NCBI GenBank assembly: GCA_963799845.1
Contig: CAWCYI010000006.1
Span: forward strand, 1,472,001-1,536,000
DNA from: an uncultured Nitrososphaerota archaeon
Lineage (GTDB): Archaea > Thermoproteota > Nitrososphaeria > Nitrososphaerales > CADDZS01
Length of the DNA stretch: 64,000 bases
Direction of reading: 5' to 3'
Shown: positions 1-64,000 of the stretch, piece after piece
Layout of the letters: each line of letters starts with the position of its first letter
How positions within the stretch are numbered: the stretch's first letter is position 1
The notes under the pieces: generated by a model
Told to the model about the DNA's origin: nothing
What the model saw: only the letters and a program-made list of their open reading frames with translations
Database searches by the model: none
Position numbers and translations under genes: made by a program

Positions 1-411
1 GAGTCTGCACTTAGCAAGGTTCAATTTCTTGAAAACGGGATGGCGATAGAATCGCAGACCTTCATGGATGCTGTGTCCGCGGGATTGAGGATAGTTGAAG
101 TCCCAATATCGACCACATATGAAGGCATTACTCCAAAAAGAAGTCGCCTTAATCACCTTTCTCAAATCGTAGATTACTTGCTGACCAGAACGATCGCAGA
201 TAGTCCCTTGCTTTACCTAGGAGTACCCGGAATAATAGGTGTCGTAATCGGAGTTCTAGCCGGTTTAAGAGTCCTTGAAATTTTTGTGAACAATCATCAA
301 CAAATTGCTGCCGGTACTGCATTATTGTCTGTTACATTCATAATAATTGGAGCGGTACTGATTGCAACTTCTCTGATAATTAAGCTACTCAAAATTCAGG
401 CACCGCGTTAA
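1..411 (+). CDS. Family 2 glycosyltransferase, C-terminal part with two TM helices (5' truncated by window edge)
   Basis: Frame is open from base 1. The ESQTFMDAVSAGLRIVEVPISTTY segment is typical of the GT2/DPM-synthase C-terminus and is followed by hydrophobic helices. Confidence 0.8.
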   Translation, partial: ESALSKVQFLENGMAIESQTFMDAVSAGLRIVEVPISTTYEGITPKRSRLNHLSQIVDYLLTRTIADSPLLYLGVPGIIGVVIGVLAGLRVLEIFVNNHQQIAAGTALLSVTFIIIGAVLIATSLIIKLLKIQAPR

Positions 412-1548
412 TTGAATATCTGTTTTGTTAATAGCTACTATCCTCCTTGGGTAGGAGGAGCAGAGACGTACGTAAGAAACTTAGCAACTGCTCTGTCCGT
501 CAGGGGGCATCAAGTTACAGTTTATTGCTCTGATAGACCGCTCAATTCCGGCGTAAGCTTTGACAACAGAATCAAGGTGATTAGAATGTACACCCCACTG
601 GTGTTGTACGGAACGCCGATTGTGCTTTTTCCTCCATCAATAGTAGCCGAAGATTACGATGTAATCCATGCAAATTTTCCCAGCCCGTATCTTGCAGGCA
701 TTTCTAGTTTCATAAGTGAAATTACTAGTATCCCTTCTGTCCTGACCTGGCACAACGACTTACCACCTGTCACTTCAGGTGCCAGAATTCTTGTAAGCCT
801 GCATAATTCGCTTGCACCTTCTTATTTGCGCCATTTTGACCGTATCATTGCAACAACGAGAGTGTATGCGACAAAATCGGAAATCCTCAGAAGATTTTCA
901 TCAAAGGTGAGAGTGGTGGATAATGGTGTGGACACCAAGAGATTCAACCCCGAAGTGAGCGGTGAAACTATTAGAGCTAGATACAACTTGGGCAAAAATA
1001 AGATCGCCCTCTTCGTCGGCGCGTTGACAACATTTCACGCCTACAAAGGAGTGGACGTTCTAATCCGGGCTTTCTCCTTAGTCTCAAAGCAGTGCGAAGG
1101 TACGAGACTTCTTGTCGTAGGCGGAGGAAACCTTCTCAATAGTTACAAACAACTCGCGCTTGAATTAGAGATATCGGATCTAGTAATTTTTGCGGGATAC
1201 GTCGACGATAATGAATTGCCCGAATATTATGCCGCGTCCGATTTCGCGGTTCTCCCAAGTAAGGATTCGTCCGAGGGCTTCGGCTTAGTTTTGATCGAAG
1301 CCATGGCTTGCGGGAAAGCCGTCATAGGTTCGAAAACTGGGGGCATTGTCGATGTAATCACTAACGGAAAAAATGGACTGCTCGTCCAACCGGGGGATGC
1401 CGAGGATCTAAGAGCCGCGATGATTTCTCTATTTACGAATGATAGGGAGCGATTCGCCATAGGCCTGGCCGGAAGAGATTTTGCGATGCTCCATGATTGG
1501 AGCAATGTTGCCGAAAAAGTAGAAACCATTTATAACGAGATACGGTGA
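412..1548 (+). CDS. GT4 (GT-B) glycosyltransferase
   Basis: YPPWVGGAE, NGVD, YKGVDVLIRAF and EGFGLVLIEAMACG (ExFGx4EA) motifs. Confidence 0.93.
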   Translation: MNICFVNSYYPPWVGGAETYVRNLATALSVRGHQVTVYCSDRPLNSGVSFDNRIKVIRMYTPLVLYGTPIVLFPPSIVAEDYDVIHANFPSPYLAGISSFISEITSIPSVLTWHNDLPPVTSGARILVSLHNSLAPSYLRHFDRIIATTRVYATKSEILRRFSSKVRVVDNGVDTKRFNPEVSGETIRARYNLGKNKIALFVGALTTFHAYKGVDVLIRAFSLVSKQCEGTRLLVVGGGNLLNSYKQLALELEISDLVIFAGYVDDNELPEYYAASDFAVLPSKDSSEGFGLVLIEAMACGKAVIGSKTGGIVDVITNGKNGLLVQPGDAEDLRAAMISLFTNDRERFAIGLAGRDFAMLHDWSNVAEKVETIYNEIR

Positions 1549-1551
1549 ATT

Positions 1552-2927
1552 TTGATAAAAATACCACGGATGAGACTTAGGACAGTCATTATCATTGGCG
1601 TTGTTTCAAGACTAATTCTCGCCCCATTTTTCGCACATCCGTTCGACATGAACGCATGGTACATCAACGGCGAAGCTTTGTTCAATGGCAAGCAGTCCTT
1701 GATCTACTTTCTAACACCTTATCGGTACTCATTCTTTCTTTTTGTATTCCCTGAAACTTGGCTCTTCAATCAATTGGCAAGCTTTTTCCGAACTACACCA
1801 TTCCAATTTCATCATTGGATCCGAGGCTCAATCCAGGTATTCAATGGGGAATATCGGTAATACCAGGAATTCTCTACGACTTCTTGTTGAAGATTCCACT
1901 TATTGTTTCAGATACAGGAGTCACTTTACTTATTTTTCGAATAGTGAACAATAATTTGCGAGACAAGAATTCGGCTACTCTCGCTGCGGCGCTGTGGTTC
2001 TTGAACCCTCTAGTGATTTGGGTATCCTCGGGATGGGGGATGTTCGATACGTTCCCGGCTCTTTTTACCGTACTTGCCTTGTATTTTGTGTTACAAAGAA
2101 AGTTTACCATAACAGGACTGTTCATCGTTGCAGCGACTTTGACGAAGTTTTACGCGATCGTGTTGTTAGTTCCTCTAATTCTAATTGTTTGGAGAAAAGG
2201 AGGTTTACGAAGTGCGTGGTGGTTTTTGGGTACAACTTCATTGTTTGCGTTGCTGGCAGCAATACCGCTGTTTTTCATTTCAAATCCCCTCTCTTATGTA
2301 ACCGCAACAACACCTTCTTTGGCATTCCAATATGCCGGCCTTTCGCTCTGGACTGCAGTTTCACTGATTTTTTCCGGGCCCTATCTGAACTTGATTTCGT
2401 ATGCTCTAGTAATAGCAGGCTTGTCTTTCGTTTATTTTTTCATGTTTAGAACAAAGTCTAGTTATGGCGAGCTGACAACAATAGTGTCATATTTTCTCAT
2501 CCCGATTATTATTCTGCTCCTTTTTTTCAAATTTGTCGGAGAAAACTACATAGTGTGGCTCGTTCCGTTCTCAGCAATTTTGGCCGTCAGTAATACTAGG
2601 ATTCTGAAGACACATTGGTCAATAAGTTTGGTAGCCCTGTTATCTAGTGTTACGGACTCTCTTCTTCCTTACTACATGCTGCCACTTTCACCCTGGATTG
2701 GTGGATTCCTAGCAAGTATGCTGGGGCTTGTGAGTTCAGAGCGAATCGCGCCGAATGGAACGGTTGTTCAAGGAATCACATTCGGAAAGTTGTTTCTATC
2801 TGCGTTAGGATTGATTTCTTTCGTTATCCTTGTTTTGATGCTGCTAGAATCCCTCCGGATAGTTAAGAAAAATGAAGCTAAAGAACTAGAAAATTTGAGA
2901 GTCGCAGCGAGATCCGCGGTCAGTTGA
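1552..2927 (+). CDS. GT-C polytopic membrane glycosyltransferase (GT87/PIG-M-like); one gene split by a frameshift near 1785
   Basis: N-terminal HPFDM motif in 1552..1860; KIPLIVSD, WFLNPLVIWVSS-WGMFD and many TM helices in 1758..2927. The frames join at gcTTTTTCCgaac. Confidence 0.8.
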
Positions 2928-2987
2928 TCCATTCACCTTTTTCCACATGTTTTATTAGAAAATCACGACGAGATTTATTAGATTCAA

Positions 2988-3200
2988 GTGTCAGCTCCAG
3001 TGGAAAAGAAAGTTCCAGTAAACATGGATGAAGATCTCTATGTCCTACTAAAAAAAGCAATCATCGGAAGGGGTTTTGCGACGGTTGACGACTTCGTAAA
3101 TTACGTAATGCGCATAGCTGTTGGCAAAGAACATGTTGAACTTGATGAAGAAGATACGACGATAATAACTGCTCGATTAAAGGCCTTGGGGTATCTCTAG
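2988..3200 (+). CDS. CopG/ribbon-helix-helix small protein with C-terminal ARLKALGYL tail
   Basis: VPVNMDEDLY...GFATVDDFVNYVMR fits the RHH pattern; paralog of 51287..51523. Confidence 0.8.
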   Translation: MSAPVEKKVPVNMDEDLYVLLKKAIIGRGFATVDDFVNYVMRIAVGKEHVELDEEDTTIITARLKALGYL

Positions 3201-4655
3201 ATTCCAGAGATTCGAGGAAAAGGTTCCGTCGCCTTCGATCGATTTTCCGTCCAAGTACCCGGGCAAGGGTAGATTAAAGTAAGCAAGGACGGTTGGAACA
3301 ATGTCGTGCACTCTAGCACCGACCTGGATATCTGAGGCGGTCTTCGAGTATGAAATCAGAACTCCATTCCTTCGGTGAATTCCCTTCTTAGTGAATAGAG
3401 GCTTACCGATCAAATGCTTGTTGTTCCATCGAGTAGTATCAATCGAGAGACCGTCCGCGGCTTCGACAAGAAGTTTACCCGGAGCACTAGGCGTGTATTT
3501 TCCGTAGTAAATTTCAGCGGTCTTGAATACATTTTTCAAAAGGCCTTTTGCCCTGAGCTCTTGCAATTGCGAAACCAAAGACTCTTGACTTATTTCTGGC
3601 TCGTGCTTTTCTGAAATTCGAATCCAAGCAACAGGCTCATTAATGTTAAGAGCAGTGACCTTCGAAGTGCGTAATTGAGAAGCCTCGTCAATTACCATGC
3701 TCTTACGCAGGCTTTCCTTGCTTTTGTCCAACAACCAAGGAAAATGAAGAAGCACGAACTTGTACACTTTACTAGCGGAACTTGTCGAATCGCTTAGAGA
3801 ATCCCAATTCACTCCTAGGGACATGAGAATACGCGACACTAATGTCTCCGACGAATTTACGTAGCCCTTCGATCTCAACCATTCATTCATAAACAGCAAT
3901 TTCTCAACTCCTCGAAATCCATGATCAGATACAATAAGCAGCCTATCTTCTTTTTCCATTCTAGTTAGCATCGCTCCTAACAGTTGATCGAGCTGCTCGA
4001 ACATTTGATCAACAATTTCGAAATTTCCGTAACTTATATGAAGCAGATCATCTGGCAAACTGTCCACGATTATAACTGCATCCCAATTTTCAGAGTCCAT
4101 CATCTTTGTTGTTGTCGCGATTCTTCTCTTAAGATCGCTAATCATTCGAATTGAAATGGGTTCATAACCTTCGGACACTATCCTCTCGATATTTTGTTCA
4201 GTCGGCAAGTCCTCATACTCGAATCCCGAAAGATCATAGTTCGTTATGATGGTTTCGGGATAACATGAGATTTTCGGTACAAATCTTCCTGTCACGAAAA
4301 CTCCATTTACTTTCGGGGCTGGATATAGGAATGGAACTCCTAGAACTAGAACTCTCTTATTCGCCCAACTGAGATAATCCCACAAAAATGGAATGTCTGA
4401 AGATCCCATATTGGACGGAATGATTTTGTCATTTACAATCTCAAACATTTCAAAAATTCCATGCTTTCCAGGATTCACGCCGGAAAATAGGGTTGTCCAC
4501 GCGGGAGCAGTGACGTAGGGGTAGACTGACAGTAGATCGGAAGATTTTCCTTCGTTAAGCATTTTTTCAAAGTTCGGTAAACTTCTTCTCTTCATCGATT
4601 CGTCCAATACATTCAATGATGCCCCATCGAGACCCAACAAAAATAGAGTCATCAA
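3177..4655 (-). CDS. Alkaline-phosphatase superfamily, nucleotide pyrophosphatase/phosphodiesterase-type (COG3379-like) enzyme
   Basis: LGLDG, PYVTAPAWTTLFSGVNPGKHG (Thr nucleophile), VSDHGF, GIH and DIVPTVL motifs. Confidence 0.9.
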   Translation of the reverse strand: MMTLFLLGLDGASLNVLDESMKRRSLPNFEKMLNEGKSSDLLSVYPYVTAPAWTTLFSGVNPGKHGIFEMFEIVNDKIIPSNMGSSDIPFLWDYLSWANKRVLVLGVPFLYPAPKVNGVFVTGRFVPKISCYPETIITNYDLSGFEYEDLPTEQNIERIVSEGYEPISIRMISDLKRRIATTTKMMDSENWDAVIIVDSLPDDLLHISYGNFEIVDQMFEQLDQLLGAMLTRMEKEDRLLIVSDHGFRGVEKLLFMNEWLRSKGYVNSSETLVSRILMSLGVNWDSLSDSTSSASKVYKFVLLHFPWLLDKSKESLRKSMVIDEASQLRTSKVTALNINEPVAWIRISEKHEPEISQESLVSQLQELRAKGLLKNVFKTAEIYYGKYTPSAPGKLLVEAADGLSIDTTRWNNKHLIGKPLFTKKGIHRRNGVLISYSKTASDIQVGARVHDIVPTVLAYFNLPLPGYLDGKSIEGDGTFSSNLWNLEIPQGL

Positions 4656-4679
4656 AGTTCAACCATGTGAATTCAGATA

Positions 4680-5672
4680 CTAGAAAGTTACCTCTTTACC
4701 TTCACGCGATGACTCGTACAGCGCTTCAACCATCTGCAATACTCTTAGTCCGTCTCCCCCACTTGGTACTGGCTGCTCTCCCCTACGTATATGGTCCATA
4801 AAATCCCGAATCTCAAGCTCATGGGATCTTGGGGGCAGATCTGAATAGTCGTACAACGTAGTGTAATCCTCTCCTCTTTTGCCAAGCAATGTTTTGTTTG
4901 CTCTTCTCGAATCCGTAATGACAAAACCGTCAGTCCCGTATACCTCGTAATACATGTATCCGTACCATTCAATCCACGAAGACTGAATCAACGCTGTCTT
5001 GCCATTATTGTTTCGGTAAAGTGAAAATCCATTATCTTCTAGAGGCGCGACTGGCCAATATGATGTACTTGTCATCCCCATGCACTGATTCATGTCCCCT
5101 AGACTTATTCTGCAAATATCTAAGAGGTGACATCCATTATCCAAGAAGGTGCCGCCGCCCGCGGATTCAGAGTCCCAGAACCACCTTCCTTTTAGAAGAT
5201 CTCCATTATGCCCGATGGAACCTCTGAAGAATATCGGGTCGCCTATTTTTTTTGAACTAATTAATTCCAAAGATTTCATTACGTTAGGAAAATATCTATG
5301 GTTGGATCCGGTTTTCAGGAAACCTGAACTAGATTTTGCAGCTTCTACCATTAAGGAGGCTTCCTTGACGCTCCTTGCCAATGGTTTTTCGCACAAAACG
5401 TGTTTGTTATTTTTCAAAGCAGAGACAACGGCGAGAGGATGCATAATATTAGGTGTGCAAACTATAACACAATCTACCCTAGGATCAGAGACTGCATTCT
5501 CAATCTCAGTAGTAAACTTCGCATTGGCATTTTTAGCCGCCTCTAACCCCTTTTCCTTGTCCAAATCAACAATCCATTCAATAGTTGCATCTTCTATTTT
5601 CTTCAGAGAGTCGATTCGCTTAGAACCAAACCAGCCAACTCCAATAATGGCAAAGTGAAATTCGTCTTTCAA
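4680..5672 (-). CDS. Gfo/Idh/MocA family NAD-dependent oxidoreductase (NDP-sugar dehydrogenase-like)
   Basis: IIGVGWFG, HVLCEKPLA and GGGTFLDNGCH motifs. Confidence 0.92.
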   Translation of the reverse strand: MKDEFHFAIIGVGWFGSKRIDSLKKIEDATIEWIVDLDKEKGLEAAKNANAKFTTEIENAVSDPRVDCVIVCTPNIMHPLAVVSALKNNKHVLCEKPLARSVKEASLMVEAAKSSSGFLKTGSNHRYFPNVMKSLELISSKKIGDPIFFRGSIGHNGDLLKGRWFWDSESAGGGTFLDNGCHLLDICRISLGDMNQCMGMTSTSYWPVAPLEDNGFSLYRNNNGKTALIQSSWIEWYGYMYYEVYGTDGFVITDSRRANKTLLGKRGEDYTTLYDYSDLPPRSHELEIRDFMDHIRRGEQPVPSGGDGLRVLQMVEALYESSREGKEVTF

Positions 5673-5940
5673 CTCCAGTGCGCGGATTACGTTTCAAGTT
5701 TGATATATATTAATCCTAATTAGTTAAGAGCTAAATCTAAGACTGATTTAGATTATTTCTGTTGTTTCACTGTGACTGGAGAGTCTGTTCAAGTCCGCGT
5801 TTTTGTCAATCAGACCGGTGAACGAGAATGGGGAACACCCTTCTAATTTCCAACCTTTGCAAAAATGATGCCGTCCACCGCAGCATTTGAAGTCTGAACG
5901 TTTGGACGCGGTCATTCATCTCTTGTGTGTTTAGTTATGG

Positions 5941-7065
5941 TTATTTTCCTGCCGATGCTTGTCTCAACACATCGAGCGTTACACTTGCAGTATTCTCCCA
6001 ATTGAATTTCTTGCTGAATTCCTCTGCGTTTGCCGAGAACTCTCTCCATTTGACCTTGTCCGCCAGTATCGAAGTTGTTTTCTCAGAAATCAAATTAGGA
6101 TCATTCGAATCGAGCAAGTATCCATTTACCCCGTTGCTAACTACATCAATTTGCGATCGGGTTACCAAGACTGGCACTCCGGCTGTTTGACTCTCTATTG
6201 CTGCTATCGTCCAACCTCCTTCATCCAATGATGTACAAACATACAATGATGATGATCTTAGAATGCTAGCCTTCTCTTGTTCGGAGACGAAACCGCAAAA
6301 TTCGACATTTTCTTGAATTCCCAATGACCGGGATATGTTTCGAAGTGTGACTTCATAATCACCTTTACCGACTACCCGAAGTTTGACCCCTGGTATCTTC
6401 TTACGAATCAACGGAATAGCTTTCAATATGTCTTGGACGCCTTTGTATTTTTTCAATCTGCCGAGGTACGCAAGATTCGAGTTAGGCCTTTCGATTTTCG
6501 GCGCGTTTCTTAGCGATTCGAACCAACTATCTGACACACCCGGGTAAGCAACGTGAATTTTGTCTTTGTTAAAACCATATTTCATAATTAATTGCTTAGA
6601 GGACTGTGAAATTGTAGTTACTTCGCAACCATTGTAAATTCTTGGGATAAGTGCGGAAGCCGCATAGGCGACCAAGAATACAGGGGTCATATACCATTTT
6701 ATTTCTTGGGACAAAACAGACTTATTCTCAAGCGAATAAATTTGGGCGACGATTGGAAGTCTTGAGTAGCAGGGTGAAAAGAATGGAATCGTATTTATGC
6801 TTTCAAATATTGCGTCATATCGCTTCCCTTTTTTCGAAAGTAAATATTTTACCACACTAGGGTATATCGTGTATTTGTTGCCTATCCTCTGAACAAAGAC
6901 TCCGTCGATCTTTTCAATTTTCGGAGCATTCTTGAATGAAGAGCACAATAGGGTCACCTCATTGCCTAACTTGGTCCAGTGTGACGCAATTTCTTGGAGG
7001 TGTAACTCAGCACCCCCTGCCTCCGGATTGCGCACATCCCGCCAGTTTAACATCAAAATTTTCAA
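5941..7065 (-). CDS. GT4 glycosyltransferase
   Basis: MKILMLNWRDVRNPEAGGAE, YLGRLKKYKG and EGGWTIAAIES motifs. Confidence 0.92.
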   Translation of the reverse strand: MKILMLNWRDVRNPEAGGAELHLQEIASHWTKLGNEVTLLCSSFKNAPKIEKIDGVFVQRIGNKYTIYPSVVKYLLSKKGKRYDAIFESINTIPFFSPCYSRLPIVAQIYSLENKSVLSQEIKWYMTPVFLVAYAASALIPRIYNGCEVTTISQSSKQLIMKYGFNKDKIHVAYPGVSDSWFESLRNAPKIERPNSNLAYLGRLKKYKGVQDILKAIPLIRKKIPGVKLRVVGKGDYEVTLRNISRSLGIQENVEFCGFVSEQEKASILRSSSLYVCTSLDEGGWTIAAIESQTAGVPVLVTRSQIDVVSNGVNGYLLDSNDPNLISEKTTSILADKVKWREFSANAEEFSKKFNWENTASVTLDVLRQASAGK

Positions 7066-7300
7066 TTCAATATCTCAACCTCGGATTCGAGAACTCTATC
7101 TGCTGATCCAACCTAACAACGTGACCACTTACAATGGTTTGAAGTACCATTCTTATTTCTTCTTGTCGAGATACTCAACATTCGTGATCTTGCATGGGCT
7201 GTCCTAATTTTCTTTTGAACTCGATTTTCAGAATTTCTAATTCAGTGATCTCGTAAAATGGCAAAAGATTATTAGAGAATCTCAACAAGAGGTTACCTGT

Positions 7301-8425
7301 TTGACTGCCGTTCAAAACAAAGTGCCGATTGCTGTGCCCGCAATCAATGGGTCTGATGTCGAAGCTGTAAAATCGGTAGTCTCCTCCGGTTGGATCTCTG
7401 GAAGAGGTAAAGACATTGTTGATTTTGAGAATGAGTTCGGAGCGTGGTTAGGCATCAGGAACGCTGTTACCTGTTCTTCGGGCACAAGCGCTCTTCATTT
7501 GGCACTTGAAGCTATCAACGTGAGGTCGGGAGATGAAGTAATAATCCCGTCTTTTAGTATGGGGGCCATTTCGTTTGCTGTCTCATACACACGTGCCAGA
7601 ATTGTTCTAGTCGATTCCGAATTAAATACATGGAATATTGATTCTTCCCAGATAGAGAAAAAAATTACCCCGAAAACCAAAGCCATCATCGTTATGCATA
7701 CCTACGGCCATCCCGCTGATCTCGACCCGATAATCAAGTTGTGCAAGGGTCGCAACATTACCCTAATCGAAGATGCAGCGGAGGCACATGGTGCGGAGTA
7801 TCACGGAAAAAAGGTTGGCTCGATTGGAGACATTGGCTGTTTCAGTTTTTTCTCTAACAAAATTATTACAACCGGAGAGGGAGGAGCGGTCGTAACAAAT
7901 GACGATGAGATCTCAAATAATGTCAAAATTCTACGCGACATGGCCTTCTCTAGAAATCCGTCAAAAAAGTTTCTTCACGAGCGCATCGGATTCAATTATA
8001 GGATGACTAATATGCAAGCTGCATTGGGAAGATCTCAATTAAGACGAATCGACGAATTCATACTAACAAGGACAAATAATGCTAAGTTGTATAATATTTT
8101 GTTATCAAAAGTTCCAGGAATATTAACACCTCCTGAAACGACTTGGGCCAAGAGTGTTTTTTGGATGTACTCAATCTTAGTAACTCCGGAGTATGGATTC
8201 AGCAGAGATGAGCTAATGGTAAAGCTTTCCAATAATGGAATCGAAACTAGGCCATTCTTTGTTCCAGTCAATCAACAGCCCGTATTTGCGAATGAATTTC
8301 GCCATGAAAGTTACCCGAATGCTGAGATGCTATCTGAACAAGGTCTCAATTTGCCCTCTGGAAACACCTTGACAGCAGAACAGGTGCAGTATGTCGCTGA
8401 TGTGATTAGTTTAATTCAAAAATAG
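7301..8425 (+). CDS. DegT/DnrJ/EryC1/StrS PLP aminotransferase (perosamine synthase-like)
   Basis: SSGTSALHLAL, IEDAAEAHG, FSFFSNKIITTGEGG (PLP Lys) and GFNYRMTNMQAALG motifs. Confidence 0.95.
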   Translation: MTAVQNKVPIAVPAINGSDVEAVKSVVSSGWISGRGKDIVDFENEFGAWLGIRNAVTCSSGTSALHLALEAINVRSGDEVIIPSFSMGAISFAVSYTRARIVLVDSELNTWNIDSSQIEKKITPKTKAIIVMHTYGHPADLDPIIKLCKGRNITLIEDAAEAHGAEYHGKKVGSIGDIGCFSFFSNKIITTGEGGAVVTNDDEISNNVKILRDMAFSRNPSKKFLHERIGFNYRMTNMQAALGRSQLRRIDEFILTRTNNAKLYNILLSKVPGILTPPETTWAKSVFWMYSILVTPEYGFSRDELMVKLSNNGIETRPFFVPVNQQPVFANEFRHESYPNAEMLSEQGLNLPSGNTLTAEQVQYVADVISLIQK

Positions 8426-8483
8426 ATTCTTGCTCAGTGGAAATCATCCTGACTTTAGGCGTGATCAAGAGGTTATCTACTTA

Positions 8484-9216
8484 GAGATCATCCGGAAATT
8501 GCTTAGTGTTAGCTAACAACATGGTCTAATCTCATGGCCCTTGCATCGTAATGGCCACCCTCGATAGATGAGATTTCCGATGACGAAACATCATTGAAGC
8601 AGATAACGCTAGAAGAGCAGCAACAACAAGAAGAGGATCTGGGCATCGACAAGCGCTATCAGATCCCAGACGAGCTATGGAAGAGAATTCAGGTGCTGAT
8701 TCCTCCACCCCCACCAAGGAAGAACAAGGACAGACCAGGGCGTCCGAGGATGGATAACTGGAAGGCTATGAACGCGATATACTACATTGCCAGGACTGGA
8801 TGTCAGTGGAAAGCCCTTCCAAGATCACTCGGAGCTCCAAGCACCGTGCACGACAGGTTTCAGGAGTGGAGAGAAGCCTACGTATTCGAAAACATGTGGA
8901 AGGAAGGCTTGCTCGAATACGATTGCAATGAAGGGGATCGAGTGGGAGTGGCAGGCTATTGACGGCGCTCTCACAAAGGCTCCTCTCGGGGGGAAAAAGC
9001 ACGGGACCAAATCCGACCGACCGATCGAAATCTGGCACAAAAAGAGAACTACTTGTTGACGGGAACGGAATACCACTCGCCGTGGCGGTTGCGGGTGCAA
9101 ACAGACACGACGTCTCTTGATTCGATGGGAAAAGAAAGAGGAAAACTACTTGGCGATGCTACATATTGCCTGCGCATTCATAACGTATGGTCAGACTGAA
9201 ATTTCCGGATGATCTC
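8484..9216 (+). mobile_element. Internally deleted IS5-family element (IS1031-like ends), non-autonomous
   Basis: Perfect inverted repeats (A)GAGATCATCCGGAAATT at 8483-8500 and 9200-9217, with TTA on both flanks (8481-8483, 9217-9219); transposase fragments inside. Confidence 0.9.
8594..9212 (+). pseudogene. IS5 transposase, frameshifted and missing the middle of the DDE domain
   Basis: GRPRMD...RTGCQWKALP...STVHDRFQEW; then WQAIDG; then GIPLAVAVAGANRHD joined directly to the C-terminal LIRWEKKEENYLAMLHIACAFIT. Confidence 0.88.
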
Positions 9217-9333
9217 TTAATTAAGAATAAAACCGGACTCAGCTCGCATTTCTTCATTCCGAGACGGTAAATCATAGCAGTCTGCCACTCATCATAGGAT
9301 ATTCTAGTCGAGTTTGATTCTGATTACATAAAT

Positions 9334-9972
9334 ATGAATTCGGTATTACGTGTCAGGAGTTTGAAAGAATCGTTCTGGAAGCCTCATTGGGAGAAAATGG
9401 CGCTTTTAGATTCTAATGGACGAGAACACCAAGTTTTCGACTCTGAAATTACGAAAGACATTGACGAGAAGCTCAATCTGAGTTCGAACGAGACCATCTT
9501 GAACATTGGATGTGGAACTGGAATTTTGGAATCTGCCTTTCCGAGCTACCAAATATTCTCGATTGATTTCGCGAGAAACATGTTGCGAAAAAATGTCATA
9601 AAAAACGGAATTGTTGCTGACGCCTCTTACTTACCGTTTAAACCAAATTCTTTCGACAAAATATGTGCTTACTCTGTGCTGCAATATGTCGGGAGTTCTA
9701 AAGCGTCCAAGATGATCGAAGAAATTTCAGTTTGCCAGAAGGCTAGAGGACTATGCTTGCTGGGTGATGTAGAACTGCGATCCAATTCGCCTTTGAAATT
9801 ACTTCGATATGTTATTGCCTATTTGTTAGTCAAAAATCGTTTTTACTATTATTCCATCGCTCGTATTCGTGGCCAGTGCAATCAAAGAGGACTAAATGTG
9901 AAGGTTTTGAAGCAAGCTGCATACCTGCCTTTTTCTGATCGGAGAGTCGATCTTCTGCTTTCGGTCGACTAA
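9334..9972 (+). CDS. Class I SAM-dependent methyltransferase
   Basis: ILNIGCGTG, IDFARNM and ADASYLPFKPNSFD motifs. Confidence 0.88.
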   Translation: MNSVLRVRSLKESFWKPHWEKMALLDSNGREHQVFDSEITKDIDEKLNLSSNETILNIGCGTGILESAFPSYQIFSIDFARNMLRKNVIKNGIVADASYLPFKPNSFDKICAYSVLQYVGSSKASKMIEEISVCQKARGLCLLGDVELRSNSPLKLLRYVIAYLLVKNRFYYYSIARIRGQCNQRGLNVKVLKQAAYLPFSDRRVDLLLSVD

Positions 9973-10223
9973 TAATAGGATGTGTTCGGTGAAATTCTTA
10001 GAATGCTTTTGAGTTACGAAGATCTTGGCTTGATTTAGACATATGGAGAAATGTGAGCGTTCCGATGTTTTCTTCAAAAGATATAGTTATGAATCTATCT
10101 TCTAGACTTCCAAAGACAGAAAGGTTCCGGTACGAACAAGTATTGTCGTACTCTGTCATCGCTTTCCAGGAATTGAACTCTAATTTTGGCATGTAATCAA
10201 AACTAGAATGTGGTTAACGCCAA

Positions 10224-11462
10224 TTGACTCTAGACCTCTTTTTCTTACCTAATCCATATTTTAGGTTCCGGCTAATCCCGAGTGTTGTTCAGTCACTTTC
10301 GTTCGAAGATATCCTAAGATCCTTAAATCAGGATTCTGATTCAACGATTACTTTTGGGGAAAACTTCTCGAACAAAGTTCTCGCCAGATCGGCAGTTTCT
10401 CTTGACTCGGGCCGAGCGTCGCTCAAGCTTGCACTCGACTTGCTAGGAGTTGGGAGCGGGAATGAAGTCATAATACCGTCGCTGGTGTGTGGAGTAGTAG
10501 CCGACGCAATCAGGAGCGTGAAAGCAAATCCGGTATTGGTTGATGTTAACTCGTCAAATGGAACCTTAGATCCTGAAAAGCTTGAACATTGCATTACTCC
10601 GAGAACGAAGGCAATCATTCCCGTACACTACCAAGGGCTTCCTTGCGACATGGAAGCGATTTGCGAGATCAGCAGAAAATATGGGATCGCAGTTATTGAA
10701 GATTGTGCACATTCAATTGGATCAACTTACAGGAGCAAGCTCCTAGGAGGATTTGGTGATTTTGCCTTCTACAGTTTTGGTCCAGACAAACCAATTACTA
10801 CGGGTTACGGGGGGATGCTGACTACAGCGTCTTCAGAATCTGCTCAGCTTTTGAGCCGAAAGATCCATGAACTACCTCAAGCTAAGAAATCTGACAGGTA
10901 CCGAAATTTGAAGTCGTTAATTGAAACTAACTGTTTGCAAGTCAAGCAATGTTTCGGTATTTGCACTCTTTTTTATTATCCTTTTTTCAAAATGCCTTTA
11001 TCAATTACTAAGCCTCAGCATCTCGCTAACTATAGAATGATGTCTAATCTTTCGGCTAAAGTTGGAATGATTCAGCTATCTGAAATGGATTCATTGATCC
11101 AGAAACGAATTGAAAACAGCTCAAAGATAAGGAAAATGGTTGAGGAAAATCAGAATTTGAAACAAATTGAACCGAGCAACGAAATCAAGCCTGTGTTCTT
11201 GCGATATACGGTATTGGCGAGAGATCAAACCTCGCGAGACAAATTAATGAAAAACTTCAAACGTCATGGAATTGAAGCTGGTCCAATCAACTGGAGGGTA
11301 CCATTACATCGCTCTGCCTACTATCGCCAAATTTGCCAAATAGGAAACGATTATGAGGGCACTGATAACTTCTGTGAAAAATTTCTCAACCTACCTTGTC
11401 ATCCTTTTTTGCGCGAAAAGGACCTAATCTCAATCAAAAACGTTCTCTCGGAAAATCTTTAG
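10224..11462 (+). CDS. Second DegT/DnrJ/EryC1/StrS aminotransferase (divergent)
   Basis: SGRASLKLAL, IEDCAHSIG and YSFGPDKPITTGYGG motifs. Confidence 0.9.
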   Translation: MTLDLFFLPNPYFRFRLIPSVVQSLSFEDILRSLNQDSDSTITFGENFSNKVLARSAVSLDSGRASLKLALDLLGVGSGNEVIIPSLVCGVVADAIRSVKANPVLVDVNSSNGTLDPEKLEHCITPRTKAIIPVHYQGLPCDMEAICEISRKYGIAVIEDCAHSIGSTYRSKLLGGFGDFAFYSFGPDKPITTGYGGMLTTASSESAQLLSRKIHELPQAKKSDRYRNLKSLIETNCLQVKQCFGICTLFYYPFFKMPLSITKPQHLANYRMMSNLSAKVGMIQLSEMDSLIQKRIENSSKIRKMVEENQNLKQIEPSNEIKPVFLRYTVLARDQTSRDKLMKNFKRHGIEAGPINWRVPLHRSAYYRQICQIGNDYEGTDNFCEKFLNLPCHPFLREKDLISIKNVLSENL

Positions 11463-11490
11463 GCATGATTTCATTCTAAATTAATGGAAT

Positions 11491-12537
11491 TCATCTTCTC
11501 AAGTGAGTGAAACGTCTGCTTTTAACCACTAAATTGTGAAATGCTTCGGAAGAGTAGTACATCCGAGAAGCAAGTGAGTAGGTTTTTCCCAGAAGATAGA
11601 CCGGAGTCGAAACTTTAACACCACCCCATTTGTTTTTGAAATCATAGATTCCCGACAAAGCCTTGAACTTGCTTGATGACGCCCCGAAGAGATCGAATAA
11701 CTTCGCATTATGACTTTGACCCCAAACAATTGAATTCCAGAGCAACGCATCGTTAGGTTGATAGCTCAGAAACTTAGGCGTCGAGGCATTCCTAAACCAC
11801 TGCATGCTACCATACGCAGCGTACAGTAGGGAGCCAGCCACAACCTCGTTATTAACAAGAGCGACCAAAAGCACGCACTTGCTTTTTGGTCTAAGCGTTG
11901 AATGAATTGCTCTTAAAGTATCTTCAGATAACATCATGTGAGGATACCCCTTCCTAATAGTTTCTTGTTTTTGAATTTGGAAGTAGGATTCCCATAGACG
12001 TAGGTCGTTTGTTTCTACGACTTTGACACTCTTTTTCTCTGCATTTTTGACTCCCCATCGCGCAGACTTCGAGATGTTTTCCCAGATCGTATTTTGTTCT
12101 GCCGTGAGGTTTATGAGAAAAGTGAAGCGTTCCGAATAGATTCCATCAAAGATTCTACTCTGTTCGGGAGCAAAGTAAGGACTGAACAGAAAGCTGCCGA
12201 AATTAGACCTTTTCTTCCAAAGTGAAATTAGGCGCATTAACATTTCGTTTGCAAGTGATTCGGATCCTGGCGAGTATATGGGACCTCCTGCGCTCATGAC
12301 GGCCGCACCGAGGCGAAGTCTCCTTTCCCATATTCGAATTCCCGCGATTTCATTTTTGCTTCCTCTGGCGATCACAAAGAAGCTATTTTCCGATTCAAAA
12401 TCATTTGCGATTTTTGCCCAATCGACATCCTGAAACAGACTGAAATACTTGCTTGTTTCAGCTATTTTATTCCATAGATTTACATCCAAATCATTTAGCG
12501 AACTGGTCGTAAGATCAATTAATGTCATATTTCTCAA
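11491..12537 (-). CDS. FemAB/FemX-like GNAT (peptidyl/acyltransferase) family protein
   Basis: TFLINL...IWENISKSARWGVKNAEK, PNDALLWNSIVW, FDLFG and GIYDFKNKWGG motifs. Confidence 0.85.
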   Translation of the reverse strand: MRNMTLIDLTTSSLNDLDVNLWNKIAETSKYFSLFQDVDWAKIANDFESENSFFVIARGSKNEIAGIRIWERRLRLGAAVMSAGGPIYSPGSESLANEMLMRLISLWKKRSNFGSFLFSPYFAPEQSRIFDGIYSERFTFLINLTAEQNTIWENISKSARWGVKNAEKKSVKVVETNDLRLWESYFQIQKQETIRKGYPHMMLSEDTLRAIHSTLRPKSKCVLLVALVNNEVVAGSLLYAAYGSMQWFRNASTPKFLSYQPNDALLWNSIVWGQSHNAKLFDLFGASSSKFKALSGIYDFKNKWGGVKVSTPVYLLGKTYSLASRMYYSSEAFHNLVVKSRRFTHLRR

Positions 12538-12550
12538 ATAATTTCCGTCA

Positions 12551-13186
12551 TCAGATTTTGGAACTTAGCGCAAATATCTCGTATCCCTTACCATCGGGAA
12601 CTATTTTTTCATAGTCGTCAGTTATTTTGGTTTCGATGAATCCTGGGACAGTTAGATTTACGTCAAATAATTTCCTGAATGGAAAGATAATCAGATCTTG
12701 AATTAAGACGCCCAATGCTACCGAAAAACTGGCTGAGCTGAAGATCGAGAGGCATTTGAATCCCGTTCTGCTGAGCATTTGATCTATCGTTTTAATGCTG
12801 TAATGTCTATGACGGCCTATGTAGATAGCCGGATCGAGAAGGCGATAAATAACAATGTCATTCGGCGTTGTCAATATCATCTTGCCTCCTTTTCTCATGA
12901 CTCTTTGAATCTCTATGAGTGATTGGATTTCTGAGCCAGCTGGTAAGTGCTCGATCACGTCAGTGAAAAAGACTAAATCAAAAATATTTGATCTAAGGGG
13001 GAGCATCAGAGCGTCCGCGGTAATGTCAGGACGTGATTCCCTTTCAATATCGATGTTTATGCACGCGAGGCGGGTCGCCTTCGAGCCGACCGACAAGGAT
13101 AGCCCCCAGTCGTCTTTCGCTAGTAATTTTACACTTTGAAGGCGACCTGGAACAGTTGAAGCAGTCCTACTACTACCGAAAGCCAA
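12551..13186 (-). CDS. Methyltransferase type 11-like
   Basis: ADALMLPLRSNIFDLVFFTDVIEHL and RVMRKGGKMILTTPN motifs; motif I is degenerate. Confidence 0.82.
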   Translation of the reverse strand: MAFGSSRTASTVPGRLQSVKLLAKDDWGLSLSVGSKATRLACINIDIERESRPDITADALMLPLRSNIFDLVFFTDVIEHLPAGSEIQSLIEIQRVMRKGGKMILTTPNDIVIYRLLDPAIYIGRHRHYSIKTIDQMLSRTGFKCLSIFSSASFSVALGVLIQDLIIFPFRKLFDVNLTVPGFIETKITDDYEKIVPDGKGYEIFALSSKI

Positions 13187-13193
13187 GACTTCT

Positions 13194-15452
13194 CTACAAC
13201 CCGAGCATCCTATTCCGCTTCATCCGGAAAAATCCAAACAATACAAGAACAGAAATAAAAGACGCCCCACTTACATAATCACCAACTATCTGGGCTTTTT
13301 GGGGAAGATAGTTGATCATTATGGTTCCATTCCCCGGACTCAACACCCAACCGTTGGCGTATTCGTTTACTTCAATATGACTCAATATTTTATTTGAGGA
13401 ATTCGTCGCGGTCCAAAGTGCAGAATATGATTCTGAAAACACCAAAACCGAAGTAGTCTTAGAAGAATACGTAACTCTGAATTGTGTACCGCTCAAGGTG
13501 TCCACTTGGATTTGCGGAGTCGCATTAGAATTATCTATGGAACTTAATGTTTGCCTTTCTGTTTGATTTGCAAATACTACACTTTCGATAGATCCTTGAT
13601 TTATTTGATTCTGCAGATCCGCCAATGAATCCACAAATTTCACATTAGTACTTGTGTAGAATAAACCCGTTTCATTCGTGTTGGATACCTCATATACTGT
13701 CAGCTGTCCAAATTGACCTACCTCATTTATGCTCTTTTGAGTGGTTAGAAAATTGTGATAGCCGAGTAGCTCCTGCGGCGTGAGTACGTTAAGCAAAGTA
13801 TTATTGTCAATTGAATTATCATATACAATGTACCTGACGTTCATTAGGTTCAAGAGTGATGCGGCGGCACTATCATTGCTCTCAATTAAGTTGTAAATTG
13901 TCTGGACAAGTGAATCTCCAGGTGCGAGATTGAAGTAGCTGACTGGAGATATTACTGGCCGGGCGAAGGCATACCACCAATAAAACGAGACTGGTCCTTC
14001 GTAGTTCCAGTCTGTTGACATGTATGTCTCGACTCTAGGAAGGATGATTATCCTGAAAAACCCGCTTTTCGAATTCAACCACGCGTTCAGCTGGCCGTAG
14101 TATTCAGGAACTGCGACGCCTCTTTGTGTTGGAGCATACCAATTAGTAACAACTGCGCCCGTAGCAACTGGCCAGCCAGCAATAACGATCGATGAAACTA
14201 TCCCTAAGATACAAAAGGTCATCAATGCTTTCCTGACTGACTTGCTGAGATCAGAATTCCTTACCCAACCGATTATGCCAACTACAAACACTGATACCAA
14301 AATGCTCAGTGCAATTTGCGAGATTGGAAGAAAAAATGTCGGATCTGCGAAGAACCTGAAAGGGTAGAAATTCTGGAGCAACCAAGTATAAATCTCCCCA
14401 GCGGGCACCCCGCTGCCTTTCGCGAAGAAAATTGTGACAAGAGCTGTTAGAGATAGGAAAAAATTCTTTCCGTTTCTAAAAAACAATAAAGTTCCAAAGG
14501 CCATAATCGGAACCGCAATCGTACTTATAATAACCACTGAATTCGTATAGTAGACCGGTGAGTACGCGACGTAAAGTTTACCAAAGGATCCTTGTTCATT
14601 AGCGAACCCCCAAGAGGCAAGCATTCGAAGAGAATCCAGCAAATTCAAATTGAGAACTGTTGTTGAGACAGGCCTAGTGGCCAAAGTAGCAGAGGCGACC
14701 CCAAGGTTGTAGATTTGAGGCAACAACCACCAAGCATTGAATAATATCGTGAACACGGATGAACTGAAAAGCATTTTCAGACCGAGAGCAAAGCTGCTCC
14801 TCTCGGCTATCAGAAGATATACTACGTAACAGATCATTAGAATCCAAAGCAGGATTGCGTATTCTATGACAGGAAAACTGAGAAACAAAATCGGTGAAAT
14901 GAAGGCTATCGTCAATGAAAACCAACTTGTCCGGTTTCGGATTCCATGAAGAAACAGAGCTAAAGAGAGCATGATCGCGCCAAGCTCTAAGACTCCTTGA
15001 AGTACACTTTCCATTCCATATATTACCAGAACCGGACTGAAAGAAACCGCTATTGCGGCAACTAATCCAACTGTTCTTCTATGTTCGCTGACAAATTCCC
15101 GTGCAAGGAAATAGCAAGCAAAGGCAAGGAAGAATAATGATGTCGCAACAAATGTTTTCATTACTTCAGTTTCGTTAAACCCAATAGACCGTAAGGTATC
15201 AAAAAAGAACGGCGTTATGGTATTTTCCAACGGTTGTATGTTGGGGTATCCTCCGTTCGCTCGAGGATCCCAAGTGCTCAGTGTTGCATGGGAAGCCAAT
15301 GGCCAAGTTGTATCGCCTTGCATTAGAGTATAAGGAGAAGGAAACCAAAAAAATACACGCGCACTAAGCAAAGCGAGCAGTACAATATCTTGGACAAATT
15401 CGTTTCTAATGATTAGATTTACCGAATGCGATATACGTTCTATTTTCATCAT
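13194..15452 (-). CDS. Large GT-C-type membrane protein (AftD/DUF3367-like) with extracellular C-terminal domain
   Basis: About 12 TM helices; QGDT-W, NAWWLLP, VPEYY, LNLMNVRYIVYDNS and VFSESYSALW...NEYANGW motifs; terminal TM. Confidence 0.7.
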   Translation of the reverse strand: MMKIERISHSVNLIIRNEFVQDIVLLALLSARVFFWFPSPYTLMQGDTTWPLASHATLSTWDPRANGGYPNIQPLENTITPFFFDTLRSIGFNETEVMKTFVATSLFFLAFACYFLAREFVSEHRRTVGLVAAIAVSFSPVLVIYGMESVLQGVLELGAIMLSLALFLHGIRNRTSWFSLTIAFISPILFLSFPVIEYAILLWILMICYVVYLLIAERSSFALGLKMLFSSSVFTILFNAWWLLPQIYNLGVASATLATRPVSTTVLNLNLLDSLRMLASWGFANEQGSFGKLYVAYSPVYYTNSVVIISTIAVPIMAFGTLLFFRNGKNFFLSLTALVTIFFAKGSGVPAGEIYTWLLQNFYPFRFFADPTFFLPISQIALSILVSVFVVGIIGWVRNSDLSKSVRKALMTFCILGIVSSIVIAGWPVATGAVVTNWYAPTQRGVAVPEYYGQLNAWLNSKSGFFRIIILPRVETYMSTDWNYEGPVSFYWWYAFARPVISPVSYFNLAPGDSLVQTIYNLIESNDSAAASLLNLMNVRYIVYDNSIDNNTLLNVLTPQELLGYHNFLTTQKSINEVGQFGQLTVYEVSNTNETGLFYTSTNVKFVDSLADLQNQINQGSIESVVFANQTERQTLSSIDNSNATPQIQVDTLSGTQFRVTYSSKTTSVLVFSESYSALWTATNSSNKILSHIEVNEYANGWVLSPGNGTIMINYLPQKAQIVGDYVSGASFISVLVLFGFFRMKRNRMLGL

Positions 15453-15517
15453 AAATTTGCCCGTTTCTTGGAGAATAGTTTTCGTGTGACCAGTTGCAGC
15501 AATATTTTTTCGTGAAT

Positions 15518-16330
15518 CTAACTACGAGATCCCAAAACAAGGCCAGCGAATTCAATTGATTTCAAAAATATCAAGCCGAATCCATACTTTGGAGATCCGC
15601 TGATCATCATGATCATCGAATCGGACCGAATCAATCGCGATGGTGAAAGTTGGCGTCTTGCACGAATTTGATTTTTTGCTGTATATTGATGTATAGTACG
15701 GCCGTAATGGTACTTCTTCAAGAACATCTTGCGTAGTGAGACTAGTCCTTCATTGTGCCAGATAATGCTACTGGTACGACCCACTGTGAAATGTCGATCC
15801 GAAAGCTTCCTATGGATATCCCAATCTTCTCCCGCTTCTAAACCTTCGTCGTATCCCTTTATTTCGAAAAAACGATCCTTGTTGAAAAAGCAGGGTGATT
15901 CGATTAATTCATTACCCAGATAGATTCTCTTCTCAAGCGCAATACACTTAGACCAAAAACCTCTTCCGAAAGATAGTTCCGGAACTATAATAGCTGAAAA
16001 TGTCCCGCTTTCGCAAATTGAAACCGATTCTTCAATGACATTTTGTTCGAGCTCCATATCTGAATCAATAAACATCACATACTTGCCCCGCGACTTTTCA
16101 GCCGCGATATTTCTTGCTTTACTTCGTTTCTCTCCGCTTTCCAAAACAGTATCAGCATACTTATTTGCAAATGAAATTGTTGTATCAATGCTAAATCTAT
16201 CTATTACGATAATTTCTGTATTCGTATACGACTGGGATCTTATCGATTGAAGACAATCCGAGATAGTCTCGCCTGAATTGAAGGTTGGGACTACTACTGA
16301 TACAACTATGTCGTTGTATTCCAAGCCCAT
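15518..16330 (-). CDS. GT2 glycosyltransferase
   Basis: VSVVVPTFNS, IIVID, FIDSD and GEDWD motifs. Confidence 0.92.
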   Translation of the reverse strand: MGLEYNDIVVSVVVPTFNSGETISDCLQSIRSQSYTNTEIIVIDRFSIDTTISFANKYADTVLESGEKRSKARNIAAEKSRGKYVMFIDSDMELEQNVIEESVSICESGTFSAIIVPELSFGRGFWSKCIALEKRIYLGNELIESPCFFNKDRFFEIKGYDEGLEAGEDWDIHRKLSDRHFTVGRTSSIIWHNEGLVSLRKMFLKKYHYGRTIHQYTAKNQIRARRQLSPSRLIRSDSMIMMISGSPKYGFGLIFLKSIEFAGLVLGSRS

Positions 16331-16388
16331 TATCTTCCGAAGCAGTTTAGATTAATCTTTTGTCAAGCAGGATTATTGGTATGCGATC

Positions 16389-17132
16389 TCATCTTTTAGA
16401 GTAGATCATTTCCTTACGTATACGATTGTGGAAGCCTTGGGCTTTCAAGGATTTAATCAAAGGTTTTGGATTACCGTGGAATTCAATTGCGCAGGCTTTG
16501 ATGTTAGGAGCGAGTCTTCCCGTGAGAACCGGGTACTCACATCCTTCGCAATCCATCTTCAGAAAGACTTCTTTGTCCTTATTTAATAGGCAAATATGAT
16601 TAATTTCTTCGGCTGAAGAAACTGACTTGTTATACAGCGTAATGACTCCATCAAGCGAGTTCTGTTTTACATTTTCAACTGCAATTCCAAATCGCTCATT
16701 GTCAGGCTCATACGCAAATACATAAGCGCCTTCGAGTGCAAAATGTATTGCGCTATCACCAATAGACGCTCCTATATCTATCGCAATTTTTCCCCTAAGG
16801 AGAAGAATGTCATAGATTTTGTCCAAGAAAATCTCGTCTATAACATGCGAATAACCTGTTGTCAGCATTTTCAGCTTGATGCCCCCTTGCAGGTTTACAA
16901 TGGGAGACCCTTCTCTTAGATCATAAGAAATTCCTTTAGACATACAGTGCAGGCTATAGAGCTTTTCGTAAAATTCAAGGTGTATTGAATTGCTTACGAA
17001 AGAGGTTTCACCATTTCGAAATATCACTACTGTTGAGTGTTTTATTCCAGAATAGACCACCAAGACTGAAACCCAATTCCTAACGTATTTCCTTAGCATT
17101 AAGACCCCTCTAACACTCTTAAGATGGGGCAA
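16389..17132 (-). CDS. FkbM family methyltransferase
   Basis: IDIGASIGDS, AYEP, LKMDCEGCE and IEFH motifs. Confidence 0.9.
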   Translation of the reverse strand: MPHLKSVRGVLMLRKYVRNWVSVLVVYSGIKHSTVVIFRNGETSFVSNSIHLEFYEKLYSLHCMSKGISYDLREGSPIVNLQGGIKLKMLTTGYSHVIDEIFLDKIYDILLLRGKIAIDIGASIGDSAIHFALEGAYVFAYEPDNERFGIAVENVKQNSLDGVITLYNKSVSSAEEINHICLLNKDKEVFLKMDCEGCEYPVLTGRLAPNIKACAIEFHGNPKPLIKSLKAQGFHNRIRKEMIYSKR

Positions 17133-17372
17133 CAGCTCGAAGATTGAATTTTTTCATTTAAGACTTTGGCAATTATGAGTGTAGGTTATTCGTTTTTTGA
17201 CTTGTTGGTTTGATAAACTGCCACAGATATAGGAATATTTAACAGGAGTATAGGGAAACGAATTACTTTCTGTCTTGAGGTAAAAGACCATTGTCAGCAA
17301 GATTGATTTAAAGAATCCAACTGCTGTTCACAGACTTGAGTGGAATAGCGAGCTGTATCAAAATTTTCGAGT

Positions 17373-18221
17373 CTACCATCGTAAGATTGGCTGGTAATTT
17401 TTCCTTCTTAATTCCAAATTACGCTGGTACCAATGTCTAATTCTCAACCGATATGCTATTCCTAACACGTCAATAAACATTCGAACTATGTTCTTATTTC
17501 TAAAATTGGATTCTAACTTGACGTTCGCAGGTAGTTCAACGATACGTAGTTTTAGTAATTTCGCAACTGTCAAGAGCTCCACGTCGAACGCATAATGCTT
17601 GACCGAAATCAATGGAACAATCTTCTGAAGAGCACTCTGCCTAAATATTTTGAACCCGGCTTGAGTATCGGAAAGTGGCAGCGACAACATCACTCGCACA
17701 AAAGTATTAAACCCGATGCTCAGGAATTTTCGCTTTACACCCGCGTTCACACGAGCTCCCGGAACTCGTTTTGATGCAATCGCCACATCGCAGCTTCTTG
17801 TCGCCGCTAAGTACTGGTTTAGATCAACTGGCACCGCTTGTAAGTCTCCATCGGCCAAAATTATCGATTCGCCAGTTGCGAATCTAAAACCATAGAGTAG
17901 AGCCTCTCCCTTTCCTCTGTTATCTTTGTACCCAACAGCTCGGACTCTTCGATCTTGAATCATGCATGCTTTTTCTAGAGTACTATCAGTAGAACCGTCG
18001 TCAACTATGACAAGCTCAAAACTGGGCAACAGCTCACCAAACTTTGTAATCGCTTTATCGACAAGATCAGTTATTGAGGCAGCTAGATTGTAAACGGGCA
18101 TCACAATCGAGACTGCAGGTTTCTGAATTTGACCTTCTGTGACCTCATGTTCCGTCGACGGCCGCTGGATTTCGATTACATCAGTTCTCTGCAAATTAGA
18201 CGGCCTAGGCTCGATCACCAA
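17373..18221 (-). CDS. GT2 dolichyl-phosphate glycosyltransferase (Alg5/DPM-like)
   Basis: VSIVMPVYN, VDDGSTD, NRGKGEA, DGD, DTQAGFK and FDVELL motifs. Confidence 0.9.
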   Translation of the reverse strand: MVIEPRPSNLQRTDVIEIQRPSTEHEVTEGQIQKPAVSIVMPVYNLAASITDLVDKAITKFGELLPSFELVIVDDGSTDSTLEKACMIQDRRVRAVGYKDNRGKGEALLYGFRFATGESIILADGDLQAVPVDLNQYLAATRSCDVAIASKRVPGARVNAGVKRKFLSIGFNTFVRVMLSLPLSDTQAGFKIFRQSALQKIVPLISVKHYAFDVELLTVAKLLKLRIVELPANVKLESNFRNKNIVRMFIDVLGIAYRLRIRHWYQRNLELRRKNYQPILRW

Positions 18222-18438
18222 GCCAGCGAATAATGTTATTAAAATCTTATCTAGTCAAAATCCATTGATTGTAGGGTTCGTTCCCTCCAAAGTCGCTATG
18301 TTGTTTTCGGTTAGCACTGGAAAGGATCTATTGATTATGGCTATTTCATTTGTAACGAAGGCTCACCCAATCAGATTTTATTTTCTGCAATTCTATCGGT
18401 CAATTCTCAGAACAACAGGGGCGAAATCAAAATAGGAT

Positions 18439-18906
18439 ATGAATGAGATCTTTTCGCAAATTGAGATTAGTGCTACGCCCAACCAGGTATGGCAGATCCT
18501 CATGGATTTCGAATCATACCCAAGATGGAATCCATACATTCGATATGCAAGAGGGACGCCGGTCGTTGGAAAAAGAATCGAAGTACACACCCAACCCGAA
18601 GGCTCGCGAAAGCTAGTCTTTCACCCCCTTATTCTAAGGCTTGAGGAAAACGCCGAGCTGAGCTGGCGGGGGTCTCCGCTCCCAAGATTCCTCTTTTCGG
18701 GAGAGCATATTTTCTTACTCCAACCGAAAAGTCCTGGGATTACTAGCTTTATCCAGCACGAGATTTTTACCGGTCTACTTGTCCCGTTCCTGAGGAGGAC
18801 TTTGGACAAGCGGACATTAGAAGGATTTCGCAAAATGAATGAGGCCCTGAAAAGAAGAGCAGAGGAAGTAAATGGAGGCCCAACACCTCTTGCAAATAAT
18901 AATTAG
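18439..18906 (+). CDS. SRPBCC (polyketide cyclase/START-like) domain protein
   Basis: IEISATPNQVWQILMDFESYPRWNP, GEHIF and F..MNEALKRRAE motifs. Confidence 0.9.
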   Translation: MNEIFSQIEISATPNQVWQILMDFESYPRWNPYIRYARGTPVVGKRIEVHTQPEGSRKLVFHPLILRLEENAELSWRGSPLPRFLFSGEHIFLLQPKSPGITSFIQHEIFTGLLVPFLRRTLDKRTLEGFRKMNEALKRRAEEVNGGPTPLANNN

Positions 18907-19027
18907 GCAGCCAACTCAGTCAATCGATTAATATGCAAACTCCAACAAAGAAATAGAGCTAAAACGAGGATTCATCAGCTTCGCTTACAGCTTTTCAAGT
19001 AGGAGTTCCCATTGATTCATAAAGAAA

Positions 19028-19151
19028 AAAATTCTGCCGTTTCGCAGCTGCGCGATATCGTTTTGACGGGAGAGCTTGTTTCAAGCTCTGTTCAATTAAA
19101 ACAGCTTGTTTCACCTGTCTGGAGCTTAAATAGAGCTCGAACGTGGCTGAA
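19028..19151 (+). repeat. Dispersed palindromic repeat, copy 1
   Basis: GAGCTTGTTTCAAGCTCTGTTCAATTAAAACAGCTTGTTTCACCTGTCTGGAGCTTAAATAGAGCTCGAACGTGGCTGAA matches the copies at 35.6 and 37.0 kb; the upstream ~45 nt also match copy 2. Confidence 0.9.
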
Positions 19152-19359
19152 TGAAAGCGCCTATTTGAAAACTGGCATCGACTAGAGATGGTTGGATCAG
19201 GCAATCAAACAAGTCGCTATTGTTTGGTTGACAGAAAGAATTCCCTCCTTTAGTTGATTGGAGAAAACGTTTGCTGATTGAATTACCATGATGATCGAGT
19301 TGCTGCTTGAATTGATCGAAGATGAACGATGTCGGGGCGTGGTTTCCTTGCGCTCAAGA

Positions 19360-19655
19360 CTACGAGCATGATACCGAGTCTTCGGAATGAGCGATCACGA
19401 CAGTCGGGGCCTTCTCTATTCCAGCAGCTTTAAGCGCGACCATGGGCTGAGTCTCGTACTCAAGTTCGGCAAAGATCTGCTTTTTCACTAGTTCGTGGTA
19501 GAGGTTATGATCCCTTGTGAGTATGACGTAATCAAATCCAAGATCCTCCAGTTTTTCTGCGCCGTATCGTCCAAGGTGGCTGTATCCGAATACAATCACT
19601 TGGTCTTTTAGTTTGGTTAAGAGTCTCTTTTCAGCTTCGCCCTTCCAGATCGGGC
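19360..19655 (-). pseudogene. TrkA-N/RCK (K+ channel NAD-binding) fragment
   Basis: KDQVIVFGYSHLG and LKAAGIEKA.TVVIA motifs; no start codon or TM part. Confidence 0.75.
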
Positions 19656-19729
19656 TCTAAGTTAACTAACACGGCCGGGAGGGTTTAATAGACCTACATT
19701 ATCACCTCCGTGTAAGGTAGTCGCGATCA

Positions 19730-19834
19730 ATGGTCAACTGTGCAAAATGTGGAAAAGAAATTCCCGCCGGGCAAGAGGTAAAGAAAGGTTTCATAAGCAA
19801 GAAAAGCTATCACAAGGAATGCGCCCCTAATTAA
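19730..19834 (+). CDS. 34-aa LIM-like (CxxC-x20-HxxC) zinc-finger microprotein A
   Basis: Manual translation MVNCAKCGKEIPAGQEVKKGFISKKSYHKECAPN; AGGTAG upstream; paralog 240 nt downstream. Confidence 0.8.
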   Translation: MVNCAKCGKEIPAGQEVKKGFISKKSYHKECAPN

Positions 19835-19969
19835 GAAGCAGGCTATACATCCGAACAAATAACCTGCATGTCACATTGTGGGCTCACTACGATCTGTGCT
19901 AGAGTCAAGATAGGGAGAGAGATTTGATACATCCGCATCAATGTCCGTGTGGGGCGAGGTAAAGTTGCA

Positions 19970-20074
19970 ATGGCCAACTGTGCAAAATGTGGAGGAAGAA
20001 TTCCTGACGGACAAGAGGTAAAGAAAGGATTTCTAATGAAGAAAAGCTACCATAAAGAATGCTCACCCAAGTGA
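19970..20074 (+). CDS. 34-aa LIM-like zinc-finger microprotein B
   Basis: Manual translation MANCAKCGGRIPDGQEVKKGFLMKKSYHKECSPK; GAGGTA upstream. Confidence 0.8.
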   Translation: MANCAKCGGRIPDGQEVKKGFLMKKSYHKECSPK

Positions 20075-20936
20075 CAAATTATCCGAAAAATAGCCTTGAG
20101 ATGGCCAGCGAAGAGTGCGCTTTGGAATTGAAATACTTCTTCTGCTTCCACGGATGCACAAACGAGTTTTCCATACATTTAGTTTAGACACAAAGACTTA
20201 TGCTCGTGCTTGCTGAAACCACGAGAAGGTCAGTGCATGCAAGCGCGTTTTCAGAAGAAATCGAAAGCGACCCACTTTGCTAGAAATTTCTTTCCCCATT
20301 TTTTCATTCACTCCCATAGTAATCCCGGACACGCGATTATTAGATTAACCTCAGTGCCAAGGCAATTCGTAGGTAAGCTTCTTGAATTGAGTACCGCATC
20401 TCTTGATATGGCGGCGTATTTTCTTGGGGCTGATGAGTTTGCCGCATTTCGGGCAGGTTGGCATTAAAATTTCTATTCTTGGTCTCTGGGTACTTGGATA
20501 AAAATTACATGGTTACTAGTTCCTTTTGTTATGGAAATAAAGCAAAGTAGCACTTCGCTGATTTTTTCGTCTAGTTAAACTACTTAATTCGGTATGGTTA
20601 GAAGTATGCGATGTAAAGTATGTCCTACTGAAATATCCGATTCGATTTGACCAAACAGGTAATCTTGATGTATGGGCTTGTTTTAGAGTAACTGGAAGTC
20701 GAGTGTTGTGCTATTGGAAGTATATTCAAGTTACTAGAAAGATTCTACCTGAATACGATTGAGGATGAGCTTTGTTTTTTATCTTCGATAGTCCGACCAG
20801 CAAGTACCAAGTTGGACTACCTTATGCCACCTAACGTTAGTTCGGTGGGACAGGAGAGTTCATTAGACCAAGCTAGGGATGACCTCAAGATCATATCTCT
20901 TGATCGTCCTAATTTCTCCACTTCGATTTTTGGAAA

Positions 20937-21168
20937 TTAACTAGAGATCATGAGAGTCTGAGTAGATCTGATTTTTTCTATCCTTCTTATTTTCCATGTG
21001 ATTGTTTCTTTGAGCAGCTGCTGTGTTTCAGCTTCCACCTTTACCACGAAATCATACGCTCCATAAACCAGATAGACTTCTCTAACGTTTTCGATGCCTT
21101 TTCAGCTCCCGGATGACTTCATCCTCCAAGCCTGCTTCAACGTTAATTAGAATGAATGCGATTGGCAT
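20937..21168 (-). CDS. Stand-alone Lrp/AsnC ligand-binding (RAM) domain protein, one extra base in an A-run near 21100
   Basis: MPIAFILINVEAGLEDEVIRELK / GIENVREVYLVYGAYDFVVKVEAE...IRRIEKIRSTQTLMISS; 232 nt = 77 codons + 1. Confidence 0.85.
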
Positions 21169-21253
21169 CTACTTTTTGTGCTCGCTCCTTTCAACGTGTT
21201 CAACATGGCCGAATGCTATTACGTTCGCGACCCGGGACCGAGCGGTCACCAAG

Positions 21254-21497
21254 CTAATTCGGGCGATCGCGGAGCCCAGAGTAAACCAGAAACTCTGCTT
21301 TCTCTTCAGCTTCACGCAACGAAAGTTTCGAGTCTGCAAAAGAGATATTACACTCTTGACAGAACCACCACCCTTCGTAATTTTTCCGAAGTTCGAGTCC
21401 GCAGCTGAGAACAAACGGGGACTTGCAATTTGTTCCGAGTCCGTGCTTCAGTTGCTTCTAGTGGAGTATGAATTTCAGCTTCAACTTGTTTCTGCAT
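21254..21497 (-). CDS. Small zinc-ribbon protein (one frameshift)
   Basis: MQKQVEAE...VPVCS / SCGLELRKNYEGWWFCQECNISF...; 244 nt = 81 codons + 1. Confidence 0.55.
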
Positions 21498-21589
21498 CCT
21501 CTAACATCGGATTACTTTGTCCGGCGAATATTATTCTCTTTCCGAGAAGATTTCATAATCACTAGAAGATTGACGCAAAGACCGACTAC

Positions 21590-21850
21590 AAATAATGTCA
21601 ATATGATCATCAAGATTTCAAAGGCTGGGTTGATTTTTGGATAGACTTTTCTGAGCTCGGTGTTCTTTCCGAGCTACAGCAAGTAACCTCGTCCTGCGGC
21701 TGATCTTTCAGATCAACCCGCTCACGTACGTTGCCAATCTCGTGAGAAATTTGCTGGTGGGCATATCAGGTTTTAGCATGCCGCTGGAGCTCGGTGCGTC
21801 TTCGAGAGCATTGTTCTGGTCTACGTCGCGTCTCTTGCAATCAACAGGAT
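21590..21850 (+). pseudogene. ABC-2 type permease C-terminal remnant
   Basis: FLSSVFFP and INPLTYVANLVR motifs, interrupted by stops and frameshifts; boundaries approximate. Confidence 0.6.
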
Positions 21851-21962
21851 CGAGCTGTGGTCTACGAGGCTTCTCACATCTCTCTTAGATGATCGCTACT
21901 CGAAGATTGAGAGTAAGACGGAAGAATTAGTTTTTATCTAAACAATAACCTTTCAACAACTA

Positions 21963-24572
21963 ATGAACCCGGCAGCCGGCTGTAAAAGACATTTACCATC
22001 TCTTTACATGCTAATGGCGTTAGGTCTGCTATTAGGTTTCTTCGTTCTTTCGCTAACGGGCATCCACTCAGCTGCCCTAACCACCTCGTCGATCTCTTGT
22101 ATAACTGCAGAGGATGCACCTTCAGTGACCTTGAGCCTTTTGGTGAGCGGAAACGTAACAACGGTTTCGCCGACGAGCCTTGTTTGTAATGGAGTTTCTG
22201 TTTCTTTGACTCTTACAACAATGGAAAACGGAAAAGGAAATGTTTCAGTGGAAGTGCCTCCCCCCACCAATGTTTACATCAGAGACATTTTCCCTGGAGT
22301 TCTTCAGACGGAGCAAATCGCGACGTGCATATCCTCCGGATGCACCTTTTCGACAACTCGACTCTCCGTTTTCACCCAGGTCGAAGAGTTCTTCTCTTAC
22401 AAAATCTCAGGAGGGGGATCGGGGTACACTCCACCCACCCTCTTATACTACTACCAAGGCGCCCCCGATTCCACACCTCTAGGCACTGGTGTTTGGGTTG
22501 ATTGCTGCAGCTCCGACTGGACGGTGCCACGTACCCTAACGGGGTCGACTCTTTTGGAGCAATGGTCGGCGAACCCTGATGATACTGAAGGGATCGCATC
22601 CCCCGGTTCGGCAGGTTCTACTGTAGAAATCACCTACTATAATCAATATTCTCTGACCTCGAGCTTCACTGTGACCAGCGGGGCAGGATACCAGAATCCA
22701 CAATTGAGATATACGCAGTATGGTGGTTTGCAGCAGGTTCCGACAACGAGCTATCCTACTTCGTACTGGGCCGACGCGGGAACTCTGTGGAGCATATCCA
22801 GCACCCTGCCCGGTCCGACCCCTTCCGAGCAGTGGGCCGCCGCCCCAAATTCGGTTCTGTCGGGCACGGTTTCAGCGCCCGTGGCAATATCTCCCCACTA
22901 TTTCCACCAATACACGGTGATCGCTAACTACACCATTATCGGTACAGGAAGTTCTGGATACGGCAATCCTACATTTTTCTACACCTCGCTAGGATCCACC
23001 AATTCTACAACCTTGACGATGTCACCGGTAGAGTATTGGGTAGACGCCGCGTCCCAGTGGAACATTTCAAAAGCCCTTGCCGGGAACTCTACATTGCAAA
23101 GGTGGCAGACCAATCAACTGACGAGCGGGTCTGTAACCTCCGCTGAAAATATCACGATTGCGTACTACTGGCAGTACTTTGTCACATTCCAGTACTCGGT
23201 CGTTGGCGGCGGTGACAATTACATCACTCCGTCGCTGAACTATTCCCAGTTTGGGATAACGCTAGCAGGATCGCAGGGGCTGCAAGTATGGGCTGATGTC
23301 GGATCAAATTGCTCGTACACAAATCCTCTGATGGGGTCCACTTCGACCGAAAGGTGGTATGCAAGCCTGCCGACGTTGAGGGTATCGTCGAACACCGTCA
23401 ACGCGATGTATTACCACCAGTTCTCGTACTCGGCAAGTTACACGATCGTGGATGGCGGACAGGGGTACTCCAGCCCGATTTTTAGTTACACTTCTTTCGG
23501 AGCTTCCAATGAGACATTTCTGTCTACTTCAGCGACCACTTACTGGCTTGATTATAACACTCGCTGGGGTACGACTTCGCAGCTCAGCGGCTCCAACGCG
23601 ACGGAGCGATGGGCGACTAAGCAATTAGTTCAAGGTGTGGCAACAGCCCCGGCGAGCACTGAGTTTGGTTATTTCAACCAGTATGCTCTAACATTGAATT
23701 ACGAGGTCACACTCGGAGGCTCTCCACCAGCTCCGGCATTGAACTTAACTTCATTTGCGACGTCCAATTCTACTCACCTCAGCACGTCCCCGACCGTATA
23801 CTGGGTCGACGCAAGTACATCATGGTCGGTCACGAAAACACTCCAGCTCCAACCTAATGCTTCCTCGGAAAGATGGATAACGAATATGACGGTCTCTGAG
23901 GCGTCAGCTTCTGGCGCGTTTAACCAGACCATTGTGTATGATCATCGGTACTACCTCCTGGTTCAGCTGAACGACGCCCCAGGGGGAAGTTCCAACGCGG
24001 CCACTGGCTGGTACAACAATGGGAACAAGATTAACATCGCAGCGAGTGCCAATGCGGGTTGGGAATTTGTATCGTGGGACGGAGCAGGAAATTCATCCTA
24101 CACCGGTCCACAGAAGAACGAAACTGTTTCGCTGACTAGTCCAGCAAATGAAACTGCGATCTTCTACGCCGGTCTAGTGATTTATTCCGGTCCTAACGGA
24201 TCTGTAGAGTACAGTTACGGCAATCTGTCCGGAACTCAATCCGGGATCATCCAGCCGGGGACAAATGGAACAATCTTCGTTCTTCCCAATACTGGTGTTA
24301 ATCTCACAGAATCCCCATCAAGTGTACTCTATGTTTTCTACGGTTGGACCGGATACACAAAAGCTAACAGCGTAAGCGCTCTGATAGATGTCAATATTCC
24401 GAAATCGATTAAAGCTTCGTTTGTTCTGGATTATGCAGACATCACCGTTTTTGCGATTGTGACTGCGGGCGTGATCGTGCTGTCTTTCGGTGCATTTCCG
24501 GTACGGTTCAAGATTCGAGGCTTTTTTCTGAAAAAACGAGAAAGTTCCTCTTTAATTTCCGGTAAGGTTTAA
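21963..24572 (+). CDS. Secreted, membrane-anchored Thr/Ser/Tyr-rich surface protein with six ~85-90-aa beta-rich repeats and two InlB-B-like repeats
   Basis: N-terminal hydrophobic signal; repeats QY.v...Y.i.gGg.gY..P...Y...G....yW.Da...W......L.g.....rW; GWYNNG...AGWEFVSWDG; C-terminal TM with basic tail; many NxS/T sequons. Confidence 0.8.
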   Translation: MNPAAGCKRHLPSLYMLMALGLLLGFFVLSLTGIHSAALTTSSISCITAEDAPSVTLSLLVSGNVTTVSPTSLVCNGVSVSLTLTTMENGKGNVSVEVPPPTNVYIRDIFPGVLQTEQIATCISSGCTFSTTRLSVFTQVEEFFSYKISGGGSGYTPPTLLYYYQGAPDSTPLGTGVWVDCCSSDWTVPRTLTGSTLLEQWSANPDDTEGIASPGSAGSTVEITYYNQYSLTSSFTVTSGAGYQNPQLRYTQYGGLQQVPTTSYPTSYWADAGTLWSISSTLPGPTPSEQWAAAPNSVLSGTVSAPVAISPHYFHQYTVIANYTIIGTGSSGYGNPTFFYTSLGSTNSTTLTMSPVEYWVDAASQWNISKALAGNSTLQRWQTNQLTSGSVTSAENITIAYYWQYFVTFQYSVVGGGDNYITPSLNYSQFGITLAGSQGLQVWADVGSNCSYTNPLMGSTSTERWYASLPTLRVSSNTVNAMYYHQFSYSASYTIVDGGQGYSSPIFSYTSFGASNETFLSTSATTYWLDYNTRWGTTSQLSGSNATERWATKQLVQGVATAPASTEFGYFNQYALTLNYEVTLGGSPPAPALNLTSFATSNSTHLSTSPTVYWVDASTSWSVTKTLQLQPNASSERWITNMTVSEASASGAFNQTIVYDHRYYLLVQLNDAPGGSSNAATGWYNNGNKINIAASANAGWEFVSWDGAGNSSYTGPQKNETVSLTSPANETAIFYAGLVIYSGPNGSVEYSYGNLSGTQSGIIQPGTNGTIFVLPNTGVNLTESPSSVLYVFYGWTGYTKANSVSALIDVNIPKSIKASFVLDYADITVFAIVTAGVIVLSFGAFPVRFKIRGFFLKKRESSSLISGKV

Positions 24573-24609
24573 AATTCCAACTATCACTTTTATACAAGAA
24601 AGAAAGTTC

Positions 24610-25554
24610 TTGAAACGCTCTATATTGTTCTCTACAGCGTCGCTACTATTGATGATTCTTCTGGTCTTCAATAGTAATTCGGCGAGTGCCGCGACGTCGT
24701 GGGCCTCGGTGACTTCAATTCATGATCTAACAGGGGGTACGGCTGTCCAATCTGGACAGCCATTGATTGCAGGCCATTCGTACAACATTACATTCTTGAT
24801 AGCGGTTCCCTTCAATCAGACAAGTTCCCAGTTCCAGGTATCGCTCAACCCGCAATTGCAGCAGCAGGGGGCTCAATACTGGTATGTACTGACGCCCGGC
24901 TATTCCGGGTATGATTCTTCTAGCTTTACTGCTGGAGACAAGACCGTGAGTTTCACCCAGATTCAGGGTCAGCTAACACTTTCCGCGGAATTTCAGATAC
25001 CGGTTAACCTAACACTCAAAAGTGCCAGTGGACTGGTCCTTCACTTTCCGCAGAATGATTTTCAACTTATAACGGTGAGCGTGAGTGGCGGCTCGGTGGC
25101 GGGCAACGTCTCGCTTAACGTGCAAGACCAGACGATCGAAACCTATCTCAACACATACCAGTCAGATTCTAGGCTTATATCTTCTGGCACGATAGACAAG
25201 TCCTACTCGTCATTTGTCGATAACATTCTGAACCAATCTCAGTCGCTCTACAGTTCTGGTCTGGTATCACAGGCAACTAGCCTCCTCGGTGTGCTCACTT
25301 CCTCCACGTTCCCGGCCCCGTCTAACAGTTCTACCGAGACCTATCTCGGAGCTGGATTGGTGGTGGTTGTGATAATCGCCGTTGTTTTCGCTGTCATGGC
25401 GCTCCGGAAGAGAGGCCAATCCAGCGTCTCTTCGTCCGTGGTAGCCGACGTCCAGAAGGAGCTGGCAATGCTCGAGGTTACCGCATCAAGGTATGACAAG
25501 AACTTGGCTGAGAGGTTGAAAGCTTTGAGAGAGAGGTTGAATGATGTAGTATGA
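24610..25554 (+). CDS. Single-pass membrane protein: signal peptide, beta-rich ectodomain, TM, short cytoplasmic coiled coil
   Basis: MKRSILFSTASLLL...ASA signal; YLGAGLVVVVIIAVVFAVMALRKR TM; tail DVQKELAMLEV...LRERLN; ATGA overlap with the next gene. Confidence 0.8.
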   Translation: MKRSILFSTASLLLMILLVFNSNSASAATSWASVTSIHDLTGGTAVQSGQPLIAGHSYNITFLIAVPFNQTSSQFQVSLNPQLQQQGAQYWYVLTPGYSGYDSSSFTAGDKTVSFTQIQGQLTLSAEFQIPVNLTLKSASGLVLHFPQNDFQLITVSVSGGSVAGNVSLNVQDQTIETYLNTYQSDSRLISSGTIDKSYSSFVDNILNQSQSLYSSGLVSQATSLLGVLTSSTFPAPSNSSTETYLGAGLVVVVIIAVVFAVMALRKRGQSSVSSSVVADVQKELAMLEVTASRYDKNLAERLKALRERLNDVV

Positions 25555-28229
25555 GTACGCGCACTTTTGCAAGCATCCACGTTATCGGACTCGGGGGAGC
25601 CGGCACAAACGTAATCCAGTCCCTCATAGAGAGCAAGAGGTTCACTCAACTTCTTTCTTCTGAGGATTTTTCGATCGCTTGCCTAGCTCTGGATATCGCG
25701 GAGGCGGATCTCGCCAATCTCCAAAAATCGTACAGGAGCGTTCAATCGGTTCTGGAAACGAAGGGGATTTCTCTTGAGAGACTCTGGGTCAGAGGTCTCA
25801 ACATAAAGTTCAGCACTCCTGACGCGCTGTTTGAGTTCATGGGCAAGTTCAACGGATATTTGATGAAGGATGGCATTCACGTAAACAACTACAAGCCCTG
25901 GATTGCAACGTCCATGTCCATTCCGCCACTCGCGGGTGGCGTAGGAAGGATGCGCTCCCTGAGCAAGGCAGTCTATAACCTGAATTACTATCATTACATG
26001 GAACTCAACAACGTGATGTCCGTTTTCAAGGACAAAGTTCTCACCTCCAAGAGGCAGCCAATTGTGGTACTCGTCTACGGTCTGGGTGGGGGAACCGGAA
26101 GCGGGATGTTGTTTGACTTTGCAAGGCATCTCAGATCCAAACTGGGCTCGTCAATTCCGATAATCGGTCTGTGTGTTTTGCCCAGCATTGCAGACGACCT
26201 TCTTGCAAGAGGACCGGCGTCGTTCACCAGCTTAATGGAAACAGACCTTCTATTCAACTTGGACCTGAACGAAATGGTTGCGAAGGAGTTTGGCGAAGCC
26301 TACCGCAACCCTTTCACCTCGCTCTTTTTTGTCCCACTGGAACCGGTGTACAACAACAGGAGCAATCTGGTGAACGCAAAGAAGGAACTGGACGATGCGA
26401 TCGTGGACACCCTGCACATACTCTCCACTTTCGATCTTGCGGATCTGCTTAGTCGGCTGGGGACGAACAACAATTTCGGTCCCAACTGGGTGCACACGAT
26501 GGCTTATTTGAAAATCAGGTATCCAGTGGACGATTACGTAGACTATTTTCACGAGTACCTCCATCTCACCGAGTTGATTGGAGGATTCATGAATCTCAAG
26601 AGGGAAGCTCTACTCCGGATAAACGAGACTCTGAACAACAGGTTCATCGAGTCCAAAGAACTTTATCGCAGACACCTCATTTCTATGAATCGCTATGCAG
26701 TGGAGACTTTTGACAAGGACGTCGAAGATGTAATCCACAGAGCCGGCAAGTTCGACTCGGAATTCAAAAGGCAGGCTAAGGGCCTCGAAGATTTCGTCCT
26801 CCGCTACAGTGATTCGTGGTCCAAGGTGCTGCAAGCCATGGTGTTCTCTGAGGATAGTGTGGAGTATTCCGTTGTATATCAGATAAAAAAGTGGAAAGAT
26901 CAGATTGCCCACATCGGCACGACATTTGAAGAATTGCAAAAAGACTTGCCTACTTCACTGTCTGAGCTGGAAGACACTCTGACGGCTAGCAAGCTTTTGA
27001 CTTCAAGCCAGATCCGACAGGTCCGCTCGTACGTCAGCTTTGTCTATCTGATCAACACGGCGCTTCAGACACTGACACTGTACATTAGAGCAAAAGCGCT
27101 CGCGGACGAAGTGGGGGTTCTCAACGGGAGGGACAACAAAGGTACCGCTGGAGGCAGCAGAAACGCCCGCGGCGCCAATAACAATGCTCCCGCAGAAGAG
27201 GCGCAGTTGCTTCCGCTGTTTAGGGCGGCCGGCTATATTCTGACGAGACCGGAGACCGAGGTGAAGGTCTCTGACCAGTATATTCCGGGTATCAGAGTAG
27301 TCAGGAAGAATGTAGATTCCACTTACAAAGAAGCCCTGGCAAACGCAGAATCCACTGAGAGATTGCTCGCTCAAAAGCAGACTGAGGTCACGAGACTCCA
27401 GAGGGAAGTAACGAAGGTGCGGATCGACGTGTCTGGAAAGAAGAAACTTTTGCAGAAGAGCCTGAACTCACTACACCACGATGCTGCAGCGCTCAGCGCG
27501 CAACTTTCCGAGCATAGAGCGGAGTGCGACAGGCTTCGGATTGAATCGGAGAAGCTGGCAGAACTTGAGAATGAATTGGAGATGGCCTCTCAGTACCACA
27601 AGACGCTCAGTCAAATCGTGATCAAGACGAATGAGCTGAACTCGAAGATGAGCGTGATCACGAATACCGGCAGCTACTACGAGAGGGTCGTGGAGCTGAG
27701 CGAAGCAGAGCAAGTGAAGATTATGGCGAAGATCCTTCGGGAGCAGGAAGAAGTGCTGAAGGGAGAAGGGATACTGAAGGAAATAGTGGACAAGGATCGA
27801 TTCAGGTCGATTGTGACGAGCTACATGAGGATCTTCAGCATTGCAAACTATTCCGGTCTCTCTGATAGTTTCCGAACGGACCTGATCTGGGCGACTGTCG
27901 GAATTCCTTCTGGCCTCTGGGATCAAGAGTTACAAGGATCCTTCGCAAATAGCCTCAACGTGTTTACCAGTATTGAATCGAGCAAGAGCATTTCCATTCG
28001 CCAGCTGAATGACATTGATCCCTGGACGATAACCTTCCTGATTATTCTCGCAAAAGCGAGGACGGATCAGCTAGAAAAGTTTCCGTCGATGAAAAATGAC
28101 ACGGAAGCTGTGAGCAAATCTGAAAGGGTTTTATTCAGAAGCTTCTTGCTGGAGCATGGAATTCAAAACATTGACGAGCTTACAATGAAGCTTGAGCAAC
28201 AAGAGTCCCCACACAAAGTGGAAGAATAG
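25551..28229 (+). CDS. Tubulin/FtsZ-superfamily GTPase (Tubulin_2/FtsZl1-like architecture) with long helical/coiled-coil insert
   Basis: IGLGGAGTNVI (T1), AGGVGRMR (T3), GLGGGTGSG (T4 signature), VLP (T5) and FDLAD (T7); heptad-rich region around aa 580-700. Confidence 0.92.
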   Translation: MSTRTFASIHVIGLGGAGTNVIQSLIESKRFTQLLSSEDFSIACLALDIAEADLANLQKSYRSVQSVLETKGISLERLWVRGLNIKFSTPDALFEFMGKFNGYLMKDGIHVNNYKPWIATSMSIPPLAGGVGRMRSLSKAVYNLNYYHYMELNNVMSVFKDKVLTSKRQPIVVLVYGLGGGTGSGMLFDFARHLRSKLGSSIPIIGLCVLPSIADDLLARGPASFTSLMETDLLFNLDLNEMVAKEFGEAYRNPFTSLFFVPLEPVYNNRSNLVNAKKELDDAIVDTLHILSTFDLADLLSRLGTNNNFGPNWVHTMAYLKIRYPVDDYVDYFHEYLHLTELIGGFMNLKREALLRINETLNNRFIESKELYRRHLISMNRYAVETFDKDVEDVIHRAGKFDSEFKRQAKGLEDFVLRYSDSWSKVLQAMVFSEDSVEYSVVYQIKKWKDQIAHIGTTFEELQKDLPTSLSELEDTLTASKLLTSSQIRQVRSYVSFVYLINTALQTLTLYIRAKALADEVGVLNGRDNKGTAGGSRNARGANNNAPAEEAQLLPLFRAAGYILTRPETEVKVSDQYIPGIRVVRKNVDSTYKEALANAESTERLLAQKQTEVTRLQREVTKVRIDVSGKKKLLQKSLNSLHHDAAALSAQLSEHRAECDRLRIESEKLAELENELEMASQYHKTLSQIVIKTNELNSKMSVITNTGSYYERVVELSEAEQVKIMAKILREQEEVLKGEGILKEIVDKDRFRSIVTSYMRIFSIANYSGLSDSFRTDLIWATVGIPSGLWDQELQGSFANSLNVFTSIESSKSISIRQLNDIDPWTITFLIILAKARTDQLEKFPSMKNDTEAVSKSERVLFRSFLLEHGIQNIDELTMKLEQQESPHKVEE

Positions 28230-28269
28230 GGACTCTTGAAAGGACAGCAATATCAGCCTCAACGGGTCT

Positions 28270-30635
28270 TTGCTGGCGCGACGACTGTTACCACTGACAG
28301 CTGCATCGGTCGACAATAAAGAGGGGCCAGCGATGTCCTCTTTGATGACGAAGGAATCTCCGAACACTTCTCCGGTCAGGGAGAAAATCAAGACCTACAC
28401 TTCTGCCCTAATTATCTGGATTGCCACGTTCGTGCTCCTTTCAGTAGTTCAGTTTCTTCCAGGAGATTCTATTTTAGCCGCCCTTCTGGGAGTTGGACTA
28501 TCCTTAGTTTATCTGAAAGCGGGGGGCCTCGCGCTCATAATCCTTTACATTCTCACATACTTTGCGATTATCTGGCAGCTCCTAGGGTTTGGATTCTTCC
28601 AGCTGCTGACTACTTTGGTTGGTGTAGTCGTTATGTTGGCCTTGATTCTCACATTGCTGAGCTTTTTCCTTCTTCGGATCGAGGCAATCTCGATCTCGCT
28701 GGTCATTCTTTCGGTCTCCCTGATGCTCACACCGCTGTACTTTCTCTCGATACCGTTGATACTTGTGGGGATGCTTTACGAAGGCTTTGGCAGCGCGAGA
28801 GTGCAATCAATCAATTTTGTATTACTGCTGACTCCGTTTGTGCTACTGGACAATGGAATTTACTACAACTCCTCTCCAAACGTCGCTTCGAATCCGCCGA
28901 TTATTTTTTCGCAGCTAAGTAACCTCGCCAACAACCTCAGGCCGCCTTTGTCCGGAATCAACCTGCTCCAGGGAACCGCGCCCTCGAATTTCCTCTACGC
29001 GCACGCGCTATCCGTGTCAAACTTCATGCTCACGAGGAGCTACATCGTCTACATCCCTCTAATCCTCTTCGCGGCCGTGCTCATAGTAACCGTTTCAGTG
29101 GCGAGTTTTTTGACAAACTCCCTTTTGAAGAAAATTTCGGTCATTGAAGTGACTCAAAACTATTCCAGGATTTTTGAGCCGATAGTAACCTCAGTGATCG
29201 TTGCTCTAGCCTTTATAGCGATGATGCTCGGTTTGTCTCCGCTCGGCGCTAACGTTCTCCAGACCGGCATTTCAATTGACGCCGGTTCGTACTTTATGAT
29301 AGCGGGGTCGATCGGAGTAGCTGGCTTGCTGACGGGGACCGAGCTGACTTACCCAGAATTTAGAGCGCACCCAGCTTTCCAAGACTAAGCTTGAAGAGTT
29401 GCTCGCAGATCTTGACCGCAGGATCATGACAATCAACGGCGAAATGAAGGAAATATCCACAAACGCTCCCTCGATCGACCTGAGCTCAGAAAGGAAGACG
29501 CTTGCCGAATATGTCTCGTACGCAGATGATGTAAGGAAGCGGCTCCCAACCGCGAGTTATGATTCCTTTCAAAGCTGGACATCTGACATCGAGAACAGAA
29601 TATTTCCCTCTCTTGATTTAATGCCCAATCTGCTTAGGACGCGTCTCACGGCCGGATTGCAGGTGCTTTCATCTGTCTCCCTGACGACGAACAGTCACTT
29701 AGACGAGAGCAGAGTCTGTCGGACCAAGATACCCGTCAATGGATCAGTTTGCCGTGTCCAGTCAGTCACAATTAGATGAAGAGCTTCAAATTTACCAACG
29801 AGTCGTGGATTCGATTGAGAAAACGACGACAACACTTTTTGATCACTATGTTAAGTCGATCAGAGCGTACAGCGAGCTTATGCTCGTTGAAGAAGTCACG
29901 CCTCCAGTCAGTCCGGCTTCATTGCTCGCCTCACGAGATTACGTTACCGCAATGAAGCTGGTTTCAGATGATTACTGGCTGAACTTTCACGTCAGAGAAA
30001 GTGAAAAGTACAGTGAAAAACTAAAGATGTTTCTCGATGCTGTGTCCAAGCTTTCGAGCGTTTCCAACGGAGAAGATGCCGAGCGATTGACTCGATTAAT
30101 CGCGATGAGCGCGAACATCTCTCCCTCGAGCGCGCCTTTGATGCTCGAGAATATCAGCAAAGTTATTGAATTTCTAAGAGATGCGATGGCGCGAGCCATA
30201 GATGAGATCGAGACTGTGAAAAAACTGGTGGCTACGGTGGACCCATCTTTCTCGAATGTGTTGAAGCTTAACACGACCGGGATCCTGGACGAGATGCTCG
30301 CAATCCAGAGCACGATGCGCGGAGCAAAGCCGGACTTTAGCGACGCAATCTCTCTTTCGAAGGAAGCCTTACCAATCCTCCTGGTTCTTTCGGAATACAG
30401 GAAGATGGACTCGGAGAGTCTTGTAGTAATATCCCAGTATCCGGTGGCGGTCAGGCTTTTGCATCGACTCTTTGACGAAAACAAAGAGGTGGTTCGTACG
30501 AGCGAGCTTCCCTTCCAGCGGGATGTAGCAAAATTCTTCGTCAGATCCCTTGCCGCGTCCAGCCGATCTTACTCGTACAACGAAGAGCGTGAGGAGCTCT
30601 CCTATGAGCAGGATAAAATGTATCAACGGTCATGA
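28270..30635 (+). CDS. Polytopic membrane protein (~9 TM) with long cytoplasmic helical C-terminus; three track ORFs joined by frameshifts near 29348 and 29713
   Basis: Alternate frames read through continuously (LTQNLERTQLSKTKLEELLADLDRR; VGPRYPSMDQF). Confidence 0.72.
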
Positions 30636-31698
30636 AGAGTCCGAGTCCACTGCACTACGCTTGATGTGCAGCAACTGTGGAGGCGCCATGTTGTACAAAG
30701 ACGCCTGCGTCCAGCAGCTCCAGAATTTGCCCAAGGTGGAGCCCCCTTTCGAAAAGGTTTCAGTGATCTTTGCTGGATTGCCAAAGTCATCACCATTGGA
30801 GGGAGAGGACAGGGGCGTTTACGCCGCGTCCATAGTTGCCGGGGACGACGAAATCGAAAAAGTAGAAACTTTCACGATGAGGAGGTCCGAAGGAACGAGC
30901 TGGTTTGATTTTTACTCAAAGTACCTCGACAAGCTCGGCAGATGGATGAAGTTTGTCGGCCTCGGCCGATCTCACTACAGACTTTTGGTGGTGGACACAA
31001 GGAGACCCATATCCGTGCTCGTTCTTGCTGCAATCTCGCAATTTGGGAAAAATACAATCGTTCTTATGGTAACAGCCGATCAGACATCCACGCTGATCGA
31101 ACAGAACACGAGCTATGTCGCCATATCTACCGCCCTAAAATATAGCTTTCCATTAATCGCAGTCTCCACCTCATACGTAGATGACCTGATTTTCTACACG
31201 GAAAACGATGGACTCGTTGTCCGTTCTCAAGCTCTTATGCCCGTAATACACCTCTTGGTTTCTTCAATCGACAGCGTCACGGATATGATGGGAAACGATG
31301 TGCGTCTGGGAATAAGGGAGCACTGTCTTTCTGCCATCCTGTCAGCGTCTGAAAAAGTCTATCCCTCGGTAGACGATGTGCTCTACACGCAAGAGTCAAG
31401 CTTTTCGATTAATGCAAAAAAGGCCGATGTTTCGACGGCGTACTTGTTAGCTTTCGCTCCGGTAGATGTCCTGAATAGAATCGACAAAGCATTCTCAAAG
31501 TACAGGAGACAGGAATTGAAGGACGTTATAGGTGCCGATCATCAGGGGTACCCGAGAGATATGGGTGCATCCTCTGCTTTCTACGACCTCATGATGATCT
31601 ACGGGATCAAGGAAGGATCCACGTTCGCGCCACTGAAGAAAGGGTACGAGTCGGTGGCGAGCAAGGTTTCCGATCTAAGTGTCGAGAAGGTGATGTGA
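30604..31698 (+). CDS. Zn-ribbon + degenerate tubulin/CetZ-like domain protein
   Basis: Start MSRIKCINGH...CSNCGG; IVLMVTADQTSTLIEQNTSYVAISTALKYSFPLIAVS parallels FtsZ S5-H5-S6; AYLLAFAP...GADHQGYP...LMMIYGI parallels the CetZ C-terminal domain; no GGGTG. Confidence 0.6.
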   Translation: MSRIKCINGHEESESTALRLMCSNCGGAMLYKDACVQQLQNLPKVEPPFEKVSVIFAGLPKSSPLEGEDRGVYAASIVAGDDEIEKVETFTMRRSEGTSWFDFYSKYLDKLGRWMKFVGLGRSHYRLLVVDTRRPISVLVLAAISQFGKNTIVLMVTADQTSTLIEQNTSYVAISTALKYSFPLIAVSTSYVDDLIFYTENDGLVVRSQALMPVIHLLVSSIDSVTDMMGNDVRLGIREHCLSAILSASEKVYPSVDDVLYTQESSFSINAKKADVSTAYLLAFAPVDVLNRIDKAFSKYRRQELKDVIGADHQGYPRDMGASSAFYDLMMIYGIKEGSTFAPLKKGYESVASKVSDLSVEKVM

Positions 31699-32511
31699 TC
31701 ACAATGAGCGAAGCTGTATTCGACCTTCAATCGGTGAAGTACCAGGGCAGGATACACAAGAAATGCACTCTCTACGTGAACGACGAGCGAAGCGAAGCCA
31801 AGATTCTGGCGACGAAAAACCGTATCTTTTTCATGAACCGTCAGCTGTACTTTTTGAATCGACCCGTTTCACTGCTGTCGTTTACATACGATGCGTCCAC
31901 TACGGTAGATGTCCAGGGACGGTTACTGACGGTCAACAAGGACATTTTGATGGAAGCAAGCGAGCAGGGTGAATCTACAAGGATCGCTGATCTGATGCTT
32001 CAGCCGAGGAAGGAGGCAGAGGTAAACTCCAGACAGTTACTTCTTCACGGCGAGGAGGCCATTCGAAGCTTTTTAGAAATAAGGGAGGAGGCGCTTGCCT
32101 TTTTATCCAACCTCCAGACTAATCCCAGAAAAACAATGCTGGAGCTTTCCACGCGGCTCGCAGAAGAGCAAGTCAATGATCCGATTGATGCGATGACGAA
32201 GCTGTACTTCGAGAGACTCGCAAAATCCATGGACGATCTCAATTTCAGCTATCTCTGAAGTTGAAACTCAGGTCGGAAAAGATCAGGCCAGCAGGTTGTA
32301 TGCCGTGCTTTATTTCATAGGAAAGCTGCAGGATGTTATTTTCGAAGGAAGAGATCCGAAGAAACTGGAGGTCCTGAAGGACTTTGCGCTCGAGCTTGGA
32401 TTTAATGAAACACTGATTGAAGGGCTCGAAAGAAAGAATGCTGACGACGACTTGCTAAATCTTTTCCGTAACATCCGTCTGATTTACTTGGCCCAGCCAG
32501 TATCGCAGTGA
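31695..32511 (+). CDS. Hypothetical protein, PH-like beta N-terminus plus helical C-terminus; frameshift near 32243
   Basis: GTGA overlap with the upstream gene; the alternate frame SAISEVETQVGKDQASRLY links 31695..32258 to 32296..32511. Confidence 0.65.
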
Positions 32512-32753
32512 CTGCGCAACTGAAGGAATGTCATGGTCTACTAATAACAACAGAACCGGTGTCAGTCAGGAGTAACCCAATCGTGATGCAGCATCAAAGA
32601 TCTTGCGCAAGTCAATCTTCCATTTCGGGATGACCACCAGATAGTCATCTCGCTTGATCAAGTGCCCTCACTCGTCACTTGCACCACCAATCAGATGTTA
32701 GCAGGATAGATTCGTTCCCTCCGAACTTCTTTAACGCTCAGTCTATTTGGTAC

Positions 32754-33098
32754 TCACCAACGAAAGTAATAACCCCTCCCTCGGAGTTCGAAATCCAACT
32801 CCTGTTTCCTTGCTCTGACATGCCTTGCCGCAGTGAGAACATCTGAGTCAGCCCATTGTCTGAGGTCTTCTCTAGTCAGAGGTTTGGGATGGATGACGAG
32901 TTCGAAGGGTGATGATTCGAGGTAATCATCCATTTTCTTTGATCGAGCCTCCTGAGAACCTTCCTGACGTATCCCAACATATTCTTTCAGAGCGGTTCGA
33001 ATGAGAGTAGTTATTTCGGTCCCATCTGCCTTGGCAATAGCAAACGCAGGTCTAGCACAGGTTTGTCCTGCTTCCTGATGTTCACGGGAATGGTCCAC
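32754..33098 (-). CDS. Hypothetical protein, possibly RHH-like (element-borne)
   Basis: AIAKADGTEITTLIRTALKEYV resembles RHH helices; start uncertain. Confidence 0.45.
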   Translation of the reverse strand: MDHSREHQEAGQTCARPAFAIAKADGTEITTLIRTALKEYVGIRQEGSQEARSKKMDDYLESSPFELVIHPKPLTREDLRQWADSDVLTAARHVRARKQELDFELRGRGYYFRW

Positions 33099-33212
33099 CT
33101 AGGTTGAGGACTCATAGACTAGTTCCCTACGTCCTTTCAGCAGTGCATTGGTGCACTGCATGCATGTGTCGTGTATCCAGGAGGATATCCATGAAAACCA
33201 CCTTCGTCACAT

Positions 33213-33710
33213 TCAGTCTTCGTCGACGTTCAAGAATGATTGGTGAGCGAAAGTGTTATCATAATCCTGTACGATGGCAGAATGTTCACTGTAGCTCGCT
33301 ATCCAGCTCGCTCCCTCCTGTAGCAACCTTTCGACTCCAAGATTCGTTATCTTCCACACACCAGCGTCGCATTTCTCACCGATAGGACGGACCTGCCTTT
33401 TGAGAACTAGCTGCTTTCGCGAGTATTTTATTACAGAATCGACAATGTTCTTCCTTGAACGTGAATAGAGTGCAGCAAGGTCTTCTTCGTTAAGGTCAGG
33501 GAACCACCTTGGGCTTCTCACCTCTCGCAACACCAGTTTCGTCTTAATACCACTAGCCTGAAACTTGGACAGAACGTCTAATATTGGCACTTCGGCGCTG
33601 TTTCTCGCTGGCGCCCTTGACGATATGTTCCTTATCTTCGGACATTGCTGCCTACTGTGGAATGGCGTCTCTTTCAGACGTACTGTATGGATCCCATTAG
33701 AATCGTCCAT
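33213..33710 (-). CDS. Mrr N-terminal-like winged-helix protein without nuclease domain
   Basis: VPILDVL...DLAALYS...IKYSRKQLV...GVWKITNLG pattern. Confidence 0.6.
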   Translation of the reverse strand: MDDSNGIHTVRLKETPFHSRQQCPKIRNISSRAPARNSAEVPILDVLSKFQASGIKTKLVLREVRSPRWFPDLNEEDLAALYSRSRKNIVDSVIKYSRKQLVLKRQVRPIGEKCDAGVWKITNLGVERLLQEGASWIASYSEHSAIVQDYDNTFAHQSFLNVDED

Positions 33711-34261
33711 CCTTTAGATTCAGAACAGACGGCTGAAAGAAGGGTGGCATTAGCGTTGTCGTCTGGTTCTTCAGGCAACTGGTCTGCAGCCTGTACAAAG
33801 GTCAGCAATAGCCTGTTTTGCATGACCCTTCAGCTGGTTTCGCTTTGAGACTCTGATTCGTCTTTGTGTTGACTTCGAAAAACATCGCTTGTTAGAACGT
33901 GCCACTTCTCCCAAAACGCAAAAAACGAAACGGAAGTCTGTCGCCATTATGCATGTCGATGCCGATTGACTCGTAGGCGTGCCCGGCTTGGCCCCTGTTT
34001 CATCGCGACGACAGACGTTCATTTCATGCGAAGTAGCACGATCGACTGTTGTTCACAATAACACGCTCAGATCGTGCTTGATCTGGGAATTGAAAATTGG
34101 GTCAAAAATTGCATCCAAACAACACTTTTCTTGCTATTGCAATGACCATGTGGACGAAAACGACGACGATGTGGACGCCCTCGACGCATACAGGTTACGA
34201 AACTGACGAATTGGACGGCAAGCTCTAAAACTTGGACGGAGCTTTCATCTAGTGATATTGC

Positions 34262-35517
34262 GTGCCGATCGTTTTTGATGATAGAGAGCTTCCCTCTTGC
34301 ACGGCTTATTTGACTCTAAGAAGGGACGACGCGGTCTCAACGCTGCACGTAGGGGCAGGTACTATTTCGAGAACGTGGGCAAAGCTCCTGGAGCTAATGG
34401 GACCTGGAATTGAGGATCTTAAGGAACTTTCCTTCCAGCTCAAGGAGGGCAGGGCGACTGTCGGCGAGGCGCTCGCAGGAATCAAGCTGCGTAACTCCTT
34501 GAAGGATAATGGGATCGACGATCCACTGGAAGTCGACACTATCGTAAAAGCCGCCAGCAAAATTACCAAAGACAAGACGACTAATGTCTCGGAATTGATG
34601 GGCTGCGCCAAAAGGATGCTCGAACTCGAAGGGACGAACGGAGTCTCGTATTCAGAACTAGAGAAGTCATTCAATGACTTAGTTACTAAGAAAGAAAAGC
34701 TGGCGGGGGGGTTGTCAAAGAGCTCAATGATCAAGTTCAACAAGCAGAGTCTCGCAAGAAGATAGCGCTTGATGGTGAGAAGACAACGGAGATTCAACTC
34801 AAAGATTACGTTCAGGCACGAGACGGTCTTAGTTCACTCGGAGTTGACGTAGAAAATCTGCCCAAATTGAGAAACATGCTACTCAATGGCGTCGAAGTTG
34901 ACTTTGATCAACATAAGATGATTACTAACATTTCCAAATCCGAATCTCTAATCGAAGTTATGTCTGATCTCGACAAGAAGATTGAGGTGAAAAAGTTAGT
35001 TGATGCTGGACTAGATCATAAAATAAAGGCTTCCAATCGCGAGTTGGAAGTATTGCAAAACGCTATCACGAATTTGGCAGTCGCAATCAAAAAGTCCAAT
35101 GACTACGTGGAGGAGTTTAGAAAAACTACAGATTCGATCAAGGAACTTGCAGAAACGTCTGTCCAGGGTGCAAAAACTCAAATTAAAGACATTGCCGATT
35201 CCGTAAATACAAATCTAAAGATAGTCAATGCTGCTCTTAATGAAGCTAAACCCGTCATTGAGGAATTCTCCAAGGTAATTGAAGAGGCTGACAAGTCTGC
35301 CGCAGAGATGGCAAAAGAGGCTACACTTTGGCCGCTTCTTCAACTTATCAAGGAGGGCAGCGGGTCAGATGTTGAGGTCAAAACCTCAATGATGCTTCTA
35401 TTGAATGGCTTCGAGATGTGGTTGAGAGCGAAGCCGGTAGTGACGTCAGATATATTGGATTATTCCGAAAAGATCAACCAATGGGCAAGAGATCAGGTCC
35501 CGGCAATTGGAAAGTAA
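34262..35517 (+). CDS. HTH + coiled-coil protein, paralog of 54494..56419; frameshift in a G-run near 34705
   Basis: LHVGAGTISR HTH-like segment; shared LPLLQLI..G.G...E.....M......F..WL C-terminal motif. Confidence 0.7.
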
Positions 35518-35601
35518 ATTTCGAGACTTGATTAGAGAGCGCTTTGATCTCTCACCCGAAGTGAAACGGCTTTGATTTAACCTGAGAACAATAACAGAAC
35601 C

Positions 35602-35727
35602 AAAATTCTGCAGTTTCGCAACCGCTCGTACTCTTTTCACTGAAGAGCTCGTTCAAGCTCTGTTCAATTGAATCAGCTTGTTTCACCTTTCTGGAGCTTA
35701 AACAGAGGTCGAATGTAGCTGAACGGA
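35602..35727 (+). repeat. Dispersed palindromic repeat, copy 2
   Basis: AAAATTCTGCAGTTTCGCA...GAAGAGCTCGTTCAAGCTCTGTTCAATTGAATCAGCTTGTTTCACCTTTCTGGAGCTTAAACAGAGGTCGAATGTAGCTGAACGGA. Confidence 0.9.
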
Positions 35728-35764
35728 ACTTGGGCTTCGAATACATTGCTGTATAAGCATGATT

Positions 35765-35940
35765 CAGAGGGAAGCCTCAAGCCGCTGCACGATCTCGGAT
35801 GTCGCGATTTGAAAATATTATTCCTCGAATTGAGCACCTCGATGCCCGCTATCTGTGCGTCTTTGTCGTACCTCGATCCTAACATCTTCATCAAGCCTTG
35901 CCTCCGAACGAGAATTTCGATTTTCTTGACGAGAAAACCT
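35765..35940 (-). pseudogene. DUF2283-like remnant
   Basis: EARLDEDVRI / YDKDAQIAGIEVLNS across a frameshift; boundaries approximate. Confidence 0.55.
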
Positions 35941-35976
35941 TAGTTATGAGCGAGCACGAATTATTCTCCGAAGCGT

Positions 35977-36186
35977 TTGGGTAAGGCCTCTCTCGAGCTG
36001 ATTTACAATGAAGTCAAATCTGTGAGTCAAAGGCTCGACTTCTTGGAGCAGGTTGTGGAAGAGATAGTCCTGAGCGACCTGCCGAGGGCACGCCTTCGAA
36101 AGGGCCAAAAAAAGGAGCTCAGGAGCCGGCTGGCCGAAATGAAACGCAGCGAGCGATTCACACTGGATGAAATGAGACGGGCGTGA
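35977..36186 (+). CDS. Putative antitoxin upstream of a RelE-like remnant
   Basis: 69 aa ending EMKRSERFTLDEM; overlaps a RelE-like N-terminus. Confidence 0.6.
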   Translation: MGKASLELIYNEVKSVSQRLDFLEQVVEEIVLSDLPRARLRKGQKKELRSRLAEMKRSERFTLDEMRRA

Positions 36187-36268
36187 ATACTCTGTATTCT
36201 TGTACAAGAAAGCTCTAAAGTTTCTGGAAGGGCTTCGAAATCAAGAAGGAAAAAAGATAAGAGGTTTT
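36182..36268 (+). pseudogene. RelE/ParE toxin N-terminal fragment
   Basis: EYSVFLYKKALKFLEGLRNQEGKKIR. Confidence 0.6.
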
Positions 36269-36385
36269 TCAGTCGTATCCGAACACTTTTTCATACTCTT
36301 TGTGGGTCAGAAATATGTCCAAGATTCTGACGATACGTGAATCATCCACGTCGATTATTGATACGATAATCTTGATCCCCAATTC
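36269..36385 (-). pseudogene. C-terminal fragment of a RelE/HigB-like toxin
   Basis: IIVSIIDVDDSRIVRILDIFLTHKEYEKVFGYD*. Confidence 0.5.
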
Positions 36386-36495
36386 GAAATCGCGCGCGCT
36401 TGGGTCCTCTCCGCCCTGATATTTGGATTTTAAAGCAGAGCTAGCCGGGAGAAAGGACGAGTTACTTTAAAACTAATGTTGGTGTTGATACTGGC

Positions 36496-36714
36496 ATGAA
36501 AGTAAACGGGCGCAAATATTCTTATGTCGTGACGAAGGCTGAAGACGGCGGATACTTAGCTAAATGCATTGAGCTCCCACAGGTGCATACGGAGGGAGAA
36601 ACTCTTGCCGAGGTGAAGAAGAACATGCGGAATGCGTTATCGCTTGCGGTAGATTATCTCAAAGAGAGAGCGAAGAAAGAGAAAGGAGAAGTAGTGGAGA
36701 TTACCATAAGGTGA
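36496..36714 (+). CDS. hicB: HicB-like antitoxin (UPF0150)
   Basis: AEDGGYLAKCIELPQVHTEGETLAEVKKNMRNALSL. Confidence 0.9.
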   Translation: MKVNGRKYSYVVTKAEDGGYLAKCIELPQVHTEGETLAEVKKNMRNALSLAVDYLKERAKKEKGEVVEITIR

Positions 36715-36926
36715 GCCTAAGAAACCAAGACTGGAGACATGTCGTCAAGGCTCTTGGCAAACTTGGTTTCGTTGCGAAGAGACAGTCCGGGAGTCATATT
36801 ATTCTGGAACACCCCGACGGAAGATGGACTGTTGTTCCCAGACATGATCCTATCAAGATAGCCACTCTCAAGAGCATAATCGAGGATGTTGGAATTTCCA
36901 TCGATAAATTCCTCGATCTAATATAG
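36711..36926 (+). CDS. hicA: HicA (YcfA) mRNase toxin
   Basis: KALGKLGF..RQSGSHIIL...VVPRH...TLKSII; GTGA overlap with hicB. Confidence 0.92.
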   Translation: MSLRNQDWRHVVKALGKLGFVAKRQSGSHIILEHPDGRWTVVPRHDPIKIATLKSIIEDVGISIDKFLDLI

Positions 36927-37009
36927 TTGTTAGGACATAAGATGTCAATTTGCTATAGGTTCTTTTAATACCAGTTTTCATTAATTCACTAAGAAAAAAA
37001 ATTTTTTGG

Positions 37010-37098
37010 CCGAAGAGCTCGTTTCAAGCTCTGTTCAATTGAAACAGCTTGTTTCATCTATCTATAGCTCAAACAGAGCTCGAACGTGGCTGAACGGA
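37010..37098 (+). repeat. Dispersed palindromic repeat, copy 3
   Basis: CCGAAGAGCTCGTTTCAAGCTCTGTTCAATTGAAACAGCTTGTTTCATCTATCTATAGCTCAAACAGAGCTCGAACGTGGCTGAACGGA. Confidence 0.9.
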
Positions 37099-37284
37099 TG
37101 TGCCTGAACAGAGATACTGTTTGATCAGCGGTTTTGATTCGGGAGTTCTCGAAGGCCCTGAGTAAGGCCTCAACACTCCTGTCAAGGGATTATGGCCTCC
37201 CAGTTCTCAGCCCGAAGCTCGTCGAGTATCTGAGAGAGTTTTTCCGAAATCTTGACGTACTTTGAATCAACAGATTTGAAATTC

Positions 37285-37659
37285 TCACTCGTCGAGTCTC
37301 TTTTCTTTCCCCCAGTCTCCAAATACAGATGCCCATGAGCCGAACCCTTCGAGGGCCTCACGTGCAGGTGTTCCTACCACAATTTCAAACCCTTTCAACC
37401 CAGGCCTCACTCTGGCTTTCTTCGACAAGATGCTCTCGACCAATATGGGTTCTGGGGCATTTTTGATTTCGCTTACAAAATTTCCAAGCTTATCTTTAGA
37501 ACCCTGCGCTAAAATTTTCACGGTACCATCTTTCATGTTCTCGACGAAACCGACTATCGAAAATCGTCTAGCAGTTCTTTCGGTAAAACTACGAAACCCG
37601 ACTCGTTGAACAGTTCCATCCACAAGAATTATCGTGGCAGAAACATCATCGCTTGTCAT
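37285..37659 (-). CDS. acyP: Acylphosphatase; a helical C-terminal extension appears broken off downstream (to ~37185)
   Basis: VDGTVQRVGFR and GFVENMKDGTV motifs; out-of-frame continuation NFKSVDSKYVKISEKLSQILDEL. Confidence 0.85.
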   Translation of the reverse strand: MTSDDVSATIILVDGTVQRVGFRSFTERTARRFSIVGFVENMKDGTVKILAQGSKDKLGNFVSEIKNAPEPILVESILSKKARVRPGLKGFEIVVGTPAREALEGFGSWASVFGDWGKEKRLDE

Positions 37660-37662
37660 CCT

Positions 37663-37923
37663 TCAACTCTTCCCTTCTTCCCTATGTTCAATTTCGAGCT
37701 CTTTAACCCCCGAGATCAAAAGATCGGATTTCTCCTTTCCTGCACCCCTCAATTCACGAAGCGTCCTGAGAGGAACCATAAGCAGACCCTGCTCGACTTC
37801 GACGAATTCGACTTTGCTTCCCTGCCAAAGACTGTATTTCTTTCTTATTTTCGAAGGAATCGTTACCATGCTCTTGATGGTAACCGTTACGATTTACCCC
37901 TTTGGTAACCATGCATCTGTCAT
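37663..37923 (-). CDS. AbrB/MazE/SpoVT DNA-binding protein, orphan (in-frame stop at codon 10 if started at 37923)
   Basis: VTVTIKSMVTIPSKIRKKYSLWQGSKVEF. Confidence 0.8.
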
Positions 37924-37956
37924 AGTACTATACATTTAAGCAAGCTGAATTGGTAC

Positions 37957-38987
37957 TAGTCTGTGGCCCAATTCTCTTCGGTGATAATTTGACTCTTTGA
38001 ATCGATTGAATTGCTATTCGCTACACAGAAAGGAACCTGTTGTATAACATGACTTTCAGCGAAGCTTCGGCCTTCTGGGAGATGAATCTCTTAGAACGAA
38101 GAGCCTCTCCAAGCACTCTTTTGAACGAGGAGAAAATGATCTCTACGATCCACCTCTGACCATATTCCTTGAGCCGCTTCCAGCCTTCCAGCCCGAGTTT
38201 CTTTGTGAGTAGGGTTTCTTGTCTGCGAAGGGGAGAGCCTCTTGCAAGCGTCCCGGCATTTTTCCTGACCTTGATTGCTGGCTCTATTCCCATGTCATCC
38301 AGGACGTTGAAATTCTTTCGTGAATCGTACGTGGTGTCGGCATACGCCTTCTTGATTTTCGTTTTCTTCGACACTTCCTTTACGAGCGGAACGAACTTCT
38401 TCGAGTCGCCAGTGTGCTCAGATGTCACTCGAAAGCCCACGATCTTCTTTGTCTTCTTGTCAGCCATAACGTGCAGCTTGACGAATTTTTTCTTCTCCTT
38501 CGTCCACATTGCCTCTATGTAGGACCCTTTGCTAGTTGTTGAAAGCCCCGTTGAATCGACCACCACAGTGATCGGCTCCGCGTCGTCATCACGCGATTGA
38601 ATTATTATTTCCGAAGGCTTCTTTCCCTTCACGAGACGAACCATCCTCCTCCTTATCTGCGTGAAGCAGATGTCTCGTATAAACGAGATATACTCTGAGA
38701 GCGCGTCAACTGCGCCCTCGACCATCCTGTAAGGAATGTCAAATCCGACCTTGAGAAACGAGAGGAACTCGATGTATGAATTCGGGAAATCAAACGGTCT
38801 TCCAACCTTGTTCTTGTTCATCGAGGTGAGCTCTTTCTTCCACGAGCCTGCAAATCCCAGATCAAAGATGATCCTTCCTCGTTCCACCAAAGACTCGTTG
38901 TAATCGTGCCAGCACATTCCCAGAGGCATGCCTTGTAAGATAAGCAGGAAAGCTGAAAGCTTTCCTTCATGATTGGGCTACAAAGTA
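37957..38987 (-). mobile_element. Intact IS5-family insertion sequence (IS903/ISH1-like)
   Basis: Imperfect 16-bp TIRs (37957-37972 and 38972-38987, 13/16 match); 9-bp target duplication AATTGGTAC at 37948-37956 and 38988-38996. Confidence 0.92.
38021..38929 (-). CDS. IS5 family DDE transposase
   Basis: WHDYNESLVERG, VVDSTG, KLH, YADTTYDS and YGQRWIVEIIFSSFKR motifs. Confidence 0.95.
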   Translation of the reverse strand: MPLGMCWHDYNESLVERGRIIFDLGFAGSWKKELTSMNKNKVGRPFDFPNSYIEFLSFLKVGFDIPYRMVEGAVDALSEYISFIRDICFTQIRRRMVRLVKGKKPSEIIIQSRDDDAEPITVVVDSTGLSTTSKGSYIEAMWTKEKKKFVKLHVMADKKTKKIVGFRVTSEHTGDSKKFVPLVKEVSKKTKIKKAYADTTYDSRKNFNVLDDMGIEPAIKVRKNAGTLARGSPLRRQETLLTKKLGLEGWKRLKEYGQRWIVEIIFSSFKRVLGEALRSKRFISQKAEASLKVMLYNRFLSV

Positions 38988-39560
38988 AATTGGTACCAGA
39001 AATTTACATCCTTTTGATCCATGAGAATCGAAAAAGCTCACGCTGGCGCAGGAATGCCTAAAAAGAAAATGAGTTCTGAAGCTACCGAAGGGAAGTATAG
39101 ACTTCCTTGATAGCCTGTTGAAACTCTCGGTCCGTCAGGTTCCCCTTTCGATATTCATCTTGAAGGAGCTGCCCGACTTGTTCTCTTGATTTCGCTTTGA
39201 CCCAAAGGTCGTTCTGCCATTTCTCTATCCGTGAACTTACTGATATTCCATTTCTCAATCCGCCCTTACCTTCTACGATTTGTCTATTTGCGATATTTCG
39301 CTATCCTTGTATAATGGCCGTATGAGCATTTTAGTCTTCTCTATTTAGTTACTTGAGTCACCAATAGTAGAAGCAGACACGAGTACAGGTCAATATCAGA
39401 CGTCCATTTGAGCGTGAAATACACGTAATTTTCACCGATAAAAGAGAAAAAGTGTCTCCGAGAGTGATCGTACCTGATCTTCTTGTCAAACCATTTTGAT
39501 TCGGTCGATTAGATATACGCATCCGATTCTCTCATGCATTCTAAACAAGTGTAATACGTC

Positions 39561-40205
39561 TTGAGTTCAGTCGAAGAAATCACCGGCGAGATGAAGAGAC
39601 TAATCCTGAAGTGCAGGGCGCTTGAAACTAAACTCGAGCAATCTGTGCCGAAGAAAGCCTACCAGGATGCCATCGCAAAATTGCAGGCCAACATCGACAA
39701 GCTGACCGAGGACCTCCAGCGGACTCGCGACGATCTCGGCCGGACAGAGTCTCTCGGCGGCAGGCTGAACAACCTCTCCACCGTCGTTCTCACGCTGAGC
39801 AATCAGATTTCAACTCAAAACGATGTAATCAAGGGTCTGACGGAGAAGTACCAAGTTCCGCAGGACCTTCACAACAAGGCCCTCTCGAAGATCAAAGACC
39901 TCGAGCAGTCGATCTCGAAAAGGGCTGCAGACTCGGAAGCAGCACGAGCGCGCATCGCCGAGCTTGAGACTAGACTTTCAGAATCTGTCCCCAAGGAAAA
40001 ATACACCAAGCTGATGGATCAGATTTCGGGACTGGTCTCATTCACCGGAGAAAACTCTCTTCTTGCAGAACCGCGGGCCGATCAGCACGAAGTTCCGGGA
40101 GACGCTGTTCTCAACAGTTTCCCGGAGGCCCAAATAGGCCAGGAAATCCTGTCGAGCCTGCCCGAAATTCAGGCATCCGAGAAAGTCGAGACCACCGCTG
40201 CTTGA
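39561..40205 (+). CDS. Coiled-coil protein with three VP-kinked repeats
   Basis: LEQSVPKKAY, YQVPQDLH and LSESVPKEKY interrupt heptad helices. Confidence 0.75.
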   Translation: MSSVEEITGEMKRLILKCRALETKLEQSVPKKAYQDAIAKLQANIDKLTEDLQRTRDDLGRTESLGGRLNNLSTVVLTLSNQISTQNDVIKGLTEKYQVPQDLHNKALSKIKDLEQSISKRAADSEAARARIAELETRLSESVPKEKYTKLMDQISGLVSFTGENSLLAEPRADQHEVPGDAVLNSFPEAQIGQEILSSLPEIQASEKVETTAA

Positions 40206-40499
40206 AACCGATACCCAGTATCTAGTCAACAAAGTTCATACGAATAGATCAACTTTCGTTGATCTAGTCACAAAATATTCGTTGGCCTGTAAACACCTTC
40301 ATCAAGAGTAGTATTTCCACTCGAGGTCTTGAATTCTTAATGCGATTCCTCCCTTTGACAGAAAAGAAGGCACTTTCTTCAATTCAGCTGCAAACTTTTG
40401 TCCCTTTATACGGAGAAAAAAAGTTGTACACCCCTTCCAAAAACGTATGATTAAACACCTACCCTGTATCTTACTCAATTGAAAGAGATCTGAATCGAC

Positions 40500-40838
40500 A
40501 TGTCCACACAAACCGTTTTGGGGATTCCGCAACCTACCGCGGTTGCGCTAAGTTCGATCTCGAACTTTGGAAGTTTTGAGATGCTGCTCCACCACCGAAG
40601 GAGACGTGAGGTTCGCTCTCAACAGGTCATCATGGTTGCAATTCTTGAGGCGTGCAGGACACCAACTGTGCAACACTGGATTATGGTAAAGGCACGACTG
40701 GGATACGATACTTTCCGAAAACACATGAACCAACTTGTTTCGCTCGGCATGATGAATACCCTGAGCGACGGCAACAAGACCCTGTACTCGATCAACGACC
40801 GGGGCCTTTCTTTGCTTCAGCAGCTATCTGTAGAGTAG
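40500..40838 (+). CDS. Archaeal winged-HTH transcription regulator (HTH_45-like)
   Basis: RSQQVIMVAILEAC...IMVKARLGYDTFRKHMNQLVSLG...YSINDRG. Confidence 0.85.
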   Translation: MSTQTVLGIPQPTAVALSSISNFGSFEMLLHHRRRREVRSQQVIMVAILEACRTPTVQHWIMVKARLGYDTFRKHMNQLVSLGMMNTLSDGNKTLYSINDRGLSLLQQLSVE

Positions 40839-40953
40839 GAATGCCGCGGGCTGAAGCATGGATTCAGCACACCAATACAGGATCAATTCTCCGATTTATT
40901 CATCCAAAAACCGATCATTTAATACACCGATTTGCCCGTTTTGAAGACGAGAA

Positions 40954-42096
40954 ATGCAATCTGACGAGAAGCTCGTCTCTACTTCTCAGCAGCAGGGCAG
41001 TCGCGCTATCAAGCAATCATTCTCCTCGCTGGTGGACGCGATGCGGTTTGCCTACCAAAAAGAGCAACTGGAAGGCCGGGTCAGCGACATCGAGTCGAAA
41101 TCGAAGAAAAGTCTCGACGATCTCGGCGAACTGAATGGGAAAATTCGAGCTTTGGTAGAGTCGCTGGGGGATGAAATTAGCAAGGATACCCTCTCAGAAC
41201 TTTCAACTCAGATCTCCGGATTTTCTCATCTAGCTATCGAACAGACAAAGACCAAATTGGAGCAGAAAATAAACGCGGAACTTTCCGGTTACCGGGCTTC
41301 CCTCGATTCTGAGATAACGAAAACCCGAAAAAGCATTGAGGCATTCATCGCAACTTCTCCCTTCCAGGTTTTAGACAAGGTACTGAGCGTGAAGCTCGTG
41401 GACGGCGCATATGATGCGAAAGGCGCGTACAGATGCGCCGACGACATCCAGTACGAATTTTCTTACGATACCAAGAAGAGCAGAGTCTTCAGCAAGGAGT
41501 TCAGGCTTTCAACCTTCGAGCGGGATTTTCGCGTCCCGATATCAATCGGCAAGACCTGGCTCCGGAGGGATCAGGTTCCTGATTACGAGCGGATTGACCA
41601 ATACGCGCTCGTTTCCGCCGAATCTTCGGAGTCGAATTTGATCGTGATTTTCAAGCACATGGAAAAAGATTCTAGCCTTCGGGTAGTTTATTCAAAGCAC
41701 GACTCGCACGCTTCCCTGTCGATAGTCTATTCAGATTCTCAGAGGACGGTTGACATTACTTCGACTCCGAGCCTGAACCGCTTTCTGGACTCTGAACCGC
41801 TGGAAAGAACGATGGACCGATTGTGGCTTTCGATCATCGATCTTGAAAACTACAAGGTCGGTCTTACTAAATTAGTTTCAGAAGATGTCAACGTCCTCGA
41901 CAAGCTCGATTGTTTTGAATTCTTCGCAAAATCCTGGCGGTTGATTGCGCCCAAAGTAATACAGGAGATGAAATCATCCGTCGATTCGCAAACGTCGGAT
42001 GAAAAATTGACGGTCCCGTTCGCCCTTGAAAGAGTCGGGCTACTCGGGGAGAATGCCGATCCTATTTTGGAAATTCTCGAACTCAACAAAAGTTAG
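40954..42096 (+). CDS. Hypothetical protein, N-terminal coiled coil plus beta-rich domain
   Basis: 380-aa ORF with coding-like composition; no recognised motif. Confidence 0.75.
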   Translation: MQSDEKLVSTSQQQGSRAIKQSFSSLVDAMRFAYQKEQLEGRVSDIESKSKKSLDDLGELNGKIRALVESLGDEISKDTLSELSTQISGFSHLAIEQTKTKLEQKINAELSGYRASLDSEITKTRKSIEAFIATSPFQVLDKVLSVKLVDGAYDAKGAYRCADDIQYEFSYDTKKSRVFSKEFRLSTFERDFRVPISIGKTWLRRDQVPDYERIDQYALVSAESSESNLIVIFKHMEKDSSLRVVYSKHDSHASLSIVYSDSQRTVDITSTPSLNRFLDSEPLERTMDRLWLSIIDLENYKVGLTKLVSEDVNVLDKLDCFEFFAKSWRLIAPKVIQEMKSSVDSQTSDEKLTVPFALERVGLLGENADPILEILELNKS

Positions 42097-42103
42097 AGAA
42101 ATA

Positions 42104-42412
42104 TTACTCGCGCCTGTTATTCAGCTTCCACGATAGGGCCGACGCAATCTCTTGCTTTGACTTGCCGTTTGTATCGATCCCTTCGCGCTGCGCCGCTTCG
42201 ATCAACGGGTCGGGTGAAGTTGTCTCGGTCTTTGGGACAGCGACCTGAACTTTTGCACTCTGGCTATCTTCAAAATTTCCCTTCATTGCTTTGTCAAATT
42301 CCCTTCTCGCAGTTCCGAGAGATTTCGCAAATGCCGGAATCCGGCCCGCTCCAAAGAGAAACACCACCGCCGCAAGTATCAAGACGATTACTACTGGATC
42401 ATCAAAGCCCAT
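42104..42412 (-). CDS. tatA: Twin-arginine translocase TatA/TatE subunit
   Basis: N-terminal TM; LFGAGRIPAFAKSLGTARREF amphipathic helix. Confidence 0.92.
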   Translation of the reverse strand: MGFDDPVVIVLILAAVVFLFGAGRIPAFAKSLGTARREFDKAMKGNFEDSQSAKVQVAVPKTETTSPDPLIEAAQREGIDTNGKSKQEIASALSWKLNNRRE

Positions 42413-42574
42413 GATTCCATTCAGGCATAAATTTTGTATTTAGGCATTTTCCCAAATCAAAATTTCCTGATATGATTCATTCTCACAGGTCAAATTCGAC
42501 ATATTTTTTCTACATAGAATTACTTAGTATTGGGTCAACAAGCCGTTTGGTTTTGGGCTAGATTCTGGCATGAC

Positions 42575-42584
42575 GATATATAGT
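42575..42584 (+). promoter_or_regulatory. Archaeal TATA box for the leaderless 42607 transcript
   Basis: GATATATAGT about 25-30 nt upstream of ATG 42607. Confidence 0.5.
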
Positions 42585-42606
42585 ACCGAACTACCCTGCC
42601 GTTCTC

Positions 42607-42927
42607 ATGTCCGAAGATCAGAAGCAGGTAAATGACGCGCCTTCGCGTAGAACCTTTTTGAAAGTTTCAGCAGTCGCTGGAGCAGCAGTTGCCGCGGTTG
42701 CAGCTGGCGCCGGCATGATTCCTAAGTTAGCTTCCAGTGCTGCAAAATCTTCTGCTGCAGTCTCCAAGCCCGAAGCAAAAGCGGCTTCGATGTCATCGAA
42801 GGAACCGCTAATTCTGGTACTTAGAGGAGATTCGGTGGACGTTTACAGGGGAGAGATAAAGTATGCGATCCAAGATTCGTCGTTATCTCGTGAGATAGCG
42901 TCGCACGTGGCGGCAAAGATGGAGTAG
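42607..42927 (+). CDS. Small Tat-signal protein
   Basis: SRRTFLK followed by an Ala-rich h-region. Confidence 0.88.
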   Translation: MSEDQKQVNDAPSRRTFLKVSAVAGAAVAAVAAGAGMIPKLASSAAKSSAAVSKPEAKAASMSSKEPLILVLRGDSVDVYRGEIKYAIQDSSLSREIASHVAAKME

Positions 42928-42934
42928 ATAGAAG

Positions 42935-44395
42935 ATGACATCTCACAGAGAAGCGCCGGGAATTTCCCAAGATCCGGTTGCTGACAATACTGACGTTTAT
43001 GCGTTCGTAAGTCCAGACAAACAATCCACGGTAACTCTAATCGCAAACTACATTCCGTTGGAGTTACCTCCAGGAGGCCCTAACTTTTTCGAGTTTGGCG
43101 AGAATGTCCAGTACTCGATCTACATAGACAACGATGCGGACGCGCTTCCAGACATTACCTACAATTTCCAGTTCAAGACAAATGTCATCAACGAGCAAAC
43201 CTTTCTCTACAATCTCGGCCCCATTAGCTCGCTGACAGATCCTAACTGGAATGTTAGACAGACCTACACCGTTTGGCGCATCGACAAGAATGGAACCAAA
43301 GTGCTTGGCAGCAATATTCCGTGTCCGCCGGTTAACATTGGCCCTAGATCTACTCCCAACTACGCGACTCTTGCAAGCGCTGCGATTAACACTCTCAGCG
43401 ACGGCTCACAGGTCTTCGCAGGACAAAGGGGCGAGGGCTTTGCTCTAGACCTCGGTTCCATCTTCGACCTGCTGACTTTGAGACCGTTCGAAAGTTTGAG
43501 CGCCTTCCAAGGACCCGGAATTCCTAGTACTGATTTTCCGCAGGGCGTTGACACCACAGTAGATCTCAACGTACACACGATCGCCCTCCAAGTTCCAAAA
43601 ACTCTACTCACTGTCGACGGATCAAATCCAACGAACGTGCTAGATCAAAAATCCGTCATTGGAGTGTGGGCAGCGGCAAGCAGGCAGGAAGTATCCATAA
43701 ACAACGTCGAGGGTGCTTCTCCCACTCGCTCCGGTCCGTGGAAACAGGTCTCGAGATTGGGCAACCCTCTCATCAATGAGCTGTTCATTTTCCTCGGACA
43801 GAAAGACTATTGGAATACTCAACAGCCCCACAAAGACAAACAATTCCTCCAGTACTACCTGAATCTCCAAGTCGCAGGACTAATGCCAGTCATTTATCCC
43901 GCGGCACTGCCTGCCCAGACAGCAACCACCGGAGTTCCGAATGGACCGCTGAACCCAAGGACGGATTTGGAAGTACTTTTGCTTACGGGGCTTCCGGCTT
44001 CTGTTCTGACGGTATTCCAGAACTATACAGGGCCAACTCTGGCTGATATGCTCCGCCTCAACATGGCGGTTCCACCTGCGTCAACTCCTAGCAGACTTGG
44101 CATAGTAAACAACTTCCCAACCGGTCCACCTGACCTTGCAGGATTCCCGAACGGACGCCGGCCTCTCGATGACGTAGTAGATATCTACCTACAGGTAGCT
44201 GCCGGTCTAGTCTACCCTCTGATAAAGCCTGGATTCACTCCTCCCGCAGCAGCCGGACTGCTGAGCGATGGAGTAAACGAGCCACGCGCCCCGTACTTGA
44301 CCAGTTTCCCGTACCTACCGACGCCGTTCGATGGCTATTTCTACGAAGCAGACGGTACTGGAGCCCCCGAATCAGACGCAACCGGCGGCCCGTAA
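42935..44395 (+). CDS. DUF4331 domain protein, no signal peptide
   Basis: SHREAPGISQDPVADNTDVYAF, QVSRLGNPLINE, GFPNGRRPLDDVVDI and FPYLPTP motifs. Confidence 0.92.
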   Translation: MTSHREAPGISQDPVADNTDVYAFVSPDKQSTVTLIANYIPLELPPGGPNFFEFGENVQYSIYIDNDADALPDITYNFQFKTNVINEQTFLYNLGPISSLTDPNWNVRQTYTVWRIDKNGTKVLGSNIPCPPVNIGPRSTPNYATLASAAINTLSDGSQVFAGQRGEGFALDLGSIFDLLTLRPFESLSAFQGPGIPSTDFPQGVDTTVDLNVHTIALQVPKTLLTVDGSNPTNVLDQKSVIGVWAAASRQEVSINNVEGASPTRSGPWKQVSRLGNPLINELFIFLGQKDYWNTQQPHKDKQFLQYYLNLQVAGLMPVIYPAALPAQTATTGVPNGPLNPRTDLEVLLLTGLPASVLTVFQNYTGPTLADMLRLNMAVPPASTPSRLGIVNNFPTGPPDLAGFPNGRRPLDDVVDIYLQVAAGLVYPLIKPGFTPPAAAGLLSDGVNEPRAPYLTSFPYLPTPFDGYFYEADGTGAPESDATGGP

Positions 44396-44418
44396 GAAAG
44401 CATAGCACCCGTTAGGAT

Positions 44419-44455
44419 GAGGTACCCCGTCGTACCTCTTCTCCCTTTTTTCTCA
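44419..44455 (+). terminator. Hairpin + pyrimidine tract after the DUF4331 gene
   Basis: GAGGTAC-cccgtc-GTACCTC followed by ttctcccttttttctc. Confidence 0.55.
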
Positions 44456-44593
44456 AATCCTTGCAACCGTGCATCCTGTAGGTCTTTTACCCGTACCTCC
44501 GGACCTACTCTAATCTCTAAAGCCATAGATTCACTTTCATTGATTTATTATGCAATTTTCTTCTTTTTCTACACGGGGGCCCATTTCTGCGTA

Positions 44594-44619
44594 CCGAAGA
44601 GCTCGTTTCAAGCTCTGTT
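44594..44619 (+). repeat. Dispersed palindromic repeat, copy 4 (left arm only)
   Basis: CCGAAGAGCTCGTTTCAAGCTCTGTT is identical to 37010-37035. Confidence 0.85.
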
Positions 44620-44823
44620 GGCCACCGATAGCTTGATTTTGATACTTCTAGTTAGAGCATTTCGCTCCAAAGCATTTTATGAAAATCATTGAGGTACGCA
44701 GGTCTTTGCATCGCACCTGAAACGGAGACGGAGCAGCTTGAAAGTGCTCGGCCGATCTCAAATCAGCTTGATTCGAATTGAACTGTATCTTACGACTCGA
44801 ACCCCCCTCAAGCTTGAAAATTT

Positions 44824-45564
44824 CTACTCGATCTTTGATTTTGGAATCCGTCCGCCTGCAATTAGAGTGTTGATCATCTTCTCCGCCGAGTTCTTGTCAA
44901 ACTTGCCCGACGCAACCAAGCCGTCGAGAAAGGCTTCCTTCTTTATCGATCCCTCGTTTTTTCGAGAAAGCTCCTCTAAACGCTGAATCGCAAATAGTGT
45001 CTTCTCGCGAAATTCTAGACGGGTGTGCGGTCCATGTTTCGGCTTGTAAATGACTACCCTGAACGTTCTACCAGGGTGGCTCGTATTGAAACCATCAACA
45101 TAGAAATCCAGTCCGAGCTTGTCGCAGAATCTGACCAGTTCCCTAAAATCCTCCATCCACATGCTCGAGGGCTGCGAGACGGTTAACAGATCGTCGCTAA
45201 GTTGAGAGGATCCACGCTCCCTAGCGAAAAATAAATTGTCGACCTCGAAACCAAAGAACTCGCGTCCTAAATCAACCCAGGGCCGTCCCTCGTTCTTCTC
45301 CTCCTTTTCTATATGCTCCTTGAGCCACGAAGGTCGCGGCTGCCCGCCTTCAATCTTATCGAGTTTCTTCGCCCACTGCGCGAGAAGCATGCCAAGCTTG
45401 TGATAGCACTCGAGCATCAACTCCTCCTTTGAAACTCCCTCAGCATGGGCGACAGTCTCGTCAGCGAAATCGTAGACTTCATGTGCTATGCGATTGGTCC
45501 GTCCCTTCGAAATGTCCTTTTCTTTCTCATCCTTCGATAGATTGATCACTCTGCGGTGGCTCAA
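44824..45564 (-). CDS. Hypothetical protein with C-terminal winged-helix-like segment
   Basis: 246-aa ORF; GKFDKNSAEKMINTLIAGGRI resembles the archaeal MCM C-terminal WH. Confidence 0.65.
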   Translation of the reverse strand: MSHRRVINLSKDEKEKDISKGRTNRIAHEVYDFADETVAHAEGVSKEELMLECYHKLGMLLAQWAKKLDKIEGGQPRPSWLKEHIEKEEKNEGRPWVDLGREFFGFEVDNLFFARERGSSQLSDDLLTVSQPSSMWMEDFRELVRFCDKLGLDFYVDGFNTSHPGRTFRVVIYKPKHGPHTRLEFREKTLFAIQRLEELSRKNEGSIKKEAFLDGLVASGKFDKNSAEKMINTLIAGGRIPKSKIE

Positions 45565-45630
45565 GGTACTGCTCGAGACCGCGATCGGAGCTATTATCCA
45601 TTTTCCCAGATTTCAGTCCGAAAAGGAAAG

Positions 45631-47490
45631 TCAACTCGCGGCCACTGCGACAATCGGTTTGCTCCGCGTCTTCGGACGGAATATGTTGTCGGCAATGACA
45701 TTGGCAAACAAGAACACCGCGCATACGGCCAGAAATGCCGAAAGTATTCCGGTGTCAAAGCTCTGGATGTTGAACCAGCTCAAGAGGAAAAATGCCTGAG
45801 ACGTGAAATCATGCGGGTAGACTACTAGCAATAAACTGACGATTGCGTCTAGTATCCCGAGGAAAAGTTGCGAGCCCAAATATCCAAGCTCATAGACTAC
45901 GTACACAAGATATGAGATCACTATCCCCACCGATCCAAAGACTGCAACCGACGGACTGATGTCGTATATCGCGGCGCCAGCCGCAAAGCAGCTCACTCCT
46001 ACGATCAGCGGGAGGATGTCGAGCCGGCTCAAAGTCGAAAAGCTGTGCCCCCGGAGCCAGATAGCGGATAGAGAGATTATGCCCAAACTGATCAGTACGA
46101 GAAAATCCGTAATATCGATCAAAAAGTTCTGGTTTCCGAGAGCTAGTATCAGGATCGCGCCTAGCGTGAAAACGTACGACAGTCTTGAAATGCTCCGAGG
46201 AATAAACCCGTCAATGGCGAGCGCTTCCAAGTGTCTGGATGCAGCTAGAAAGGCGGGTACAAAAGTTGTAATTGTTGCGATGAGAAAGACGATGGCGGTT
46301 AACAGCTCCTGCCCGGGACCGATCGCAAGGTTACTTATGTAGAGAGCAGGAATTGAAGATTGATTCAGGGCGGCAAAGCTCGGATGGAGACTGAAAACTG
46401 CGAGGCCGTAAAGTATGTTGATTATCGACGCTATGACGACGCTTCCAACCATCGCCAGTCCGAGGTACTTGAACTTGGAAATCGTAAAACCCTTCTTGAT
46501 CCAGGAAATTATCGGCACTGATGAATAATCCAGCGCATCACGTTCAAGAGCCTGAATTTCCTGAAACCCGAAAAACAACAGGTAAAGATATCCAGTGTTA
46601 ACAACGAGAGCGAGGGGCCAGTTTCCCCCGGCCGAGCCGGTGTGGAAAATTCCCGAAAGATTCCAGGATCCCCTGTTGCCCAAGAGAATGCTCTGGTAGA
46701 CTAGTATTACCACCATCGCCGAAGTTAGAGCGATCTGTAGATAACCGATCAATTTGAGGAACCGGACTTCAAATAACGCATTTAGTACTGTCCACGCTAG
46801 GAAAACACCTGTGATCAGATAGACGATTATCGTCGAGGAAATCCCAGTTATTCCAAAATTTGCAAGTACTTGCGGCATCAGTTCGAAGTCAAATACAACA
46901 AAGACGATTTTCGAATACGCTGCAAGAGCGGTGTTAGCAATCCACATCGACAGGCGGGAGATAAAGTACCGCACGCTTCGTCCTCCAGTGGCCGCTTTTG
47001 TGAAGGAAGGCCCGCCGACAGCGCCGAGACCCATTCTGGCGGCCTCTGTATACATATCGGCATAGACTTTGGCCATCAGAACCGAAAGAATTGTTGCTAA
47101 TACTAGCGAACCAACAGAAACGAGTTCAAACTGAATTATGTTGAGGGGAATCAGGATGAAAAGAGGCGAGCCTAGAGTGGCTCCGAGTCCTATTGCGAGC
47201 ATGGTACTGAACCCATAGGTTGGTTTTACTACAGATTCCTTCCTTAGACGCTGGAAACGGACCCTCGTTGAGCTTGGGAGAGTCGCGATGAGCGCCACGC
47301 TCGAAAGAATAATTGCAACGAGGGCAGAAATTAGGATGATATCGCCAAATCCGAAATTCACTGAGGCGAGATACGAATATTCATTGACAACGAAAACTAG
47401 CGCAACAAACGCCGCAATGCTGCCTACGACGACTGCAAAGTACTTGAAGAATAGAATTCCATCGCGGAGTGAAGCAGCTCTGGAACCCAA
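45631..47490 (-). CDS. APC-superfamily amino-acid permease
   Basis: AIGLGATLGSPLF, GGPSF, FFGFQEI and ASRHLEALAIDGFIP motifs; many TM helices. Confidence 0.85.
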   Translation of the reverse strand: MGSRAASLRDGILFFKYFAVVVGSIAAFVALVFVVNEYSYLASVNFGFGDIILISALVAIILSSVALIATLPSSTRVRFQRLRKESVVKPTYGFSTMLAIGLGATLGSPLFILIPLNIIQFELVSVGSLVLATILSVLMAKVYADMYTEAARMGLGAVGGPSFTKAATGGRSVRYFISRLSMWIANTALAAYSKIVFVVFDFELMPQVLANFGITGISSTIIVYLITGVFLAWTVLNALFEVRFLKLIGYLQIALTSAMVVILVYQSILLGNRGSWNLSGIFHTGSAGGNWPLALVVNTGYLYLLFFGFQEIQALERDALDYSSVPIISWIKKGFTISKFKYLGLAMVGSVVIASIINILYGLAVFSLHPSFAALNQSSIPALYISNLAIGPGQELLTAIVFLIATITTFVPAFLAASRHLEALAIDGFIPRSISRLSYVFTLGAILILALGNQNFLIDITDFLVLISLGIISLSAIWLRGHSFSTLSRLDILPLIVGVSCFAAGAAIYDISPSVAVFGSVGIVISYLVYVVYELGYLGSQLFLGILDAIVSLLLVVYPHDFTSQAFFLLSWFNIQSFDTGILSAFLAVCAVFLFANVIADNIFRPKTRSKPIVAVAAS

Positions 47491-47520
47491 TACTCTTCCC
47501 CCCAGATTTTCAGTTTGATT

Positions 47521-48003
47521 CTAATTTCGAGCATCCTGTCGTTTTTGTTCCATGGCTTTTAGATTCGATGCTGCGATTCGAAGATTATAGAAGGCGCCTA
47601 TTAGAAGCAGGACCGCGATGATAAATTCGCCTACCGGTATTATCGGATTTGAAAGTGACTTTGGCGAGATCGTACTTGCGATCTGGCTAAAATACGAGGA
47701 TAGCTGACCGGGGGAGCTGAATCCTACTACCGACGGGGCAAGAAGCGCTAAACCGACTACTGCCAGAATGGAGGCAAGAACCATCTCACTGATGGCAATG
47801 AGGAGGGACGCCAATCCGCTTTCGGGCTTACGCGAGTTTATCATCGAGACAAACTTCACGATCTCCTCGTCGTGAGAAGAGACGATTTTTTCATTCACGA
47901 GAGTTTGTAACGAAGCATTTGAACCGCTGAGCAGCATCAGAGCTTTTATGTCCAGAAGGAGCCGGCTAAGTACTTCGTCTGTTGAACTCGCAGTGCTTGC
48001 CAT
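47521..48003 (-). CDS. Two-TM hypothetical membrane protein
   Basis: Two long hydrophobic helices; co-oriented with the permease. Confidence 0.7.
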   Translation of the reverse strand: MASTASSTDEVLSRLLLDIKALMLLSGSNASLQTLVNEKIVSSHDEEIVKFVSMINSRKPESGLASLLIAISEMVLASILAVVGLALLAPSVVGFSSPGQLSSYFSQIASTISPKSLSNPIIPVGEFIIAVLLLIGAFYNLRIAASNLKAMEQKRQDARN

Positions 48004-48114
48004 TCCGACCCACTTCGGGTCAGCAAGCGGAAATATCTCTTTCGTATTCGTAATATTCCGGAAATCTGAGCGCTAAGCTCCGATTAGTAAAATTTCGACG
48101 TGTTGTAGATTATC

Positions 48115-48690
48115 TTACAGCGAAAAGTTGAGATCTTTCAAACTCTCGATCAAGATCCTGGCAGATTCTTCAGGTGACCCGAGCTCAGTCGCTATCGTGA
48201 TGTCCGGAAACTCGGGTGGCTCGTAAGGATCCTGTATCCCGGTCATATTTTTGATCTCGCCCTTTCTCGCCTTTGCATACAGGCCCTTCGGGTCTCTCTG
48301 TTCGCAGGTAGCAAGAGACGCCTTGACGTAAACCTCAACGAACCTCTCCTTGCCAATAGTTTCTCGAGCACTCTCCCTCGAAACTTTGTACGGAGAAATC
48401 AGTGCGACTATTGAGATGACTCCATTTCGCGAAAGGACCTTTGCGAGATAAGACACTCTTCTGGCGTGTTCTTCCCTATCCTCTCTTGACAAACCAAGAT
48501 CTCTAGACAGGCCCTTTCTTATCTCATCCCCGTCCAAAATCTCAACAAAGCGACCGTAATCGTCCTCTAACATTTTCTTCAGAACGCCGGCCAGAGTAGA
48601 TTTACCGGAACCTGAGAGTCCGGTCATCCAGATTGCAAAGCCCTGTGGCCTCTGGGATTTTGAGCGCTCGCTTATCGCAACGCTGGTCAT
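48115..48690 (-). CDS. cysC: Adenylyl-sulfate (APS) kinase
   Basis: WMTGLSGSGKST, LDGDEIR, RDPKGLY and TGIQDPYEPP motifs. Confidence 0.97.
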   Translation of the reverse strand: MTSVAISERSKSQRPQGFAIWMTGLSGSGKSTLAGVLKKMLEDDYGRFVEILDGDEIRKGLSRDLGLSREDREEHARRVSYLAKVLSRNGVISIVALISPYKVSRESARETIGKERFVEVYVKASLATCEQRDPKGLYAKARKGEIKNMTGIQDPYEPPEFPDITIATELGSPEESARILIESLKDLNFSL

Positions 48691-48692
48691 GC

Positions 48693-50096
48693 TTAGGAGA
48701 ACACCTCAGGGATGACTTTGCCGTCCATCCCGTCTTCTGCTGGCATGCCGTACATTTTCAGAACCGTGGGAGCCATGTCTTCTACCTTCGCACCCTTCAA
48801 CGCTCTCGAATTCATGTTCTTTTTCGGATTGTACATTAGGAAGATACCCATCATGGAATGGACAGAGTCATCCGGCCCCGTATCATTCTCGAAAAGATAC
48901 AGCGAATCGTGCCCGACTGTACCTGCCGATCTCCAGTTGAGATCGTCAAAGTATACCATGAGATCCGGTTTATCTCCGATCGCTGTCCCATAAAGTTGAT
49001 CAGGTTCAAAAACCACGTTTTTCATCGGCCGCCCGTTGTTATCCTTTATCGACATGATTTTTGAGGAAAGTTTTTTCTTTTCGGTTTCGAGGTCTTTCCT
49101 TTCGATCACTCCGTTCGGCTCGCGACCCTTTACGTTAAAGAAAATTCTCGCGTAATAACCGCCCCAACCCCAAGCTTTCGTTCTGGACCAGTCGACTTCA
49201 GCCTTGTCGATGTCAGTCATCTTTGTCGGTTTTGTCTTGAACGCAATGTATCCCTCTTGCTCTAACCACTGATTTACGCAAAAGGCGCCAATCATTCCTT
49301 TTGAGCCGTGATCCGAGACGATGAAGGTGATGCAATCGTCTCCAAAGAGTTTCACCAGCCGGCCGATTCTCTCGTCGACCAACTTGTAGTATTCCTCGTC
49401 TAGGTGTTCGTACTGGTTACCCTTCACATACTTTGGATGCTTTGGGTCAAAGAACTTCCAGAAAGCGTGGTGCAGCCTGTCGAACCCAATTTCGTGCATG
49501 ATGAAAAAGTCCCATGGTTTGTTCTTTGCGAGATATTCAGCAACATCAAAGCGTTTTTGCGTCATTTCAAAGAGCTCCTTTCTAATGGCCTCCCTATCCT
49601 CCGTGCGAAAAGTTACGTCAAAAATATACTTCCCTCCGGCGGCGGCTAGTACTTCTTCCTTGAGCTCAGGTGGATTAGTGAATTGCTTGTCTTGACCTGG
49701 AGTAATAAAGCACGAAATGATATCAGTGTTCTCAATCTGCTTTGGTGGATATCCTGGCGGGACTCCAAGAACGATGGATCTTTTTCCTTGTCTTGAAAGA
49801 ATCTGCCAGACCGTGTCTTCCTTTACCGTAGTTGAATTGACTATGTATCCGTCGTTGTAAGAAAAACCTCTCCTATGCCTAAATCCGTAGATTCCCAGCT
49901 TGCCGGGATTTTTTCCCGTCATCATAACCATCCAAGCTGGAACGGTAATTGGAGGATGGCAGGTCTCAAGGTTTCCGTGCATGCCTCTGTCATACATTCG
50001 CTTTATGTTAGGAAGTTTGTCCAAGAGTTTGTCAAACATCATTTCAGGAGGGACGGAATCCAGCCCAATTATCGCTACTCGCTTTCCGCTGCTCAA
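48693..50096 (-). CDS. AlkP-superfamily NPP-type (COG3379-like) enzyme between sat and cysC
   Basis: IGLDS, PPITVPAW...TGKNPG, DRLHH, SDHG and DDSVH motifs. Confidence 0.9.
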   Translation of the reverse strand: MSSGKRVAIIGLDSVPPEMMFDKLLDKLPNIKRMYDRGMHGNLETCHPPITVPAWMVMMTGKNPGKLGIYGFRHRRGFSYNDGYIVNSTTVKEDTVWQILSRQGKRSIVLGVPPGYPPKQIENTDIISCFITPGQDKQFTNPPELKEEVLAAAGGKYIFDVTFRTEDREAIRKELFEMTQKRFDVAEYLAKNKPWDFFIMHEIGFDRLHHAFWKFFDPKHPKYVKGNQYEHLDEEYYKLVDERIGRLVKLFGDDCITFIVSDHGSKGMIGAFCVNQWLEQEGYIAFKTKPTKMTDIDKAEVDWSRTKAWGWGGYYARIFFNVKGREPNGVIERKDLETEKKKLSSKIMSIKDNNGRPMKNVVFEPDQLYGTAIGDKPDLMVYFDDLNWRSAGTVGHDSLYLFENDTGPDDSVHSMMGIFLMYNPKKNMNSRALKGAKVEDMAPTVLKMYGMPAEDGMDGKVIPEVFS

Positions 50097-50118
50097 TCCA
50101 ATGACCTTCTAGTACAGA

Positions 50119-51279
50119 TCATTCTACGAAAGGAGTCTTTGACTTCAGAATGATTTCTGATACTTCGGGGCGCATGAACTCTTTGGGCGGAGTCTCGCCG
50201 GATTGGAACATTTTCCTCAGTTTTGTCCCACTGAATGTCAATCTGTCAGATTCGGAATGTGGGCAAATCTTCTCATTCGCAATTCCGGCGCACTTGTTGC
50301 AGTAAAAGAATTCACGGAAAAATACGGCCTGGATGCCAAGATCCGGAAATTCCTTGAAAATCTCGTGCGCCGCATATGGGCCGTAATAATTCCCTACTCC
50401 CGCATGATCTCTGCCGATTGCAATGTGAGTACATCCAAAGTTCTTCCTCATAATTGCGTGCATTATTGCTTCTTTTGGCCCCGCATACTGCATCTCGTAA
50501 TGCAGTACGCTCAAAACGACAGAGTTCTTGGGGTAGTAATTCTTGACGAGCGCCTGGTATGTTTCTAGTATGACCTCGTCAGTGAAATCTCCAGCTTTTT
50601 TCTTCCCCAAGACGGGATTTATGAAAATTCCATCGGCGAAAGCAAGACCTGTCTTTTGTACATATTCGTGCCCTATGTGTGGTGCATTCCTAGTTTGAAA
50701 GGCAATGATCTCCTTCCATCCTTTTTCTTTGAAGAGTACTCTTGTTTCCTTTGGACTGAGGGTGAAATTCTCGAAAGGTCCTTTGTCGAACTTAACGACT
50801 GACTTTAGCCTTCCACCGACAACCCGATCAGATGATGCGTAAATTTTTGCTACGCCCGGATGCGCTTCGTCTTCAGTTCCGAATACCTTCTTGGCATATT
50901 CTTTCTTTGAAATCGAAAACAATTCTCCAAATTCGAGCAGCCCCACCGCGCGCCCGCCGTCATCAACCAATGTAATTTCATCGCTCGCCCCCGCGCTGAA
51001 ACTATCCGGAACGTGGAGCAAAACGGGAATCGTCCAGGGCGTATCGTCTGCGAGCCTCATGTTTTCAATCACGTTTTCGTAATCTGTCTTCCCCATAAAT
51101 CCGGTCAGTGGACTCAGGACACCGGTTGAAATGTTGAACATCTGGACCATTGTCTCATGCGAAACCTGAACGACCACGTTCTCTGCAAGCTCATTCTCCT
51201 TCTCTTGCGAACTTTCGATTGCCCTCACCTGGACAAGTCTTCCGCCGTGTGGAGATAACGACATACGAAAAACACCCAC
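50119..51279 (-). CDS. sat: Sulfate adenylyltransferase (ATP sulfurylase)
   Basis: PHGG, AFQTRNAPHIGHE, YAGPKEAIMHAIMRKNFGCTH, GRDHAGVG and SGTKLR motifs. Confidence 0.97.
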   Translation of the reverse strand: MGVFRMSLSPHGGRLVQVRAIESSQEKENELAENVVVQVSHETMVQMFNISTGVLSPLTGFMGKTDYENVIENMRLADDTPWTIPVLLHVPDSFSAGASDEITLVDDGGRAVGLLEFGELFSISKKEYAKKVFGTEDEAHPGVAKIYASSDRVVGGRLKSVVKFDKGPFENFTLSPKETRVLFKEKGWKEIIAFQTRNAPHIGHEYVQKTGLAFADGIFINPVLGKKKAGDFTDEVILETYQALVKNYYPKNSVVLSVLHYEMQYAGPKEAIMHAIMRKNFGCTHIAIGRDHAGVGNYYGPYAAHEIFKEFPDLGIQAVFFREFFYCNKCAGIANEKICPHSESDRLTFSGTKLRKMFQSGETPPKEFMRPEVSEIILKSKTPFVE

Positions 51280-51286
51280 TATTCCT

Positions 51287-51523
51287 CTACAAATAGCCCA
51301 AAGCTTTCAGCCTTGCTTTGATCTCTTCCACATCTGTACTCGTAAAAGGCTCGGGTATGTCTTTCGTCTCGTGCATCGCAACAACCTCTCTCAAGACATA
51401 GGTCACATAATCAGAGACAGATTTGAAACCGCTTTTCTTTATGATCATCTTTTCAATTCTATCATGCAAAGTGATCGGGATAGAAACCGTAGTGTATTTT
51501 GACTGGGTAGTAGTTTGAGGCAT
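51287..51523 (-). CDS. CopG/RHH protein with C-terminal ARLKALGYL tail, first gene of the sat operon
   Basis: YTTVSIPITLHDRI...GFKSVSDYVTYVLRE...EEIKARLKALGYL. Confidence 0.88.
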   Translation of the reverse strand: MPQTTTQSKYTTVSIPITLHDRIEKMIIKKSGFKSVSDYVTYVLREVVAMHETKDIPEPFTSTDVEEIKARLKALGYL

Positions 51524-51548
51524 GATGAAAGTACAAACATAAAATTTG

Positions 51549-51561
51549 ATTATATATAATT
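51549..51561 (-). promoter_or_regulatory. TATA box of the leaderless RHH-sat-AlkP-cysC transcript
   Basis: ATTATATATAAT about 26-37 nt upstream of ATG 51523. Confidence 0.55.
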
Positions 51562-52124
51562 AGTGCAGTTTAGGGTATCGAACATCGATGCATATCTTCT
51601 TCTGACACATTTGAATAAATCAAGAATGTTTTTGGACCTCTTCCGGTGAATTAAGTTATTACTCTAGCATAGAATTTTCGCTTACACAATTGAGGGGATA
51701 AGCAAAAAAGCGGAGACAGCTCGCAGGGATAAAATAGGATGACTTTGACCGCCTAAAACCAAGCTCGGCAATTGGATTCCGATTTCTGTTTTAGTTCGAG
51801 AATCTTGAATATTGGGTGATACCCCCATGTCGAAGACTCATTGGATCGTGAACATTCCTTCTCCAACCAAATCCTCGAACCTCGAAGCTGCAAACCCTTA
51901 CCTTATCTGTAGAGTTGAATTTTTCCCGATTATCTCTAAACTTAAGATCGGAGAAAAATCTTACATGTAGTTGTTCAAAACCTCGCATATTCTGCACCCA
52001 ATCTGCATATATATTACGAATAAATACAGTGGTCGGGAAATACATTCTTGATGGTTGCAAGATGCCATAGGCTATTCCCGGAAAAACAACTAACAGTTCC
52101 CGAAATAGGAGAAATAGAATCGAA

Positions 52125-53102
52125 TTGAGCGATCAGTATCGGAGAAGGCTTTCCACTAGAATTACCATGGTCATTGATCGGCTGTATGGGCTTGTTCGGG
52201 AGGAGTTCGATCAAATATCCGAACACGTCGACATTGTCGAAATAGGATGGGGCCTCCCGCTCATATGGAAAGAAGAAGCACTCGCTTCGAGAATCAAATA
52301 CTATCGAAAGAACGGCATTCGAGTTTCCACATCAGGCACTCTTCTGGAACACTCCATTTTCCATAATTCTGTTGAGGCGACCCTGAAGAAAGTTCACAAG
52401 CTAGGATTTGACCTGGTCGAAATATCGGATGGAATTATTGATCTCTCGCAGGAGGACAAGATCAGATTTTCCAAGGAAGTAAAGTCGCACGGCTTTGACA
52501 CTCTCATCGCCGTAGGGAAGAAGGATCCCGCAAGTCAGCTTTCTCCCGCGGAGACCGTTTCACAAATCGAAACCGCGCTTTCTTTGAACCCAGTCAAGGT
52601 GGTTTTGGAGGGACGGGAGCGCGGGCGCGGCGTAGGAATTTACGATGAAAACGGTATCATAAAGTGGAACGATTTGAGGTCGATCACGAATAGGATCGAT
52701 CAAAAAGACATCATATTTGAAGCCCCGAGCGAGACCCAACAGGCATCGTTAATCCTCGAGCTTGGTTCGGATGTGAACATCGGCAACGTGGCACTGACGT
52801 CGGTTGCCTCTCTGGAATCTGAGCGCCAGGGATTGAGGTTCGACACGTTCGGGATTGACAGGCCGCAAAAAAACGTCACTGGAGGGCCGTCAGTAAAATT
52901 CGTCTTGTTTGCAATAAGAAATTACCAGCCAGTCGATCAGCAGCAGCTGGTATCAATGACGCGTCTTCCACTGAGAACAGTGCAAAAAGCCCTTGAGCAG
53001 TTGCTAAAGAATAAACTGATCACCGAACATCCAGACTTTGAAGACAGAAGAAGCCGTATTTACAGGACGACCGGAGCTTCGTCTCCAATTTCAAGAAGGT
53101 AG
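52125..53102 (+). CDS. comA: Phosphosulfolactate synthase (ComA)-like domain fused to C-terminal winged HTH
   Basis: GWG, GTLLE, VEISDG, VGKK, EGRE.G.GVG, IIFEAP and RQGLRFDT motifs; tail LVSMTRLPLRTVQKALEQL...DRRSRIY. Confidence 0.85.
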   Translation: MSDQYRRRLSTRITMVIDRLYGLVREEFDQISEHVDIVEIGWGLPLIWKEEALASRIKYYRKNGIRVSTSGTLLEHSIFHNSVEATLKKVHKLGFDLVEISDGIIDLSQEDKIRFSKEVKSHGFDTLIAVGKKDPASQLSPAETVSQIETALSLNPVKVVLEGRERGRGVGIYDENGIIKWNDLRSITNRIDQKDIIFEAPSETQQASLILELGSDVNIGNVALTSVASLESERQGLRFDTFGIDRPQKNVTGGPSVKFVLFAIRNYQPVDQQQLVSMTRLPLRTVQKALEQLLKNKLITEHPDFEDRRSRIYRTTGASSPISRR

Positions 53103-53135
53103 AGTGTTTACTTAATTAGAGCAAGGCCGACATCC

Positions 53136-53306
53136 ATGGCCCAAATTAAACGTCAAGCTAGTTCGAGAGTAATCGAAAGACTGGTGGGCAATCTTTCCGT
53201 TACGCACGACAAAAAAGTTCTAGTCGAGCATTCGCTTCATCTCAGTCTCATGAAGCTGCCAGTCACAGGTGAGACAGAGAAATTGCTTGTGATCAGAACA
53301 GTATGA
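53136..53306 (+). CDS. Possible 56-aa small protein
   Basis: ATG..TGA ORF MAQIKRQASSRVIERLVG..., with a TATA-like TTTACTTAA about 25 nt upstream. Confidence 0.4.
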   Translation: MAQIKRQASSRVIERLVGNLSVTHDKKVLVEHSLHLSLMKLPVTGETEKLLVIRTV

Positions 53307-53904
53307 AACCTCCTCATCGTAACCGCATTTCTCGCAGAAACTGTAAGTTACCAACTAGCTCATGCACGAACTCTCGTTGGACCGCCCTATTTACACTAGA
53401 AGATCGTTTTTGAAATTCGTAATCGGATGATCAGAAATCCCGTCGGAGTGCCTAAATTTACTCCATCTCTGGACATTCAAGATTTCAAAGAATCTGTGAC
53501 TTGATTTAGAATTCTTTGTCTCCTAAATTGGAGTCATCAAGTGGCATTCTCTTTGGAAGAAAAACGATTGGCCAAATCTGGGGCTTTGCGGATTGTAGGG
53601 CCAAGAGAGGGTCTGGAGTTATCGCAAGATTAGTCCTGAGCCGCTCCACGTGACTTCGTACATTCAATTTTCTTCCAAAGGGGTGGTCAAGGCCTGGACC
53701 GAAATAAATCCTCAAGGGACGGGCCTGAGGCGAGTAATCGAAATTTGTGAAGTTGCCAGAAATCTTCTGTAAAACGGGTTCTCGGAATCCTTTCGAAATC
53801 TCTCCGGCCCTCAAAAATGGCGATTCCGTAATCTTGCCTAAAGCGGAAAGTATGAAATCGTTCTGTATAGCCCCTTAAGAACTAAAAATTATGCAGAAAA
53901 ATGA

Positions 53905-53930
53905 AATTAACCCAATAAATTGGGTTAATT
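53905..53930. terminator. Perfect 12-bp inverted repeat abutting the stop of 53931..54149
   Basis: AATTAACCCAAT-aa-ATTGGGTTAATT. Confidence 0.5.
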
Positions 53931-54149
53931 CTAGTCGAAATATAGAGGATTTAATTTGGAAACCCTTGACGGTATACCCAATCTAGCGCTGGTCCTTCGG
54001 CGCGAAGCGGTCTGCTGACATTGCTTGGAACAGTACTTTCTCCTGAGGCCGAAAATAGCCGATTCGTTCTCCGAGAGCTTTTCGCCGCAAAAGTCGCAAA
54101 ATCTGTCCTTGACTTCTTCTTTCTTTTGTTTCAATTTTACTTCTGCCAT
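53931..54149 (-). CDS. Small treble-clef (TRASH/MYM-like) zinc-finger protein
   Basis: CDFCGEKL...RKYCSKQC. Confidence 0.75.
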   Translation of the reverse strand: MAEVKLKQKKEEVKDRFCDFCGEKLSENESAIFGLRRKYCSKQCQQTASRRRTSARLGIPSRVSKLNPLYFD

Positions 54150-54493
54150 GCATCAACACGTTCCTTTACTTTCTAGAATCTCAATGATCTGATGAGTAAA
54201 GGCGAGAATTTTATCCGCTATATACTTGACGGCTCGCTTGCGAAAATTCCATTTCACATGTAGAGGTCGTGCCGTTGCAATACAAAGTCCTCTTTTTTAC
54301 GATTAAATTGTCGATAACTGGAGAAAATTGGAATGTCCCTCGACTGGAGACGAACGTGTGCACTTTTTAAGAAAATAGTATGCTAATCATGAAATTAGAA
54401 GCCAAAATTCAACCATTAGGATTGCAGATAATAAGACGAAATCAGGAGTTAGAAATCGTACCTCTAAAATAAGACTTTAGGGCATCAATTCTC

Positions 54494-56419
54494 GTGCAGC
54501 GCGGATTATCGAAATCAACTAAAAGGGTGGTTGTGAAAAATCACCTTCGCGGCTTGGACGAAGCCGAAAATGCCAAGAGTTCAAGCTCTTTATCTAGAAC
54601 TGTGTTGACCACAGGAGAAATTAATTCCGTTATCAGTGAATTTGAGTCCGAGGCTGAGAAGAAGGGACTCGAATCAGTTTCAAAGGACTATGGAGTTAAT
54701 AACTTGACTAGAGACCTATGGGAGGTTGCGAGCTTCAAGCGCAAAAACAAAATCGAGTTGTCTTCCATGCTTGAAGGGGGGAGTATTGCGGTCGCCCTCA
54801 AGAAATTTGGCGCCGGCATGCCAGAATTTGAACAGTTTTTGAATTCAGTCTACACCAGATCTCTGGAAAAGGGTTACACTCCAAATGAAATAATTTCTCA
54901 GAGTGCCAAACTAGAGGCTCTGGAAAAAAAGTACGGGATGAAGTTTGACTCTCTAAAGACAACCTACGAAGATATAGGCAAATCTCTCGCCGGTAGGAAG
55001 AAAGAGAAAACTGATCTCGAGTCAGGGATCGCACAGCTTTCTCAGAGAAAGACCGATCTTATGGCTCGCTATACCCTGGATGAGCAAAAGATCCAGGATT
55101 ATGCAAGCACCAAACAGCAACTTGCACTTGCAGGACTCGATATCATCAGCCTGCAAAATTTGAAGAATTTCTTGGTGGCTCTGAAGAGCGAGAAGTTTGA
55201 CTCCAAGAAGATAATCGACAAGCTAAATTCGATAACAGATCTCCAGGCTCAGTTAACACGGATCCAGCAGGAAGCAAAGGTTGCCAGGCAGGACTTGGAT
55301 GAAAAAAAATCTCTTCTCTCCGAAATCAAGAAGCTAGAAGAATTGAAGCTGACCGTCGAGCAAGTTGAAAGACTCCGAGGTCTCATAGTGAGAATCTCTT
55401 CTGATCATAAAGTCGATCCGCTTCAGGCGTATAATCGATTTGAGCAGGATATATTGCAGAGCTACAATACGATACTGGGGCTGAGACCTGAAGCTTCGAG
55501 GCTGGAGGAAAACAAAAGGAGAATCGAAGCCGAAATCAGCACCAAAAAGAAGGATCTGGAATCTGTTGAAGCGACAGTCTCGGACAAAATCAAGAAGCTT
55601 GACGAAAAGTACTCCAAACAGAAAGAGGAAGTTGAAGCTTACAACCAGCTGAGGGCGCTGGGAATCGACGGCAAGAGAATCTTGTCATGGAATCAAATAA
55701 TGAAGTCTGCCAATCTCGACTATGGAACTATCGAGGGGGAGCTGAGAAATCAAGCAAACCTCAAGGGCCTGGAAGACAAGACGAGCGCGAAGATCAAAGA
55801 GCTCGTAGCAGAGGAGCTGAGACTTTCGCAGTCGGTCTCTCAACTCAATCAAGAAAAACAGAAAATAGAATCCTCGATTTCGGTGATGCGAGAGAGCGCT
55901 CTGAGCGGAATCGGCGAATTGAGCTCGAAAATACTAACGTCGATCTCCACTCTCAAGGAACAGGCCGAGGAAAGATTGACAGAAACTGCCAGCGAGAGTC
56001 AAAAGTCGCTGGAAGATATGAGAAATTCAACTCAACAACAAATCAAACAGGTCTCTGATTCAGCACTTTCCGACCTGAAGAAGACAGTTTCCGAGCTAAG
56101 GTCGTCGACCGAGGATTTTTCGAAAGAGCTCAAGAGTTCAATTCAACTGGCGGGTCCGGAAATCAAGAATGTCGGACTGGCTCTTGAAGCCGGTGAAAAG
56201 CTTGGAAAATATAGGAACATCCTGCCTCTGTTGCAGTTGATCGATGGAAATGGCAATGGAGACGAGTCCGAAGCGCTAATTGCGATGTGGAATCTGTCCA
56301 GTCGGTTTCATGCATGGCTCGAGAACCATTACCCGGACTCGAAAAAGGACATGTCTGAACCGCTTGCCGAACTTCTGAAATCGATAAACGACGAAATACA
56401 AAGAGTTGGCGTGGATTAA
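54494..56419 (+). CDS. Long coiled-coil protein, paralog of 34262..35517
   Basis: Extended heptads; C-terminal ILPLLQLIDGNG...MWNLSSRFHAWL; no Walker A motif. Confidence 0.8.
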   Translation: MQRGLSKSTKRVVVKNHLRGLDEAENAKSSSSLSRTVLTTGEINSVISEFESEAEKKGLESVSKDYGVNNLTRDLWEVASFKRKNKIELSSMLEGGSIAVALKKFGAGMPEFEQFLNSVYTRSLEKGYTPNEIISQSAKLEALEKKYGMKFDSLKTTYEDIGKSLAGRKKEKTDLESGIAQLSQRKTDLMARYTLDEQKIQDYASTKQQLALAGLDIISLQNLKNFLVALKSEKFDSKKIIDKLNSITDLQAQLTRIQQEAKVARQDLDEKKSLLSEIKKLEELKLTVEQVERLRGLIVRISSDHKVDPLQAYNRFEQDILQSYNTILGLRPEASRLEENKRRIEAEISTKKKDLESVEATVSDKIKKLDEKYSKQKEEVEAYNQLRALGIDGKRILSWNQIMKSANLDYGTIEGELRNQANLKGLEDKTSAKIKELVAEELRLSQSVSQLNQEKQKIESSISVMRESALSGIGELSSKILTSISTLKEQAEERLTETASESQKSLEDMRNSTQQQIKQVSDSALSDLKKTVSELRSSTEDFSKELKSSIQLAGPEIKNVGLALEAGEKLGKYRNILPLLQLIDGNGNGDESEALIAMWNLSSRFHAWLENHYPDSKKDMSEPLAELLKSINDEIQRVGVD

Positions 56420-56933
56420 GGAGGCCGAAGGTATGTCGGTCCCCGAAAGCTCCAGTGAAGACAAATTCCAGGAAATCTTTCAGATTTTTGAATCTTCCGA
56501 CCGTGATCTGGGAGAAGACCTGTGGTTAATTGCGGAAAGGATCATGCTGTACAGACTCACCAGAGCCGGCGAACAAAAGCGGATAGAGCTCGCTTCCATG
56601 GTTCATTTGATTCATGAAATAATGTCAGAAACCGAAGCGGCAGAGAAGCTATCTCCGGAAATTGTTCAGCTTAATAATTCAGCTTCGGACGGATTCAAAG
56701 GCGATTCAGAGGCGAACCTTTCTCTGGTCTTCACGACTGTGGTCGACGAAACGGAAAAAATGAACCCCGAGCAGTTGTATCGACTCATCTCGGCGCTGAG
56801 AAAGTTCGAATTGCCACCGCAAAACGATCTTGCTATCGAGCCCTTGGAGAAGGCGCAGGAGTATCTCGGCGAAAGTCTCACGCAAGATTCTCAGTGGGAC
56901 TATCTAGCTGATGACGCCAGCTCTTTGACATAA
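56406..56933 (+). CDS. Acidic helical hypothetical protein
   Basis: 175-aa ORF directly after the coiled-coil gene. Confidence 0.65.
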   Translation: MAWIKEAEGMSVPESSSEDKFQEIFQIFESSDRDLGEDLWLIAERIMLYRLTRAGEQKRIELASMVHLIHEIMSETEAAEKLSPEIVQLNNSASDGFKGDSEANLSLVFTTVVDETEKMNPEQLYRLISALRKFELPPQNDLAIEPLEKAQEYLGESLTQDSQWDYLADDASSLT

Positions 56934-57088
56934 TCTTCAATTCTCACAATCTACTAGAACCGATACATTGGGCTAAAGACTGATTTTCGCCTTCCTTCGT
57001 TGTTCAACTTGTTGAACAGAAGAATTTGACACGATGGTGATGTGTTCAAAATAGATTGTTCTAATATGGTCTTTGACAGCATACTGGT

Positions 57089-58312
57089 ATGAGCTCCAGC
57101 CGAAGTCTGGTTTTTTCCGCGGTTATCGCTGCCGTGATAGCCATAGCTCTAGTTTCGGGAGTTGTCGCGATAGGCGTCCTCAACACGACGCAGACTACTT
57201 TGAGACATACTGGTGTTACCTCTTCTGTTGAAAGCAATAGTTCGGTTCAGGTTGGGCCTGCCAGCCAGTTGTCGGCTACAGTGACAACCAATTCTCAATC
57301 AACTTCTAGCATTGTAGCGGGACAGGGTGGCTCGCTCGCGGTATTGATGACTGACCCTCCCACTGTTCCGGACGGCGTTACCTCGGTTTTCATAAATTAT
57401 TCCAATCTGGCAATCCACATTAGCAGCGCTGGAAACGCCACAGGCTGGCATTCTTTGGGCGTTGCTGGGCAAATTGATCTCATGAGCGTGATCAACTCTA
57501 CGCAGACTGTCGCGGAGGCAAACATTACCTCGGGCAATTTCAATGCGCTCGCGTTCAATATAACCTCAGCCGTCGTGACATTTCAAGGGGTGAACTATTC
57601 TGCTGACCTGGTCTATCAAGACCACGAGCTCTTTGTGCCTATTGTTGGCGGGATTGACATAACCGATGGTCAGACGTCTGCTGCGGTCATCGACCTGACG
57701 CCAACGGTGCTTCTTTTGGGCAACGTTTCTGACCCCGTCTTTGCTTTCATCCCCTCTGCGAGAGCATACACCATCCCTGCGCAATCGGTCAGCACGCTCC
57801 ATCTGCAGGTAGGCGATAGGGATAAGATCCAAAATGCTTCCTGGTGGGTGAAGATCCTTCACGGTTCGAAGTTTGGGATCACCGGAATTACGCTAACTTC
57901 TTCCTCGCTGTCGTTCACCATCTCGAATAGTGGAAATTCGGCACTAGTATTTAGAATCGCGGACCTTTCCTCCACCATGTCCCCCGCCGGCGGGAATATC
58001 CCGATTTCAAATCTTGCGTCCACTTTGTCCATATCGGAGGTCTTTGTAATCGAGCACAATTCGACCCTTGTGCCGATAACAGTAGTTGGAAATGGAGTAG
58101 CGGACAAGTTGATTGATTCCTCCGGGTATCTTCTTCCGATTGGCAATTTGACTTCATTTTCTTACTCCGGCTCGATTACCCTTGGAGCGGCGCAGGTGCA
58201 GACAACAACTTTCAGGCACATGCCGGTTCAGGAGATAGTCCCGGGGCAGAAGTACGTCCTGACGTTGATCGGGAACGGATTGGTCGCGCAGGCGATTGTG
58301 ACGGCGTCCTAG
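57089..58312 (+). CDS. Membrane-anchored DUF4382 domain protein
   Basis: N-terminal TM, S/T linker, GSLAVLMTDPP...VTSVFINYSNLAIH. Confidence 0.8.
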   Translation: MSSSRSLVFSAVIAAVIAIALVSGVVAIGVLNTTQTTLRHTGVTSSVESNSSVQVGPASQLSATVTTNSQSTSSIVAGQGGSLAVLMTDPPTVPDGVTSVFINYSNLAIHISSAGNATGWHSLGVAGQIDLMSVINSTQTVAEANITSGNFNALAFNITSAVVTFQGVNYSADLVYQDHELFVPIVGGIDITDGQTSAAVIDLTPTVLLLGNVSDPVFAFIPSARAYTIPAQSVSTLHLQVGDRDKIQNASWWVKILHGSKFGITGITLTSSSLSFTISNSGNSALVFRIADLSSTMSPAGGNIPISNLASTLSISEVFVIEHNSTLVPITVVGNGVADKLIDSSGYLLPIGNLTSFSYSGSITLGAAQVQTTTFRHMPVQEIVPGQKYVLTLIGNGLVAQAIVTAS

Positions 58313-58554
58313 CAATTCGGAACTAAGCGGTTGCAATTCAGTTAGGTCAGAACTTTTACTAGATTCTCCAACATACTCGTATAGGATAGAGTGGATGATT
58401 TACCCTTTATCCCTCAGCGACCCCTCGTCTTCAATAGACGTGAATTGCTGACGAGCCACAGCGATGGGCGTTTTCGTAGCGATTGGATACCTTTTCGATT
58501 TGCTCGTTAGTATTATTCTGAGAACGACCGTTAGACCCAGGAGTGAAATGCAAG

Positions 58555-58809
58555 TTAAAGTCCGCGTTTGTAATCTACAAACAAAATGACCAGATATGGG
58601 GCTGGTATCATTCTCGTGATGGGAAATACGAATCTAAAGTCAAAATTGTAAACTGGACCCAGCGCGTGATGAACCACCGAGCAATTTGCTGGAGAGCAGT
58701 TGTAGTAATAGTTCAGGAGCAGGAGACAAGCCAGAAAGAAACTGGCGATTGCGAAAACAGCCTCCGTAAGAAAACCAGCAACCTTCGATACCCTCCCGCT
58801 TAACGCCAA
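58555..58809 (-). CDS. Small hypothetical membrane protein
   Basis: Hydrophobic N-terminal helix; the C-terminal TM may be frameshifted. Confidence 0.4.
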   Translation of the reverse strand: MALSGRVSKVAGFLTEAVFAIASFFLACLLLLNYYYNCSPANCSVVHHALGPVYNFDFRFVFPITRMIPAPYLVILFVDYKRGL

Positions 58810-58905
58810 TTTGTCGAAGTAGAACTACTTGAGGTATTTTTCAAGCATTTTCTATATAGAATAAATTCCAACTTTGGACTAGGGTATAGCATGCTCGGGC
58901 CGAGA

Positions 58906-59397
58906 TTAATGTCGAATGGGCTTATTGTAAAACCACTGCATTGGAGGAGGTTCGATGTCATCCTGCCAAAACAAGCAGATCAGCTCACCGAGGTGGTAGA
59001 GCTGCTCCGTGAAGGATTGGAATAAACACTCCTCAACTGTCAGGTCAAATTTTTTTCCTGAAGACAATTCAAAAGACACTTTCCTTTTGAGCTCGTCTGC
59101 GGTCGCCTTTGAAAAATAATCCAGTGTCTTTTTTTCAACTTCAGAGAGATGTTCTAGAATCATGCTCATATTGGTGTAATCGTTCGAGCTTCTTCGAGAA
59201 TATTCCTTCGACTTTTCATGGATAGCGTAGTTCACGATCCAATCTTCGTTGTCGATCATGTGGAGGAGAACGTTTTTCATCGAGTAGAAACTGGCTTCCC
59301 TGTTCTTCACAACTTCCTCCCAAGAAAGCTCCGACAGCTTGTTTGAGAAGCGTCTCCGCACGGTACGCGAGTATTCGTACAGTTCTGCTATGTCCAA
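58906..59397 (-). CDS. DinB/YfiT family protein
   Basis: LLHMIDNEDW and EQLYHLGEL motifs; TTG start after a GGTGA SD. Confidence 0.85.
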   Translation of the reverse strand: MDIAELYEYSRTVRRRFSNKLSELSWEEVVKNREASFYSMKNVLLHMIDNEDWIVNYAIHEKSKEYSRRSSNDYTNMSMILEHLSEVEKKTLDYFSKATADELKRKVSFELSSGKKFDLTVEECLFQSFTEQLYHLGELICLFWQDDIEPPPMQWFYNKPIRH

Positions 59398-59500
59398 AGA
59401 TCTCACCTGAATTTCTGGAATTGTGAAATAAAAAATGAAATGGAAGGTAGTGTGGAAGTCCGGTGCCTCAAAATATAGGAGCACGGGTCCTAAAGACCCG

Positions 59501-59920
59501 TTATTTCCATGCTCGTTTCTGCCTTATTTGTTTAGGCCATATCGAGTCAGCTATCTTCACAATGATGAAGATTACCAGGGCGACGATTATGAAAGTTATT
59601 ACAGCAACCGCAAAGTCTCCAAGCCCAAAAATTTGACTGCGAAAAGTAGTGGAATAAGTTGCGAGGTTTCCTAGCCCTGGAGCCACTAACCCTATAACCG
59701 GCATGATCAGATCTTTCACTAGAGACTGCACGACAGCACCGAGATAGAGACCCAAAATAAATGCGACCGCAAGTCCCAACACCTTGTACTGCTCCAAGAA
59801 GTTCACAAATTCCTTCCTCATTCCCTTTGCGGGCGGAGGGGCAGGCGCGGGTGTCAGCAACTTTATGATTTGGTCTAGTTTCTCCAGCACTTTGTCATCA
59901 CTTAATGTACCATCCGTCAT
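59501..59920 (-). CDS. mscL: MscL family mechanosensitive channel
   Basis: KEFVNFL...VLGLAVAFILG...VVQSLVKDLIMP...GDFAVAVITFIIVA. Confidence 0.9.
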   Translation of the reverse strand: MTDGTLSDDKVLEKLDQIIKLLTPAPAPPPAKGMRKEFVNFLEQYKVLGLAVAFILGLYLGAVVQSLVKDLIMPVIGLVAPGLGNLATYSTTFRSQIFGLGDFAVAVITFIIVALVIFIIVKIADSIWPKQIRQKRAWK

Positions 59921-60207
59921 ATTGATTGTCAGGGGCAACGAGTCAAATGCTACTAAATAAATAAGATCGTAATCCTTCGTTCGAATCTTTCTTTCTAACG
60001 GAAATCCGGAGACGCTGGATGCGAGCGTCATGTCAAGCGGAAAACCGGTCTCGACATTCTCTTAGGTAGTGGCCCATTGATGATAAGACAAGGAGAGTAG
60101 CGGGCCCTATTTTTCAGAGTGCGAATAACAAGTCTGTTCCGATTTGCAATATATTCTAGAGAATCTGTTTATATCTCCCGAGACTGTTTCATGGAAGGGA
60201 AAGTCTC

Positions 60208-60429
60208 GTGGAAGGCGAAGAATCATACAACGTGGAAGTTACGATGCGGGTCTCAAGACAGGGAAAGGACATCGATAGAAAGAGGGTCGATTTTGGCATG
60301 CTGAAGGAAGCGCAGGTCAAAGGACTCGCAGATCTTTTTTCGATGATGGCCGCGAATGTTGAGTACATCAAGAACCTGACTCCGCAATTTGAGAAGATTG
60401 ACAAAACTAAGCCCGCTTACCTTCAGTAG
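60208..60429 (+). CDS. Small hypothetical protein
   Basis: 73-aa ORF with coding-like composition. Confidence 0.55.
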   Translation: MEGEESYNVEVTMRVSRQGKDIDRKRVDFGMLKEAQVKGLADLFSMMAANVEYIKNLTPQFEKIDKTKPAYLQ

Positions 60430-60507
60430 TTTTTCAGTTTCAACGAAAGAGGAAAACTTTCTTCGATAAATCCTTCAAACTAAGTTTTCTGGAATTTGAT
60501 CTCCATC

Positions 60508-60792
60508 ATGATACTAGTCCACATCAGCGGACATTTGAAAGATTATACTGGCAAGAAAAGGGACATTGAGATTTCGGAAAATGTAGAGGATGTCTCTTCG
60601 CTAATTGAGAAATTGAACCTGATGTTTCCAGGAATCAAGGATAGAATTTTTGATGATCAGGATAGGACAAGGCAGTTCGTAAATATTTTTGTGAACGGAA
60701 CAAGCATTCGTGACGCTGGCCAAGAGGACACAAAACTTAAGGACGGTGATGCAGTGCACATCCTTCCATCAGTGGCTGGTGGCTATGCCTAA
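60508..60792 (+). CDS. MoaD/ThiS/SAMP ubiquitin-like protein
   Basis: FVNIFVNG...LKDGDAVHILPSVAGG, followed by YA. Confidence 0.92.
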   Translation: MILVHISGHLKDYTGKKRDIEISENVEDVSSLIEKLNLMFPGIKDRIFDDQDRTRQFVNIFVNGTSIRDAGQEDTKLKDGDAVHILPSVAGGYA

Positions 60793-61876
60793 AAATCCAG
60801 AGCTTTCTCTGCTTCTCGTTGGCACGAAAAAAGGCGCTTTTGTGTTTTCGTCCAAGGATGGGCGAAGATCGTGGAAAGTATCCGGCCCTCACTTCAAAGG
60901 GAAGGAGGTCTACCACATCGCTTATGACAAGAGAAACAAGATACTCCTCGCTTCTGTGAATGACGAGCAATGGGGTCCGAGCATTGCAAGAAGTTTTGAT
61001 CTCGGGAAAAGCTGGAAGTTATCAAACCCTCCAAAGTTTCCAAAGAACGAAAATGGCGAGGCCGTGAAACGTGTTTGGCATATCAGGCCTGGACCGGAGA
61101 GTGAACCGGAGGTACTTTACTGCGGCGTGGAACCCGCGACGCTCTTCAGGAGCGATGACAGGGGCGAGAGCTGGACGGTTAACGAGGCACTGTTCACCCA
61201 TGAAACAAGATCAAAGTGGCAGCCCGGATTCGGTGGCCTTTGTCTCCACACGATTCTGGTGGATGAGAGAGACCCGAGAAATATTCACGTTGGTATCTCG
61301 GCAGTTGGAGCGCTGAATACCAAGGATGGCGGCGAGACGTGGAAATTTCAAAACAAGAACGTTCTGGCGGATTTCTCTCCCGAAAAATATCCTGAGTTCG
61401 GTCAGTGCGTGCACAAGATGGCGAGGAATGCTATGAGACCAGAAGTTCTGTTCCAGCAAAATCACTGCGGAATTTACCGGAGTGATGACGGAGGAGAAAA
61501 CTGGAAGGATATCAGGAATAACCTGCCTTCGAGGTTCGGCTTCCCGATTGCGGTAGACGCAAATAATCCCAAGAGGGTCTATGTGATTCCCTTGGAGGGA
61601 GATTTTTCCAGGGTCGTTCCCGGTGGAAAGTTTTCCGTCTGGGCTACGGACAATTCCGGAAGGGAATGGTTCTCTCTCGGAAGGGGGCTTCCGAAGCCAG
61701 CTTACTTTTCGGTTCTTCGAGATGCTATGAGCTCTGATCTGGAAGATCCCTGTGGTTTGTATGTTGGCACGACGACGGGTCACCTGTATGCCAGTCGGAA
61801 TCAGGGGAATTCATGGTCGAGCGTTAGCGACACGCTACCCTCGATCCTTTCGGTATCGGTCTCGGCTGCGGCCTGA
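60785..61876 (+). CDS. BNR/Asp-box beta-propeller protein, cytoplasmic
   Basis: LLVGTKKGAF; repeated RSDDxGxxW Asp-boxes; WQPGFGGLCLH, CVHK and QNHCG motifs. Confidence 0.88.
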   Translation: MPKNPELSLLLVGTKKGAFVFSSKDGRRSWKVSGPHFKGKEVYHIAYDKRNKILLASVNDEQWGPSIARSFDLGKSWKLSNPPKFPKNENGEAVKRVWHIRPGPESEPEVLYCGVEPATLFRSDDRGESWTVNEALFTHETRSKWQPGFGGLCLHTILVDERDPRNIHVGISAVGALNTKDGGETWKFQNKNVLADFSPEKYPEFGQCVHKMARNAMRPEVLFQQNHCGIYRSDDGGENWKDIRNNLPSRFGFPIAVDANNPKRVYVIPLEGDFSRVVPGGKFSVWATDNSGREWFSLGRGLPKPAYFSVLRDAMSSDLEDPCGLYVGTTTGHLYASRNQGNSWSSVSDTLPSILSVSVSAAA

Positions 61877-61989
61877 GAACGGCGAAAAGTGTTGGACAGA
61901 AAATCCAGACTGGCGCTTTACGCTTTCATCGCGGCAATTGTCGCGATTTCGGTTCTAGGTTTTGTTACGGCGTTTATCGCTTCGAGGGC

Positions 61990-62482
61990 CTAGGATTGCG
62001 CGATTAGCGTCTCGTTCAAAGTCTGTCCGTTGCTGAATTCTATGAAGCAATAGTACGCCGAAGTGTATCTTAAAGCAACATCGGCGTATCCTTCAAGCTG
62101 ATAATCCCCGCCACCAGGAATAACTGGCGAACTTTCAGCGATCGTCAAACACGCATTCGTTAGGGCGACGAAGACTGTCGCATTTTTTACTCCTGATCCT
62201 GATATGCTCACATTCTCAACTGTGATATTGTCAGCAGTCGGGTTTTGAATGAAAACTTCAAACTGAGCGTCTCCCTGACAGGTTAAATTCAGAGAGTGTG
62301 TGGAGGGGGGGCCACCAAAAAGCGCTATCTCTTCGTAAGCTCAGCTGATTAGATTGCGGCGCACTCGGCGCGACGCTCGCCCATACGAGGGCGATAACTA
62401 CCAATCCGACGAATCCCCCCACTACAATTCCAGTCAACAAGTTGCTGGAGATGGCGCTTCTCCGGGTCCTCGCGAATTTCAT
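61990..62482 (-). CDS. Pilin-like membrane-anchored protein; two track ORFs probably one frameshifted gene
   Basis: MKFARTRRSA|ISSNLLTGIVV class-III-signal-like start; beta-rich VFIQNPTADNITVENVSISG C-terminal half. Confidence 0.55.
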
Positions 62483-62575
62483 CAGGAGAAATTGATCCGT
62501 TTTTCGGGTATTTCACATCTTTCATTGAGTATGCCCATAATTTAAATTCCAAATTGAAGAATCGTCGGAAGTAGA

Positions 62576-63352
62576 TTGTCCAAGGCCTCAAAGAAAAAGG
62601 AAGCCCGGAGGGAGAGGAGAAAAGAGACTGGGAAATCTCGGCAAACCGCCTTTCTAGTGCTCGGGGTCGTAATTGCAATCATTGTGTTATCAGCGCTAGT
62701 CCTTTCTCTTGGAGTGAAGCACGGCACGTCGACCACATCTAGTCAGACTACTTTTTCCAATCCCTCCAACAAGTCGGTCATCCTCTACGTGAATCAGGGG
62801 AACGCGCTCGTTGACAGGAGTAATTTTTCCGAGCTTTTGACCTATGCAAAGTCGCAACACTTCAACACAATCTTCTTTCAGGTCTACAGGAGCGGGCAGG
62901 TTCTGTTCAATCAAAGTGATCTGACCTTTTTCGAGGAAAACGCCCATCTCCAAAAATTCAGCATATACTTTGCGCTCTACTTTACCAGTCCAACGCAACA
63001 GATTCCCAGCTCGATTTACACGCTGGGAGAAGACGGAATTAACCTGGATATGTCTACCCTGCCCGTTTCAGACCAGAATAACCTGCTCGCCGCGCTAAAG
63101 CAGAATTTTGACGGAAAAACGGCTGTCACCACGACAAACTTGACTTCTATTCTAAAGCCTGATTTGCTGATTTTGGAGACCTACAATTTTCAGGCCGATG
63201 AACAGTATATCCACTCCGGGATCATAGCTTCGGTCGAACCGCTGACTATCTCGACATCGCAGGGATACCAGCAGCAGTTCCAGTACGCCCTGACAAACAG
63301 TGATGGCGTGATGGTCTTTGACTATTATGGCCTGCTTAAGACTGGTTACTAA
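62576..63352 (+). CDS. Membrane-anchored protein, possibly a glycoside-hydrolase-like TIM barrel
   Basis: Basic N-terminus, TM, S/T linker; AKSQHFNTIFFQV, DGINLD and DGVMVFDY motifs. Confidence 0.65.
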   Translation: MSKASKKKEARRERRKETGKSRQTAFLVLGVVIAIIVLSALVLSLGVKHGTSTTSSQTTFSNPSNKSVILYVNQGNALVDRSNFSELLTYAKSQHFNTIFFQVYRSGQVLFNQSDLTFFEENAHLQKFSIYFALYFTSPTQQIPSSIYTLGEDGINLDMSTLPVSDQNNLLAALKQNFDGKTAVTTTNLTSILKPDLLILETYNFQADEQYIHSGIIASVEPLTISTSQGYQQQFQYALTNSDGVMVFDYYGLLKTGY

Positions 63353-63433
63353 CCGCGGATTAGCGCGGAAAGTGGGAATTTCTTATTATAGGCGAATCGT
63401 GCTGATTTCTGAGCAATAGGAACGCTTCCGCTC

Positions 63434-64000
63434 TTGAGTGACTCGGGAAAAGCCCAGCAGGGCCAGACGAAAGCTGGTGACTCGACCGTTGAGGGAGCGA
63501 GGATGTCCTTCTTTGAGCACCTCAGCGAGCTTGCGAGCCGATTGAAGAAGGCGCTTTTGGCTTTCATCGTAGCGTTTGTCGTAGTCTCTTCCCTCCCCAA
63601 TCCGCTCCACCCGATTGGAGGACCGGGTAATCTATTTGGATATGATTTTCTAGTAATCGCGCTCGTTCGGGATGCCGAAGCCTATGGCGCCAAGAATTTC
63701 AGATTCATAGCGCCCAATCCGATAACGCCGATTACTGTTTTCATCAACGTTTCTCTTGTCCTCGCGGTCGTAATTTCGCTGCCCATCATTTTCTATGAAA
63801 TCTATGGCTTTGTCGCGCCTGGGCTTTATCAAAGGGAAAAGAAGGCTGTAAGAAAGTACATTGCACCGTTTTCCGGATTATTTGCTATAGGAGCAGCCTT
63901 CGGTCTACTCCTAATATTTCCGACGATTATGCGAATATTACTGACTTTTTACACGGCGTTCAATCTTCAAAACCTCATATCTGTTGAGGACTTTATCAAC
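63434..64000 (+). CDS. tatC: Twin-arginine translocase TatC (3' truncated by window edge)
   Basis: Manual translation: MSFFEHLSELASRL...SLPIIFYEIYGFVAPGLYQREKK. Confidence 0.95.
   Translation, partial: MSDSGKAQQGQTKAGDSTVEGARMSFFEHLSELASRLKKALLAFIVAFVVVSSLPNPLHPIGGPGNLFGYDFLVIALVRDAEAYGAKNFRFIAPNPITPITVFINVSLVLAVVISLPIIFYEIYGFVAPGLYQREKKAVRKYIAPFSGLFAIGAAFGLLLIFPTIMRILLTFYTAFNLQNLISVEDFIN

Follow-up and report, generated by a model that had tools for sequence, protein, structure and literature searches.

The window analyzed here is a stretch of 64,000 nucleotides from an uncultured Nitrososphaerota archaeon, and near each of its ends a gene for a small predicted RHH protein lies next to a gene for an AlkP-type enzyme. 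Coordinates of all features are collected in Table 1. The RHH gene at 51287..51523 heads a minus-strand string in the order RHH, sat, AlkP, cysC, while the 3' end of the other, at 2988..3200, overlaps that of its convergent AlkP neighbor by 24 nt, an overlap that is identical in loci L001 (the source genome) and L109. The ComA gene divergent from the sat operon is included for context; the MarR_2 match of its product (9.5e-4) is below the Pfam cut-off.

Table 1. Positions of genes and sequence elements in the window, with the evidence for each.
Feature	Position	Strand	Evidence
RHH-LGY paralog, glycan cluster	2988..3200	+	70 aa, GTG start; ORF list
Tail module of first paralog, 24 residues, KEHVELDEEDTTIITARLKALGYL	3126..3197	+	Tail profile E 9.4e-8; alignment
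AlkP gene (PF01663, COG3379-type AlkP/NPP-fold), tail-less	3177..4655	-	PF01663 6.6e-27
cysC (APS kinase)	48115..48690	-	PF01583 6.1e-61
AlkP enzyme (PF01663, COG3379-type), tail-less, between sat and cysC	48693..50096	-	PF01663 1.9e-42
sat (ATP sulfurylase)	50119..51279	-	PF01747 9e-92; PUA_2 3e-41
RHH-LGY paralog, first gene of sat operon, candidate autoregulator	51287..51523	-	78 aa; ORF list
Tail module of second paralog, 24 residues, DIPEPFTSTDVEEIKARLKALGYL	51290..51361	-	Tail profile E 7.7e-10; predicted helix 62-75
Candidate operator, 16-bp palindrome, TAATTATATATAATCA on minus strand	51547..51562		23 nt upstream of the 51287..51523 ATG; overlaps expected TATA box
ComA (phosphosulfolactate synthase) with weak MarR-like C-terminus, divergent neighbor (context only)	52125..53102	+	PF02679 2.1e-63

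Both RHH products end in ARLKALGYL, and BLASTP finds 27 of 66 residues identical between them (41%, E 5e-10). The original prediction began from these paralogs with identical last residues, each beside an AlkP enzyme without such a tail, and the reading frames, the alignment and the PF01663 matches all bear it out. Neither protein matches any Pfam family, and of 60 proteins in the family just 8 reach E <= 0.01 with RHH_1. The 51287..51523 product has 582 homologs at E <= 1e-3, and in all 120 of its close homologs a single residue follows a C-terminal LGY. An exhaustive profile search gave 1700 representatives at the same threshold; LGY plus 1-3 residues ends 141 of the best 150 (50%-identity) representatives, with one residue after the Tyr in 80 tails, two in 55 and three in 6. 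Conserved members of the 2988..3200 subfamily, including L001 and L109, end in ..T[AS]RLKALGY[IL].

In the AlphaFold model of the 51287..51523 product (pLDDT 77.5), residues 10-16 are extended and are followed by two helices (17-30 and 36-54), then by a linker and a last helix at 62-75. A wide VIA-align search matched it mainly to RHH proteins (ParD, MazE, NikR, omega, PutA, Arc), with middling Z scores of 3.5-5.3, and the best PDB profile matches are NikR RHH domains (E 0.04). Databases name the family only generically, as CopG-family or Arc/MetJ-type regulators ("Arc/MetJ-type RHH regulator" in source names of homologs, "CopG family" in ESM Atlas clusters), and some chains contain the RHH-LGY unit in two or three copies. 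The window ORFs are best explained as members of a large family of NikR/CopG/Arc-like RHH proteins, small in size and missed by Pfam.

Conservation of the tail is family-wide. The first-paralog tail was aligned with 32 others, the second-paralog tail among them. The module has the consensus [FLY][ST]xE[DE]EEK[VI]KERL[RK][AS]LGY[LIM], the pattern of an amphipathic helix following an acidic linker. Hydrophobic residues are conserved at positions -7, -3 and 0 from the Leu of LGY, as well as at +2 and +3 (Tyr and L/I/M), and we read the helix as probably framed by a Ser/Thr-x-x-Glu N-cap and a Gly C-cap. The Tyr, on which the original prediction turned, is indeed invariant across tail-bearing homologs; its neighbors in the sequence are basic or hydrophobic instead of acidic. 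D or E often comes after the tail, and the module can also be internal, as in P0242, P0268 and the bacterial AlkP of L150.

Within the source genome the tail is rare. A six-frame scan of the whole 4.6 Mb (59,476 ORFs, each of at least 40 aa) found only five ORFs in which L[RK]xLGY comes after an acidic linker, and a 24-residue tail profile recovered the same five at E <= 2.5e-7, with the next match at E 0.13. Four are RHH paralogs, and all four of these RHH-LGY genes adjoin a PF01663 gene, four of the six in the genome. The fifth, from a frameshifted fused copy, encodes the C-terminus of a PF01663 protein. These four RHH-AlkP pairs are dispersed over the genome, and the window ends are two of them rather than parts of one cluster, which does not fit the suggestion that they form a single linked pathway. 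The ARLKALGYL identity is not chance, yet it is not special to this pair; the identical endings are attributable to purifying selection on the tail module.

The two window AlkP proteins share 25% identity and terminate in ...DGKSIEGDGTFSSNLWNLEIPQGL and ...DGKVIPEVFS, so neither carries the tail. It is likewise missing from all 120 closest homologs of the 48693..50096 product, and the proposed co-occurrence of tail-less AlkP with RHH-LGY genes holds for all 57 AlkP genes that are complete and lie no more than 2 kb from such a gene. Elsewhere the enzymes have it in cis: among 120 proteins homologous to a fused AlkP (a COG3379-type subfamily), LGYx0-3 is the ending of 101, which agrees with the RLxxLGY ending that the original prediction ascribed to many sulfatase/NPP-like proteins, and the bacterial AlkP of L153 also bears the module. 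The likeness between RHH and AlkP tails spans about 20 residues, including the FSxEDEE part. The tail is thus a separate, portable module, as had been proposed, placed on a DNA-binding scaffold here and at many AlkP/NPP-like C-termini elsewhere. Few AlkP subfamilies show this complementary cis/trans pattern, so independent cases are few.

Seven residues are invariant in the AlkP alignment (D13, T51, D206, H210, D262, H263 and H413) and are candidate metal ligands plus a Thr. They and the PF01663 matches agree with assignment to the COG3379 "predicted AlkP superfamily phosphohydrolase/phosphomutase" group of NPP fold, and Foldseek places the model of a fused relative on ENPP1/3 and Xanthomonas NPP (E 5e-17). 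The window enzymes have no characterized or solved close relative: the best PDB sequence match has E 2.5e-5, and a literature search on COG3379 found nothing pertinent. AlphaFold models the cis tail of the fused AlkP, at low confidence (pLDDT 46-71), as a helix that is not docked and lies outside the active site.

Association of RHH-LGY genes with sulfate activation, anticipated by the original prediction, is strong. Among 80 related archaeal and bacterial loci, 77 have sat, cysC, AlkP, cysDN or a sulfotransferase-like gene nearby (AlkP in 62, sat in 59, cysC in 56, all three in 49); of the nine loci left once those with AlkP, sat or cysC are set aside, five are RHH-cysD-cysN operons and one has a sulfotransferase-like gene. 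Across 200 genomes of the phylum, RHH-LGY occurs in 18 of the 20 with a strong sat-type AlkP vs. 4 of the 180 others. The RHH-headed cysDN operons contain no full-length AlkP, only a Phosphodiest-like ORF of 229-241 aa or no PF01663 match. We examined seven CysD-like ORFs, all archaeal and all adjoining RHH-LGY genes; ..QKLRxLGYM ends six, and in the seventh (L048) further residues follow the motif. This end recalls the tail and aligns with the ..KKRQGYF end of Pseudomonas syringae CysD (sulfate adenylyltransferase subunit 2; 1zun_A), but resemblance to the module is confined to the last ~10 residues (9-11 bits with the tail profile). No canonical sulfotransferase or PAPS reductase was detected in the source genome, although sat and cysC are present. 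The genome thus encodes PAPS synthesis with no known consumer, which makes the AlkP enzymes candidates for that role.

In 35 of 79 loci the sat-type gene is preceded, at a distance of about 25 nt, by a 16-bp palindrome, TAATTATATATAATTA, counting sites with <=3 mismatches within 130 nt upstream; among L005-L051 the proportion is 35 of 46, and the background is 15 of 5694 windows. It consists of two TAATTA half-sites 10 bp apart, and variants alter both half-sites symmetrically (TAATTACATGTAATTA and TAATGATATGTCATTA). Palindromes also occur in tandem, with 10-bp spacing in L050, as pairs in L023 and L024, and in two- or three-site arrays. The source genome has only two sites with <=1 mismatch, the second of them 39 nt upstream of an NMT1/ABC operon, and a 2-mismatch site 33 nt upstream of a TauE gene; other genomes have further sites before TauE and substrate-binding-protein genes. 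We looked for an operator at the glycan-cluster copy, 2988..3200, and found none. Because the palindrome sits exactly at the expected archaeal TATA box, part of its conservation may reflect the promoter. Orthologous bacterial loci share the strand motif (TVSIP) and have a conserved sigma-70-like promoter but no such palindrome. We count this, together with the missing Pfam matches and the middling structural Z scores, against a regulatory reading.

Our favored explanation, to which we assign a probability of roughly 65%, is that RHH-LGY proteins are autoregulators of a sulfate-activation regulon whose tail is a partner or signal module. The window proteins most likely regulate the genes of sulfate activation and are not themselves sulfate carriers. 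For the sat-operon copy, two RHH dimers would bind the two TAATTA half-sites over its own TATA box, and this predicted binding would shut off RHH-sat-AlkP-cysC; through the same element the regulon would extend to the TauE-type permease gene and the NMT1-type ABC transporter operon. The tie between sulfation and transcription raised in the original prediction would fit such a conserved promoter element. With the tail in cis on COG3379-type AlkP enzymes and RHH-LGY genes beside tail-less ones, the tail is most likely a docking helix, one that would be tethered and link the repressor with the enzyme or with the pathway state. Two observations were counted against docking, namely the undocked cis tail in the model and the cysDN operons headed by RHH-LGY genes without full-length AlkP.

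Known regulators offer partial precedents. Like NikR, CopG, Arc and MetJ, the window proteins have a predicted strand-helix-helix core (NikR being the best PDB sequence match, and NikR, omega, Arc and PutA structure matches), and the sat-operon copy has a dyad-symmetric site in its own promoter; unlike them, they match no Pfam RHH family, their DNA binding is predicted, and the regulon concerns sulfate activation. The place of the NikR metal-binding domain is taken by the 24-residue acidic-linker-plus-LGY helix, common to an enzyme family. RHH antitoxins (ParD, RelB, Bacillus MazE, FitA, TacA) also join an N-terminal RHH to a flexible C-terminal helix, and provide the top full-length structure matches (5ceg_A, 4me7_F, 6xrw_D; Z 4.8-5.3). 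In antitoxins this helix binds the product of the adjacent gene and modulates binding to the operator. By analogy the tail may bind a partner here, though the neighbors are Sat, AlkP, CysC or CysDN instead of toxins and antitoxin tails are far less conserved than this C-terminal module. In the CymR-CysK and CysE-CysK complexes of bacterial sulfur metabolism, a sulfur-regulon repressor is controlled by enzyme binding and C-terminal tails dock into the enzyme, which may be an analogy for the mechanism here, in unrelated families; those tails depend on their terminal Ile carboxylate, whereas the present tail often has D or E after it or is internal.

An alternative is that the tail is a self-association helix, assembling RHH dimers into tetramers or larger forms for cooperative binding and oligomerizing AlkP, with no RHH-enzyme contact. 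Tetramerization of other RHH regulators, NikR, Arc and MetJ among them, relies on additional contacts, and an amphipathic capped helix, half-sites 10 bp apart, site arrays, multi-unit chains and retention of the tail in cysDN-type operons would all suit such a role. We nevertheless think it unlikely, since it leaves unexplained why an unrelated enzyme family in the same loci shares this specific 20-residue module, FSxEDEE included, and why all 57 adjacent AlkPs lack it. That the tail, by itself or jointly with the RHH body, sets repressor activity by sensing APS, PAPS, PAP, sulfate or sulfite, the enzyme tails forming a lid over a sulfonucleotide site, is improbable: a helix of 14 residues leaves little room for a specific ligand site and the CysD resemblance is slight in bits, even if the module (shorter in CysD) recurs on three kinds of protein in sulfate-activation loci and sat, cysC, TauE and ABC transporter genes are typical of metabolite-controlled sulfur regulons. 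Weak tail matches to PG_binding_2, PG_binding_1 and POTRA indicate that L+xLGY is a recurrent helix-turn motif, and these could be ordinary CopG-like regulators whose tail, without sulfur-specific function, is a convergent helix cap like the L..LGY of peptidoglycan-binding domains. Such convergence is very improbable given similarity over ~20 residues rather than 5, a profile that finds only RHH and AlkP proteins in the source genome, and co-occurrence of both families in the same loci and genomes.

The mechanism first proposed, in which a PAPS-linked AlkP sulfates the tail Tyr to create a mobile aryl-sulfate donor for other enzymes such as the glycan-cluster AlkP, now seems scarcely credible. 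The invariant Tyr, the flexible acidic tether, the linkage to sat/cysC/AlkP loci and the missing PAPS consumer speak for it, as does the LGYM end of CysD, which presumably has the PAPS reductase fold; in PAPS reductases a Cys on a flexible C-terminal tail carries a sulfo group. However, nothing indicates Tyr modification or a donor role, and a docking helix would require just such an invariant L..LGY[LIM] and its caps. Known tyrosine-sulfation sites have acidic surroundings, unlike this Tyr. The variable number of residues after it, internal copies of the module, the position of the cis tail outside the fused AlkP active site, cysDN operons without full-length AlkP, and a predicted DNA-binding fold with a conserved promoter palindrome also argue against a carrier. 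The Tyr-based acyl relay of DltX, invoked as a parallel, likewise involves a small protein whose C-terminal Tyr is conserved and whose gene adjoins those of modification-pathway enzymes; the proteins here differ in being predicted soluble DNA-binding proteins with a promoter palindrome and no known Tyr transferase.

The two small ribbon-helix-helix (RHH) proteins of the window were originally seen to share an identical ARLKALGYL ending and each to lie beside a tail-less AlkP enzyme (a PF01663/COG3379-type protein of NPP fold), and open reading frames, Pfam and BLASTP agree on both points. The two copies of this protein, here called RHH-LGY, align over 66 residues with 41% identity (E = 5e-10). 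The AlkP proteins next to them are 25% identical to each other, end without the tail, and score 95.4 and 146.5 bits against PF01663 (cut-off 23). In an alignment of 40 sat-type AlkP sequences, D13, T51, D206, H210, D262, H263, and H413 are invariant, residues that we take to belong to the NPP metal sites; both window enzymes are predicted PF01663 type I phosphodiesterase/NPP members of the AlkP superfamily. In the glycan cluster, the RHH gene and the convergent AlkP gene share their final eight codons on opposite strands, LGY end and stop of the RHH gene included, and such a 24-nt overlap was found at three loci (window 3177-3200, and fetched loci L001:6312-6335 and L109:2929-2952). A single 268-nt contig from one peat metatranscriptome run is identical to sat 50670..50937; the RHH genes were not covered.

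Features of the window (C6:1472001-1536000), of elsewhere on contigs C4 and C6 of the same genome, and of loci fetched from related genomes (L numbers).
Feature	Position	Strand	Remarks
Glycan-cluster RHH-LGY gene	window 2988..3200	+	70 aa; ends ARLKALGYL; no Pfam family
Sat-type RHH-LGY gene	window 51287..51523	-	78 aa; ends ARLKALGYL; no Pfam family; head of sat string
AlkP gene of glycan cluster	window 3177..4655	-	PF01663; convergent with RHH gene; tail-less
sat	window 50119..51279	-	own Pfam family
AlkP gene of sat operon	window 48693..50096	-	PF01663; tail-less
cysC	window 48115..48690	-	own Pfam family
Candidate operator palindrome	window 51547..51562		16 bp; half-sites 10 bp apart; 23 nt from ATG of sat-type RHH gene
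Other RHH-LGY paralogs of the genome	C4:636312..636539; C6:1552905..1553228		with the two window copies, four of the five tail ORFs
PF01663 gene with fused tail	C4:1006995..1008504 (L002:4995-6504)		fifth tail ORF; ends ..DNLRRLGYT
Sixth PF01663 gene	C4:58709..59983		different type; neither tail nor RHH neighbor
CysD-like ORFs, LGYM end	L118:167-1018; L126:2100-2936; L042:6197-7024; L044:6234-7028; L046:6232-7056; L058:1830-2639
CysD-like ORF, exception	L048:6241-7095		motif, then about 15 more residues

By word-indexed search the sat-type RHH protein has 582 homologs, and all of the best 120 end in LGY plus one residue, most commonly as ARLKALGYL (39/120). When 1.84 billion cluster representatives were searched exhaustively with a profile, 1700 proteins scored E <= 1e-3, and 388 of them E <= 1e-10. 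LGY plus 1-3 residues is terminal in 141 of the best 150 profile matches; the profile included the tail and so favored tail-bearing proteins, although the body supplies most of the score. The identical tail is a trait of the family. The module follows the consensus [FLY][ST]xE[DE]EEK[VI]KERL[RK][AS]LGY[LIM], often with D or E next. We read Ser/Thr-x-x-Glu, with a hydrophobic residue before it, as a probable N-cap, the Gly as a C-cap, and positions -7, -3, and 0 from the Leu of LGY, plus +2 and +3 (Tyr, L/I/M), as a hydrophobic stripe. We describe it as a predicted self-contained amphipathic helix on an acidic tether. In some homologous proteins (P0242, P0268) the module is doubled or internal. 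Forms of 207-237 aa (P0255, P0281, P0312, P0324, P0344; L120:1498-2211), some of which head sat operons, have three parts: an N-terminal canonical RHH (DUF7557/RHH_10-like), a middle domain of about 100 aa that fits no known family, and, at the C-terminus, an RHH-LGY unit. An HbYX proteasome-docking end was rejected, given the Gly before the Tyr, a Tyr that is penultimate in only 80/141 tails, and a module that is also internal and present in bacterial phyla such as Aminicenantes. Docking of the CysK type through a terminal Ile was likewise rejected, because the tail often continues with D or E or is internal.

The strand-helix-helix order of the RHH superfamily is seen in the AlphaFold model of the sat-type protein (mean pLDDT 77.5), which is extended at 10-16 and has helices at 17-30 and 36-54, a weak linker, and a further helix at 62-75. 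RHH proteins (ParD, Bacillus MazE, KacA, PrpA, CopA, omega, NikR, PutA, ORF56, and Arc) account for nearly all matches of an exhaustive structure comparison (VIA-align wide), with middling Z scores of 3.5-5.3, and for most of its top 30 (Z 3.7-5.3). Foldseek found no match at E <= 0.001 for the 78-aa model in the PDB, and the best PDB matches of the family profile are NikR RHH domains (E 0.04-1.4). Neither window protein matches a Pfam family at E <= 0.01; among 60 family members, eight match RHH_1, one Arc, and one CopG_antitoxin. Relatives are named "Arc/MetJ-type" or "ribbon-helix-helix domain-containing" in their sources, and ESM Atlas clusters "CopG family." We file the small proteins as a probable divergent RHH branch.

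For gene neighborhoods we took one genome per prokaryote species and used the best 80 loci from 303 relatives, found with a 24-sequence scan alignment (A4); because the tail itself served as scan pattern and ranking was by likeness to the sat-type copy, these loci are biased toward its orthologs. They come from archaea (Nitrososphaerota, Geothermarchaeota, Korarchaeia, Asgard, Micrarchaeota, Hadarchaeota, Thermoplasmatota, Woesearchaeota, Methanosarcinales) and from Aminicenantes, "Eubacteriales," Thermodesulfobacteriota, and others. Within 6 kb of RHH-LGY, a COG3379-type AlkP gene is present in 62/80, sat in 59/80, cysC in 56/80, and all three in 49/80. Nine loci have none of them: five are RHH-cysD-cysN operons, one has a sulfotransferase-like gene, and the last three are short contigs, contig ends, or have a transposase neighbor. 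Some of the RHH-cysD-cysN operons add a short Phosphodiest-like ORF and a TauE or MFS gene. Counting all these gene types, 77 of these best 80 loci concern sulfate activation or sulfation; the foreseen association of RHH-LGY with sat/AlkP loci holds.

Where an RHH-LGY gene lies no more than 2 kb from a complete AlkP ORF (57 such ORFs), the AlkP never bears the tail. A second sample was centered on AlkP genes in 12 relatives of our genome, excluding that genome itself, genome G001, one fragment, and four genes of other PF01663 type; here RHH-LGY lies within 1.5 kb of 12/16 tail-less COG3379 genes vs. 0/3 tail-bearing ones. Across 200 genomes of the phylum, scanned with the full-length RHH profile, tail-bearing RHH proteins occur in 22, namely 18 of the 20 with a strong sat-type AlkP (E < 1e-100) and 4 of the 180 others; these counts show association and are not a test statistic, as related genomes are non-independent and AlkP subfamilies few. 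In three of those four genomes the RHH gene lies beside a CysD-like gene. A tail-only profile scan of the 200 genomes was insensitive, as the full-length profile found RHH-LGY in 4/5 rechecked tail-negatives.

RHH antitoxins give full-length structural matches to the sat-type protein, and their C-terminal helix binds a partner protein. Type II antitoxin identity was nevertheless rejected: the neighbors are Sat, AlkP, CysC, or CysDN in 77/80 loci, and no toxin family turned up next to either window copy, which makes the antitoxin likeness an architectural analogy, not membership.

In the upstream regions of orthologous loci, only TAATTATATATAAT(TA), some 25 nt ahead of the start codon, has escaped complete divergence. 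RHH dimers insert a two-stranded sheet into DNA sites that are repeated or dyad-symmetric, and this 16-bp palindrome, in the promoter of the RHH gene itself, is a candidate for such a site. Sites with at most three mismatches to TAATTATATATAATTA occur within 130 nt upstream at 35/79 loci from the best 80 of 303, and at 35/46 among L005-L051, against a background of 15/5694 windows in the same loci. The palindrome is kept across archaeal phyla. Both half-sites change symmetrically in L031 and L033 (TAATTACATGTAATTA) and in L049 (TAATGATATGTCATTA), and the palindrome stands in tandem, as two sites in L023 and L024 and as three at 10-bp spacing in L050. Extra copies precede a TauE-type permease gene (L016) and the gene of a membrane-anchored, Ser/Thr-rich, substrate-binding-like protein (L017, L019, L020). 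Our genome has only two sites with at most one mismatch, one at the sat operon and the other at C4:1019402, where an operon encoding an NMT1-type binding protein, an ABC ATPase, and a permease follows 39 nt downstream; a two-mismatch site precedes a TauE gene by 33 nt. Since the palindrome lies where the TATA box of a leaderless transcript is expected, promoter function surely adds to its conservation; its length, dyad symmetry, genomic rarity, and recurrence before sulfur-transport genes point to a candidate operator overlapping the TATA box. Bacterial orthologous loci have a conserved sigma-70-like promoter and no palindrome, and no inverted repeat of at least 6 nt was found in the 160 nt upstream of the glycan-cluster copy (window 2988) or of its paralog in L001. 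The NMT1/ABC operon, whose site is the second best of the genome, has as its last gene a tail-less RHH paralog (L142:2248-2460, i.e., C4:1016248..1016460; KYVAVNIP...GFISATDYMTYVLR...).

The likeness of the two window tails is neither chance nor peculiar to this pair: within our genome (4.6 Mb, nine contigs), an acidic stretch followed by a terminal L[RK]xLGY occurs in only five of the 59,476 ORFs of at least 40 aa from a six-frame scan. A 24-residue tail profile recovered the same five at E <= 2.5e-7, with nothing further below E 0.13. Each of the four RHH-LGY genes among them adjoins one of the genome's six PF01663 genes. The fifth tail ORF, the sole PF01663 gene with a fused LGY tail, is split near ..GAETR by a one-base frame change, which could be an assembly error or mark a pseudogene; in P0391-P0478 the orthologous protein is intact, at about 500 aa. 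A fifth RHH paralog (L003:4585-4845, i.e., C6:1549585..1549845) ends in ..EEIKSYSLYP, not LGY, and flanks the same AlkP gene as the RHH copy ending in LGYM. The order RHH-LGYM, TauE, AlkP, RHH-SLYP is kept in three relatives (L092, L100, L101), and this AlkP ends in ..QRVLRSGKMRI, which may be a decayed tail.

As originally stated, NPP-like enzymes can end in an acidic linker plus LGY. With an intact fused AlkP of a related genome as query (L014:1897-3399), 101 of the best 120 homologs end in LGY plus 0-3 residues, under the motif [FY]xFSExEEKxVMxNLxRLGYT; several further homologs have IGY or MGY, and the remainder are fragments. The tail is missing from all 120 of the sat-operon AlkP's closest homologs. 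Bacterial AlkPs carry the module as well, terminally in two tandem genes of L153 (..LRSLGYIK) and internally, with more sequence after it, in L150. Aligned, 33 tails from both scaffolds are alike over about 20 residues.

Of seven archaeal CysD-like ORFs seen beside RHH-LGY genes, six end in ..GRAQDKExAYMMQKLRxLGYM, whose last part, ..QKLRxLGYM, can be aligned with the C-terminal ..KKRQGYF of P. syringae CysD, a solved structure (1zun_A). The likeness to the module spans about 10 residues (9-11 bits), so we keep CysD as a lead, a possible third scaffold that ends in LGY at loci for sulfate activation, and not as a module member. Excerpts of PMC5770160 and PMC4373884 do not mention the CysD C-terminus. 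Short ORFs of 229-241 aa follow cysD-cysN (L042:8225-8911, L044:8725-9432, L046:8311-9033); with a G[IL]D start and an SDHG motif they look like a minimal AlkP core, and two of the three match PF01663 weakly, the one in L044 matching no Pfam family.

Our genome has sat and cysC. No sulfotransferase (PF13469, PF00685) or PAPS/APS reductase (PF01507) was found in it at 86.7% completeness, with controls that responded; PF03567 and PF17784 also gave no match, which is uninformative because control genomes were silent too. With sat and cysC present and no PAPS consumer detected, that role would fall most readily to the COG3379 enzyme of the operon or to its paralogs, which might act as a sulfotransferase or a PAP phosphatase. 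Sequence comparison with the PDB found no solved or characterized close relative.

The sequence of the module fits a docking or association helix. Because in our genome the module occurs only on RHH and AlkP proteins, and the adjacent AlkPs lack it, AlkP is the first candidate partner; contrary to this, RHH-LGY also heads cysDN operons without a full-length AlkP. Complex predictions for the sat-type AlkP and RHH proteins (alignments A6 and A7) gave 0.15 and 0.12 against a mark of 0.32 and carry no weight on binding in either direction. A fused AlkP has an AlphaFold model of pLDDT 86 whose fold Foldseek identifies as NPP; there, tail residues 485-497 form a helix (pLDDT 46-71) that lies undocked after a disordered linker. 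A self-association helix for cooperative DNA binding would also fit, and the two half-sites of the palindrome suit it.

The original prediction gave the tail Tyr another role, to be sulfated and serve as a sulfate carrier. The Tyr is indeed conserved, as the LGY ends of the 120 best RHH homologs attest. Its flanks, R-L-[RK]-[AS]-L-G-Y-[LIM], are non-acidic, unlike those of an acceptor Tyr, its distance to the C-terminus varies, and no tyrosylprotein sulfotransferase-type enzyme (PF13469/PF00685) was detected in the genome, although the proposal invokes AlkP for that step. The protein has the predicted fold and the promoter context of a repressor. The carrier role gained no positive support, and we regard it as very improbable, although the missing PAPS consumer leaves room for a broader form of the idea. 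A more far-reaching reading, to which we give a probability of about one in five, is that the LGY helix would be a portable docking module through which the COG3379 clade talks to a dedicated RHH repressor, forming an enzyme-gated switch of sulfate activation from Nitrososphaerota to Aminicenantes, and that COG3379 would also be the missing PAPS-using enzyme of organisms with sat and cysC but without a known sulfotransferase or PAPS reductase, either a sulfotransferase of new fold or a PAP-recycling phosphatase. In a bolder variant of this docking module, the tail would enter sulfonucleotide active sites, like the C-terminal Cys tail of PAPS reductases, and the CysD ..LGYM end would be its ancestral form.

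The feature is real and widespread: predicted RHH regulators of sulfate-activation operons form a family that has a candidate operator and shares its C-terminal module with an uncharacterized enzyme clade. RHH regulators with a partner-binding tail are already known, and the present family would belong to that kind; literature listings and abstracts yielded no description of this sulfate-activation regulator. If true, the family would supply both a regulator of sulfate activation, widespread among archaea and in several bacterial phyla, and that regulator's operator. A 20-residue module common to a transcription factor and an enzyme family would give a direct handle on the module's binding partner, and AlkP-fold proteins of COG3379 would become candidates for an unassigned PAPS-metabolism step in organisms where no known PAPS consumer is detectable.

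Other parts of the window hold further observations. Divergent from the RHH-sat operon lies the gene of ComA (phosphosulfolactate synthase, 52125-53102), whose C-terminal extension has a weak MarR-like match. Two ORFs on the minus strand follow cysC at 45631-48003; one encodes 619 aa with hydrophobic multi-pass features, the other 160 aa. Neither has a Pfam match, and they may be part of the sat operon, for example as a transporter. IS-type transposase genes (DUF4096; DDE_Tnp_1) lie inside the glycan cluster (8594-8962) and mid-window (38021-38929). A plus-strand string of large ORFs at 21963-32258 is almost devoid of Pfam matches and includes an 892-aa protein with a tubulin-like N-terminus (Tubulin_2, 1.5e-11).
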